64,000 nucleotides of DNA, from contig QPMI01000039.1 in NCBI GenBank assembly GCA_004431415.1, forward strand, positions 496,001 to 560,000. The letters are read 5' to 3'. The translations under genes were made by a program, and so were the position numbers. The first letter of the stretch is position 1, and each line of letters begins with the position of its first letter. This stretch comes from Cyanophora paradoxa CCMP329. Taxonomy: Eukaryota; Plantae; Glaucophyta. A model generated the notes under the pieces. It had not been told where the DNA came from. It did no database searches and worked only from the letters and a program-made list of their open reading frames with translations. Positions 1 to 64,000 of this stretch are shown here, in pieces.

Positions 1-28
1 GGATCCAGTCACAATTGTTTGTTTGCAA

Positions 29-50
29 CCAATCCAATCCAATCCAATCC
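29..50. repeat. (CCAAT)n pentanucleotide microsatellite
   Basis: ccaatccaatccaatccaatcc read directly, just past the predicted 3' end of the beta-helix gene. Confidence 0.85.
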
Positions 51-93
51 GAATTAGAGCCCCAATTGTTTGCAACATCTGCGATTGAAGAGC

Positions 94-2050
94 TTATGTT
101 ATTACGTATACTAAGTTAGACATTGAGTCGAAATCGATGTCGTCTTCGGTCGGCCAGAAGTCGTCTTCGTGTAGCCAGTTGCCCGGTCGGAAGAGCTCGT
201 CACGTAGAACATTGATACCTGCGCAGTGATGTATCAACTTCAAATCGATGTCACTCATGAAAAACAAAACCGGCAGTTGCGTCCATACCGTCGACGATAT
301 ACGTATTGCCGTCGAGATGGCAGCACGTGCAGTCGGGGCCGACGTCGATCGCGTCCTTCAGGCGGGGGCCGAGCCGCTCCAGCGCGTTCCCCGTCACAGC
401 GCCCTTGCCGCCGTTGCTGACGAAGATGCCCCACTGCTGGTCGTGGATCCTGCGCAGAGGCAGCCGTACACGTCCACGTGAGATGGCCGCGGGGTGGGGT
501 TAGAGGGCGATCATGAGGGAGACATAGAAGAGTACAATTGCAAGCTTAAGCTGAAGGGCGTACCGGTTGTCCAACACGACGGGGTCCGCCCCGGTCTTGA
601 TCTCGATGCCCGAGCGCGCGTTGCCGTAGATGTCGTTTCCCAAGAACGTGCCCCGCCCCTTCTCCCGCACGAGGATGCCGCAGGCCTCGCCGTCGTGGAC
701 CTTGTTGCCCCGCACGAACGGGGCCGCGCAGGTCTGGATCGCGAAGCCGCCGAACCCGTTGCCGTAGACGTCGTTGCACTCCGCGACGCCCTTCGCCGAT
801 TCATGGAAGAGGATGCCGGCCTGGCCGCAGTCGTGCACCGTGTTCCCTGCGCACGCGGAATCGGTCAAACAGAGGGCCGGGCGCGGGGTTGGGGCGCCCA
901 CCGCGCAGCGTCGGGGCCGTTCCCTCGTCGCGAACTTCGATGCCGCTCAGTCCCGCACCGAACACGTTGCAGCCCTCCACGACCGCCCGGCTCCCGCCCG
1001 CGATCCACACCGCAGAATTCTTCGTAGCTGCGTTTCGGATCGTGATGCCCTTGACGCTGGGCGCTGCGGGATCCTCGCAAAGTAGCGTGACGCCTTGGTC
1101 CCACTCCAGCACCGCCTCCCGCGGCCCGACGATGCTCACATCCTTGTCCAGAACCACCTGCTCGTAGTACCTGGCGCCCGCGGACGACAATATTAATTTC
1201 GCCAAAACGGCGACCGCCAGCAAACGCCATAGCTATAGCATTCAAATGTACATATACACGTGCACCGGCCGGGGCTGAGGAGGATAGTCTGCCCGGGCTT
1301 GGCGAATCGCACGGCATCCATAATCGAAGATCCGGGGCCAACATTAATCTCAAATGTGGCGTCCTGCGATCCAGTCATCGTTGTCACGTGCACGGAAAAT
1401 TAAATTGAATATCTCGATATTGATTGCACTTGACGCGCCGTAATTTCTACATCCTCAACGGGTCGCGGCCTCCACTGCATCGCAGCCTTTCGCTCAGGAT
1501 CCGTAATCTCAATTGCAAGGATCCCCTGCTTCAAAGGCGTCGCATTCTCTGCGTCCTCATTCCGCTTGCGCTGAACGGCTGCCTCTCGCTCCGCAGTCTG
1601 GAGGCGATCCTGAAGAGAAGAGCAGTGAGCAATACGAAGTACGTATACCGAAGAACGCTGGCCATATGCATGGAGCGTACAGCCAGGGCACGGCGCTCTG
1701 CATTTATCGCGGCTGTATACTTGCGCGCGTGTTTGGATGCGACGGCAACCTGCGAATATCGTACCTAAGTTCAAGCATACAGGTGCACGTGAATTCGAAT
1801 CGATTTGGCAACTCAAAGAACATGAACCGCGGTTTCCGCCGCAGCCAGACGCTCCTGCGCATCGGATCGGCGACAAAATTGTTGAAGCTAACATGTGCGA
1901 AAATAATTCTGAACCGAACGTAACGCACAGCGAAGGCACAACGCTCGGACTCGAGCTCGGTGTCCGCGCGCGCGAGCGCGTCGACGTCGGCGGCTGCACG
2001 CGTTCGCTCCGATCGCGAGCTCGAGGAAGCCACAGCCGGCAGCTGCAGCG
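94..2050 (-). CDS. Coiled-coil + right-handed parallel beta-helix (PbH1/Beta_helix, FBXO11-C-terminus-like) protein, paralog 1; multi-exon, 5' end uncertain
   Basis: Spliced exons read EINVGPGSSIMDAVRFAKPGQTILLSPGR|YYEQVVLDKDVSIVGP...GNTVHDCGQAGILFHESAKGVAECNDVYGNGFGG...GNDIYGNARSGIEIKTGADPVVLDNR|IHDQQWGIFV, typical N-x-I-x-x-N-x-x-x-GI beta-helix rungs. Last exon ends TAA at 94-96. Upstream exons are Ala/Glu/Arg-rich. Confidence 0.75.
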
Positions 2051-2680
2051 GAGTAAATATTAATCGAGGGTTGAAAACTTTTGTTCATCGAAGCTTAAGG
2101 CACCGCGAGCTCAGAATTCACTGCGCCCTGCATGCGCAGTTGCGATTTCATGCATAAATATATATATTGCAATATTGGTGATCTGCGCATGCAAGAGCGA
2201 GCATATGCATGACCGAGTACCTCGTCGATATCAGCGTGGCCCTGGACAGCTGCAGCGTTGGAATCATCCGATGACCTCGCCGTCGGCGTCTGCAGCTCAT
2301 GATCGAGATATCAACGCGCGAATTCAAAAATGCGCGGCGCAGGCGGCCGCGGACATCGATCGCGACGTCGACCGACCTGACGAATTCGAATGCGTAAACG
2401 CGAGAAGACGAAGTTCAGGCCTGCAGCCAGCATGCTGATCGATATTGATATGGAGATCTGAGAAGCTTAAGAAGCTTTTAAGAAGACAGAGAAATAGCTA
2501 GAGGAATGTTTGAGCTAGAGGATATATAATGTGTACGTATACATGTACAGATCTAGAGGCCGGGGAATTCGGCACAGCCTAATTTTCGGGAGAGCCAGCT
2601 AAAGGCCATGCGGAGATCTAGAGCTCGAGAGGCAGAACTCTGGGAGTGCATGCAGGGCGAACGGAAAAACACGAGAGCTC

Positions 2681-4097
2681 GAGGGGCGCGCGGCGATGCG
2701 GCGGAGTTGCCAAGGACCGTGCCGCAGTGCATTATATTATGATTATTGACAGCTATCCGCGTACAGAACCGCCCAAAGAGATCCGGGCTAAAGAAGCGAG
2801 CGCCGCGAGGACAGCGAGCCCGGAGCTAGCGGGTGGCCTTCGACGGGGTGAGCTCGGGGCGGGGGGCGGGGCCGGCGGGGCCGGGGCCGGGGGCCTGCGA
2901 CGGGTCGCCGAGGCAGAGGAAGGAGCGCCAGAGGTCCCCCAGGAGGCCGCCCCCCGGGGCGCACTTCTCCCCCCCGCCCCGCCCCCCGGGCCCCGGGCCC
3001 CCGGCCCCGGCCCCCGCTGCAGCCCCGGCCCCGGGCTCTCCGGCCGCAGCCCGAGCGACGCCAGCGCCATCGGCTCCGCCCCGTGCCCCTCGCCCGCCGC
3101 CCCGCCCCGCGCCCCGCCCCGCGCCCCTCCCCGAGCCGCCGCGCCTTCTCCTCCACCCGGCCCCGCACCTAGGCCTGCCCGCCCCGCGCCCCTCGGACCG
3201 GCGGCCCCGGCCGCGGGCCGGGATCGGATGGGATGGGATGTGGGCGGACCTGGACGCGGGCGAAGCGCCAGCCGTGCTCGACCTCGGCGATGCGGGCGGC
3301 GCCGTCCACGGCCGCCTCCTTGCCCCCGGCGCCGCCAGGCCCAGGATCGCCCGGCACTTGGCCGCCAGCGCGGCGCGGAACTCGGGGCTCACCGCCCCGC
3401 CGTCGCCGACGCGGGGCCCGCCCCGCCCCCGCCCCCGCCCCGGCCCCGGCCCCGGCCCCCGCCCCGGCCCCGGCCCCGGCCCCGCGCCGAGGCGCTGGAG
3501 GACGTAGCGGGCGGCCTCGGCGCGCTGCTGGCCGGCCCGCGCGGCGGCGGCGCCGGAGGGGCGCTTGGGCTTGGCCCCGGCGGGCGGCGCCGGCTCCGCC
3601 ACCGCCGCCTCCAGCAGCATGTCCAGCATCTGCCGCCCCCGCCCCGCCCCGCCTCAGAGCCGGCGGGGCGGGGCCGGGCCGGGGCGGGGGCGGGGGCCTG
3701 GAGGCGGAGGACTTCGGCGGCGGCGGGGCTCTCCGGGCACGTCACCGCCACCGTCTCCCGGTTCTGCCCCCGTCAACGCGGCGCGGGGCGGGGCGGGGGG
3801 GGGGGGGGGGGGGGGGGGGGGGGCGGGGGGGGGGTACCTGGAAGAGGACGCGCCCCTCGCGGCGGACGACGTACTGGATGGAGAGGGGCGGCGGGCCCGC
3901 CCCCGCCCCCGCCCCGCCCCGGCAGGCCCCGCACGATGAACCCCGCGATGGCCTGCGGCGCGCGTGAGGCCGGAGGGGCGCGGGGGCGGGGCGCGGGGCG
4001 CGGGGGCGGGCCTCGCCGGTGCGGGCGATGGGGACGAGGGCGGGCGCCGGGGGGCGGGGCAGCTCGAGGGCGTAGGGGGGCGAGACGGCGAGCTCGA
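2681..4097 (-). pseudogene. 5'-truncated duplicate of the 3' end and 3' flank of the CH/Ig/VWA gene (copy of ~7257-8643)
   Basis: Close match to 7257-8643 including introns and 3' flank. Homology stops abruptly at ...acggcgagctcga (4097), followed by unrelated AT-richer sequence. Confidence 0.85.
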
Positions 4098-4338
4098 GGA
4101 GGAGGATGATGTTAACGTTCGCGAAATACTTATGTGGATGATGAATGATAACCACGATTAAAATCGACACACAGCAGCATGTTATAAATTATATAACGCT
4201 CTGCGCCCGGGGCGGCGTGGCCCTACGTATACGAACGACAACGTCTCTGATTCTGTAATTTAGATGCGACATTTCTATGAAACATTGTCGGCATCAATAT
4301 TAAGTTGCCATGCAGGGGAACTTCGGGGAAGGTCTGCT

Positions 4339-6830
4339 CTAACGGACGGTGTTGCCCTCGAGGCGGCAGCCCGCGCAGTCGGGCGCCACGTCGATCGCCT
4401 TCTCCTCCCCGCAGCCGAGCCGCTCCAGCGTGTTCCCCGCGACGGTGCCCTTGCCGCCCCTGTGCACGAGGATGCCCCACTGCTGGTCGTGGATCCTGCG
4501 GGGCCCCGGGGATGTTATTCTAGATTATTGAAGCCCAGGAACAGGCAAGGTATTGGATTAAGTTAGAAATTATCGTCAGGGATGAAGCCTAGAAGCATTA
4601 TTAGAGAATGTCGCACCGGTTGCCACGCACGACGGGATCCGCGCCGCCCAGGATCTGGATGCCTGCCTTCGCGTTCCCGTAGACGTCGTTGCCCTCGACC
4701 GTGCCCCGCCCGTTGTTCCACACGACGATGCCGACCTGCTTGCCGTCGCGGACCTTGTTGCCCAGCACGACGGGGTCCGCGCCGTCACTGATCTGGATGC
4801 CCGAGGAGGCGTTGCCGTAGACGTCGTTGCCCTCCGCGACGCCCTTCGCCGACTCGTGGAAGAGAATACCCGCCGCGCCGCAGTCGTGCACCGCGTTCCC
4901 TGCGCAGTGCCGATTGGTCGGAGGTTCCGGGGCAGGGGCGGGGGTTCATGCATATAGCCACCATGTAGCGTGGAAGCCGTCCCCGCGTCGCACACTTCGA
5001 TGCCGTTGAGGCCCGCGCTGGACACATCGCAACCCTCGACGGCCGCCCGGCTCCCGTCCGTGATCCACACCGCACAGTGCGTCGGCGCCGAGCATCGAAT
5101 CGTGATGCCCTTGACGCTCGGCGCCGCGGGGCTCGAGCAGTGCAGCGTGACGCCTTGGTCCCACTCCAGCACCGCCTCCCGCGGCCCGACGATGCGCACG
5201 TCCTTGTCCAGCGTCATCTGCTCGTAGTACCTGTCGCCATCAAATCAGCACGATGGATCGCTAGCAAAAGATACCCCAGCACGGATCGACGGTAAGCTGC
5301 AGATACACACCGGCCGGGGGCGAGGAGGATAGTTTGTCCAGTCTTGGCGGATCGCACGGCATCCATGACTCTGGCTCCGGGACCGACAACGATCTCGCCG
5401 CCATGAATCCCAAACAAGGCGGCCTGGGATGCGAATCAAGGCTCACATGTAACTAGAAATAAGCAGCATTCGACGTCGACGTGCCTTCGCCTCTACGTCT
5501 TGCGCACGCCGCTCTGCGTTATCCGCCCGCTTCTGCTGCGCCGCTGCCTCTAGCTCCGCAGCCTTGAGGCGAGTCTGATCACAAAAGCCCGCATCATTAG
5601 CGCGCCGTCTCGTCGCTGTGGAGGGTTCGGGCGCACGGCGAAGACGCTCCGCTCTGTCTCCATTGCCCGTTCCGAAGTGGTTGCGCGCTCCGATGCAGCA
5701 GCCGCCTGCGAAATCTGGCCTCAATACAATAAAAGCAAGAGTAACTCCGGCAGCTTTGGGCTCTAAGAATTCGCACCTTTTTTGCGGCTTTCGCTGCAGA
5801 TTTCGCGGCCTGAGCGGCCCCTTTCATTACTTTATAAACGGTCCCCGCAGAATTCAAGAAGTAATATTGAAACAATAGTATCGCCACAAACCTTGGTTTT
5901 GGCCTGCTCGGCCCGGCGCTGCTGCCGGGCGGCCTCCGCCTCCGCAGCATACAGACGCCTCTGCGCGAAATTCAAGTTTGGTGAGATCCGTTTGTTTGAT
6001 CATCGTATTGGTCCGCAAACATCGTTTGGGATTACGGTAACATGCACATGCACATGGTTAGATGTAAATGTGCGTGTAAAGCCGTGAACCAAACGCACCG
6101 CGAGGTCGCGGCGCTCGGCGTCCGCGAGGGCGGCCTTGCCCTCGGCCTCGGCCGCGCGCTCAGAGGCAGACGCGGCCTGCATTTGCGAATTTCGCAATCA
6201 GCTTTAGTGAAGCGAGAGTACTCGTGCTGGATTCGCACCAACTTCGCCGCCTCTTCTGCGGATTTCTTTTCCATGCATATGGCGGCGGTGAGGCACTCCT
6301 AAGTTTCGAGATTGAGGAATCGTGGATTCTCAAAGGTGCATTTCGCAAACAGAACCGCACCGCCTTGGCCTTCGAATTCTCCTCGGCGGCGGTGACGAGC
6401 TCCGAAGTCACCGCGTCCCGCGCAGCGGCCTGATACATGTAAGAGCGACATCGATCGCCAGTAGAACTTCGGAAACGGCGCTCGCGCTCGGTCATCAAAT
6501 TCGCACCGCCAGCTCAGATTCCATCACCTCCCGCGCAGCAATTCGCACACTCTGCGGGCCGTCCGTCGAGTGAAGACACTACAAGCGAATGCGTGTGCGT
6601 TTCGGACCTCGCTGATTGCGGCGAGCAATGTGTCGGAATAATCCGGGAGGGACGAGGCCTGCAAAACCCGAATCGATCAACGCGACGCGCGTGAATTTTC
6701 GAAGGAACGTACACGTGCGGCGTGCGAGACATGCATACGCGCACCTGATCCTCAAGCGCTCCGCGATCATTCTCGGACCCTAGGCCTGCAGCTCGCTCCG
6801 CGATCATTCTCGGACCCTAGGCCTCAGCTC
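4339..6830 (-). CDS. Coiled-coil + parallel beta-helix protein, paralog 2; multi-exon, 5' end uncertain
   Basis: Same exon structure as paralog 1: GEIVVGPGARVMDAVRSAKTGQTILLAPGR|YYEQMTLDKDVRIVGPREAVLEWDQG...GNDVYGNASSGIQISDGADPVVLGNKVRDG...; ends EGNTVR* at 4339-4341. More upstream coiled-coil exons, e.g. AASASERAAEAEGKAALADAERRDLAVR. Confidence 0.75.
6757..6830. repeat. ~37-bp tandem duplication
   Basis: cgctccgcgatcattctcggaccctaggcct(g)cagctc occurs twice head-to-tail. Confidence 0.85.
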
Positions 6831-7395
6831 CTGCCGCATGCAGCTCGCACTGTGTATGAAAAGGCGGCGAGAAAATTGCGATCACTCACCCGCGTTCAAA
6901 TCCGTGGCCAGCTGCGCGTCAGCGTCGCGAACAAGCACCATCTTCGAGGCTTGTTAAATTGGGAAACTTTGATCGAAGAGAGAGAGAGAGAGAGGAGAGC
7001 CGAGAGGGGAAACGTTAAGGAGGAATTAAATTATAGAAGCTAAAGGGGATTAATTCGGGAAGGCGAAATGAAATTAAACCCAACGGGTGAACAGAAAAAG
7101 GGGAGAGAGAAGTCGAAGAGTCGAAGAGAGAGAGGAGAGCCGAAAGATCTAGAGGAAACGCGCAGGAGCAATTAAAGGCTCAAGGGGATTAATTCGGGAC
7201 TCCGGGAAGGCGAAACGAATTTACGGGCGAACGAGAAAGGGCGAACGAAGGGCCCAGAGGGGCGCGCGGCGATGCGGCGGAGTTGCCAAGGACCGTGCAT
7301 CATAATTATAGACAGCTGCCCGCGTACAGATCAAGAACAGCCCAAACAGATCCGCGCCGACGGAACGAGCGCCGCGGGGGCCGCGCAATTGCGAG

Positions 7396-10300
7396 CTAGC
7401 GGGCGGCCTTCCAGGGGGCGAGCTCGGGGCGGGAGCCGGCGGGGCCGGCGGGGCCGGGGCCGGGGGCCTGCGGAGGGTCGCCGAGGCAGAGGAAGGAGCG
7501 CCAGAGGTCCCCCAGGAGGCCGCCCCCCGGGGCGCAGTTCTCCCCCCCGCCCCGCCCCCCGGGCCCCGGGCCCCCGGCCCCGCTGCAGCCCCGGCCCCGG
7601 GCTCTCCGGCCGCAGCCCGAGCGACGCCAGCGCCATCGGCTCCGCCCCGTGCCCCTCGCCCGCCGCCCCGCCCCGCGCCCCGCCCCGCGCCCCTCCGCGA
7701 GCCGCCGCGCCTTCTCCTCCACCCGGCCCCGCACCTGCCCCGCCCCGCGCCCCTCGGACCGGCGGCCGCGGCCCGGGATCGGATGGGATCCGATGTGGGC
7801 GGACCTGGACGCGGGCGAAGCGCCAGCCGTGCTCGACCTCGGCGATGCGGGCGGCGCCGTCCACGGCCGCCTCCTTGCCCCCGGCGCCCCCAGGCCCAGG
7901 ATCGCCCGGCACTTGGCCGCCAGCGCGGCGCGGAACTCGGGGCTCACCGCCCCCGCCGTCGCCGACGCGGGGCCCGCCCCCGCCCCGCCCCGCCCCGGCC
8001 CGGCCCGGCCCCGGCCCCGGGCCGAGGCGCTGGAGGACGTAGCGGGCGGCCTCGGCGCGCTGCTGGCCGGCCCGCGCGGCGGCGGCGCCGGAGGGGCGCT
8101 TGGGCTTGGCCCGGCGGGCGGCGCCGGCTCCGCCACCGCCGCCTCCAGCAGCATGTCCAGCATCTGCCGCCCCGCCCCGCCCCGCCTCAGAGCCGCCGGG
8201 GGCGGGGCGGGGGCGGGGGCGGGGGCGGGGGCGGGGCGGGGCCTGGAGGCGGAGGACTTCGGCGGCGGCGGGGCTCTCCGGGCACGTCACCGCCACCGTC
8301 TCCCGGTTCTGCCCCCGTCAACGCGGCGCGGGCGGGGCGGGGCGGGGCGGGGCGGGGCGGGGCGGGCGGCGAGGGGTACCTGGAAGAGGACGCGCCCCTC
8401 GCGGCGGACGACGTACTGGATGGAGAGGGGCGGCGGGCCCGCCCCCGCCCCGCCCCCGCCCCCGCCCCGGCGGGCCCCGCACGATGAACCCCGCGATGGC
8501 CTGCGGCGCGCGTGAGGCCGGAGGGGCGCGGGGGCGGGGGCGGGGCGCGGGGCGGGCCTCGCCGGTGCGGGCGACGGGGACGAGGGCGGGGGCCGGGGGC
8601 CGGGGCAGCTCGAGGGTGTAGGGGGGCGAGACGGCGAGCTCGAAGAGAAGCGTCGCGGAGTACAGGAACGAGGCGAGCGCCACCGCCTCAAGTTTCTGCT
8701 GCATCTCCGCTGCCCCGCCAGCGCTCGGCGCGGAGCGGGCCGGGGCGGGGCGGGGCGGGCGGGGCGGACCGGAGTCGACGGAGGCGTAGACGAAGCCACC
8801 CTCGTCGGTGCCGGCCTCGCGGCGCAGGCGGTCGAGGAACTGGAAGTCGATGTGCCGCGAGAAGCCGATCGCGTGCACCGCCGTCCGCACCCCGAACGAC
8901 GCCCGCACCTGCCCGCGCGGGCGCGGCGGCCGCGGCCTCTTCAGACCGGCGCGGCGGCGCGGCGGGCGGCGGGCGGCGGCGGGCGGCGGGGGGCGGTGGC
9001 GGTGGGCCGCACGCGGTCGGCGACGGAGCGGAGGAGCATCACTTCGGCGGCGGGGAAGTCCGTCTGCGGGGGCGCCCCGCAGGCGTCCGCGTCGGCTCTA
9101 AGGAGCGGCGGGGGCGGCGCTCGGAGGACCTTGGGGAAGCGGCGGCCGTCGGTCATGAAGGCGACCGCCACGTGCGAGACGCCTGCGGGCGCCGCGGCAG
9201 GCGTCGGCGGCGTCGGGGGCGGGCGATCGGCCTAGAGATATCGCCCTTGAGCTTTCCGGCGCTGCCTAGAGATTCGGGGGGCGGGGCGGGGCGGGGCGGG
9301 GCGGGGCGGACGGTCGGCGTTGCGGGCGAGCTCGATGCCGGAGAGAATCTCCGCCACCTTCGCCAGCGGAGGGCCTGCGCGCCCCGCCGGCCCCGTCGGC
9401 GCCGGCTCGGGCGGGAGGGGAGGGGAAGGCAGCCGCACCGAAGTCGGTGTTGCCGTCGCACCTGTCGAGGGGGAGCGGAAGTAACGATCAGAAGGCGACA
9501 CAGCGTATGCCGTCTATGAACTTTTACTACTATTGTAGCTCCCCCCCCCCCCCCCCCCCCGCCCCCGGCTCCGCGCACATGGCCTGCTCGATGACGGAGA
9601 CGTAGTTCGACTCGTCGAACTTGAGCTCCGCCCTGCCGCGGGCCCCGCCCCGTCGGACCCGGGCGGGCGCCTCGAAGGCAGGTGAGGTGCGGGGCGTACA
9701 CGAAGTCGTTGTAGAGCAGCACGCGGATCTGAGGGGAAGGGAGGGAGCTCAGAACACTCAGGGGGCGAGGGTTCGGGGGCGGGGCGGGCGGGGCGGGCAC
9801 GGAGAGGAGGGAGCGGAGGTGGGGCGGGGCGGCGAAGGCGCGCCCCACGAGGCGCTTCAGGGAGGCCCGCACGTGGCCCCACCTGCCGCCCCGCCCCCGC
9901 CCCCGCCGTCAGATGGAGCAGGAAAAGGGGCGGGCCCGCGAGACAGACAAGGCCGCGACTACGGCCCTAGGCCCTAACGACCCTAATCCCGATGGCGACA
10001 GGATGCTAAAGATAACGGCTCCGGCTCGGGCGGACGGGGGCGGGGGCAGGGGCGGGGCGGGGCGGACGAGGAGGTCATGGAGTTGGAGCGGTCGATGACG
10101 AGGACGAGGAGCTGCCGCTCCGCCACGCTCTCCGGCGGCGCCCGCAGCGCCAGCCCCACGTGCACCTGAGGCGGGCGTTAGAGAGAGACGGGGCCCTCTG
10201 TCTTTCGGTGTGGGCGGGCGGGGCGTGCCTCGCTGGAGCCGTCCTCGGCGCGCCGCAGCAGCGCCTCGGCCCGCATCCGCATCGTCTCTGCCCGCGCGAG

Positions 10301-13300
10301 CGAGGGAGGGAATGAGCGAGGGGCGAGCTCGAAGGCTCAGAAGAGGGCGGCGGACCGCGCGGGGGGTCGACGAGAACGGCGAGGGGCTCCCCCGCCGCCT
10401 GCCCCTCCACGATTGCCTGCCCGGATTGCGATCTATTTATAGAAAGGGGGAGGGGGGTACAGCCGGGGACGGCGGGCCTGGAGGACGTAGGTGCCGGAGG
10501 CGCGGGGCACGAAGGCGACCTCGTACTCCCCCGGGGCCCGCCGCTGCAGCGCGCAGAACGAGAGCTCCGGCCCTGCGAGGCGCCACAAATCAGAGGGGAG
10601 GACAAGGGAAGAAAGGGAGGGCGTGGGAGGGGTATGCCTTCGGCGTCGACGGCGACGGAGGACGGGTTGGGCGCGTCCACGGGGCGGCCTGGGGGGGGGG
10701 GTACGCTGGGTCGAGAGGGCGTAGGGGAAGATAGGTCGGGACGGGGGTACCGGAGGCGTTGCGGAGGGAGAGGATGCCGATCCAGGGCTCGTGCGCCTGA
10801 GGGTACGGGATTAAGGGGGAAGGGAGGAGGGAGGGGCGAAGGGGTAGGGCGGACCTGAACGGGGCCCGGGGCGCGGCCGGGGGCGGGGCGGAGGGTGCAG
10901 GAGGGGGGGTGGGGCCCGCCGGGGACCAGCAGGAAGGAAACGGGCACGGCGACCTGCGGGAACCGCGAAATTCAACGTCGCCCTCTAGAAAACGCTCTAA
11001 CGTCTTCCTCCTTCTTCTGGAGGCGTTGGACCTGGCGGGCGCCGTTGGCGACGAGCTCGAGGGCGGGGCCGCGCTCCGTCGCTCGGTCCGGCCCGTACCG
11101 CCCCGCAAAGGCCGCCACCTAGGGGAAGAGCTCAGCGAGGCGGGGGACGAAGGCGCGGGGCGCGAGATGAGTAGAGGGAGGAGGGGGCTGACCGGCACGG
11201 CGATCCCGATGCGGACCGTCTCGCCTGCCGCCGCCGCGGGTCGACGTCTCAGGCCGATGCGCGCAAAGAACAGCAGGAGCAGCGGTGGAGAAGGCAGGCA
11301 CCGGGGCGGATGCGGCCGGCGGCGGGGGTCTCGAGGACGAGGGGCGAGGCCGCGCGGCACTCCCACGCGACCGCCGCTTTCCCCGTGTTGTGCACCGCCA
11401 GCGTGCTCTAAGAGGCGGGGCTCGGTCAGAGCCTTGGATGGGATGAGCTGGATTTAGTAGGAGGCGGCTGCGACCTTCGCGGTCCCCGGGGCCCCTTCGT
11501 CGATCCGGATCGTCAACGTCGCGGGGTCCGCCCTCAGCACCGCTGCCGCGCAGTCGTTAACGTTGTCGAATGTTGGGCGGGCGCGTCCGCGCACCGGGGA
11601 CGGTGCTGACGGAGAGGGGCACCCTGAGCTCGCGGCCGCCGCCCGACGAGAGGATCAGGTTGCCGGCGGCGACGGGCAGCGCGGTGGACGTCGCGACGAG
11701 GCGCGCGGCGGCGCGGTCGCCCGGGGGGATGCGGAAGGGCCCGGGGGGCTCCATGCGCAGCCAGGGGTAGTTGCCCGTGTCGGCGTCGACGTGCAGGGGC
11801 GCCGCCCCGCGGTTGAAGAGCGTCAGGCCCCGCTCGCAGCTCGAGCCGGGCGTCACCTACCGGCGGGCGGGCGGTGAGGGCGGAGCCAGGGGGCGGGGGT
11901 GCAAACGTTCGCAGATGATATTATAAAAGCTGGTTTAGAAGAAGCTTGGATCCGTTCGCCGTGAACTTGTAAGGGCGGGTGGGGGGAGGGCACCTCAAAG
12001 CCGAGGGAGCCTGGGTCCACGGCCAGCACGCCTGCCCCGGCCCGCCCCCGGCCGCCCCGTCAGTCAGAGAGAGCAGAAGAACCCTCGATCAGACATTATA
12101 TGAGAGTGTAGCGGACGTACCGCCGTGGAACTCGATGGTGACGGGGACGTGGAGGGAGCGGCCGGCGCCCGTGACCGTGAGCGACTCGCGCACGGCCCCG
12201 TGCGCCGCCGCCGCCGGGCGGCATGCGACGTCGACGTCCACGCGCTGGCCCTCAGGCACCGTCCCCGCCCGCTGCGCAACCTTCGGGCCGACTGTCAGAG
12301 AATGCGAATTTCAGCCTGCGCTGCAGGGGTACCTGGAGCCAGGCGCTGGAGGAGGCGACCGCGAACTGGAGCGCTGCAGAAAGCTCAGAGAAAGCTCAGA
12401 GAAAGCTCAGAGAGCTCAGATCTGACGCACCGCCGCGGCCGCGGTTGAGGACGGTGAGGCGGGCGGCGGCCGATCCGCCCTCTGCCACGGCGAAGGAGAG
12501 GGAGCCCGGCTCCACGGAGAGCGAGCCTGGCGCCGCCCCAAAGCTTAGGAGAAGAAGATGGAAAAGGCCGAGGAACAAGAGACGGCTGCTGCCTTCGAGG
12601 AGGGACCATGTGATGGGGACGCGCGTCTCGCGGCTGCCCCCCGCGCTCCGCACGACGACGCACTCGGGGGGGACCTTCTGCACCTCCGGCGGCCTGGCGG
12701 GAGGGTTGGGGCTGGGGAGGAGAATTGTCTAAAAAGCCGTACCCCCGGCAGGAGAGCTGCAGGATTGTGGAGGCCCCCGGGGCGATGCGGCCCGAGGGGG
12801 CGCCTGCGCAGAGCCCTCGGCGGGGAATACGCGAAGAGAGATGAACAGCGTACCCCGGGCGAGCTGGACCCAGCCGGTGGGGGGAAGCTCGACGGAGTAG
12901 TCGGCGGGGCCCCGGCCCGTGTTCGTGAGCGCGAGCTCCCGCAGCGAGGGCGTACCCCGCTCGATCTCGAAGGCCAGCGAGGCAGGCCGCACGTCCAGGG
13001 CGCCCTGGAGGGGGAATCAGGGGGGTACATGCGAAACCGGGACCAGAGGGGTACCTCGAGGCGGGAGATGCGGGTGCGGACGGGCATGGTGCGGTCCCCC
13101 CCAAAAATGAACAGCACGTCGACGACCTGGGGGATGCATGGGTGGGAGGGGTACAGGGAAAACGCGTGGAGGGGGGTACGGCGCACGTCGGGGAAGGGGT
13201 CGGGGACCTCGGGCCCGCAGACGAGGCGGACGGGGCGGTGGCCCCCCGGGGGGATGGAGCCGGAGGGGGGTACGGGGTCGGCGAGGTGGATCCAGGGTAC

Positions 13301-16300
13301 GGGGGACTGGAAGTTCCAATGGAGGGCCCCCCGGCGCCCCCGGTTCGCGATCGTGAGGCCCTGGGGTCGGGAGGGGTAAGGCGGGAGACACGTAAACCCG
13401 TACCCCCCCCCGGACCTGGGAGCAGGCGTCGCCGCGGGCGACCTCGAAGCGGACCTCGCTCCGGTCCAGCACGGGTACCCCCGTCGCCAGCGTCAGCGAG
13501 ACCTGAGGAGAGTCCTTAGAACCGCATAGAATTTCTAGGGAGGAGAGGGGGGTACCGGGACGGGGACGGGGGGCGCCCCCGGGTGGCCGTGGAGTTCCAA
13601 AGCGCCCTCGAGCTCGGTGGCGCCGGGGGGCAGGTCGCCCCGCAGGCCCTCCTCGGAGACTGTGACGACGAAGGCGGCGCGGCGGCCGGCGGGCAGCTCG
13701 GGGGGGCCCTCGCTGACAGAGAGCCAGCGCGGGCACGCCACCCGCAGCGGCGTCGTCCCCGTCCCCTCGTTCCGCACGCTAATCTCCGCCCTTAGAAGCG
13801 AGAAGCGATCAGCGGAAGTGCCGGCGAGGGGACGGGGGAAAGCGGAATCACTTCGCGCCGCCGCCCTCGTAGATGGCGAAGGAGATCGCCGGCGGCTCGG
13901 CGCGCAGCACGCCGGGGAGCGTCTCGGAGGAGACGGGGACGAGGGTCTCGCGGCCGGCCCCGACGATGCGGACGGCGGCGGCCCCCGAGCCCTCGCGCGA
14001 GAAGAGGCCCTTGAAGAACGAGGCGATGGCCTCGACGCCGCCGGGGCCCTCCTCCTCGCCGGCGGCGGGGCCGGCCATGGCGAGCACGAGCGTGTGGCGG
14101 GCGCCGGGGGGCAGCGAGCCGGCGAGGGGGCCCTCGCAGGAGACCCCGGGCGGCAGGCTCGCCTCCCAGTGCAGCGGCGCCCGGCCCCGGTTGCTCACCT
14201 GGAGACGCCTCAGCCGCACAGACTAGCCCAGCAAGCGAGCTAGCAAGCGGCTCGAGCACTCTATCTCGCCCCGACCAGCCCGGCGGGGCGGGGCGGGCGG
14301 ACCTCGAGCTCGCGGGCGGCGGAGCCGCGCTCGGGGAGGGCGAAGTGGAGCGCCGCCGGCTCCACCCCCAGCTGCCCTGCGCGGCGGAGGGGCGAGGCCG
14401 GGTCAGGCCGCGGGAGGAGGGAAGCGCGCGGGCGCTTTTCATAGGAGGTTTTGAAGGCACAGTCTCAAAGTCCGGCATCTAAGTTTCTTAGTCCGGTTTC
14501 AAAGTTTCTACGCGTATCTATGTTTCCAAGTCCGGCGCCCTCCAACGCGGGCGGGGCGCACCGGAGATGACGGAGACCTCGAAGGGGACGTCGACCTCGC
14601 GCCCGCCGCCGGCGACGCGGAGCATGAGGCCCGAGAGGAGCCCGCCCGCCGTCGGCCGGTGGCACGTTAGGTTCAGCCCCACGCGCTGCCGCCCCGCCGC
14701 GTCGGATCGGAGCGGAGTGGGTCTGGCCGGGGCGGGGCGGGGTGCGGGGACCTGGCCCGGGGCGAGGCGGCCGGCGCCGTAGTCGGCGGCGACGATCTCG
14801 GGGACGAGGAGGCGCCACTCCAGTACCCCCCGCCCCCCGTTCGCCACCTGCGAGGTTTGGTAGGGGCGGCGGGGGCGAAGGCGCGCTGGGGGGCACCGTG
14901 AGGCGACGGGAGCAGGCGCCGTCCTCGGGGACCTCGAAGAGCAGCTGGGGCGGGTCCACCTGCAGCACCCCTGCGCCAGGCGCTCAGAGGCGAAGGCGGG
15001 AGGGGCGGGGGCGGCAAGGCGGGCCCTGGAGGGAGGAGATGGTGCAGGGGATCTCGCGGCGGTACCCCCCGCCGCTCACGACCACCGAGGCGCGCCGCGT
15101 GCCGAAGCCCTCGGGCTGCCGCGGCGCCCGTACCTGGCCCCCGGGCCCCGGGACAGGTCAGCGCGGCGCTCTGATCCCGCTCCTGCCCGCTGCGGCTGCG
15201 CCCACCTCGATGCAGGCCGCCTGCCTTGCCTCCAGCGTGCCCCCGCGCTCGTCGGCCTCGAGGTACTGCGTCCTCGCCCCCGGCGGGGCCCTGCCGCGGG
15301 GAGCACGGTGAGACGCGAGAGGGGTGGGGAGGAAGGGAGGACCGGTACCGGTCCCGGGGGTCGGCCGGCCCCATCTCCAGGCGCCACGTCATCGCCCCGG
15401 CGCCGCTGCGGGAGGGTACGCGTTGGACGAGCTCGACAGCCTGTGCGGGAGGGGTACGCACGCGTTGCGGATGGAGAGCTGGCGGCGGCACTGGCCGAGC
15501 TCGGGCACCTCGAAGACCAGCTCCGCCGGCTCGATCTCCAGCACCCCGGGCACCACCCGGACCGAGACGGGCAGCGCCGCCGGCGCCTCCCCGCCCGTGA
15601 TCTCGAGCGCCCCCCGCACGTCTCCCGCCGTAGTGCAGTGCACGGTCAGGTGCACCGTCTGCCACGCCCCGCACTCCAGGTACCCCTGCCGCGGCTCCGC
15701 CGTGCGGATCCAGTGCGGGTGGTCGGCGGCCCAGAGCATCGGGCCCCGCCCCTGGTTCCAGATCTTGAATGAGGCCGTTGCGTACCCCCCCTCCGGGGCC
15801 GTCAGCTGGATCGCCTTCGGCTCGAACGTGCACTGACCTGCGGCGAAGGCGGATCGTGCCGCGTACCCCGGCGCCCGGCGGGGGCGGGGATCCGATCGCG
15901 TACCCAGTGGCAGGTTGAGCCCGTTCCGCTCGTTGAAGATGGTCGCGACGAACGCGAGGTTCAGGCGCTCGTTCCCCTGCGCCCCGGGTGAGCCCCTACC
16001 CCCCCCCCCGCCCGGGGGGTACGGCGCACGGCGACGATGGTCTCCTTCTTGACGAAGCGGCGGCAGCCGATCTTGTCCGCCTGCACCAGCACCGCGGCCG
16101 CCCGGTCCACCAGGCTCCGGTTCTGCAGCCGGCGGGTCAGCGCGGGCGGCCCGAGCGGGCGGCCCGTGCTGGCGGGCGGGCGGGGCGGGGGCGCCTGCAG
16201 GGGACTCATGTCGCAGCCGTCGAAGCGCCCGACCTGGTACAGCAGGTGCGTGTACACCTCCGAGTCCTGGGTACAGCGTGAGGCAGCGGGGGCGCGGGTG

Positions 16301-17573
16301 GGAGGGGTATGCGGGGCGCCGGGCGCGCCTTGATGTCGCTGCCGAAGTTGGAGACGCGGCGGCTCGTGTCCGAGTTCGCGAGATGGTCTGCGTCGCAGGG
16401 GCGCGTCGGCGGGGCCGGGAACGCGAGAGATGAGAAGGGCGGCGGGGCGCACAGTTGACCCAGCGGAGGAGGAGGTCGTAGGGGGGCAGGTGCTGCAGGT
16501 CCTCGATCGTCTCGCCCCGCTCCAGCAGCTTCCGCAGCTCTGCGGGGGCGCCTCGGCGGGCGGCGGAGGAGGCGGGTGGGCGGGCGGGGGGCCGGCCAGC
16601 ACCGGGCTGGCGGTTCAGCGAGATGCTGGAGAGCAGGCCGCGCTGCGGGGGTAGGGGGAGATAAGGGGTGGGGGGGGGAGCAGTGGGGGGTACCGACCTC
16701 CAGGACCTGCCAGAGCATAGAGAGGATGAGGGTCTTGCTCCCTGTGTGCGGGTGAGGCCGCGGAGGCGGCTGCGGGGCGCCCGGGCGGCCGCGGGGCTCG
16801 GGGCACCGTCGGCGATGTCGGCGCCAGAGATGTTGACGAGCTGGCAGCCGATGGAGCGGGCCTGCGGCGCGCTCGGCGCGGCACGGACCGCAGCCTAGAC
16901 CCCGCGCACCTTCTCGATGATGGCGTTCAGGTTGTTCACCTGCTGGATGCGCCTCGTCTGCCGCCCGGCGTCAGCTCCGAGCCTGCGGGGGGGCGCGAGG
17001 GGCGGCGGGGGGCGGACCTGGCCCTTCATGGAGCGGACCTGCTCCGCCGTGAAGGCCCCCGGCGAGGCGCGGTTCAGGAGCTTGCTGCGCCGCCCCCGCG
17101 CTCGCAACGGACGCGGATCAAATCCGGGGCGGGCGGGGCGGCCCGCGGCGCACCACCAGACGTAGGGCTCGACGAGGAGCGTGAAGAGCTGGTCCGGGGC
17201 GAGCGGCACGTACGAGCCGATGTCCGCGTCGTCCTGGAACGACTTGTTGAACCACTCGAGGTACGCTGCGGCCCGCAACGCGTCTCGACGGGCGGAGCGG
17301 CCGGAGCGAGCGAGCGGCGGCGCACCGGCCTCCTCCTCAGGATCCACCGTGTGCATGCCGCTCGCACCGGCGACCTGCCGAACGCGCATCTCAGCGGGCG
17401 CCGGGTGTACGCCGCGGGGACCAAGCGGCCAGCTCAGAGGCCAGGGCCGCCACGTGCGCCGCCTTTGAGCTGCATCGCAAGGAGGAACGCACTCTGTAGC
17501 CCTGAGCATCGAGCGCGTTCACTTTGCGCGTGGAGCCGAAGACAGGCGCTGGCGCCCGCCCGAACGACGCCAT
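7396..17573 (-). CDS. Large multi-exon protein: fimbrin/plastin-type ABD (CH1-CH2) + about ten Ig-like (ASH/PapD/BACON-like) repeats + VWA domain + low-complexity C-terminus
   Basis: N-terminus MASFGRAP...MHTVDPEEEAAYLEWFNKSFQDD...NNLNAIIEKARSIGCQLVNISGADIADG...LLRWVNYHLANS..RRVSNFGSDIKDSEVYTHLLYQV...ADKIGCRRFV...GNERLNLAFVATIFN matches fimbrin ABD1. Repeats of xxPxxLxFxV...N-x-G span 15836-11380. VWA motifs: LLVLVIDRSNSM (~10080), GNTDFG (~9440), VAFMTDG (~9150), VHAIGF (~8870). Continuity as one gene is inferred from the lack of an intergenic gap. Confidence 0.7.
12377..12420. repeat. 12-bp intronic minisatellite (agaaagctcaga)n
   Basis: Three to four near-perfect units read directly. Confidence 0.8.
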
Positions 17574-17893
17574 GGCCGGCCTGGAACCGCTCGCCGCTCC
17601 TCGAGAGAGCTGCTAGCTAGGTTCGGAATCCCTCTGGATGGTCGTGCCGCCACGATGGGCCTCCGAACTCCCAGCGGTCTGCCGTCACACTGCTCGCCGA
17701 TCCTAGCGCTTCTGCGGCACTCTGCTATGCGTGCAGCGCTCTGGGACACGTGCTGGCGCCGCTCGACCAGCGACGACCAGTGGACCACTTCGCCCCGGGT
17801 ACAGGGGAGCCCGGTTGGACATCGAGCGCGTCTCGTTCGATCGCAGCGCTAGCGGCTCCGGAGCGCGGCAGGTTGCATGCGCGCTGCACCCAG
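17574..17893. promoter_or_regulatory. Putative bidirectional promoter between the CH/Ig/VWA gene and ALG3 (copies at 27878-28178 and 37838-38158)
   Basis: ~320 bp between divergent start codons; retained in all three copies. Confidence 0.5.
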
Positions 17894-18590
17894 ATGGCGA
17901 AGGCGGCGGTTGGGGCGCCCGCGGCTCGGCTCGCGGGGCTCGGCTGGCGGACGTGGTGGCTGCTGCTGGATACGTCCTGAACGTCGGCTTCGCGATCCAC
18001 GGGCCTTTCCATGCGATCGACTGGTCCGCGTCGGGCTCGGGCCGCCTGCGGGCCGCGCAGTGCTAATCTGCGCCGGCGCCTCGCGCCGCGCTCGCAGGTG
18101 GGCCTACATGGACCAGGTCGATCACATCGTCAGTGGAGAGCGCGACTACGAGGCCATCGAGGGCCGCACGGGGTCCGCGCCAGCTGCAGCGCGCGCGCGC
18201 TCGAATTTCGAACCCGACGCGAGCGCTCCCGCCAGGCCGCTGGTGTATCCGGGCGGGCACGTGTGGATTCACATCGTGCTGCATTACATCTCCGACGGCG
18301 GGCGGCGATTCGCGCTGCTGCAGGCGCTCGCTCTACGGCGTGCTGCAGGTCCGCTCTGCGCATGCAGCTGCAGCTGCTCATGCGATCGGCCGCGGCCCCA
18401 CACGGCGGTGCAGGCGCTGAACGCGTGGCTTGTCTCCGGCAATGTTTCGGCTCGCGCCCGTGGCTGCTGTCCGGGACGCGTGAACGTTTAACGGTCTCTT
18501 TAACGACTGCCGGCCGGCCCGCCCCGGCCCGGCCCGCCCCGGCCCCGCCCCCCCGCCCGCGGACGCCGACGCCGCCGCAGGCTCCACGCG
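17894..18590 (+). pseudogene. ALG3: ALG3-like 5' fragment with frameshift and deletions, fused to a GCP3 3' fragment
   Basis: WAYMDQVDHIVSGERDYEAIEGRTG/PLVYPGGHVW motifs. ggatacgtcc here versus ggatatcgtcc in the full copy gives a -1 frameshift. Internal deletions near 18440-18490; homology ends after the FNDC exon. Confidence 0.85.
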
Positions 18591-18599
18591 ACCCCGCGA

Positions 18600-19280
18600 G
18601 GCGGGAGCTAGCCGCTGACGCGCGGCGGCGCAGGCGTACGAGCGGTCCCTCGCCGTCAGTTCCCCGCCCCGTATCGCCTCCGACGAGGCCGAGAAGGTCT
18701 GTACCCCCCTCTCTCCTTCGTTCTTCGGCCGAGCGGATGCGCAGTACTACGACGGGGAGGGCGGGGGCCTGGGCCCCTCCATCCGCGAGCACATCCCCTC
18801 CAACGTCGTCCCCGCCATCGTCCAGGCGCGTACCCCCCCCTCCCGCCCCGCCCCGCGTACCCCGGGCCGACGCCGGCGTCGCTCGCAGGCGCAGGCGGAG
18901 TACGCGCAGGGGATGGCGAACCTGCTGGGGATGCTGGCGGGGCCGGCGGGCGGGGCGGGCGGGGCGGGGGGCGCGGGGGGCGCGGGGGTGCACGAGGGGG
19001 CGCTGGGCTTCCAGGGCTTCATCTTCCGCCTCGATTTCAACGAGCACTACCAGGCCAAGCTCCGCCCCGCCGCCAGCGGAGCAGCGAGCGCAGCTGCCGC
19101 CCCGTCCACGCCCGCGGCTCCGGCGGGGCCGCGGCCGCCCCGCCCCGAGGGCAGGGCCCCGCGGCGGCGGCGGCGGCGGCTCCAGCGGCGGCGGCGGCGA
19201 CGGGCGCGGGAGGGCGGCAGGCGCTGCGGCAGTCGCTTCAGAGCCAGATGCCGGCCGGGCTCGCCCGACGCCACGAGTAG
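18600..19280 (+). pseudogene. TUBGCP3: GCP3 3'-terminal fragment (last exons)
   Basis: Inverted near-copy of ~47127-47800; encodes GFQGFIFRLDFNEHYQAKL. Confidence 0.85.
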
Positions 19281-19359
19281 CCCGCGGGGCGGGCCCCGCG
19301 CGCGCCCCCGGACCGCCGCCCGTAGAGCTAGCCGCGCTCGTGTCGGAATAGATGTGTAG

Positions 19360-20587
19360 CCGCCTTTTGCGCGGCTGCGTCCCCGCTGGCTCTCACGCGC
19401 GCCGCCGTTTCTCTTTCCTTCTTATTCCAAAGCTCCCTCGCCGCCGCGATCTACCCCCTCGCCCCCCCTTCGCGTCCTTCGCAATTTGATCTGAGCCGGG
19501 CTGTGCCTTCGTTCCCCTCCCAGTCTCCCGATTCCAACCGCCCCTCCCCTTCTTCCCCGCACGGGGTCCCCCAATCGTTTCCACTGTCTTAGAGAACCGG
19601 TTGAACTGTCTCTGTTTCGCAACTTCCAATTCTTTGACTGGGGTCCGCTGTCTTAGAGAACTAGTTTCTTAGAGGTGATCATCGGATCGCACTCGGAATT
19701 GTCTGTACTTTCAGAACTCTCCGAGTCTTTATGTGGTCTTAGCGCGACCGCCCCGCAGTTTCCGATCGACCGCTTACGCTTCTCCTCTCTTCTGGTTCGC
19801 GTTGACCGCTCTTCGGAACTCGCGAATTTCGTTCTTGTCTTCGGGACTTTTCGCGCCTTTGATTTGATCCGCCAACTTGAACCGGACTTTCAAGTTGACG
19901 GGTTTCTTTTTTCGCTATTCGGAGCTTTCCGTCCGTGACTTGGCTCACATGAGGCGTGACTTGACCCGTCAGAACTGGTCCCGGAGGCTGTCGGAGCTTT
20001 GGTCCTCAGAACCGGTTCATTTTCGGTGCTTTTTTTCCTCGCTTTTTCTCTTTTTTATTCGTTCGACCCCTGTCAGTTGTGGTCCACTCGCGCCGGTTCG
20101 TTCGCGGTCAGCTCGCGCGTCGAGCCAGCTCTTTAGATCTGCAGCCGCTATGATCCGTGCGCTCTGGTTATCGACACTATCGAGACTCGAGAGCGTTTCG
20201 CGCCGCCAGCAGCGGACTCGGAAGTCATACCGGAGGCAGACCAGAACCAGCTGCGAGTCCGGTCAGCGGGCCCTACAAGAGCGCGCGGCCTCGCCCCGCC
20301 GCCGCAGTTCGCTGATCTCGGATCGCTGCTCTCAAGGTCCGTCCCGCCCGCCGGCCAAGGCCGACCTCTGCGCACGCGTAGCCCAGGCCAAGCCTCGCCG
20401 CGGCTTTGCAGCTGCCAAGTTTGCCGCCGATGGCGACGGCGCCTTCCGCTGACCGCGCGCGCCGCCGCCGCAGTTCGTCTTCAAACCCGTTCGTTCGTGC
20501 GAAGCCGCTCTTGAACGTGCGAACGGATGCGCGGGCCGCCGGCGCCGGCGGGCGGGGCGCTGACGGGGCGTGCGCCGCGCGCACAGC
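19360..20587 (+). promoter_or_regulatory. Upstream region and intron-containing 5' UTR of the Cys-rich gene, present in three copies (also ~35102-36420 and ~45753-47056)
   Basis: Blocks such as cgtgacttgacccgtcagaactggtc...gaaccggttcattttcgg...gctttttctcttttttattcgttcgacccc are near-identical in all copies. Two canonical introns precede ATG 20588, with an in-frame TGA upstream of the ATG. Confidence 0.6.
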
Positions 20588-20937
20588 ATGTCGACCGAGA
20601 CCGAGGCCGCCCCCGCGACCCTTCCCGAGGTCCTCCTCGCCCCCGTGCGCCCCCGCTCCGCCCCGCGCCCTCCGCCCGCCCCCGCCCTCACGCGCGCGCT
20701 CTGCCGAGCGCAGGAGGCCACCGCCGCTGAGCCCGCGATCGCCGCGGTGCGCCGCCGCGGGCCTCGCTGCACACCCGTCCGCAGCCTCTTGACCGCCGCC
20801 CGCGGCCGCAGGAACCGGAGCCGGAGGCGCCGGTGCCGGCGGACGAGCTGCTCGTCGAGATCCTCGGCAACCACAGCGACGTGCGCGCGCCGGCCGCGCC
20901 CCTCGAGAGCTCGCGCTGCCGCCTCATGCTGCTGGCA

Positions 20938-20970
<33 letters not shown>

Positions 20971-23900
20971 TAACGGCGGCGACGGGGGGAACGGCGGGAA
21001 CGGCGGGGACAACAACCCGGGCGGCCCGTGCGCCGTCGTCGCCGGCGACCTGCCCGGCTACGAGGACCTCGAGTCGCCGTGCGCCGCCGCCGCGGCCGCC
21101 CCCGCCACCGCCACCGCCGCCCAACGATTTCGCCGACGCGGTCGGGCGGGCGGCGGCGGGGGCAGGGTGGCGCGGCTGGCGTACACGATGCAGTTCGCGG
21201 TGACGCCGGCGCTGCTGGAGCCGGTCCTCCTGGGTCTCGGCTACGACCTGGCGGGCGTGGACGAGGAGCAGATCGTCTACAACATCCAGGGCGACGCCAG
21301 CGACTGGAACGCCGTCTTCGGCCCGGGCGGGCCCTCCAACTTCCTCAACGAGGACGACGCAAGCCGCCCCGCCCCGCCCTCCGGCCCCCGCCCGCCCGCC
21401 GCCGATCGTGACGCGCCGGCCGGGGCGCAGCTGACGGAGTTCCTCGAGCGCCCCGAGGCGCGCTTCGCGTGGGAGGAGAATCCCCGCTTCGACACGGCCC
21501 GCGAGATGGCGCAGGCCGTCATCGCCGTCTACGACGGTGCCCAGCCGCCCGCCGCCGACTCGAGCTCGCGCCTTCCGCGGCCTCCGGATCCGCTCAACCC
21601 CGCTCGCAGGCCAGACGCTCCAGTTCAACGGCACTTACGCGAACTACCAGGGCAGCGCCCCGGACTGCCTCCTCCACATCGCCGAGTGGCGCGCCCTCCC
21701 GACGCCGGGCCGCCGGCGCGCCGGCCCCGCAGCTGACGGCCGCGCAGGCGCAACTGCGGCTCGAAGCCCTTCGCCGAGCCTGAGTGCAAGGAGACTCCGG
21801 ACCCGGAGCCGCCGGTCGACCCCAAGGACCCCTGGTGCGCCGCCGTGCTTGTCCGCGTCGCCCGCCTGTGCGTGCTGACGCCGGGGCCCGGCGCGCAGCG
21901 ACTTCTGCTCGGAGGGGTGCGAGAAGGGCGACCTGAAGCAGGTGGACTGTCCGTGCCCCGCGGAGCACGAGTACACGCACGGCTCGCTCGAGGCCAACGC
22001 GAAGATCATCGCTGGCGGCGAGGACGGCTGCTGCACCGAGGCCCGCCCGCCCCGCCGGCCCGCACGGGCAGGGCCTCAGGCATCTGACCTGCGGTGCGCG
22101 CGCAGGCGAAGGAGCTGCTGGCGGAGATCACGCAGGACCGCTGCCAGACGACGCCCTGCTCCGAGCCCGACGGTGTCAAGGTCTACGAGGCCGAGTACAA
22201 GCGGCCCTTCAAGGGTGCCCCCGCCCGCCCCGCCCCGCCCCGCCTGCGCCGCTCCGCACCCGCCGACGGGCCGCAGTGATCGGCGAGGTGAAGGACTGCG
22301 GGGAGAAGAAGTTCTACGGTGACGCCCTCTACACCAACGAGGCCGAGCGCTGCGGCACCGTCGGGTGCGCGGGGCGGCGCCTGGCCGGCCGCCCCGCCTC
22401 TTGACGGCGGCGCGCAGGGCCACGCAGAAGTTCAAGATCACCGGGACGGACTACAAGGTGGTGGACTACAAGGAGACGGGCACGATCGAGACGACGCAGC
22501 AGGTCGAGACCGACAAGGTCTACTTCGGCAAGACCAAGGTCTTCTGTGCGCGGTTCCCGCCTCCCGTCTTCCGTCCGGGGCGCCCCTGAGCGGCCGCTGC
22601 AGACGACAAGACGCCGATCCTGAAGGAGCTCGACTGCCCCGAGTACAAGGTGCGCCCCGCCCGCCCGCCCGCGGCCGCCGCGTGCCCGTCGCGGCGCCGA
22701 GCGCCCCCGCCGCAGTTCGGGGACCTGCACTTCGCGGCGACCTGCGAGCCGAAGATTGACTACGAGAGCGTGGTCATCCCGGAGCCGGGCAAGTGCGACC
22801 CCGTCGACAAGTACTACTGCCACGTCGGCCCGTGCGAGGACCTCACCGTCTGCAACGTCGACCTCGAGGTCTGCCCGCACGACGAGGAGTGCTGCGAGAG
22901 CGACTTCAAGACCCCCTGCGAGCTGCCCAAGTGCGCCGGCGCCCCGCCGGCCGCCCGCCCCGCCCCGCCACACCGGCCGCCGCCGACTGTGCGCAGGATC
23001 GCGCTGCACGGGTGCGAGCAGCTGGCGACGCTGCCGCGCGTGTGCGAGGAGCAGCTGCCGTGCGGCTTCAAGGAGGCGCTGGAGTGCGGCGGCTGGAGCC
23101 TCGAGGACGTCTTCGAGGCGAAGCCCTTCCACGCGTGCACCGAGCAGACCGTCCACGTCGACAAGTGCCTCAACGTGACGATCGCCGAGCAGCCCTACAA
23201 GCTCACCTACACGGTCCGCCGAGCCCTCGGGGCGGGCGCGCCGGCTCCTGCCGCTCTGCGCTCACGGGGCGCCCGGCGAGCAGACGAAGCAGCCGGTCGA
23301 CTGGAAGGCTTACGTGGAGAAGCATGGCCACGCGGACTGGACGCAGGAGGGCAAGGCCTGGGTGCGCGCGGCGCCCTCCCCGCCTGCCCCGGGGCCCGGC
23401 CCGGCCACAGCTGAGGCGCGCCGGACCGCAGGCCGAGGGCTGCTACAAGCAGTACAACGACGTCAAGATCAAGGGCTACTTGTGCGCCCTCCCCGCCCCC
23501 CAGCGCAACTGGGACGCGGGCCGGCCTGACGGGCGGGCAGCATCAAACCGGCGCTGGAGACAGGCACCATCAAGACCTACGTCTTCCAGAAGCCCGACGC
23601 GCCGAACGAGCCGTGCGAGAAGTACGTGCCCGGCGACTGCTGCGAGAACGAGGTGCGCCCCCGGCGCAGGGCGCGGGGCTGCCTCGCGCGGCTCCGCCCA
23701 CGCCGACGCTGCGGGCGCAGGTGAAGCCGTGCGGAGAGGTGCGCTTCTGCGACTACAACTTCGACAACGCCAAGTGGAAGGAGGCGGACGAGCACGGCTG
23801 CAAGAAGCAGTGCACCTTCAACGTCTGCGAGGACGTGCACAACAAGCACACCGAGTGCACGCCCACCGGCGTCATCGAGTTGTGCGTCCGCCGCCCCACG

Positions 23901-25438
23901 CCGTCGGCCGGCGGCCCCTTCTCACTCGCGATCGGCGGGGGCGGCAGCGCGCCGGCGTTCTGCCCGAAGTACGCCAAGTGCCCCGTCCTCCTCAAGATCA
24001 AGCCCCAGCACGAGTGCATCGACAAGGCGCGCTGCCCCGCAGCTCGATCCAGCCCGCCCTCGATGCTGACGAGGGCGCCTCGCACGATCGGCGGGCGCAG
24101 TGCGAGGTGCTGGAGCAGTTCCTGGACGGGGACGCGCTCCACTCGGACGATATCGGCGTGCCGAAGGACGAGCTCTACGACGACGAGTACTTCTGCGTGC
24201 GCCCCGCCCCGCCCCGCCCCGCGACCTTCGGCCCACTATCACGCTTTGACGCCCCGCGGCAGGTGCGCAAGTGCAAGCTCATCGACGGCACGTACGAGCA
24301 GGTCGGGCCGTACCCGGCGTGCGACGGCGAGGGGAACTGCGACCCGTGCGACCCGGACCTGCCGGCGAGCAAGGGCGGCTGGGCGGAGGACGTCGTCTGC
24401 TGCGACGAGAAGAACCACAAGGCGCAGGAGTTCTACGAGAAGCTGCCGTGCTACTACGAGCTCGTTGCCAAGCTCTGCGAGCTCAAGGCCCGCCCCGCCC
24501 GCCCGCGCGGCGCTGCCGGCCCTGACCGCGAGTGCGCCTGCAGCTGTACAAGCTCGAGACGCTGAAGGAGCTCGGCGCCAAGAAGGAGGCGGTGCGCGCG
24601 CAGCCTCCCCGGCCCCGCGGGCCCTGCCGCGGCCTAGCTGACGCCGGCTGCAGCTCATCGAGCTCGAGTGCGAGCTGGAGGAGCTGAAGCACGACTACCC
24701 CCTCGACGAGAAGGCGATCGCGTGCCTGGAGAAAGACATTGAGGAGTACAAGTGCGACATCGCGCGGCTGTACGGCGGCCTGGAGGAGCTGAAGGGCCAG
24801 ATCGAGTGCCTGCGCGGGGAGGTCACCGAGAAGCAGGCCGAGCTCAAGTGCCTCCTCGAGGAGAGCCACATCGAGCGTGCGCCCCGCCCCGCCCCGCCCG
24901 CCCCGCCCCGCCCGGTCCGGCCCCCGAGCCCGAGCGCGGGGCGGCAGTGAAGCACGACCCGTTCGACATCTGCAACGCGACGCACCACGACTGCTGCGCG
25001 GCGGAGATCGAGCACGTCGTCAAGCTCCTCTCGACCCCGGACGCCGAGGTCGCCAGCGTCCCGCAGGAGGAGATCGACGCCGCCGCCGCCGTGCGCCCCG
25101 CCGGCCTCCCCGCGCCCGCCCCGCGATTCATCTGACAGGCTCGGTGCGGGGGCAGATCGTCGACAAGCTCGCCGTCGGCGAGGCCGTCACCTTCGAGCCG
25201 AGCGCCGACGTCGAGCCCGTCGCCCCGGCCGCCGATCCGGTGCCCGCTGCTCCATCTCCTCACAGCTCGCGCTTGCCCTCTAAGCCCTTCCCCGCGGCAG
25301 GCTGTCGCGGAGTTCGACGTCGACAGTGCATCGCTCACGGACAGCGGCGCGGAGGAGAGCGACTCTGGCGAGGAGGGCGCGGCGGCCGACGAGGCCGCCG
25401 CCATCGACGCCGCCGTCGCCGGCATCGCCGTCTACTGA
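20588..25438 (+). CDS. Uncharacterised acidic Cys-rich protein, copy 1 (type A cassette: GGN repeat + ~130-aa putative globular insert); about 27 coding exons, C-terminal coiled coil
   Basis: Exons splice in frame from MSTETEAAPATLPE|EATAAEPAIAA|EPEPEAPVPADELLVEILGNHSD| through DFCSEGCEKG...CPCPAEHEYTHG...CCESDFKTPCELPK...LECELEELKHDYPLDEKAIACLEKDIEEYKCDIARL to AAVAGIAVY*. Strong G/C third-position codon bias; consistent donor, branch and acceptor signals. Confidence 0.85.
20939..21010 (+). repeat. Coding (GGC GGC AAC/GAC)n repeat encoding GGNGGDGGNGGNGGDGGNGGNGGD
   Basis: Eight 9-bp units read directly. Confidence 0.9.
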
Positions 25439-25844
25439 GCGCCCCGCCCTCGCCGCCGGCCCGCCGGCGCCGGCGCCCCGACTTGTACCATAGCATGTTG
25501 TAACACCCGCCCCTTTTTCGTTTAATTTAGTTCTCGCGCTTATTGTGATCACTTGATCATAAACCGAAGCTGTGATCATGAGCTGAGACTCGCGATCATC
25601 GAATCGCCGATCGAGTCCAGATCGGTGACTCTGATGATGATCACTAGAAATCGCTTGGGACTTAAGCAGCTCATCACGGGATCCACGGCCGCGAGCCGCA
25701 GGTGCACTCCGAGGCTTAGGCTTGCTTCATGCGCATGAATGTTGAAGAAGTTGCGCCTATTCTGGTTTCTGCCGTTGCAATTTAAATTTTCGATATCCGA
25801 ATTCAACTTCAATACGATACGAGTTGAACGCGAGAGCTCGAGCC

Positions 25845-27877
25845 CTACTGCGCCTTGGAGCGGCCGGACTTCGAATTCTCGCGGCCCTCGCGGCCCTCGT
25901 CGGCGGGGGCGGGGCGGAGGAGGAGGGCGAGGAGGACGGCGACGTGGGCGGCAGCGACGACGCCGGACGCGCCCCGCCGCACGAAGCACACGTCGCACTC
26001 CTCCAGCCCTACGCGCGCGCGCGCCGCCGCCTCGCCGTCAGACAAGATTCCAGGTAGAGCGAGCGGGGAAGGCAGTCGACGCACCAGGGTCGATGACGCA
26101 ATCCGCGCTGACGTCCTGCAAGGCGGGCGGGTGAGCCGGACGGGCCACGAGCTCGAGTCGAGTCGCGTGGGCGGGGCGGGGCGGGCCTCGGGGCAGCCGC
26201 TCCACTGGTTCCAGGCGAGCTCGAGGACAAGGCCGAGGCCGGCGATGGCGGGGAGCGGGAGGCCGTGGAGGGCGAGCCCGAGGGGCAGCGTCTGCTGGTA
26301 CCACACGAAGAACGAGTCTGCCGCGCCGCCGCGTCATGATCAGCCGAGTCGAGAGCGGGGCGCGGCGGCAGACAGTGGAGGGAGCGGGCGAAGGCGACGC
26401 CGACGAGGTTCGAGGCGACGAGCACGCCCGCTGTCCACCGCGGGCCCGGCCCGGGCGCCCTCGCGCGGTGGTCCGCTCTGGAGAGAAGGGCGCGGCGGAG
26501 GCCAGAGAGGCCGAGCCAGCCGCCGGGGCGCAGCGCGAGGGCGGCGAGGGCGGCGAGGTGGCCGGCGAGGAGCGCCCCGTGGAAGACCCGCGAGGCGAAG
26601 AGGTCGGGCGGCAGGAACTTCCAGTTGTACGAGAGCTGCCCGCCTGTTGTTAGGGCGCCGCGGCGGCGCCGCCGGGCCGTGCGGGGCCGCACCATGTGGT
26701 GGAAGCGGCGGCCGAACTCGAAGGCAGCGCCCAGGAACGAGCCTGCGCGCCCGGGCGCTCAGTGCGCGGGTGCGCCGGCGGGGGCGAGGGCGGGCGGGGC
26801 GGCGGGGCGCGCGGGGCCGGTGGAGGAGGAAAGGGATGCCGAGAAGGGGCTGCAGGGCCGCCGCCCCGAGGAGCGCGCCGGCCGCGCCGAGCGGGCCCCG
26901 CGCCCGCAGCAGCACGACCGCCAGGCCGGGGCGTACAGCAGCGCCGACATCTTCACGCTGCCGGTACGCGGTTGGGGGGGGGGAGACCTGGAGGGGTACG
27001 GGGCGGGGACCTGACGGCGAGGGAGAGGAGGAAGGCGGCGGCGACGGGGCGGCCGCGGACGACGGCCGCGTGGAGCGCGAGGTGCGCGAGGGTCACCTGC
27101 GGCGGCGTCGGCGTCCGCGGGCGGGGGCGGGGCCGGGGCGAGGCGGGCCTGCCAGCAGTCGTTGAAGAGACCGTTCACGAACACGTTTCGCGTGCGCACA
27201 GCGACGTACGTCAGCCCGCAGAGCAGCCACGGGCGCGAGCCGGGCTGCGGAATCGCTGAGCCGCGATCGAGTGGGAACGCAAGCGCTGAGTGGCGGCGGG
27301 CGGGGGCGGCACCGGAGCGGCGGCCTCGTAGATGCCGGAGACAAGCCACGCGTTCAGCGCCTGCACCGCCGTGTGGGGCCGCGGCCGATCGCATGAGCAG
27401 CTGCAGCTGCATGCGCAGAGCGGACCTGCAGCACGCCGTAGATCGCCTGCAGCAGCGCGACGCGCCGCCCGCCGTCGGAGATGTAGTGCAGCGCTACGTG
27501 AATCCACACGTGCCCGCCCGGATACACCAGCGGCCTGGCGGGATCCGGAGCGCTCGCGTCGGGTTCGAAATTCGAGCGCGCGCGCGCTGCAGCTGGCGCG
27601 GACCCCGTGCGGCCCTCGATGGCCTCGTAGTCGCGTTCTCCACTGACGATGTGATCGACCTGGTCCATGTAGGCCCACCTGCGAGCGCGGCGGGAGGCAC
27701 AGATCAGCACTGCGCGGCCCGCGGGCGGCCAGAGCCCGACGCGGACCAATCGATCGCATGGAAAGGCCCGTGGATCGCGAAGGCGACGTTCAGGACGATA
27801 TCCAGCAGCAGCAGCCACGTCCGCCAGCCGAGCCCCGCGAGCCGAGTCGCGGGCGCTCCGACCGCCGCCTTCGCCAT
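25845..27877 (-). CDS. ALG3: ALG3-family Dol-P-Man alpha-1,3-mannosyltransferase, divergent, full length; one apparent -1 frameshift in a homopolymer at ~26930
   Basis: IDWWAYMDQV...GERDY...GRTGPLVYPGGHVW, GLFNDCW, SLAVSVKMSALLYAP, AFEFGRRF, YNWKFLPPDLFASRVFHGALLAGHL, SNLVGVAFARSLH, FFVWYQQTLP, LELAWN follow the ALG3 motif order; ends RSKAQ*. Confidence 0.9.
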
Positions 27878-28178
27878 CTGGGTGCAGCGCGCATGCAACT
27901 GGCCGCGCTCCGGAGCCGCTAGCGCTGCGATCGAACGAACGAGCTTCAAGTTGAAGTCTCCTGTACCCGGGGCGAAGTGGTCGAGCGGCGCCAGCACGTG
28001 TTCTAGAGCGCTGCACGCATAGCATAGTGCCGCAGAAGCGTTAGGGACGGCGAGCAGCGCGACCGAAGAGCGCTGGGAGTTCGGAGGCCCAGCGTTGCCG
28101 TACGGCACGACCATCCAGAGAGATTCTGAACCTAGCTAGCAGCTCTTTCGAGCAACGGTGAGCGGTTCCAGGCTGTCC

Positions 28179-30250
28179 ATGGCGTCGTTCGGGCGGGCGC
28201 CAGCTCCTGTCTTCGGCTCCACGCGCAAAGTGAACGCGCTCGATGCTCAGGGCTACAGGGTGCGTTCCTCCTTGCGATGCAGTCGAAGGCGGCGTATGTC
28301 GCGGCCGTGGCTTCTGAGCTGGCCGCTTGGACCCCGCGGCGTACACCCAGCGCCCGCTGAGATGCGCGTTCGGCAGGTCGCCGGTGCGAGCGGCATGCAC
28401 ACGGTGGATCCTGAGGAGGAGGCCGGTGCGCCGCCGCTCGCTCGCTCCGGACGCCCCGCCCGTCGACACGCGTCGGGGGCCGCAGCGTACCTCGAGTGGT
28501 TCAACAAGTCGTTACAGGACGACGCGGACATCGGCTCGTTCGTGCCGCTCGCCCCGGACCAGCTCTTCGCGCTCCTCGTCGAGCCCTACGTCTGGTGGTG
28601 CGCCGCGGGCCGCCCCGCCCGCCCCGGATTTGATCCGCGTCCGTTGCGAGCGCGGGGGCGGCGCAGCAAGCTCCTGAACCGCCCCTCGCCGGGGGTCTTC
28701 ACGGCGGAGCAGGTCCGCTCCATGAAGGGCCAGGTCCGCCCCCCGCCGCCCCTCGCGCCCCGCCGCAGGTTCGGAGCTGACGCCGGGCGGCAGACGCGGC
28801 GCATCCAGCAGGTGAACAACCTGAACGCCATCATTCAGAATATGCAAATGCGAGCCGCCGCGTCTCCAACTTCGGCAGCGACATGAAGGCGGGCCCAGCG
28901 CCCCGCGTACCCCCCCTCGCCGCCTCACGCTGTACCCAGGACTCGGAAGTGTACACGCACCTGCTGTACCAGGTCGGGCGCTTCGACGGCTGCGACATGA
29001 GTCCCCTGCAGGCGCCCCCGCCCCGCCCGCCCGCCAGCACGGGCCGCCCGCTCGGGCCGCCCGCGCTGACCCGCCGGCTGCAGAACCGGAACCTGGTGGA
29101 CCGGGCGGCCGCGGTGCTGGTGCAGGCGGACAAGATCGGCTGCCGCCGCTTCGTCAAGAAGGAGACCATCGTCGCCGTGCGCCGTACCCCCCGGGGCGGG
29201 GGGGGGGGGTAGGGGCTCACGCGGAGCGCAGGGGAACGAGCGCCTGAACCTCGCGTTCGTCGCGACCATCTTCAACGAGCGCAACGGGCTGAACCTGCCA
29301 CTGGGTACGCGATCGGATCCCCGCCCCCGCCGGGCGCTGGGGTACGCGGCACGATCCGCCTTCGCCGCAGGCCAGTGCACGTTCGAGCCGAAGGCGATCC
29401 AGCTGACGGCCCCGGAGGGGGGGTACGCGACGGCCTCGTTCAAGATCTGGAACCAGGGGCGGGGCCCGATGCTCTGGGCCGCCGACCACCCGCACTGGAT
29501 CCGGACGGCGGAGCCGCGGCAGGGGTACCTGGAGTGCGGGGCGTGGCAGACGGTGCACCTGACCGTGCTCTGCGCGACGGCGGGGGACGTGCGCGGGGCG
29601 CTCGAGATCACGGGCGGGGAGGCGCCGGCGGCCCTGCCCGTCTCGGTCCGCGTGGTGCCCGGGGTGCTGGAGATCGAGCCGGCGGAGCTGGTCTTCGAGG
29701 TGCCCGAGCTCGGCCAGTGCCGCCGCCAGCTCTCCATCCGCAACGCGTGCGCCCCGCTCCAGAATACCCTTTGGAGCCCGTCCGACGCGTACCCTCCCGC
29801 AGCGGCGCAGGATCGATGACGTGGCGCCTGGAGATGGGGCCGGGACCGGTACCCGTGCCCCCTTCCTCCCCGCCCCACTTCTCACCTTACCCCCCACGGC
29901 AGGGCCCCGCCCGGGGCGAGGACGCAGTACCTCGAGGCGACGAGCGGGGGGGTACGCTGGAGGCGAGGCAGGCGGCCTGCATCGAGGTGAGCGCAGCGGC
30001 AGCGGGCCAGGGCGGCATCGGAGCGCCGCGCTGACTTGGCCTGGGGCCAGGCGCGGGCGCCGCGGCAGCCGGAGGGCTTCGGGACGCGGCGCGCCTCGGT
30101 GGTCGTGAGCGGCGGGGGTTACCGCCGCGAGATCCCCTGCACCATCTCCTCCCTCCAGGGCCCGCCCCTCACCTCTCCCTCCCGCCTTCGCTTTTGAGCG
30201 CCTGGCGCAGGGGTGCTGCGGGTGGACCCGCCCCAGCTGCTCTTAGAGGT
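28179..30250 (+). pseudogene. Truncated duplicate of the CH/Ig/VWA gene 5' part, with a ~550-bp internal deletion and frameshift
   Basis: Inverted copy of 14931-17573. At ~28835-28850 it jumps from NAII to the SRRVSNFGSD exon through filler tatgcaaatg, giving a stop at ~28884. Ends at the start of the third Ig repeat. Confidence 0.9.
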
Positions 30251-30633
30251 GCATGATCCGAATTTCATCGAGCCATTCGCAATTGCAAAGCCAAACAGTT
30301 TGTTCGAGCTTCGGACCCGGATCCGGATCCGTTCGCGCATCCGCAACTTCAGTCACACGCGCATTCATGAATTCGAAGCTAGTGCACGTGCCCAGCCCGT
30401 GCACGCGCACGTGCCACGGTGGCCGTACGCGTGGGAAGCTGCGGAAGTCCCACGCATGTGCAAGTGTAATACCGACCCCCAGCTCGAGTCTCATACCATG
30501 TACGAGGCATCCGTTAAATTGATCACGATAAGCGAAAAAACGAAGAAAGGGCAGGGTGATTATAATTACAATACGCTATTGTACACGTGCCTGCTCGCGG
30601 GCGGCGGCGGGGCGGCGATTGAGGGCGGGGCGC

Positions 30634-33600
30634 TCAGTAGACGGCGATGCCGGCGACGGCGGCGTCGATGGCGGCGGCCTCGTCGGCCGCCGCGCCCTCC
30701 TCGCCAGAGTCGCTCTCCTCCGCGCCGCTGTCCGTGAGCGATGCACTGTCGACGTCGAACTCCGCGACAGCCTGCCGCGGGGAAGGGCTTAGAGGGCAAG
30801 CGCGAGCTGTGAGGAGATGGAGCAGCGGGCACCGGGTCGGCGGCCGGGGCGACGGGCTCGACGTCGGCGCTCGGCTCGAAGGTGACGGCCTCGCCGACGG
30901 CGAGCTTGTCGACGATCTGCCCCCGCACCGAGCCCGTCAGATGAATCGCGGGGCGGGCGCGGGGAGGCCGGCGGGGCGCACGGCGGCGGCGGCGTCGATC
31001 TCCTCCTGCGGGACGCTGGCGACCTCGGCGTCCGGGGTCGAGAGGAGCTTGACGACGTGCTCGATCTCCGCCGCGCAGCAGTCGTGGTGCGTCGCGTTGC
31101 AGATGTCGAACGGGTCGTGCTTCACTGCCGCCCCGCTTGAACCGCAGCGGGGCGGGCCGGGGCGGGCCGGGGCGGGGCGGGGCGGGGCGCACGCTCGATG
31201 TGGCTCTCCTCGAGGAGGCACTTGAGCTCGGCCTGCTTCTCGGTGACCTCCCCGCGCAGGCACTCGATCTGGCCCTTCAGCTCCTCCAGGTCCCCGTACA
31301 GCCGCGCGATGTCGCACTTGTACTCCTCAATGTCTTTCTCCAGGCACGCGATCGCCTTCTCGTCGAGGGGTAGTCGTGCTTCAGCTCCTCCAGCTCGCAC
31401 TCGAGCTCGATGAGCTGCAGCCGGCGTCAGCTAGGCCGCGGCAGGGCCCGCGGGGCCGGGGCGGCTGCGCGCGCACCGCCTCCTTCTTGGCGCCGAGCTC
31501 CTTCAGCGTCTCGAGCTTGTACAGCTGCAGGCGCGCTCGCGGTCAGGGCCGGCAGCGCCGCGCGGGCGGGCGGGGCGGGCCTTGAGCTCGCAGAGCTTGG
31601 CGACGAGCTCGTAGTAGCACGGCAGCTTCTCGTAGAACTCCTGCGCCTTGTGGTTCTTCTCGTCGCAGCAGACGACGTCCTCCGCCCAGCCGCCCTTGCT
31701 CGCCGGCAGGTCCGGGTCGCACGGGTCGCAGTTCCCTCGCCGTCGCACGCCGGGTACGGCCCGACCTGCTCGTACGTGCCGTCGATGAGCTTGCACTTGC
31801 GCACCTGCCGCGGCGCGTCAGGAGGGGCCGAGCGAGCGGACCGGGCGGCGGGCGGGACGCGGGGCGGGGGGCGGGGCGGGGCGCACGCAGAAGTACTCGT
31901 CGTCGTAGAGCTCGTCCTTCGGCACGCCGATATCGTCCGAGTGGAGCGCGTCCCCGTCCAGGAACTGCTCCAGCACCTCGCACTGCGCCCGCCGATCGCG
32001 CGAGGCGCCCTCGTGAGCATCGAGGGCGGGCTGGATCGAGCTGCGGGGCAGCGCGCCTTGTCGATGCACTCGTGCTGGGGCTTGATCTTGAGGAGGACGG
32101 GGCACTTGGCGTACTTCGGGCAGAACGCCGGCGCGCTGCCGGCCCCGCCGATCGCAAGTGAGACGGGGCCGCCGGCCGACGGCGTGGGGCGGCGGACGCA
32201 CAACTCGATGACGCCGGTGGGCGTGCACTCGGTGTGCTTGTTGTGCACGTCCTCGCAGACGTTGAAGGTGCACTGCTTCTTGCAGCCGTGCTCGTCCGCC
32301 TCCTTCCACTTGGCGTTGTCGAAGTTGTAGTCGCAGAAGCGCACCTCTCCGCACGGCTTCACCTGCGCCCGCGGCGTCGGCGCGGGCGGAGCCGCGCGAG
32401 GCAGCCCGCGCCCTGCGCCGGGGGCGCACCTCGTTCTCGCAGCAGTCGCCGGGCACGTACTTCTCGCACGGCTCGTTCGGCGCGTCGGGCTTCTGGAAGA
32501 CGTAGGTCTTGATGGTGCCCGTCTCGAGCGCCGGCTTGATGCTGCCCGCCCGTCAGGCCGGCCCGCGTCCCCGTTGGGCTGGGGGGCGGGGAGGGCGCAC
32601 AAGTAGCCCTTGATCTTGACGTCGTTGTACTGCTCGTAGCAGCCCTCGGCCTGCGGTCCGGGGCGCCTCAGAGAGGGCCGGGCCCGGGGCACGTTTGCGC
32701 CGCGCCGCGCGCACCCAGGCCTTGCCCTCCTGCGTCCAGTCCGCGTGGCCATGCTTCTCCACGTAAGCCTTCCAGTCGACCGGCTGCTTCGTCTGCTCGC
32801 CGGGCGCCCCGTGAGCGCAGAGCGGCAGGAGCGGGCGCGCCCGCCCCGAGGGCTCGGCGGACCGTGTAGGTGAGCTTGTAGGGCTGCTCGGCGATCGTCA
32901 CGTTGAGGCACTTGTCGACGTGGACGGTCTGCTCGGTGCACGCGTGGAAGGGCTTGGCCTCGAAGACGTCCTCGAGGCTCCAGCCGCCGCACTCCAGCGC
33001 CTCCTTGAAGCCGCACGGCAGCTGCTCCTCGCACACGCGCGGCAGCGTCGCCAGCTGCTCGCACCCCTGCAGCGCGATCCTGCGCACAGTCGGCGGCGGC
33101 CGGTGTGGCGGGGCGGGCGGGCGGCCGGCGGGGCGCCGGCGCACTTGGGCAGCTCGCAGGGGTCTTGAAGTCGCTCTCGCAGCACTCCTCGTCGTGCGGG
33201 CAGACGTCGAGGTCGACGTTGCAGACGGTGAGGTCCTCGCACGGGCCGACGTGGCAGTAGTACTTGTCGACGGGGTCGCACTTGCCCGGCTCCGGGATGA
33301 CCACGCTCTCGTGGTCGATCTTCGGCTCGCAGGTCGCCGCGAAGTGCAGGTCCCCGAACTGCGGCGGGGGCGCTCGGCGCCGCGAAGGGCACGCCGGCGG
33401 GCGGGCGGGCGGGGCGCACCTTGTACTCGGGGCAGTCGAGCTCCTTCAGGATCGGCGTCTTGTCGTCTGCAGCGGCCGCTCAGGGGCGCCCCGGACGGAA
33501 GACGGGAGGCGGGAACCGCGCACAGAAGACCTTGGTCTTGCCGAAGTAGACCTTGTCGGTCTCGACCTGCTGCGTCGTCTCGATCGTGCCCGTCTCCTTG

Positions 33601-35101
33601 TAGTCCACCACCTTGTAGTCCGTCCCGGTGATCTTGAACTTCTGCGTGGCCCTGCGCGCCGCCGTCAAGAGGCGGGGCGGCCGGCCAGGCGCCGCCCCGC
33701 GCACCCGACGGTGCCGCAGCGCTCGGCCTCGTTGGTGTAGAGGGCGTCACCGTAGAACTTCTTCTCCCCGCAGTCCTTCACCTCGCCGATCACTGCGGCC
33801 CATCAGCGGTGCAGGCGGGTGGGGCGGGGCGGGCGGGGGCACCCTTGAAGGGCCGCTTGTACTCGGCCTCGTAGACCTTGACGCCGTCGGGCTCGGAGCA
33901 GGGCGTCGTCTGGCAGCGGTCCTGCGTGATCTCCGCCAGCAGCTCCTTCGCCTGCGCGCGCCCCGCACGTCAGATGCCTGAGGCCCTGCCCGTGCGGGCC
34001 GGCGGGGCGGGCGGGCCTCGGTGCAGCAGCCGTCCTCGCCGCCCTTGATGATGGTGGCGTTGGCCTCGACCGAGCCGTGCGTGTACTCGTGCTCCGCGGG
34101 GCACGGGCAGTCCACCTGCAGGGGGTACTCGCTCTCCTCGCACCCCTCCGAGCAGAAGTCGCTGCCCGCCGCGGCCGGCGTCAGAGAAGGCGGGCGGGCT
34201 TGGCGCGAGGGCGGCGGGCCGGTGCACCAGGGGTCCTGGTCGCCGTGGTGCGACTCCTCGCCGTCGTGCTCGGAGCCGTCGTGCTCCGACGGCTCCGACG
34301 ACTCCGACGGCGGGGGGTACTCGTCGTCGTGCTCCGACTCCCCGTGCTCCTCGCCGTCGGAGTGCTCCTCCTGCGCGGCGGAGATCGGCCCGTGCAGCCG
34401 GCGGCTCTCGGCCCCGCCCGCCCACCTCGCCGTTCTCCTCGCCAGAGCCGTAGCCGTTGGAGGCCTCCTCCTCGTGGCCGTCGCCGTTCTCAGAGCCGCC
34501 CTCGTGCTGCGAGCCGGCGCTGGTCAGCAAAAGCGGCACCCTGCCCCGCGGCCCGGCCCCCCACCTCGCCGTTCTCTTCGCCAGAGCCGTAGCCGTTGGA
34601 GGCCTCCTCCTCGTGGCCGTCGCCGTTCTCAGAGCCGCCCTCGTGCTGCGAGCCGGAGCTGGTCAGCGAACGCGGCGCCCCGCCCCGCGGCCCGGCCCGC
34701 TTGCCTCGCCGTCCTCGCCCCCCTCCTCCGACTCGCCGCCCTGCGCGGCCTCGGCGTCGGCCGCCTGCGAGGCCGACGCTGTTTTGGAGGGCGGGCGCAC
34801 GTCGCTGTGGTTGCCGAGGATCTCGACGAGCAGCTCGTCCGCCGGCACCGGCGCCTCCGGCTCCGGTTCCTGCGGCCGCGGGCGGCGGTCAAGAGGCTGC
34901 GGACGGGTGTGCAGCGAGGCCCGCGGCGGCGCACCGCGGCGATCGCGGGCTCAGCGGCGGCGGTCCCCTCCTGCGGCAGGCGGAGCGCGCGCGCGTGAGG
35001 GCGGGGGCGGGCGGAGGGCGCGGGGCGGGGCGGGGCGGGGCGCACGGGGCGAGGAGGACCTCGGGAAGGGTCGCGGGGGCGGCCTCGGTCTCGGTCGACA
35101 T
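30634..35101 (-). CDS. Cys-rich protein copy 2 (type B acidic His/Glu/Gly cassette); three single-base homopolymer deletions (pseudogene or assembly errors)
   Basis: Near-identical to 41284-45752 but one base shorter in G/C runs at ~31370, ~31735 and ~33160. Confidence 0.75.
34426..34645 (-). repeat. Tandemly duplicated 81-nt phase-0 exon with its intron (HEGGSENGDGHEEEASNGYGSGEENGE x2); also at 45082-45300
   Basis: Exons 34565-34645 and 34426-34506, each preceded by gctgaccagc.ccggctcgcag. Confidence 0.9.
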
Positions 35102-36490
35102 GCTGCGCGGCGCCCGCCCGCCCCGTCAGCGCCCCGCCCGCCGGCGCCGGCGGCCCGCGCATCCGTCCGCACGTTCAAGAGCGGCTTCGCACGAACGAAC
35201 GGGTTTGAAGACGAACTGCGGCGGCGGCGCGCGTGGTCAGCGGAAGGCGCCGCCGCCATCGGCGGCTAAGTTGGCGGGGCAGCGCTTTGGCAAACTTCGC
35301 GGGGCCGCGGGGAGGCTAGGCCTGGGCTACGCGCGCGCAGAGCTCGCCCTTGGCCGCCGGGCGGGACGGACCTTGAGAGCAGCGATCCGAGATCAGCGAA
35401 CTGCGGCGGCGGGGCGAGGCCGCGCGCTCTTGTAGGGCCCGCTGACCGCACTCGGAGCTGGTTCTGGTCTGCCGTCGGTATGACTTCCGAGTCCGCTGCT
35501 GGCGGCGCGAAACGCTCTCAGTCTCGATAGTGTCGATAACCAGAGCGCACGGATCAGAGCGGCTGCAGATCTAGAGAGCTGGCTCGCCGCGCGAGCTGAC
35601 CGCGAACGAACCGGCGCGAGTGGACCACAACTGACAGGGGTCGAACGAATAAAAAAGAGAAAAAGCGAGGAAAAAAAGCTCCGAAAATGAACCGGTTCTG
35701 TGGACCAAAGCTCCGACAGCCTCCGAGACCAGTTCTGACGGGTCAAGTCACGCCTCAAGTGATTCAGGTCACGGACGGAAAAGCTCCGAATAGCGAAAAA
35801 AGGAGTCGTCAACTTGAAAGTCCGGTTCGGGTTTAAAAATTTACCGCTCAAGCTCCGAAAACAGCAGCGAAAGTTCCGAAGAGGGGTCAATTGCAATGCG
35901 AACCAGAAGAGACGACAAGCGGCCGGCAAGTGCGGGACGGTCATTCTAAGACCACACATAAACTCGGAGGGGCGGTCGCGCTAAAACCACATAAAGACTC
36001 GGAGAGTTCCGAGAGTAAAAATAGTTTACGTTCTGAACGCGTTCCGATGATCGTCTCTACGAAAATAGTTCTCTAAGAGAGCGGGCCCCAGTCAAAGAAT
36101 CGGAAGCTGCGAAACAGAAACAGCTGAAACCGAACAAAACATTTCAACTGGTTCTCTTAGACTTTTGAAGGATCGCGGTCAAAATGAATGGGGGGGCCCC
36201 GGGCGGGGTAGAGAGGAGTGGAGGAGTGGAATTGGGGGGGGGGGGGGGGGGGGGGGGGAACGAAGGGACAGCCCGTCTGAGATCAAATTGCAAAGGACGC
36301 GAAAGGGGGCGACGGGGAAGATCGCGGTGGCGAGGGAGCTTTGGAATAAGAAGGAAAGAGAAACGGAGGCGCGCGTGAGAGCCAGCGGGGACGCAGCCGC
36401 GCAAAAGGCGACTCCACATCTATTCCGACACGAGCGCTGCTAGCTCTACGGACGGCGGGCCGGGGGCGCGCGCGGGGCCCGCCCCGCGGG

Positions 36491-37098
36491 CTACTCGTGG
36501 CGCCGGGCGAGCCCGGCCGGCATCTGGCTCTGAAGCGACTGCCGCAGCGCCTGCCGCCCTCCCGCGCCCGTTGCCGCCGCTGTTGCTGCCGGGGCCGCCG
36601 CCGCGGGCCCTTGCCCTCGGGGCGGGCGGCCGCGGCCCCGCCGGAGCCGCGGGGGTGGACGGGCGGCGGCTGCGCTCGCTGCTCCGCTGGCGGCGGCGCG
36701 GAGCTTGGCCTGGTAGTGCTCGTTGAAGTCGAGGCGGAAGATGAAGCCCTGGAAGCCCAGCGCCCCCTCGTGCGCCCCCGCGCCCCCCGCGCCCCCCGCC
36801 CCGCCCGCCCCGCCCGCCGGCCCCGCCAGCATCCCCAGCAGGTTCGCCATCCCCTGCGCGTACTCCGCCTGCGCCTGCGAGCAACGCCGGCATCGGCCCG
36901 GGGTACGCGGGGCGGGGGGGGGGCCGGGCGCGGGGGGGTACGCGCCTGGACGATGGCGGGGACGACGGTGGAGGGTACGTGCTCGCGGATGGAGGGCCCA
37001 AGGCCTCCGCCCTCCCCGTCGTAGTACTGCGCGCCCCCGCTCGGCCGAAGAACGAAGGATAGAGGGGGGTACAGACCTTCTCGGCCTCGTCGGAGGCG
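36491..37098 (-). pseudogene. TUBGCP3: GCP3 3'-terminal fragment, second copy
   Basis: Direct near-copy of ~47127-47724 with FRLDFNEHY. Confidence 0.85.
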
Positions 37099-37837
37099 AT
37101 ACGGGGCGGGGACCTGACGGCGAGGGAGAGGAGGAAAGCAGCTGCGACGGGGCGGCCGCGGACGACGGCCGCGTGGAGCGCGAGGTGCGCGAGGGTCACC
37201 TGCGGCGGCGTCGGCGTCCGCGGGCGGGCGGGCGGGCGGGGCCGGGGCGGGGCGGGGCCGGGGCGGGCCTGCCAGCAGTCGTTGAAGAGACCGTTAAACT
37301 TTCACGGAGGCAACGTCCATCAGCCCGCTGGCGAGACCGATCCCGATCGCGTCCCGCACAGCAGCCACGGGCGCGAGCCGAAACACCAAAACGAAGCGGG
37401 CGCGAGAAAGGACCCAGCACCAACGCGAAGCGCCCATCGTCGGAGATGTAATGCAGCGCGATGTGAGTCCACGGTGCCCGCAGAAGCCGCCTTGGTGTCT
37501 GGCGGTAGCGTCTGCTGGGTCAACGGCGTCTAGTGCGAGCTGCCGTACGTGTGGGGATATTGTGCGGCCCTCGATGGCCTCGTAGTCGCACTCCCCGTTG
37601 ACGATGTGATCGACCTGGTCCATATACGCCCACCTGCGAGCGCGGTGCGAGGTACAGCGCTGTATAGCAGCGCGCGGCCCGCGGGCGGCCAGAGCCCGAC
37701 GCGGACCAGTCGATCGCATGGAAAGGCCCGTGGATCGCGAAGGCGACGTTCAGGACGATATCCAGCAGCAGCAGCCACGTCCGCCAGCCCAGCCCCGCGA
37801 GCCGAGTCGCGGGCGCTCCGACCGCCGCCTTCGCCAT
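37099..37837 (-). pseudogene. ALG3: ALG3-like 5' fragment with replaced internal segments, fused to the GCP3 3' fragment
   Basis: MAKAAVGAP...HAIDW and WAYMDQVDHIVNGECDYEAIEGRT are kept. The PLVYP region and parts of 37300-37430 are replaced by unrelated sequence. Confidence 0.85.
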
Positions 37838-38158
37838 CTGAGTGCAGCGCGCATGCAACTGGCCGCGCTCCGGAGCCGCTAGCGCTGCGATCGAACGAGA
37901 AGAGCTTCAAGTTGAAGTCTCCTGTACCCGGGGGCGAAGTGGTCGGACTGTGGCCCGACTGGTCGAGCGGCGCCAGCACGTGTTATTCCAGAGCGCTGCA
38001 CGCATAGCAGAGTGCCGCAGAAGCGCTACCAGCGGCGAGCAGCGTGACGGCAGACCGCTGGGAGTTCGGAGGCCCAGCGTGGCGGCACGACCATCCAGAG
38101 GGATTCCGAACCTAGCTAGCAGCTCTCTCGAGGAGCGGCGAGCGGTTCCAGGCCGGCC

Positions 38159-40773
38159 ATGGCGTCGTTCGGGCGGGCGCCAGCGCCAGTCTTCGGGTCG
38201 ACGCGCAAAGTGAACGCGCTCGATGCTCAGGGCTACAGGGTGCGTTCTTCCTTCCGATGCAGTCGAAGGCGGCGCATGTCGCGGCCGTGGCTTCTGAGCT
38301 GGCCGCTTGGACCCCGCGGCGTACACCCAGCGCTCGCTTAGATGCGCGTTCGGCAGGTCGCCGGTGCGAGCGGCATGCACACGGTGGATCCTGAGGAGGA
38401 GGCCGGTGCGGTGCCGCTCGCTCGCTCCGGCCGCTCCGCCCGTCGAGACGCGTTGCGGGCCGCAGCGTACCTCGAGTGGTTCAACAAGTCGTTCCAGGAC
38501 GACGCGGACATCGGCTCGTTCGTGCCGCTCGCCCCGGACCAGCTCTTCACGCTCCTCGTCGAGCCCTACGTCTGGTGGTGCGCCGCCCCGCCCGCCCCGG
38601 ATTTGATCCGCGTCCGTTGCGAGCGCGGGGGCGGCGCAGCAAGCTCCTGAACCGCGCCTCGCCGGGGGCCTTCACGGCGGAGCAGGTCCGCTCCATGAAG
38701 GGCCAGGTCCGCTCCCGCCGCCCCTCGCGCCCCGTCGCGGGTTCGGAGCTGACGCCGGGCGGCAGACGCGGCGCATCCAGCAGGTGAACAACCTGAACGC
38801 CATCATCGAGAAGGTGCGCTCGGGGTCGGGCCGGCGGTCAGCGCCGCGCCGAGCGCGCCGCAGGCCCGCGCCATCGGCTGCCAGCTCGTCAACATCTCTG
38901 GCGCCGACATCGCCGACGGTGCCCCGAGCCCCGCGGCCGCCCCGCCGCCCCGCAGCCGCCTCCGCGGCCTCACACGCGCACACAGGGAGCAAGACCCTCA
39001 TCCTCTCGATGCTCTGGCAGGTCCTGGAGGTCGGTACCCCCTACTGCTCCCCCGCCCCCCCGCTCTATCCTTATCTCCCCTACCCCCACAGCGCGGCCTG
39101 CTCTCCAGCATCTCGCTGAACCGCCAGCCCGGTGCGGGCCGGCCCCCGCCCGGCCACTTGCCTCCTCCGCCGCCCGCCGAGGCGCCCGCGCAGAGCTTCG
39201 GAAGCTGCTGGAGCGGGGCGAGACGATCGAGGACCTGCAGCACCTGCCCCCCTACGACCTCCTCCTCCGCTGGGTCAACTGTGCGCCCCGCCGCCCGTCT
39301 CAACTCTCCTGCTCTCGGCCCCGCCGACGCGCCCCCGCGACCCAGACCACCTCGCGAACTCGGACACGAGCCGTCGCATCACCAACTTCGGCAGCGACAT
39401 CAAGGCGCGCCCGGCGCCCCGCGTACCCCCCCGCCGCCTCACGCTGTACCCAGGACTCGGAGGTGTACACGCACCTGCTGTACCAGGTCGGGCGCTTCGA
39501 CGGCTGCGACATGAGCCCCCTGCAGGCGCCCCCGCCCCGCCCCCCCGCCAGCCCACCAGCCCGCCTGCTCGCGTCGCCCGCGCTGACCCGCCGGCCGCAG
39601 AACCGGAACCTGGTGGACCGGGCGGCCGCGGTGCTGGTGCAGGCGGACAAGATCGGCTGCCGCCGCTTCGTCAAGAAGGAGACCATCGTCGCCGTGCGCC
39701 GTACCCCCCGGGCGGGGGGGAGGGGGTAGGGGCTCACCCGGGGCGCAGGGGAACGAGCGCCTGAACCTCGCGTTCGTCGCGACCATCTTCAACGAGCGGA
39801 ACGGGCTCAACCTGCCCCTGGGTACGCGATCGGATCCCCGCCCCCGCGGGGGTACGCGGCACGATCCGCCTTCGCCGTAGGCCAGTGCACGTTCGAGCCG
39901 AAGGCGATCCAGCTGACGGCCCCGGAGGGGGGGTACGCGACGGCCTCGTTCAAGATCTGGAACCAGGGGCGGGGCCCGATGCTCTGGGCCGCCGACCACC
40001 CGCACTGGGTCCGCACGGCGGAGCCGCGGCAGGGGTACCTGGAGTGCGGGGCGTGGCAGACGGTGCACCTGACCGCGCACTGCACGACGGCGGGGGACGT
40101 GCGCGGGGCGCTCGAGATCACGGGCGGGGAGGCCCCGGCGCCGCTGCCCGTCTCCGTCCGCGTGGTGCCCGGGGTGCTGGAGATCGAGCCGGCGGAGCTG
40201 GTCTTCGAGGTGCCCGAGCTCGGGCAGTGCCGCCGCCAGCTCTCCATCCGCAACGCGTGCGTCCCCCTCCAGGATACCCTTTGCAGCCCGTCCGACCGCG
40301 CACCCCTCCCGCAGCGGCGCCGGTGCGATGACGTGGCGCCTGGAGATGGGGCCGGCCGACCCTCGGGACCGGTTCCCGTGCCCCCTTCCTCCCCGCCCCA
40401 CTTCTCACCTTACCCCCCGCGGCAGGGCCCCGACCGGGGCGAGGACGCAGTACCTCGAGGCGACGAGCGGGGGGGTACGCTGGAGGCGAGGCAGGCGGCC
40501 TGCATCGAGGTGAGCGCAGCGGCAGCGGGCCAGGGCGGCATCGGAGCGCCGCGCTGACTTGGCCTGGGGCCAGGCGCGGGCGCCGCGGCAGCCCGAGGGC
40601 TTCGGCACGCGGCGCGCCTCGGTGGTCGTGAGCGGCGGGGGGTACCGCCGCGAGATCCCCTGCACCATCTCCTCCCTCCAGGGCCCGCCCCTCACCTCTC
40701 CCTCCCGCCTTCGCTTTTGAGCGCCTGGCGCAGGGGTGCTGCGGGTGGACCCGCCCCAGCTGCTCTTCGAGGT
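38159..40773 (+). pseudogene. 3'-truncated duplicate of the CH/Ig/VWA gene (complete CH1-CH2 + two Ig repeats); may encode a shortened protein
   Basis: Inverted copy of 14931-17573 without the internal deletion; same breakpoint (ctgctcttcgaggt|gcatgatcc) as the 28179-30250 copy. Confidence 0.8.
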
Positions 40774-41283
40774 GCATGATCCGAATTTCATCGAGCCATT
40801 CGCAATTGCAAAGCCAAACAGTTTGTTCGAGCTCCGGACCCGGATCCGGATCCGTTCGCGCATCCAAGGCGCAGTAGGGCTCGAGCTCTCGCGTTCAACT
40901 CGTATCGTATTGAAGTTGAATTCGGATATCGAAAATTTAAATTGCAACGGCAGAAACCAGAATAGGCGCAACTTCTTCAACATTCATGCGCATGAAGCAA
41001 GCCTAAGCCTCGGAGTGCACCTGCGGCTCGCGGCCGTGGATCCCGTGATGAGCTGCTTAAGTCCCAAGCGATTTCCAGTGATCATCATCAGAGTCACCGA
41101 TCTGGACTCGATCGGCGATTCGATGATCGCGAGTCTCAGCTCATGATCACAGCTTCGGTTTATGATCAAGTGATCACAATAAGCGCGAGAACTAAATTAA
41201 ACGAAAAAGGGGCGGGTGTTACAACATGCTATGGTACAAGTCGGGGCGCCGGCGCCGGCGGGCCGGCGGCGAGGGCGGGGCGC

Positions 41284-44200
41284 TCAGTAGACGGCGATGC
41301 CGGCGACGGCGGCGTCGATGGCGGCGGCCTCGTCGGCCGCCGCGCCCTCCTCGCCAGAGTCGCTCTCCTCCGCGCCGCTGTCCGTGAGCGATGCACTGTC
41401 GACGTCGAACTCCGCGACAGCCTGCCGCGGGGAAGGGCTTAGAGGGCAAGCGCGAGCTGTGAGGAGATGGAGCAGCGGGCACCGGGTCGGCGGCCGGGGC
41501 GACGGGCTCGACGTCGGCGCTCGGCTCGAAGGTGACGGTCTCGCCGACGGCGAGCTTGTCGACGATCTGCCCCCGCACCGAGCCCGTCAGATGAATCGCG
41601 GGGCGGGCGCGGGGAGGCCGGCGGCGCGCACGGCGGCGGCGGCGTCGATCTCCTCCTGCGGGACGCTGGCGACCTCGGCGTCCGGGGTCGAGAGGAGCTT
41701 GACGACGTGCTCGATCTCCGCCGCGCAGCAGTCGTGGTGCGTCGCGTTGCAGATGTCGAACGGGTCGTGCTTCACTGCCGCCCCGCTTGAACCGCAGCGG
41801 GGCGGGCCGGGGCGGGCCGGGGCGGGGCGGGGCGGGGCGCACGCTCGATGTGGCTCTCCTCGAGGAGGCACTTGAGCTCGGCCTGCTTCTCGGTGACCTC
41901 CCCGCGCAGGCACTCGATCTGGCCCTTCAGCTCCTCCAGGTCCCCGTACAGCCGCGCGATGTCGCACTTGTACTCCTCAATGTCTTTCTCCAGGCACGCG
42001 ATCGCCTTCTCGTCGAGGGGGTAGTCGTGCTTCAGCTCCTCCAGCTCGCACTCGAGCTCGATGAGCTGCAGCCGGCGTCAGCTAGGCCGCGGCAGGGCCC
42101 GCGGGGCCGGGGCGGCTGCGCGCGCACCGCCTCCTTCTTGGCGCCGAGCTCCTTCAGCGTCTCGAGCTTGTACAGCTGCAGGCGCGCTCGCGGTCAGGGC
42201 CGGCAGCGCCGCGCGGGCGGGCGGGGCGGGCCTTGAGCTCGCAGAGCTTGGCGACGAGCTCGTAGTAGCACGGCAGCTTCTCGTAGAACTCCTGCGCCTT
42301 GTGGTTCTTCTCGTCGCAGCAGACGACGTCCTCCGCCCAGCCGCCCTTGCTCGCCGGCAGGTCCGGGTCGCACGGGTCGCAGTTCCCCTCGCCGTCGCAC
42401 GCCGGGTACGGCCCGACCTGCTCGTACGTGCCGTCGATGAGCTTGCACTTGCGCACCTGCCGCGGCGCGTCAGGAGGGGCCGAGCGAGCGGACCGGGCGG
42501 CGGGCGGGACGCGGGGCGGGGGGCGGGGCGGGGCGCACGCAGAAGTACTCGTCGTCGTAGAGCTCGTCCTTCGGCACGCCGATATCGTCCGAGTGGAGCG
42601 CGTCCCCGTCCAGGAACTGCTCCAGCACCTCGCACTGCGCCCGCCGATCGCGCGAGGCGCCCTCGTGAGCATCGAGGGCGGGCTGGATCGAGCTGCGGGG
42701 CAGCGCGCCTTGTCGATGCACTCGTGCTGGGGCTTGATCTTGAGGAGGACGGGGCACTTGGCGTACTTCGGGCAGAACGCCGGCGCGCTGCCGGCCCCCG
42801 CCGATCGCAAGTGAGACGGGGCCGCCGGCCGACGGCGTGGGGCGGCGGACGCACAACTCGATGACGCCGGTGGGCGTGCACTCGGTGTGCTTGTTGTGCA
42901 CGTCCTCGCAGACGTTGAAGGTGCACTGCTTCTTGCAGCCGTGCTCGTCCGCCTCCTTCCACTTGGCGTTGTCGAAGTTGTAGTCGCAGAAGCGCACCTC
43001 TCCGCACGGCTTCACCTGCGCCCGCGGCGTCGGCGCGGGCGGAGCCGCGCGAGGCAGCCCCGCGCCCTGCGCCGGGGGCGCACCTCGTTCTCGCAGCAGT
43101 CGCCGGGCACGTACTTCTCGCACGGCTCGTTCGGCGCGTCGGGCTTCTGGAAGACGTAGGTCTTGATGGTGCCCGTCTCGAGCGCCGGCTTGATGCTGCC
43201 CGCCCGTCAGGCCGGCCCGCGTCCCCGTTGGGCTGGGGGGCGGGGAGGGCGCACAAGTAGCCCTTGATCTTGACGTCGTTGTACTGCTCGTAGCAGCCCT
43301 CGGCCTGCGGTCCGGGGCGCCTCAGAGAGGGCCGGGCCCGGGGCACGTTTGCGCCGCGCCGCCCGCACCCAGGCCTTGCCCTCCTGCGTCCAGTCCGCGT
43401 GGCCATGCTTCTCCACGTAAGCCTTCCAGTCGACCGGCTGCTTCGTCTGCTCGCCGGGCGCCCCGTGAGCGCAGAGCGGCAGGAGCGGGCGCGCCCGCCC
43501 CGAGGGCTCGGCGGACCGTGTAGGTGAGCTTGTAGGGCTGCTCGGCGATCGTCACGTTGAGGCACTTGTCGACGTGGACGGTCTGCTCGGTGCACGCGTG
43601 GAAGGGCTTGGCCTCGAAGACGTCCTCGAGGCTCCAGCCGCCGCACTCCAGCGCCTCCTTGAAGCCGCACGGCAGCTGCTCCTCGCACACGCGCGGCAGC
43701 GTCGCCAGCTGCTCGCACCCCTGCAGCGCGATCCTGCGCACAGTCGGCGGCGGCCGGTGTGGCGGGGCGGGGCGGGCGGCCGGCGGGGCGCCGGCGCACT
43801 TGGGCAGCTCGCAGGGGGTCTTGAAGTCGCTCTCGCAGCACTCCTCGTCGTGCGGGCAGACGTCGAGGTCGACGTTGCAGACGGTGAGGTCCTCGCACGG
43901 GCCGACGTGGCAGTAGTACTTGTCGACGGGGTCGCACTTGCCCGGCTCCGGGATGACCACGCTCTCGTGGTCGATCTTCGGCTCGCAGGTCGCCGCGAAG
44001 TGCAGGTCCCCGAACTGCGGCGGGGGCGCTCGGCGCCGCGAAGGGCACGCCGGCGGGCGGGCGGGCGGGGCGCACCTTGTACTCGGGGCAGTCGAGCTCC
44101 TTCAGGATCGGCGTCTTGTCGTCTGCAGCGGCCGCTCAGGGGCGCCCCGGACGGAAGACGGGAGGCGGGAACCGCGCACAGAAGACCTTGGTCTTGCCGA

Positions 44201-45752
44201 AGTAGACCTTGTCGGTCTCGACCTGCTGCGTCGTCTCGATCGTGCCCGTCTCCTTGTAGTCCACCACCTTGTAGTCCGTCCCGGTGATCTTGAACTTCTG
44301 CGTGGCCCTGCGCGCCGCCGTCAAGAGGCGGGGCGGCCGGCCAGGCGCCGCCCCGCGCACCCGACGGTGCCGCAGCGCTCGGCCTCATTGGTGTAGAGGG
44401 CGTCACCGTAGAACTTCTTCTCCCCGCAGTCCTTCACCTCGCCGATCACTGCGGCCCATCAGCGGTGCAGGCGGGTGGGGCGGGGCGGGCGGGGGCACCC
44501 TTGAAGGGCCGCTTGTACTCGGCCTCGTAGACCTTGACGCCGTCGGGCTCGGAGCAGGGCGTCGTCTGGCAGCGGTCCTGCGTGATCTCCGCCAGCAGCT
44601 CCTTCGCCTGCGCGCGCCCCGCACGTCAGATGCCTGAGGCCCTGCCCGTGCGGGCCGGCGGGGCGGGCGGGCCTCGGTGCAGCAGCCGTCCTCGCCGCCC
44701 TTGATGATGGTGGCGTTGGCCTCGACCGAGCCGTGCGTGTACTCGTGCTCCGCGGGGCACGGGCAGTCCACCTGCAGGGGGTACTCGCTCTCCTCGCACC
44801 CCTCCGAGCAGAAGTCGCTGCCCGCCGCGGCCGGCGTCAGAGAAGGCGGGCGGGCTTGGCGCGAGGGCGGCGGGCCGGTGCACCAGGGGTCCTGGTCGCC
44901 GTGGTGCGACTCCTCGCCGTCGTGCTCGGAGCCGTCGTGCTCCGACGGCTCCGACGGCTCCGACGGCGGGGGGTACTCGTCGTCGTGCTCCGACTCCCCG
45001 TGCTCCTCGCCGTCGGAGTGCTCCTCCTGCGCGGCGGAGATCGGCCCGTGCAGCCGGCGGCTCTCGGCCCCGCCCGCCCACCTCGCCGTTCTCCTCGCCA
45101 GAGCCGTAGCCGTTGGAGGCCTTCTCCTCGTGGCCGTCGCCGTTCTCAGAGCCGCCCTCGTGCTGCGAGCCGGCGCTGGTCAGCAAAAGCGGCACCCTGC
45201 CCGCGGCCCGGCCCCCCACCTCGCCGTTCTCTTCGCCAGAGCCGTAGCCGTTGGAGGCCTCCTCCTCGTGGCCGTCGCCGTTCTCAGAGCCGCCCTCGTG
45301 CTGCGAGCCGGAGCTGGTCAGCGAACGCGGCGCCCCGCCCCGCGGCCCGGCCCGCTTGCCTCGCCGTCCTCGCCCCCCTCCTCCGACTCGCCGCCCTGCG
45401 CGGCCTCGGCGTCGGCCGCCTGCGAGGCCGACGCTGTTTTGGAGGGCGGGCGCACGTCGTTGTGGTTGCCGAGGATCTCGACGAGCAGCTCGTCCGCCGG
45501 CACCGGCGCCTCCGGCTCCGGCTCCTGCGGCCGCGGGCGGCGGTCAAGAGGCTGCGGACGGGTGTGCAGCGAGGCCCGCGGCGGCGCACCGCGGCGATCG
45601 CGGGCTCAGCGGCGGCGGTCCCCTCCTGCGGCAGGCGGCGCGCGCGCGCGTGAGGGCGGGGGCGGGCGGAGGGGCGGGGCGGGGCGGGGGCGCACGGGGG
45701 CGAGGAGGACCTCGGGAAGGGTCGCGGGGGCGGCCTCGGTCTCGGTCGACAT
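41284..45752 (-). CDS. Cys-rich protein copy 3 (type B cassette), apparently intact
   Basis: Same exon chain as copy 1 outside the cassette; homopolymer lengths preserve the frame where copy 2 is shifted. Confidence 0.85.
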
Positions 45753-47126
45753 GCTGCGCGGCGCCCGCCCGCCCCGTCAGCGCCCCGCCCGCCGGCGCCG
45801 GCGGCCCGCGCATCCGTCCGCACGTTCAAGAGCGGCTTCGCACGAACGAACGGGTTTGAAGACGAACTGCGGCGGCGGCGCGCGTGGTCAGCGGAAGGCG
45901 CCGCCGCTATCGGCGGCTAAGTTGGCGGGGCAGCGCTTTGGCAAACTTCGCGGGGCCGCGGGGAGGCTAGGCCTGGGCTACGCGCGCGCAGAGCTCGCCC
46001 TTGGCCGCCGGGCGGGACGGACCTTGAGAGCAGCGATCCGAGATCAGCGAACTGCGGCGGCGGGGCGAGGCCGCGCGCTCTTGTAGGGCCGGCTGACCGC
46101 ACTCGGAGCTGGTTCTGGTCTGCCGTCGGTATGACTTCCGAGTCCGCTGCTGGCGGCGCGAAACGCTCTCAGTCTCGATAGTGTCGATAACCAGAGCGCA
46201 CGGATCAGAGCGGCTGCAGATCTAGAGAGCTGGCTCGCCGCGCGAGCTGACCGCGAACGAACCGGCGCGAGTGGACCACAACTGACAGGGGTCGAACGAA
46301 TAAAAAAGAGAAAAAGCGAGGAAAAAAAGCTCCGAAAATGAACCGGTTCTGTGGACCAAAGCTCCGACAGCCTCCGAGACCAGTTCTGACGGGTCAAGTC
46401 ACGCCTCAAGTGATTCAGGTCACGGACGGAAAAGCTCCGAATAGCGAAAAAAGGGAGCCGTCAACTTGAAAGTCCGGTTCAACCTCGAGTTGACCGCTCA
46501 AGCTCCGAAAACTGCAGCGAAAGTTCCGAAGAGGGGTCAACGCGAACCAGAAGAGCTGAGAAGCGGTCGGAAACTGCGGGTCGGTCGCGCTTAGACCACA
46601 TAAGGACTCGGAGAGCTCTGAAAGTACGAACAGTTCCGAGCATGATCCGATTATCATCTCTAAGAAACTAGTTCTCTAAGACAGTGGGGCCCATGGCCAG
46701 TCAAAGAATCGGAAGTTGTGAAACAGAGACAGCCGGAGACAGCCGAAACAGGAAAAAAACATTTCAACCGGTTCTCTTAGACAGTGGAAGGATCAGGGTC
46801 AAAACGAATGGGGGGCCCCGGGCGGGGTAGAGAGGAGAGGGGTGGGGGGTGGGGGGCGGGAGGGGGGGGGAATGAATCGGGAGGGCCGGGAGGGGAACGA
46901 AGGGACAGCCCGCTCAGATCAAATTGCGAAGGACGTGAAAGGGGGCCAGGGGGTAGATCGCGGAGGCGACGGAGCTTTGGAACAAGAAGAAAAGAGAAAT
47001 GGCGGCGCGCGTGAGAGCCAGCGGGGACGCAGCCGCGCAAAAGGCGACTCCTCATCTATTCCGACACGAGCGCTGCTAGCTCTACGGACGGCGGGCCGGG
47101 GGCGCGCGCGGGGCCCGCCCCGCGGG

Positions 47127-50100
47127 CTACTCGTGGCGCCGGGCGAGCCCCGCCGGCATCTGGCTCTGAAGCGACTGCCGCAGCGCCTGCCGCCCTCCCG
47201 CGCCCGTTGCCGCCGCTGTTGCTGCCGGGGCCGCCGCCGCGGGGCCCTTGCCCTCGGGGCGGGGCGGCCGCGGCCCCGCCGGAGCCGCGGGGGCGGACGG
47301 GGCGGCGGCTGCGCTCGCTGCTCCGCTGGCGGCGGCGCGGAGCTTGGCCTGGTAGTGCTCGTTGAAGTCGAGGCGGAAGATGAAGCCCTGGAAGCCCAGC
47401 GCCCCCTCGTGCGCCCCCGCGCCCCCCGCGCCCCCCGCCCCGCCCGCCCCGCCCGCCGGCCCCGCCAGCATCCCCAGCAGGTTCGCCATCCCCTGCGCGT
47501 ACTCCGCCTGCGCCTGCGAGCAACGCCGGCATCGGCCCGGGGTACGCGGGGCGGGGGGGGGGTACGCGCCTGGACGATGGCGGGGACGACGTTGGAGGGG
47601 ATGTGCTCGCGGATGGAGGGGCCCAGGCCCACGCCCTCCCCGTCGTAGTACTGCGCCCCCCGCTCGGCTGAAGAACGAAGGAGAGGGGGAGGGGGTACAG
47701 ACCTTCTCGGCCTCGTCGGAGGCGGTCATACCCCACTTGCCGGCGAGGGACCGCTCGTACGCCTGCGCCGCCGCGCGTCAGCGGCTAGCTCGAGCCTCGC
47801 GGGACCAGCATGGGCGGGCGTCTCCCAGAGAGAGAGAGCCCGGGGCCGGCCTGTACCCCGTACCCCCCTCCCTCACCTTCTGGCGGCGGGCGAGGATGCG
47901 CTCCCGGGCCTCCTCCGCCGCGTCGTAGAGCAGCTCCTGCACGTTTCGTTCGGTTCGGTTCAGTTCTCCAGCTTAGGTTTCGGATAGGTCGGGCGGGGGC
48001 GGGCCTGGGCGGCGCAGAAGCGCTGGACGGTCCCCAGCAGCCGCACGACCTGCCCCGGGGCGATGCCTCAGCGAAGCCAAAGCAGAGCGGAGCGGAGCAT
48101 AGCAAAGCGTAGCGGGCCTGCTTGAAGATGTGGTCGGAGTCGCGCCCGAGGAGGCAGCGCTCCTCGATGGAGGCCAGGTACCGGTTGTGCGCCCCGATCA
48201 CCTGGGCGAGGAGCGTGAGGGGGGGGAGGGGGGGGGGGTAGGGGCTCTCGTAAGGATTGAGCTCGTTTAGCTTGTTTAGCTTCTTCGGTTTGTTAAGGCC
48301 GCCGAGTCTAGCCGGCGCGGCGCGCGGCAGCAGGTGGACAGGCTATGGCTCGCTGAGTCTGGCCGGCTAGACTCGGTTCAGCTTGCTTGCTTGGCTCGTC
48401 TAGCTTGCTCAGGCCTTGTTCAGCCCGCCGAGTCCGGCGGGGCCGGGGGCTGGGGCGGGCGTCGGACCATGTCGAGGTCCTCGGCGGCCTCGAGGTCCTC
48501 GCAGAGGCGCTGCCAGGCCCCCTCCACGACCTCCAGGAAGATGTAGTACTGCAGGTTCGACACGAAGTGCACCTGCAGGCGAGGGAGTCAGGCGCGGGCG
48601 GGGCGGGGCGAGGGAGGGCCGCGCGCCATCTCGTGGCGGGTCGTGTGCGAGAGGGAGATGACGCGGGCCACCTGCCGCGCGGCGCGGGGCGGGGCGTGAG
48701 TGAGGGCCCGCCAGAGAGGCGGGGGAAGGGGCCCGAGGTGCGCTGCACCTCGCGGTCGCCCATGAGGGCCTCGGCGGCGTGCGCGGCGCCCATGTGGCGC
48801 CGCCACAGCAGGCACAGCGCGTGCTCCGTCTGCGAGCAACTAAGACGACGCTAAGAAGTGAGGGAAGGGGGCGGGCGGGCCCGCTTCATGCGGAAGAGGA
48901 AGGCGAAGATGCGGAGGTAGGACTCCATCGCCCGCGGCGTGAACACCGTGTTGATCGGCGCGCTGCGGCCCGGGGCGCTCAGGGCGGGCGGGCGGGCGGG
49001 GGTGGGCAGGAAGAAGGGAAGGGGGAGGGGTACGGCCGCACTCGACGCGGTAGTCGAGGGTGAAGACGTCCCACCCGAGGTCCCCCGGGGAGGCCTCCAG
49101 GATGCGCGCGTCCAGGCGAGCCAGGCTGTCCGCCTCCTCGGGCCCCGCCGGCTGCCCCGAGGCCCGCACCGTGGCCTCCAGCACCGCCGCCAGGTTGTGC
49201 TTCGAGAGCTTCGAGGCCTCCCGCCCCAGGTCCGCCGCGAGCAGGTGCAGCAGGTGCCGCACGAAGTCGCCCTGCCCCAGCAGCAGGTACTTCTTGAGGG
49301 CGAGCAGGTGCTGCCTCAGGTTGTACCGCTCCATCATCACCTCGATGAGCCGCGCGTGGCACCGCTCGCCCGCCGCCGCCACGTCCGACTCCAGCGCCTC
49401 CACGCCGCCCACGTACTCGGAGGGGTCGTGCAGCCGCGCCGCCGAGGAGGCCGACTGGATCCGCGCCGGGGGCATGAAGGGCGTGCTTGTCACGTCCGAG
49501 CCCGGGCGCTGCGGGGCCTCAGCCAACCGCTCCTCGTCTTCTTCTTCGGAGAAGCGGCGGGGAGCACCTTGGGGCGGGCGGCGCCGTAGTCTGTTTCGCC
49601 GCAGCACTGCCGCATGAAGTTGATCGACTTGCCGATGAGGAGGATCTGCCGGGGCGTCACGGCGGGTCACGGGCGTGCAGGTAAGCGTTGGAACCCGGGG
49701 GGTACGGACCTTGTCGGCGAGGGGGAGGGGAATGAAAGCCGGGACCATCGCGGAGCGCAGCTTGTACTTGTCGTACCTGCGCCCCCGTACCCCCGACCGG
49801 TCAGGTGCCCCCAGCAAAGAATACATGTACCCCCCTTCCCCCCAAGAAGTGCCCCGCACCAGAGGAGGACGTCCTCCCTCACATCCTGCGCCTTGACGAA
49901 GAACTGGAAGGTACGGGTCAGTCCAGAAGGGGGGGGGGGGAGATGAGGGGGGTACGCGCCTCGTTGAAGGGGTCGTCTAGCTCGCCGTCCGTAATCCAGC
50001 GCCGGATCATCGTGAACAGGGGCGCGCAGACCTGGGGGTACGGGATTTAGCCAGCAAAAGGAAGGGCGAGGGGAGGGGTACAGACCTGGAGGAGGATGCG

Positions 50101-51958
50101 GCGGACGAGGCCGCGGCAGGCCGGGTCCCCGTGTTGCAGGTACCCGTGCACCGCCGACGCCAGCTCGCCCCCGGAGAGATCTGGAGGCGGGGAGGAGGGG
50201 GGGGGAAGAGATGAGGGGGTACATGATACGAAGGACGGCACGGGGGGGGGTACCGGAGCACTGATGGACGAGGACGGCCATTTGCCGGAGGCGCTGGAGG
50301 GGCTCCTGGCACCTGAGGGGGAGGATGGGGATGAGGGGGGTACGAGGCGACAGTGAAGGGGAGGGGGTACCAGAGGAAAAGGCGGCGGAGGGTGAGCTGC
50401 TGGGAGGCGGGGAGCTGGGGGGCGGAGGCGGCGCCGGAGGGGGTGGGGGGTGCGCTGTTCATCTGCGCCAGAGGCGTTACCGGCCGGCCGCCCGGATGCT
50501 GCCCAAAGCAGCCGGCGGAGCGCGCCTGTGCCTCTAGGACCGCGATGAGCTTGTAGTACTCGGCGAGCTCGCTCTGAAGGGCGGCCGAGAAGCCCTGGGC
50601 CATGAGGCCCACCCGCTCGGGCAGGCCCCGCGGCGGGCTGCTCGCGTACCCCCCCTGCGGGCCCGTCAGCAGAGGGGAGGGGGCGGGGGGTTCGAGGCGG
50701 GGCGCACGGCGGAGGCGGCGGCCGACGAGGCGGAGCGCGATGCTAGGGACATGGAGGCGGCTAAGTGGTCCCGGACCTGCAGAAAAGCCCGTCAGAGAGG
50801 AGGGGGAGGAGGGGGGGGGTACGGGGGTACGGCACCTGGCGGAAGAGCCAGCCGAGCTCGGCGATGCGCTGCGCGACGTCCCGCACGGTGCGGGGGAGGG
50901 CCACGGAGGGGTCCAGCGTGTACCCCTCCGCCTTCGGCTCGTACCGGATGTAGCGGCCTGCGGGAGGCGTCGGCCGGTCCGGGCGGGGCCGGCCGGCGGC
51001 GGCGGGGCGCGCGGCGACGCCTGGGCCCCCCCGAGCGCACCGTCGATGCCCTGCATCACGAAGAGCAGGTCTCGCAGCAGCGCCTCCTCGCTCACCTCGG
51101 CCGTCGCTGCGGGCGGCGGGCGGGCGGCGCGCGTGTAGGGCGGCCGCGGGGCCCGCGCGGCGCACGGGGCGGGAGGGCGCACCGCTCTCGATGTCCCTGT
51201 ATCTTCGGAGCGTCGCGAGCTTCTGCTCGGCGACCACCTTGGCGGCCGTGGGGCCCAGCAGCGCATGCTCGTCCTCCTCCTCCGCGTCGCCCTTCCCCTT
51301 GCCCGCCGACGGCTTCCGCCGCACCGCCGTCGGCGCGGAGAGCACCAGAGACGAGCCGTCGGGCAGGTGGATCTCGGAGGCGCCCGGCGGCAGCGGTTTG
51401 GAGGGCGGCTCGACGCGCGGCAGCGGTGCCGCGAAGACCGGCTCCTGCGCCGGCGCCTCGGCGGGCGCGGGGTGCGGCGAGGGTCGGGGAAGAGCATTCA
51501 CCGCGGCGTAGGGCGATCCCGCCCCCGGCTTGGGCCCCGCAAGCGAATAGAGCAGCTGCAGGATGCCGACCTTGTTCTTCAGGACGGTCTTCGTGGCGAG
51601 CTTCCGCAGGCAGTCCGCGACCCGGAGCGCGTCGTCCGTCCTTCCCTCGCGCATCACTGCGGCACGGGCCGCACGTGAGCCCGGCCCCGGCGGGCGCTGT
51701 GCGGCTAGCTATCCGTAGAGGCGCACGCTTCCGCTTCATGAGCTCGCCCGTGTGGAACTCGTCGCTTACGGATGCAGGAGCGATGTTGCTCCCCAGGATG
51801 CGCATGGAGAAGCGGAAGGCGTCCAGAAAGCGGGGATCTTGTAGCGCCGACTCCGGGGTGACGCCGCGGGCGCCCGGTCCGTGCAGCAGGCGGAATGCGA
51901 GGCGCTGCACGCCCGCAGCCACGCGGTCGGCGTGGCTGCCGCCCGCGTCTGCCGCCAT
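47127..51958 (-). CDS. TUBGCP3: Gamma-tubulin complex component 3 (GCP3/Spc98), multi-exon
   Basis: EVSEEALLRDLLFVMQGIDGRYI, IAELGWLF, GLMAQGFSAALQSELAEYYKLIAVLEAQ, LTLRRLFLW, GGELASAVHGYLQHGDP, RWITDGELDDPFNEFFV, ILLIGKSINFMR, HLLALKKYLLLGQGDFVRHL, SPGDLGWDVFTLDYRV, GKWGMT, FRLDFNEHY. Confidence 0.95.
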
Positions 51959-52029
51959 CTTCAAACTGAGCTCCCGGGGATGAGCCCTGGCCGGGTACAG
52001 CATCTTGTGCTGCACCGCCTTCGGCAGCG

Positions 52030-52810
52030 CTAGCTCGCCGCGGCATTTTGAGCTTTGTCGTGCTAGAGCAGGACAACCAGCATCAGACGACCGCCAGGAG
52101 AAGTGCTACCGCTCGCGCTGCATCCACGGCTCGCTCCCAGCTGCAAGCGCATGCGCGCGCGCGCCGCTCGCACATAGAAGCGCCAGCGCCGCTCGGCGCG
52201 CAGGCACAAGCGCCAGCGCCGCTCGCCGGGCTCGCCGCTCCGATGCACGTGCATACACATGCATATGCTCGAACATGCTCGCAGGTGCCGCGTGAGGAGT
52301 TTGAAGCAGCATGGGCATGGGCGCTGGCAACGTTAACAGATTCTGCAGCTTCAGTACTTCCAGGTTGGCCCGCTGCCCGCCGCCCGCTTCCCGCGCGCCG
52401 CGACGTGGATTACGCCGTCATATGCATTCCAGCGATTCGACGACTTCCGATGAGGGAGCCGGTCCGCCCGGCTACCCTGCCAACACTCCATGGGCCTAGG
52501 CATCGGACAACGCGGGCGGGGCCTCCTCTCTAAAGCAGACTGCGCGCTCTATCGACTGCCGGCGGCGGCTCAAGATCTAGATCTCGCGGTGCTTCCCCCC
52601 CCCGCACGCTCAGCTAGGCTGGAGCCCTCTCTACCTGTAGCTACGGCCCCTCTAGGCCCTCCTCGTCATTCGGACTCTGACGCTCCCTCTAACTTTTCGC
52701 CCGCGGCCGCAGCAGCTTGGCGCGGGGCGGCGCGGCGGCGCTGGCCCGGGGCTCCCCCGAGCCCGACTCGAGCCCCGCCCTGCCCTGCCCCGGGCCGAGG
52801 CGAGGCCTGG
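52030..52810 (+). repeat. Degenerate dispersed repeat or gene relic, copy 1 (paired with ~56450-57150)
   Basis: Colinear shared blocks ccgcggcattt.gagctt, gctcgcaggtgccgcg.gaggagtt.gaagc, cattccagcgattcgacgacttccga, gccggtccgcccggctaccctgcc, agatctcgcggtgcttcccc, ctacggcccctctaggcc. Confidence 0.8.
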
Positions 52811-53125
52811 CTCGTCCTCGAGCTCGGTACCCGTCTGCCCCGTCATTGGCGCGGACGCGCCGGCGGATGCAGCCTCCGAGCCTCCGTGCCCCCCGCAGCC
52901 CGCCCCGCCCCGGCCGCATGCACAGAGCACGTCCCGCGCTAGGCCTTTAGCTAGCTGCAGACTGCAGTATACGTATGTTAACGACTGCATGCGCAGTATG
53001 TTCATGTTAAGGTTAACGTGTGCAGTTTTTCACGAATTCGAGAGCTCTAATTTAATAAAAATTCAATTCATGATCAATATGATGCTGTACGTATACAATT
53101 CAATGCCTAAGCGGTACATTTGTGC

Positions 53126-55928
53126 TCATTTGGCCTGCCGCGGGGGGAGCACCGACGTCGGCATGGGCGCCACCGGGCCGCCGGCTGCGGCTGCGGGCAG
53201 GATGAAGCTGCCCTGCACATGGCCATGGGGAGCAGACGGCTGCAGGAAGACCCCGGCCGCGGTTCCCGCGGGCGCAGCGGCGGCCGGTGCGAGCGGCACG
53301 GGCACCGCGACGGCCATCGCCACGGGCACCATCGCGTAGTAAACGAGACCAGGGGGCGCACTCTCGGGCACGGCCGCCGGCGCACTCTCCAGGGTGACCG
53401 CCGGCGCGATGGGCCGGATCGGCGGAGGCTGCAGCTGCCGCTGCTGCCGCGCCTCCTGCCGAGACCGGCGCCGGGTCTGCCGCTTTTTTCGGGGTGGCAG
53501 CGCTAGCGGGTCTGTAAGTAGCGGGCCCCGCGGCCGGGCTGCGGCCAGAGGCGGCGGGGTATCGCGGGGGGCGATGGGGCGGGGGGCCCGCGGAGGCCGC
53601 GGAGGGGCGGGTGGACCCCCCAGGGTACCGGCCGTCTCACTCTCACCCTGTACCCCGGGGCCCCCGTCGTCCTCCTGCTCCTGCTCCTGCTCCTGCTCCT
53701 CCTCCTCCACCTCTGCGCTGAAGCGCCGGGCCCGTGCCTTCGCGTCCGCCGGGGAGCAAGGCGCGGGGGGGTACAGAGGCGCCGCCTCCCGCGTGTAGGT
53801 TGTGGGAGAGGACCCCCCGGAGAGGGACATGCACTCGAGGCGCATCGCCAGGTCCACTTCGAGGGGGGCACAGGCGCACGGTCAGGATCGAGAATCGGGA
53901 TCGCAAGGGAATTCGAAGATGTAAGCGCACGGCTCGCGCGAATCGCCTCGGTGACCTGCGGGGGTACCGGTGAGCGGGAATGGGGGAGGGATGGGATGGA
54001 TGGGGGGGGGGGAAGGGGGGGGGAAGGAGGGGGGAGGCGGGCAGCGCACGCGGGAAACGACGGAGGGCGCTGCGATGCCCTCCACCTAACACACGGCACG
54101 TGTCAACGCTAGCGTTTCACGTGAAAGTATGGTGGAAGATTGGGGGATGCATATGCCTCGGGCGCGAGTCGCTGCGAAGGGACCGCCGGCGACATGGGCT
54201 CTGAGTCCTCTCCAGGAACCGACCCCGACGTCGACTCGGGCGTCGTGCGCGCCTCGGGCTCCTCTTGCCTCCCGATGCCAACGAGCTCCCGAAATAGATC
54301 GGAGATGCCTACCCCCGAGCTCGAGGAGGGGCGGGGGGGATCGGGCGGCTCCCAGCTGTGCAGCGCGGAAGGGGGGCCCGGGGCAGGCCCGAGGCCGGCG
54401 GCGAAGAGGCCGAGGCCGAGGCCGGAGGGGGCCGCCGCGGACCCGGACGCGAAGAGGGGGGAGCGGAAGGGGCGCGGGCGAGCCATGACCACGGGCTCCG
54501 CGCCCGCGAGCTCGGAGAGAAGCGTGCGGCGCGCCTGCGCGCGGAGCTCGCGTCGTTCGGCGGACGGGGCGCTCGCTCGATCGGAAAGGGGCCGAGCGGG
54601 GCCCGAACCTGGAGCATGAACTTCATCAAGACCCGCGCGAACAGTTTCCACCACACTGCATGGCGCCGGCAGCGTCAGGTTCACCAGGCCACCTAATGGA
54701 GGACAGGGGGAAGGGGGCGCGGGGGGAGGGGGAAGGTAAGTGGGGGGAAGGGGCGAGGAGCTGGAGCGTTGCAGGGTACAGGGTGCAGGGATGTGGGGAG
54801 GCACACCGTTGGGCGCGATGTAGCTGAAGAATGGGGGTACCCCTTCAAGCGACAGGATCGAGCATCTGGATGGGCGCATTCGCAAATTGGAGGGGAGAGC
54901 GGCGCGGGGGGGCCACGGGCGGGGGGGGAGTGGGGGGGAGTGGGGGAGGGGAAGTGGGGGAGGGGAAGTGGGGGAGGGAAGTGGGGGGGGGGAGGAGTGG
55001 AGGGGAAGGGGAGGGAAGTCGGACCGGAAGCCGCCGGCGCCGTTGCTGGTGACGTGTCGGACGGAGAACGAGCGCATGTGCCGCATGTGGTTCCGCGTCG
55101 ACCTGCAAGAAGGGGGCGGAACTCCGTGAGGTAGAGGGGGGGCGAAAGGAGGGGGGGGGGAGCACCAGACGCCGTCCTCCCCCCGTTCGACGGGGAGCTT
55201 CAGAGCAGCCGCCGAACCGTCCGGCAGCCTGCGCGGGGGGTACCGTCAACCCCCATGAAGGGGTACAGGCGGCGCGCGCTTGCCTCCGCGGTGCGAAAAT
55301 CATGAGCGTGTCGACGTGCCAGCCTGCGGGGTACGCGCGGGGGCTCGGTTGGGGCCGCGAAGGGTGCCGGGAAGGGGTACGCCCTCACCAAAGAACGAGG
55401 CGCGGTTGTCGTGGACGAGAATCGATCCGAAGCCGCCCTGCGGCGGCGACAGCGTGGCCACCTCGGTCTCCGATACGACGAACTCGTTCATGTTCTGCGA
55501 GGCCGGGCCGCGCCCGGCGGCCGTGAGCGGGCGCCCAGGGCATCGATGCGTGCGTGCTGCCGCACCTGCGCGTTCGACTGGGCGATGAAGAATCGCTCGC
55601 CGCAGTCCAGAGGCGCGTCGACCTCGAAGGAGTTGCGGAAGAGCTTGACGGGGGCGTGGATGCCCCAGCGCGAGAGATCCACGTCCGGATCCCGCACGAA
55701 GGTCGTCATGTCCCCATGCTCGACGGCGGCGCGCCAGCCGCCTTCGTCCAGGCCCAGGAATTCCGCGGCCATCTCCCAGAGCTGTTCGAGGTGCCTGGCG
55801 TCGTACGGCTCGTTTTCGGGGCCGGCGGCCGCGGCCGCGACCGCGGCGGCCGCGGCCCCGGCGGCCATTGCAATCGCCGCGCGCGCGGCTGCGGTATATC
55901 GATCCGCACCGGAGCTGGCGATGCACAA
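53126..55928 (-). CDS. Hypothetical multi-exon protein; N-terminal region possibly START/SRPBCC-like, long Pro/Ala-rich tail; may be more than one gene
   Basis: Coding-like exons EGGWRAAVEHGDMTTFVR...VKLFRNSFEVDAPLD, WHVDTLMIFAPR and YIAPNVWWKLFARVLMKFMLQ with valid splice signals. The fold assignment is only a pattern impression. Confidence 0.4.
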
Positions 55929-56080
55929 GTTCGAGCTGATCGCTGTTTTGCTTGATCAACGGGCCCACGGCCAACGCATGCGCATGGCCATGGCCGAATT
56001 CTTGAACTAGTACTTCGGGATCCGAGCTCCGAGGTGAGAGCGCAAGGCGAGAGCGAAGGATGCGAGCGCAAGTTTGCTAA

Positions 56081-56138
56081 CAATTCCAGTGCTGGAACAG
56101 CTGGTCCTGGTCAATTCCAGTGCTGGAACAGCTGGTCC
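56081..56138. repeat. 31-bp tandem repeat x2 with internal hairpin ttccag-tg-ctggaa
   Basis: caattccagtgctggaacagctggtcc(tggt) occurs twice. Confidence 0.85.
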
Positions 56139-56449
56139 GGCTGCTTGCGCAGCTGGTCGGCGACTCGGCGTTACCTGCAGTGACTGCAGCTGGACATCGA
56201 GTGCAACGCTGCGACTTCGATGCAGCCCAGGGCGCAGCTAGCTGAAGCTTGCGCCTATATGATTCATGCCGCAGTGCCAGCCTGCCCCTACCCCCCTCCC
56301 CCTCCCCCCCCTCGCGGGGTCCGCGACGGGGACCGGCGAGGTTTTCGAACCAGAGCATCGAGTCGATCCTCGCGACCGTATACAGCGTCCTCGAGGAGCG
56401 CCACACCCCGCACGCGATGCGGGTCGGGCACAGATTCCTGGCCAGCGCC

Positions 56450-57150
56450 CACCGCGGCATTTCGAGCTTCAAAAAGTGCTGTAGCCAGCACCTAGCAACA
56501 TCCCGGAGGAGAACGACAGCTCACGCTGCTTCCAGCGGCTCGCCCCCGCAATCGCCGGCGCCGCTCGCACGCAGAAGCCGCTGCCCGCAAGCCGCTGCTG
56601 AGCACAAGCGCCAGCGGCTCGCTCGCCGATGCTCCAGGCTCGCCGCTGCCGGCTCCGATGCGTTTGCTCGCAGGTGCCGCGCGAGGAGTTCGAAGCTGCA
56701 TGAGCGCCGGTGATGGCAACGGATCTGCAGGTACAGTGATTCCAGGTGGGCCCGCTGCCCGCTCCCCGCTGCCCGCTTCCCGCCGCGACGTGGGCCATGC
56801 CCGCCGTCATTCCAGCGATTCGACGACTTCCGAAATGGGCGCCGGTCCGCCCGGCTACCCTGCCTACGCTCTATAGGCAAACGCATCGGAGCCGGTCGCG
56901 GCGAGCCTGGAGCGATCGAGCGCGCAGTCTGCTTTAGAAGGGAGGGCCCGACTCCAGATCTCGCGGTGCTTCCCCGGCCCCCCCTCCGCACGCGCAGCTA
57001 GGCCGGCGCCCTTTCTACCTACGGCCCCTCTAGGCCGTCCTCGTCCTTCGGACTCTGATGCTCTCTCTGACGCTAAGCGTGCAGCAGCTCGGCGCGATCC
57101 TGGAGCAGCGCTAGCGCTGGGCTCCCCCGGGCGAGACCTAGCCCCGCCTC
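56450..57150 (+). repeat. Degenerate dispersed repeat or gene relic, copy 2
   Basis: Shares the colinear blocks listed for 52030-52810. Confidence 0.8.
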
Positions 57151-58207
57151 CATCTGCGTCGTGGACGGCACGGGACGCGATTGATCGCGCCCGTCGCAGC
57201 ATCCGTGCGCCCCACTCCGCCCGCCCCGCCCTGGCCCGCCGCGCCCCAGCCGGCCCCGCCCCGCCCCGCCTTCGCTCAGTGCCCCCACCCAGACAACGAA
57301 CTCGCTTCCACGCTGGGCTACGCCTCAACCTCACTGAGGGGTTACGCCATTTTCTTTGAATGTTTTCACACCGCGACCAGTATCCCCTTCGCTTCACCAC
57401 GCGCGCACGCGCACCACCACTTCGCGCGCGGGCGGGCGGTCCTCGGGCGAGCCCCTAGCTTGTCTGTCTCCGTCCGCTGCCTCGAGCCTCCGCGGGGCCG
57501 CGGGCCGCCGCGCCCGCCCCGAGGCCCCCAGGGAGTCCCCGCTCCTCCCCTCGGACCCTCTCCATCCCCGCCCCGGCCCGGCGGTCCTGGAGGCCGTGAG
57601 CCAGGCCACCCCCCTCTCCTCCCCGCCCCCAAGCCCTTCGGTCGCCCCTCGCTGACGTACAAGATCGACTTAAAGCTTTGAGCCCCCAAACGCAGGTCTT
57701 AAATTCGAAATTCGAAATTAAGCTAATTATAAAAGGCGCCGCGGCGTGCGGCCGCGCACCGCTGCGCGCGCGCGCAGCTGCATGCGCTGGCGCCGCTGCG
57801 CCGCGCCGCGGCGCCCTAGCCATGCAGCTGCATGCGCTGGCGCGGCTGCGCCGCGCGCTATAGCTAGCCATGGCCCATGCGCATGCATATGACCCGTGAT
57901 GAGGACGTACGCATCGACGCCAGAATCGCGGCCAGATCCATGGGCTCATGATCATGATCATTTGGGCTACAGTATAATCGTAACTAATGACAAGTTAGCC
58001 TTCCGGTCCGCCTGCGGACCGAGTTCCGGTCCGCTGGCGGTGTGGCGCGGCACTGGCGCCTGCGCATGCATATGCATGCGGCGGCGCGACGCGGGGAGCC
58101 AAACGCGCGCCGCGTACCCCTAGTTTGTGCGGAAGCGCGGCGTGCGCGAGCTCACCTGCACTCTCCAGCGAGCCCGTTCCCGTGCTTGTACGAAGAGCAG
58201 CGCTGGG

Positions 58208-61200
58208 ATGGCGGCGCCGTCCCCCTCCCCAGCTGCTGAAGGGGAATCGCGTCCGCCGGAGACAGCTGCAGCCGCCAAACTGTTGGCACCGCCGGCCGCG
58301 TGCAGCTATCTAGATATGGTCGTAGACGATGCAGGCAACGTTCGCCCCCCAACGCCTTCCCTGGCGGAGGAAGGAAGCGCGAACCAGCCAAACGCGATTG
58401 CAATTGCGATCGGCGGAGAGGACGCCGCTGCGAACGATGAAGACGATGGAGATGCATCACAAGATGTGGGAGAGGCAGCGTCGGCCGCCGCGGCCGCGCT
58501 GGTGCCCGCGCCGGTCGACCTGACGATTATGAGGCGCCGGCGGCCGAGGCGCGCCAGCATGGCCACACAGGTAGTGAACGAGGCTGAGGCCAAGCAGACG
58601 CACGAGGCCGCGGAGAAGGCGGCGGCGACAGCAGCGGCCTCACACCGGAGCTTGGGCGCGGAGAGCACCAGTTTGGGGCCCCCCGAGCTGCCCAGCTTCC
58701 GCCTCGCAATCGCCGAAGCACCGACGCGCCTCAAGCGGCGGCGGTGGAGCCTCGCCGCCCACGCGCGCTCGGAGTGCGACGAGTCCTCCGAACGAATGCT
58801 GGCGGAAGTGCGGGCGCTGTTCCCCGTCCCGCCCGAGGCGAGCGCCCAGGGCAGCACGCTCTACACACTCCCCAACCTTCTCCGTCGCGACATCATGCGG
58901 TGCCCTCGCCGCCCCTCGCCCCCTTCCACGCCTTCGCTAATTTGATCCGATCGCAGGTTCGACCCGCAGATGCAGTCCGTGCTGAGGCAGTTCTGGGAAG
59001 CCTGCGTAGCCAAGCGCACCGAGAAGATCGAATGGGCAGAGGTTCGCGCGCGCGACCGCTGCGCTCGCAGCTCGATGGAAGCGCAGCTGACGCGCGCCCA
59101 TTGAGCAGTATCAGGCCCTCCACATGTGCCTCGCGCGCGCCCTGGCTCCGGCCGACTGGAACACCGCTTCCGAGGCTCAATCCGCCCGCGAGGACTGGGA
59201 CGTGCGCCGTACCCCCCAATCCCGCCCCCCGCCCCCCGCCCCAGGTTCCCCTCGCTCCGTGCCGACGCCTGTACCCCGCAGATGGACCGCCGGGGCCTCG
59301 AGTACATCGATCGGGAGCGCTTCCTCTTCTCCATCTTCCAAGTACCCACCTTCCCCTGCAGCTCGCGATCCGCGTACCCCCGGCGCGATTCGCGCACCCC
59401 CCGCAGCTGGCCGACCAGTGGACGGACGAGATCTCGCTGAAAGACTCACTTGAGGTTCGCGGGCCGCGCACGTAAGCACCTCCCCGAGCGCCCCGTCTGA
59501 ACCCGTACCCCCGCAGTTCCTGTACAAGCTGTTCCGGAACATAACGGTCTGGCGGAGCGACCGGAGGGGCGGCTTCGTTCTCAAGGAGCTCAGCGGTGCG
59601 CGGGGCGGGCCCTTCCTCTGGGACCTCGGCTGAGGGCGCGCCCGGCCGCTTCGCAGAAATCGCGGTCGGTTGCGTCTCGGGCGGCGCCAGGTCGAGGGGG
59701 ACCCCCGGGCGGCATCCCCGGCGCCCCCCAGCGCCCGCCTCCGGGTCGGAGTCCGGCGGCGGGGGCGGGGTGGGGGCGGCGGCGGCGGCGGGGGCGGGGC
59801 AGGAGCAGGCGGATCGGCCGAGAGGGCGGCTCCTGCCCCGCTCGATGACGATGGCGGCCCGCCGGGCGCAGACCGACCACGAGGACGAGAGCAGCGCCGG
59901 CGAGTCGTCCGGCGCCGGCGCCGGCGCCAGCCGGCGGCCGCGGCTGCTGCCGCGCTCCAACACGCTCGCGGCACGGCCGGCTGCGCGCCGCGATCGCGAG
60001 ACCGACGTGGACTCCGGCGCCGAGATCTCCTCGGCGGGGCCCGGTCCCTCCCGCACGCCCCGGGGGTCTGGCACCCCCGCCTCGTCGCGGCCGGGGAGCC
60101 CCAAGGCCCGCCCCGGGGCCCGGGGCTCGGTCTCCCTCAAGAGCGCCCGCTCCTTCAAGCGCCGCGCCGAGGCCGAGGCCGCCTCGGGCCGGCCTCGCGC
60201 CCTCCCCGGCCCCGCCGAGCGGCGATGCCCCCGCGGCGCCCTCGCCGCGGGCCTCGGCCCGGCGGCTGGCCCCCGCCGGCCCCTGGTCCGAGCCCGTGCA
60301 GGCCTCCAGCCCGCACCTGCCGGCGCCCCCACCGGAGGCCCTCTTCAGCGGCTCCGAGGACGAGGCCGCGGCTGCCTCGGGGGGCGGCGCCCAGGGGGGG
60401 TACATGAAGCAGGTCCTCCGGCGTCTGGGCGGTCCCCGCAGGAGCCTCGTCGTCTTCGTGCACGACGCGGAGCCGATCCCGGGGCCGGGGTCCGCCCCCG
60501 CCTCCCCGGCCGGCGGTACCCCGGGGCCCCATCCCCCCCTCGTCTCGAGCAGCTCCACTTCTGCGGCCTCCACCCGCTCCCGCTCCCCGGGGTACGCCTT
60601 TCCTTCCGTCTGGGCTCCCCGCCACCGCGCCCGCGCCTGATTTTCGGCGCAGCGACTCCGACTCGGGCACCGCGCGGGCCGCCGGCTCTTCCGCCGTCGC
60701 GCCCCCGACCGGCCTCGGCGGCATCAACGCTCCGCCTCACCCCCCCTCCGGCGCCCGCTCCCGTTCCGTCCCCGTACCCCCAGAGGATCCGGCCCCCTCC
60801 AGCTCCTCCCCCGCGGCCACCAGCCGCCGCTTCACGCTCAACCCCCGGGGTACCCCCACGCAGCAGGCCCCCTCCGCCCCGCACCCTCCTCCCGCCGCCC
60901 CGGAGCAGGCCCCGGCCCCGCCGCCGCCCGCGCGGCCCGCCCTCCCGCCCCTCCAGACGGACCGGGCGCACGCGCTACCCCCCCTGGAGCAGCGGGACTC
61001 GTCCCCCTCCCCGCGGACCAACGCCGGCAACCTCTCCCACCGCGGGAGCCGCCGCAGCTCCTCCCGGTGGCCCGAGGCCCCCGAGAAGAAGGCGGTACCC
61101 CCCGAGGAGGCGGGGGAGAAGAAGGGCAGCTTCATCTCCCGGATCCTGAGGGACGCGCGGGACACGATCCGCGGCCTGCGGACGAAGAAGGCGACGGCGT

Positions 61201-61274
61201 ACGACAGCGACGGGGGGGTACGTCCCTCGGAGAAGGCGCACACGGGCCGCGCCCCGGCGCTCCCCGCCGTCTAG
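58208..61274 (+). CDS. Uncharacterised protein with a central EF-hand-like helical domain and long disordered flanks
   Basis: Spliced core LRQFWEACV...IEWAEYQALHMCLARAL...AREDWD|MDRRGLEYIDRERFLFSIFQ|LADQWTDEISLKDSLE|FLYKLFRNIT resembles an EF-hand-like domain (eDW...FelaDxWT) I associate with flagellated protists; ends ALPAV*. Confidence 0.6.
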
Positions 61275-61601
61275 GCGGCGGCGCCCGGCTTAGTCGTTTT
61301 TATACAGTGATATCGATTTTCAGTGCACATGTACAGAAAACAGGGCTCGTATCAGTAGTTTTACTGCGCATATATGGCAGTAATTTTCAATGCTAACGAT
61401 GTGAATGTAAAACGTAACCGCCGCCGCGCGCGCACGCACGCCGTGACGCCGCGGCGCCGTACTACGGTATTTGAAAGCTTGAACTGACATAAATGATCAT
61501 GAGCTGGAACGAGCCAATTGCAACTACAAGCTCGCAAGGCGCCGGCGCCGGCGGGGCGCGCGCCGGCCCGCGCCGGGCGCCGGCCGCGCGGCCGAGTGCA
61601 G

Positions 61602-61639
61602 TGCGCATGCGCATGCTAGCGCTAGCATGCACATGCGCA
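61602..61639. promoter_or_regulatory. 38-bp near-perfect palindrome upstream of carB
   Basis: tgcgcatgcgcatgctagc|gctagcatgcacatgcgca: one mismatch, no spacer, ~180 bp before the ATG. A regulatory role is not shown. Confidence 0.55.
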
Positions 61640-61818
61640 GCGCGCGGCTTTCAGATTGTGCCGAACGCGCTGCCGCGGGCTTGCGAGAAAGGCAGGCTCG
61701 TCCACAGGAGCGGCCCGGTCGAAGGGGCGCGGTCTTGTATTGGGGCGAGCCGCTTCGGTGTATAGCGTACCCCAGAGCAGCCGTCCAGCCAAAGGCCGCG
61801 ACGGCATTCGGCAGTACG

Positions 61819-64000
61819 ATGGAGCCCGCGTTCGTGGCTCCCGCCCCGGCGCCTTCCACCTCGCGGATCGCGCCCGTGAGCCGCAGCCAGCAGCCGGCGG
61901 CCGCTGCGCGGTCGGCTCGTTCTGGCCGGAAAGGTCGCCATGTCCAGCAGCCGTCGAACTTCCTTGGGCGGCAGCAGGGCAGCGAGTTCCTCGGTTCGAC
62001 GGCGACTCTCGGCCACCGCGCACGGGCGATTCGCGTTCGCGACGACGCGAGGGCCGGTGACGTTCGCGCTCAAGCGGCGACTCCGGGCAACGTCCTGGGC
62101 GTCGACTTGCCGCCGGAGGAGGCTAAGGATCGCCTTCTGAAGGCCCTGAAGCCCCTGGCCGGCCCGGGCAAGCGCAAGGACATCAAGAAGATCATGATCA
62201 TCGGCTCTGGCCCTATCGTTATCGGTTCTGCATGCGAATTCGACTACTCTGGCTCTCAGGCGTGCAAGGCGCTTCGTTCGGAGGGCTACGAGGTCGTCCT
62301 GATCAACTCCAACCCCGCCACCATCATGACGGACCCGGAGATGGCGGAGCGTACGTACGTGAACCCGCAGACCATCGACCAGCTGGAGAAGATTCTCCAG
62401 AAGGAGAAGCCCGACGCGATCCTCCCGACTATGGGCGGCCAGACCGGCCTGAACGCGGCTATGGACCTCTACCACGCGGGTATCCTCGACAAGGTGCGCG
62501 TTTCTTTCTCTTCCTTAATCTTAATCCGGGGCTCTGTTGTTGACCCCGCCCCCGCGCGCAGTACAATGTGGAGCTCATCGGCGCAAAGGTCGCGGCCATC
62601 AAGAAGGGCGAGGACCGCCTCGAGTTCAAGGATCTCATGGCGGAGCTCAACGTGCCCGTGCCCAAGGCTGGCATCGCGCACAACATCGCCGAGGCTAAGG
62701 ACGTCGCCGAGGTCCGCCGCGAACCGCCCCCCGCCTGAATTCGATCCGCGGTCCGTTCTGATCGGGCGGGCTCCCGTGCGCGCGTAGTACATTGGCTCGT
62801 TCCCGCTCATCATTCGCCCCGCCTTCACGATGGGCGGCTCTGGCGGCGGTGTCGCGTACAACGCCGAGGAGTACGAGGTCATGGCCCAGAAGGGCCTCGA
62901 CGCCAGCCCGGTCTCCGAGATCCTCGTCGAGCGGTCTCTGCTCGGCTGGAAGGAGTACGAGATGGAGGCGCGCCCGTCCGCTCGGCCGCGCGACCCTTCG
63001 TCGGCTGACCGTTCCCCCGGCAGGTCATGCGTGACACCGAGGACAACGTCGTGATCATCTGCTCCATCGAGAACTTCGATCCTATGGGCGTCCACACCGG
63101 TCCGCGCCGCGCCCGACCGCCCCGCCCCGCTCCCGCCGCGCGCCACCGACGTGCCGCTCGCGCAGGCGACTCGATCACAGTCGCGCCCATCCAGACCCTC
63201 ACCGATCGCGAGTTCCAGGTGCCCCGTGCTCTGACCGCGCCGCGCGCCGCGCCGCGCGGCTCACGCCCCGCCGGCCAGGTCCTCCGCGACGCCTCCATCG
63301 CCATCATCCGCGGCGTCGGCGTCGAGACCGGCGGCTCCAACATCCAGGTACGCTGCGCCGCGCCGCCCGCTCCCCTGCCGCCCCGCCCGCCGCCCCCTGA
63401 CTGACGCGCCCGCTCCCCTCCCCCTCCCTCCGCCCCCCGCAGTTCGCCGTGAACCCCGAGAACGGCGACTACATCGTCATCGAGATGAACCCCCGCGTGT
63501 CGCGCTCCTCGGCCCTCGCCTCGAAGGCCACCGGCTTCCCCATCGCCAAGGTCCGCCCCGACCGCGAGCGACGCTCTGCGCCGCCGCCCGCCCCACGCCC
63601 GCCGACGCGCCCCCGCAGATGGCGGCGAAGCTGGCGACGGGCCAGACGCTGGCGGAGATCCGCAACGACATCACGAAGGAGACGCCGGCGCTCTTCGAGC
63701 CGACCATCGACTACGTCGTCGTCAAGGTCCCCCGCTTCGCCTTCGAGAAGTTCCCCGGCGCCGACGTGCGTAGCATAGCACGCGAGGGCGCGCCCGCTCG
63801 CTCGTGCGACGCCGCCTGACCGGCGGCGCGCCCCGCAGGCGGTGCTCACGACCCAAATGAAGTCGGTCGGCGAGGCGATGTCCATCGGGCGCTCCTTCCA
63901 GGAGTCGCTGCAGAAGGCGCTGCGCTCGCTCGAGGTCGGGCGCGCCGGCTGGGGCGGCGACATGGACGAGGAGGAGATGCCGCTGGACAAGCTGCGCGCC
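61819..64000 (+). CDS. carB: Carbamoyl-phosphate synthase large subunit with plastid transit peptide; 5' part, runs off the window
   Basis: [35 protein letters not shown]...[98 protein letters not shown]; ~115-aa N-terminal extension. Confidence 0.97.

Follow-up and report, generated by a model that had tools for sequence, protein, structure and literature searches.

Cassette switching is known from shufflons, invertible phase-variation loci, trypanosome VSG and yeast mating-type switching, and clustered paralogues evolving in concert are known from tandem gene families in which gene conversion stops at large heterology. Among protists, Cys-rich wall and surface proteins include the oocyst wall proteins and the Giardia VSPs. 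Inversions with duplicated breakpoint regions have been explained by a staggered-break model (Ranz et al. 2007, PMC1885836), and epiplastins and articulins have been described in glaucophytes (Goodenough et al. 2018, PMC6212826). Here we compare with these systems a Cys-rich gene present in three copies on Cyanophora paradoxa tig00000157, a contig name not mentioned in the main texts of the literature searched, in a window of 64,000 nucleotides (the whole stretch of DNA analysed). With a probability of roughly 0.7, we suggest that a lineage-restricted gene was duplicated as the by-product of an inversion, that the copies then evolved in concert and that one head was replaced.

The alignment confirmed the three copies located by the earlier note (Table 1), as well as its description of a constant scaffold, made of common exons 1 to 3 and a common core, that carries two unrelated heads. 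As for the inverted arrangement that it had also described, C1 is inverted, but C2 and C3 form a direct tandem pair. C2 and C3 correspond to the annotated genes g9688 and g9691, which were the only matches of the homology searches, C1 not being found as an annotated protein. The frame of C1 is read across introns of 53 to 87 nt with GT/GC-AG borders, and the core ends with a coiled-coil stretch followed by an acidic tail, which does not terminate in an H-x-L-L/C motif. In C2 as assembled, the core frame is broken at codon 471 because one base is deleted in each of core exons 14, 22 and 24; all the bases absent from C2 (6/6) fall in G or C runs, and the frameshifts are probably sequencing errors. 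The repeated unit spans about 10.6 kb, truncated neighbour genes included.

Table 1. Features of the locus (window positions; C1 to C3, copies 1 to 3; J1 and J2, junctions)
Feature	Position	Strand	Description
Left repeated block	14931..18590	.	fimbrin/Ig-like 5' part (whole gene, -) and ALG3 5' fragment (+)
Gamma-tubulin complex gene 3' fragment	18593..19330	+	joined to ALG3 (J1)
Shared proximal upstream region and probable 5' UTR exons	19925..20587	+	from alignment of copies; C1 about 90-97% to C2/C3, C2 vs C3 99-100%
C1	20588..25438	+	27 coding exons, 1047 aa, head A
Shared exons 1-3	20588..20880	+	53 aa, acidic, Ala/Pro/Glu-rich, no signal peptide
Head A	20891..21824	+	exons 4-8 of C1; 200 aa, 4 Cys
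Shared core	21825..25438	+	794 aa, 58 Cys, net charge -84
3' flank	25439..25859	+	near-identical in C1 and C3 (40863-41283), 76% to C2; conversion tract
Whole ALG3 gene	25860..27800	-	3' part forms the inverted, single-copy centre of the rearrangement
C2 (g9688)	30634..35101	-	head B; core frame broken in the assembly (three single-base deletions)
Head B of C2	34237..34790	-	four exons: 36, 81, 81, 143 nt
J2	40773..40865	.	92-nt filler; repeated at 30250-30342
C3 (g9691)	41284..45752	-	head B; intact, 26 exons, 962 aa
Head B of C3	44893..45445	-	114-aa head type, as in C2

The neighbourhood of the three copies retains the traces of a rearrangement. In particular, the left repeated block has inverted copies at 27080 to 30250 and 37190 to 40773, and the gamma-tubulin complex fragment has a second copy at about 36380 to 37110 (-), its parent gene lying at 47050 to 51960 (-). 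In the segment map, J1 and J2 each occur twice, and both the block with the fimbrin-like and ALG3 5' parts and the block with the gene, its spacer and the gamma-tubulin complex 3' part are present as inverted duplicates. From these shared junctions, we infer that the copies sit in an inversion with duplicated breakpoints, to which a tandem gain was later added. The ancestral order may have been fimbrin-like (-), ALG3 (+), Cys-rich gene (-) and gamma-tubulin complex gene (-); an inversion duplicating both breakpoint regions would have left two whole gene copies in inverted orientation together with truncated neighbours, and recombination between the new repeats would have given rise to the third copy in tandem. 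Scans of metagenome, viral and prokaryote collections and the search with a mid-core piece yielded no outgroup locus, and for this reason both the original gene order and the identity of the older head are only deduced. Inverted duplicates at both breakpoints, truncated gene copies and a single-copy inverted centre are shared with the inversions of PMC1885836; different from these, the Cyanophora locus has kept a whole duplicated gene, has a third tandem copy and shows continuing conversion, and its rearrangement is unpolarised. In a non-systematic reading of the genes at 9000 to 53000, no recombinase was noticed.

Within the gene, C2 and C3 differ by 13 substitutions over 4468 nt, whereas their upstream spacers are 14.5% different and their 3' flanks are 76% alike. 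The closest pair shifts along the sequence, from C2 and C3 within the gene to C1 and C3 in the 3' flank, of which 182 nt are identical in the latter two. Furthermore, the intron differences between C1 and C3 are strongly clumped (14 to 16 in three introns, 0 to 3 in fifteen; chi2 of 123, reached in 0 of 20000 simulations), and the truncated neighbour gene fragments are mosaic as well. Tracts of near identity, introns included, thus lie within more diverged duplicates, a pattern which indicates that gene conversion acts on the whole block, the Cys-rich gene and truncated neighbours alike. The mosaic identity is also what the earlier note had anticipated, namely, that conversion homogenises the cores while the heads stay distinct. 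Repeated conversion holds the cores, most introns and parts of the neighbours at 97 to 100% likeness. One lineage would have acquired a different segment downstream of exon 3: either the head A module would have been gained, or it would have been lost and an acidic tract then expanded through slippage. Since a non-homologous stretch cannot be crossed by conversion, two heads would persist, each in a complete gene. As in paralogue clusters that evolve in concert, the body is homogenised together with its introns, relationships are mosaic and a divergence gradient is seen beside the non-homologous part; here, however, the divergent part comprises several exons, non-homologous throughout, and relatives of the protein are not known.

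Head A consists of a Gly/Asn/Asp 9-nt repeat (20939 to 21010), an orphan module and a Pro/Glu linker; head B is a low-complexity tract of Glu, Gly, Ser, His and Asp, which in C2 contains a 139-nt tandem duplication of exon plus intron. The module is Lys-free, as previously described, but measures about 116 aa within the limits first drawn for it, not 130; Lys is missing from the first 230 aa of C1 and occurs 0 or 1 times in head B. The globular nature that the earlier note had suggested for the module is at most putative, its structural model being of low confidence. Homology of the two heads was considered and ruled out, their local protein score being 47 against 51 ± 7 for shuffles, with no significant same-strand DNA match. 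In both head types, the phase-0 donor that closes exon 3 marks the start and the frame is preserved, in agreement with the earlier reading. The right border lies inside an exon, with the last three codons alone common to both head types, and divergence continues beyond it through intron 8 (about 33%) and exon 9 (10%), climbing toward the head border.

An origin of head A in another Cyanophora gene, from which exon shuffling would have brought it in as part of a mobile domain family found on many scaffolds, is highly improbable. The multi-exon structure, host codon bias and phase-0 intron start of the head would suit such an origin; nevertheless, a symmetric shuffled module is bounded by introns of the same phase, whereas head A goes from phase 0 at its left edge to phase 2 at intron 8, its right edge falling within its last exon. 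Moreover, no relative of it emerged in the window, and the search of 1.84 billion cluster representatives brought up just five weak matches to exons 5 and 6, which were rejected as sums of tiny repeat matches, derived in part from intron letters. The module had no match in other proteins with single exons or genomic frames including intron letters as queries; since the head A and C1 queries were exons and open genomic frames of this kind, these blanks weigh less than those of a search with the joined protein.

The earlier note had indicated haplotypes mis-assembled in tandem as a case that would undo its proposal. The likeness of C2 and C3 (99.5%) and the homopolymer errors of long-read type in C2 could be taken as signs of haplotypes or a collapsed repeat placed in tandem. 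Against this artefact, an independent DNA run contains a 1124-nt contig which matches head A exactly and ends at the shared anchors; contig depth, a rough measure of copy number, is 70 for head A, 79 for the single-copy flank, 166 for the two-copy flank and 233 for the collapsed core, i.e., near 1:2:3. Spacers and 3' flanks are distinct between C2 and C3, the letters of J2 are present at a loose end in another run (X22), and C. paradoxa has been reported as probably haploid (PMC6704402), so that an assembly artefact is largely refuted and has a negligible probability.

With regard to expression, the earlier note had expected two spliced forms. Core splicing was confirmed by contig offsets in two probable RNA runs, C3 being the best match to the RNA contigs, but the head A form was not detected in these two shallow assemblies, which contained B-type letters only. 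It is conceivable, if unlikely, that C1 is silent or dying, that head A is a left-over (for example, an ancestral N-terminal domain) and that only the B form matters, the C1 core being intact solely through conversion from the active copies. Consistent with this, at the exon 9 positions 21934 to 21950 the RNA is entirely of the B type in both runs, the share of RNA words over the C1 stretch (0.30 to 0.31) fits the 0.29 to 0.37 expected for B only, as opposed to about 0.47 with head A, no head A exon occurs among the longest RNA pieces and C1 is missing from the annotated proteins. Yet the RNA depth at exon 9 is just 3 to 6, and head A, which is beyond the repair of conversion, keeps the frame and splice sites of five exons and a GC3 of 0.97, whereas non-coding DNA that arose in the same duplication and escaped conversion has diverged by 15 to 25%, with many indels. 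Head B and the core have GC3 values of 0.96 and 0.97, again with intact frames and splice sites. Judging from the sequence, both heads look maintained as coding parts, and two isoforms are therefore likely, B being expressed in the sampled cultures and A being rarer or conditional.

A further proposal of the earlier note, a dedicated system with exchangeable heads, was not upheld. The three copies are all whole genes, each preceded by an upstream region of its own, and in the 64-kb window we found two head types only, with neither a third type nor a donor copy, be it silent or incomplete, apart from an expression site. At the head borders there is no shared repeat and no recombination site, the only matches resembling splice signals; the heads run from phase 0 to phase 2 with the right edge in an exon, and the same mosaic conversion affects the truncated neighbours. 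The locus has in common with cassette-switching systems a constant part with alternative variable parts and inverted repeats able to recombine; different from them, it has no silent or promoterless donors, no shown expression site and no border sites, and its variants are two, each in a complete copy. An invertible switch could be imagined, in which crossing over within the 5' anchor common to the copies (about 19925 to 20891) swaps upstream regions and turns head A on: C1 and C2/C3 are inverted repeats, so a crossover would exchange the upstream region between heads, the block has recombined before and the RNA shows the B head only. Such a switch is nonetheless very unlikely, given that C1 has private differences throughout its upstream region, that the borders have no specific sites and that conversion is equally evident in unrelated gene fragments; the proximal upstream regions are near-identical in all copies, and a flip is therefore expected to alter expression little. 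No isomer appeared in the contigs, which would not reveal one. The locus looks more like ordinary duplicate-gene evolution than a head-swapping system.

We searched Pfam, NCBIfam and PHROGs, and no match above the curated cut-off was obtained, only weak or generic coiled-coil matches; searches of PDB sequences and the ESM Atlas were blank or returned generic coiled-coil matches, and the mid-core piece had no homologue. It follows that membership of a known family, the other case held to undermine the earlier proposal, was not encountered. AlphaFold models built from single sequences had a pLDDT of 36 and 43, too low for any use, and a fold search gave no match. Internal repeats were sought in the core and none were found. 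A hidden signal peptide was likewise discarded, with no hydrophobic stretch and, in the 700 nt upstream of C2 and C3, no spliced leader in frame; neither a signal peptide nor a membrane anchor thus marks the product as a secreted wall or surface protein. The high, evenly spread Cys content is reminiscent of oocyst wall proteins and Giardia VSPs and suggests cross-linking, but the Cyanophora protein has no signal peptide, membrane anchor or internal repeats, has two CxxC only and shows no sequence similarity to them. Epiplastins have a medial domain with about 33% Val plus Ile, almost no Gly or Ala and dense acid-base dyads, and the best 60-aa window of our protein reaches 20% V+I with 25% G+A and no VPV, so that membership was rejected. 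The protein is leaderless and net negative with a low-complexity head and tail, like the epiplastins (PMC6212826); different from them, it is Cys-rich and has neither the Val/Ile-rich acid-base-dyad domain nor VPV. From composition and the low-confidence model, we tentatively favour a leaderless structural scaffold that oligomerises by its C-terminal coiled coil and is cross-linked via Cys or bound metal; in it, head B would be a spacer or cation sponge, acidic and rich in His, and head A a binding module.

A working eukaryotic head switch that changes an exposed module of a Cys-rich scaffold, with further heads in other strains, is very improbable; if the heads did switch, the importance of the locus would be far greater, since to our knowledge no such system exists in algae. 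As it stands, the locus offers a clear case in which an inversion makes duplicates, conversion binds their bodies and one N-terminal segment gives way to another. For Cyanophora, it also brings to light an unannotated gene (C1) and a family of orphan proteins. Little is known about the proteins of the cortical plates and mucocysts of Cyanophora (PMC6212826), and the protein is a candidate component of glaucophyte cortical plates or of mucocyst contents.

The locus is real and orphan, and its DNA-level features are explained by known processes. The three copies of the Cys-rich gene (see the table) have in common exons 1 to 3 and a core of 794 aa, and we could confirm the earlier note's description of one body with two unrelated heads, as head A (five exons, 200 aa) and head B (four exons, 114 aa, two of the exons deriving from a 139-nt exon-plus-intron duplication) align no better than shuffled sequences. 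The models of copy 1 (27 exons, 1047 aa, with a single, terminal stop) and copy 3 (26 exons, 962 aa) agree with its further claim that both heads begin at the same phase-0 donor and keep the frame; at the right border, the copies become alike again within the last head exon, three codons ahead of a phase-2 intron. GC content in the window is 70.6%, and introns are short, with GT/GC-AG borders and GC donors in 4 of the 26 introns of copy 1. Both heads hold a phase-0 GC donor, with the first six letters alike, after acidic codons, which may be coincidental or a relic of common ancestry. Lysine is missing from residues 1 to 230 of copy 1 and from the whole copy 2 head, possibly a shared constraint on unrelated heads; it makes up 9% of the core. 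The intact frame and splice sites and a GC3 of 0.96 to 0.97 in both heads, even though head A is without a repair partner, argue for their maintenance by selection.

Coordinates of features in the window
Feature	Position	Strand	Remark
Region resembling a multi-intron 5' UTR	20150-20587		
Copy 1	20588-25438	+	head A
Lys-free N-terminal region, copy 1	20588-21760 region		
Low-depth contig, probable RNA run X17	25520-25859		3' flank
Copy 2	30634-35101	-	head B
Single-base losses, copy 2	about 31300-33200		six G or C runs
Copy 3	41284-45752	-	head B
J1, left copy	18400-18720		
J1, right copy	37060-37420		
J2 with filler	40773-40865		
Fimbrin/Ig-like 5' fragment	28156-30250	+	deletion of about 540 nt
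Fimbrin/Ig-like 5' fragment	38132-40773	+	few indels
Direct repeat	2681-4104, 7257-8650		90%
Direct repeat	303-1321, 4349-5366		73%
Direct repeat	52094-52779, 56502-57148		71%

A homology search with an open genomic frame from the core yielded one cluster, whose two C. paradoxa members on tig00000157, g9688 and g9691, are assigned by their letters to copies 2 and 3, respectively. Copy 1 was absent among the proteins of 530 to 1685 aa and therefore seems unannotated as a whole gene. Single-base losses in G or C runs, six in all, are confined to copy 2; three fall in exons, where they break the frame at codon 471. Such losses are typical of long-read consensus errors, which they probably are; a young pseudogene is a possible alternative. 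The g9688 annotation bypasses the losses by altered exons and is without three stretches found in g9691, and the annotated N-terminal extensions of the two, unlike each other, are doubtful.

The source assembly is from PacBio reads, with a probably haploid genome and 34.7 Mb of duplicated features (PMC6704402). Mis-assembly was weighed against an independent DNA run, X1, possibly from the same strain, in which head A occurs as one exact contig of 1124 nt at depth 70. Depths of 79 for the single-copy flank, 166 for the flank common to copies 1 and 3, 126 to 183 for B-type contigs and 206 to 233 for the collapsed core are a rough guide to copy number, and their ratios near 1:2:3 fit the three-copy assembly.

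As regards transcripts of the two forms, two probable RNA runs bore out the splicing of the core, with gaps between exons equal to the modelled exon sums (240, 175, 48-49 and 83-84 nt), whereas head A was not detected. The letters are of B type and the 3' end is of copy 1/3 type, a combination that suggests copy 3 as the source. No head A exons occur among the longest RNA pieces of these runs, which were placed on a stretch that did not include the head B exons themselves, and the share of words found (0.30 to 0.31) fits B alone. Since the depth at exon 9, all of B type, is only 3 to 6, silence of copy 1 is not implied. Almost nothing of the locus is present in three other probable RNA runs, which suggests conditional expression. 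The X17 contig lies past the main transcript end and runs towards the convergent ALG3 3' end.

As to the history of the copies, 13 substitutions in 4468 nt separate copy 2 from copy 3, yet the two have upstream spacers 14.5% different plus indels and 3' flanks 76% alike; copies 1 and 3 show no difference over 182 nt of 3' flank, and among the 747 codons of their exons 10 to 27, 10 differ synonymously and 6 non-synonymously. Between the latter pair, three introns hold 14 to 16 differences and fifteen hold 0 to 3 (chi2 123), and divergence climbs nearing the head border. The clumped intron differences, the changing closest pair and the truncated neighbour genes, also mosaic, indicate a duplication that is old and a sameness that is recent and not peculiar to the Cys-rich gene; they support the proposal that conversion evens out the cores while the heads stay distinct. 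Clustered mutation could contribute to the clumps, but it would leave the shift of the closest pair unaccounted for.

The repeats reach far past the gene itself. Complete genes for a fimbrin/Ig-like protein (left; named by reading of the sequence, Pfam giving a weak Ig-like match only), for ALG3 (in the centre) and for a gamma-tubulin complex component (GCP; right) occur once each, and all three also have truncated pieces that are repeated. With segments a (fimbrin 3'), b (fimbrin 5'), c (ALG3 5'), d (ALG3 3'), e (3' flank), f (gene), g (spacer), h (GCP 3') and i (rest of GCP), the locus now reads a b c, J1, inverted (b to h), J2, e f g h, J1, inverted (b c), J2, e f g h i. At junction J1, an ALG3 5' fragment meets a GCP 3' fragment of the same orientation, so that a chimeric transcript could start at the ALG3 promoter and cross the junction. 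Because both J1 copies carry the same ALG3-derived patch beside a 10-nt microhomology (the patch measuring 18 nt in the left copy, where it lies inside the GCP fragment) and both J2 copies a common 92-nt filler, each junction probably arose once. Without the second unit, the layout is that of an inversion in which the sequences at both breakpoints were duplicated, the pattern described in PMC1885836; the third copy would have followed by a flip via the b-c repeats and then unequal crossing-over. The truncated fimbrin/Ig-like 5' copies are about 97% alike to their parent in approximate exons; a supplement of PMC6704402 links a Trinity transcript with g9690, whose number falls between those of copies 2 and 3, and a truncated product may be made. 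Other direct repeats are listed in the table.

The tested hallmarks of a switching system fail, and the idea of exchangeable heads as a dedicated system was not upheld: there are two variants only, all three copies come with a proximal upstream region of their own that is nearly the same in each, neither donor cassettes nor recombination sites at the head borders were found in the window, which holds no further copies of either head, and the borders (phase 0 on the left, inside an exon before a phase-2 intron on the right) are not those of a symmetric module. A crossover in the core would exchange 3' ends only; one in the shared 5' anchor would exchange heads between upstream regions, so that a head switch is geometrically conceivable, although very improbable, and contigs can neither reveal nor exclude its isomers.

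Sequence, family and fold searches with exons and genomic frames as queries found no relatives, families or folds, and the core did not prove to be a known family. It contains 58 Cys, two CxxC and five CC; its net charge is -84, and a long helix is predicted close to its C-terminus, while internal repeats and a hydrophobic segment were not found in it. Attempts to construct a spliced leader bearing a signal peptide failed in the 700 nt that precede copies 2 and 3, and the one hydrophobic leader option of copy 1 requires a start codon absent from the other copies. Membership in the epiplastins was rejected, as the protein departs from the definition in PMC6212826. We tentatively suggest an oligomeric structural protein that might be cross-linked through Cys or metal. 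Cortical plates and mucocysts have been described in Cyanophora (PMC6212826), and both are candidate sites where such a Cys-rich protein may reside.
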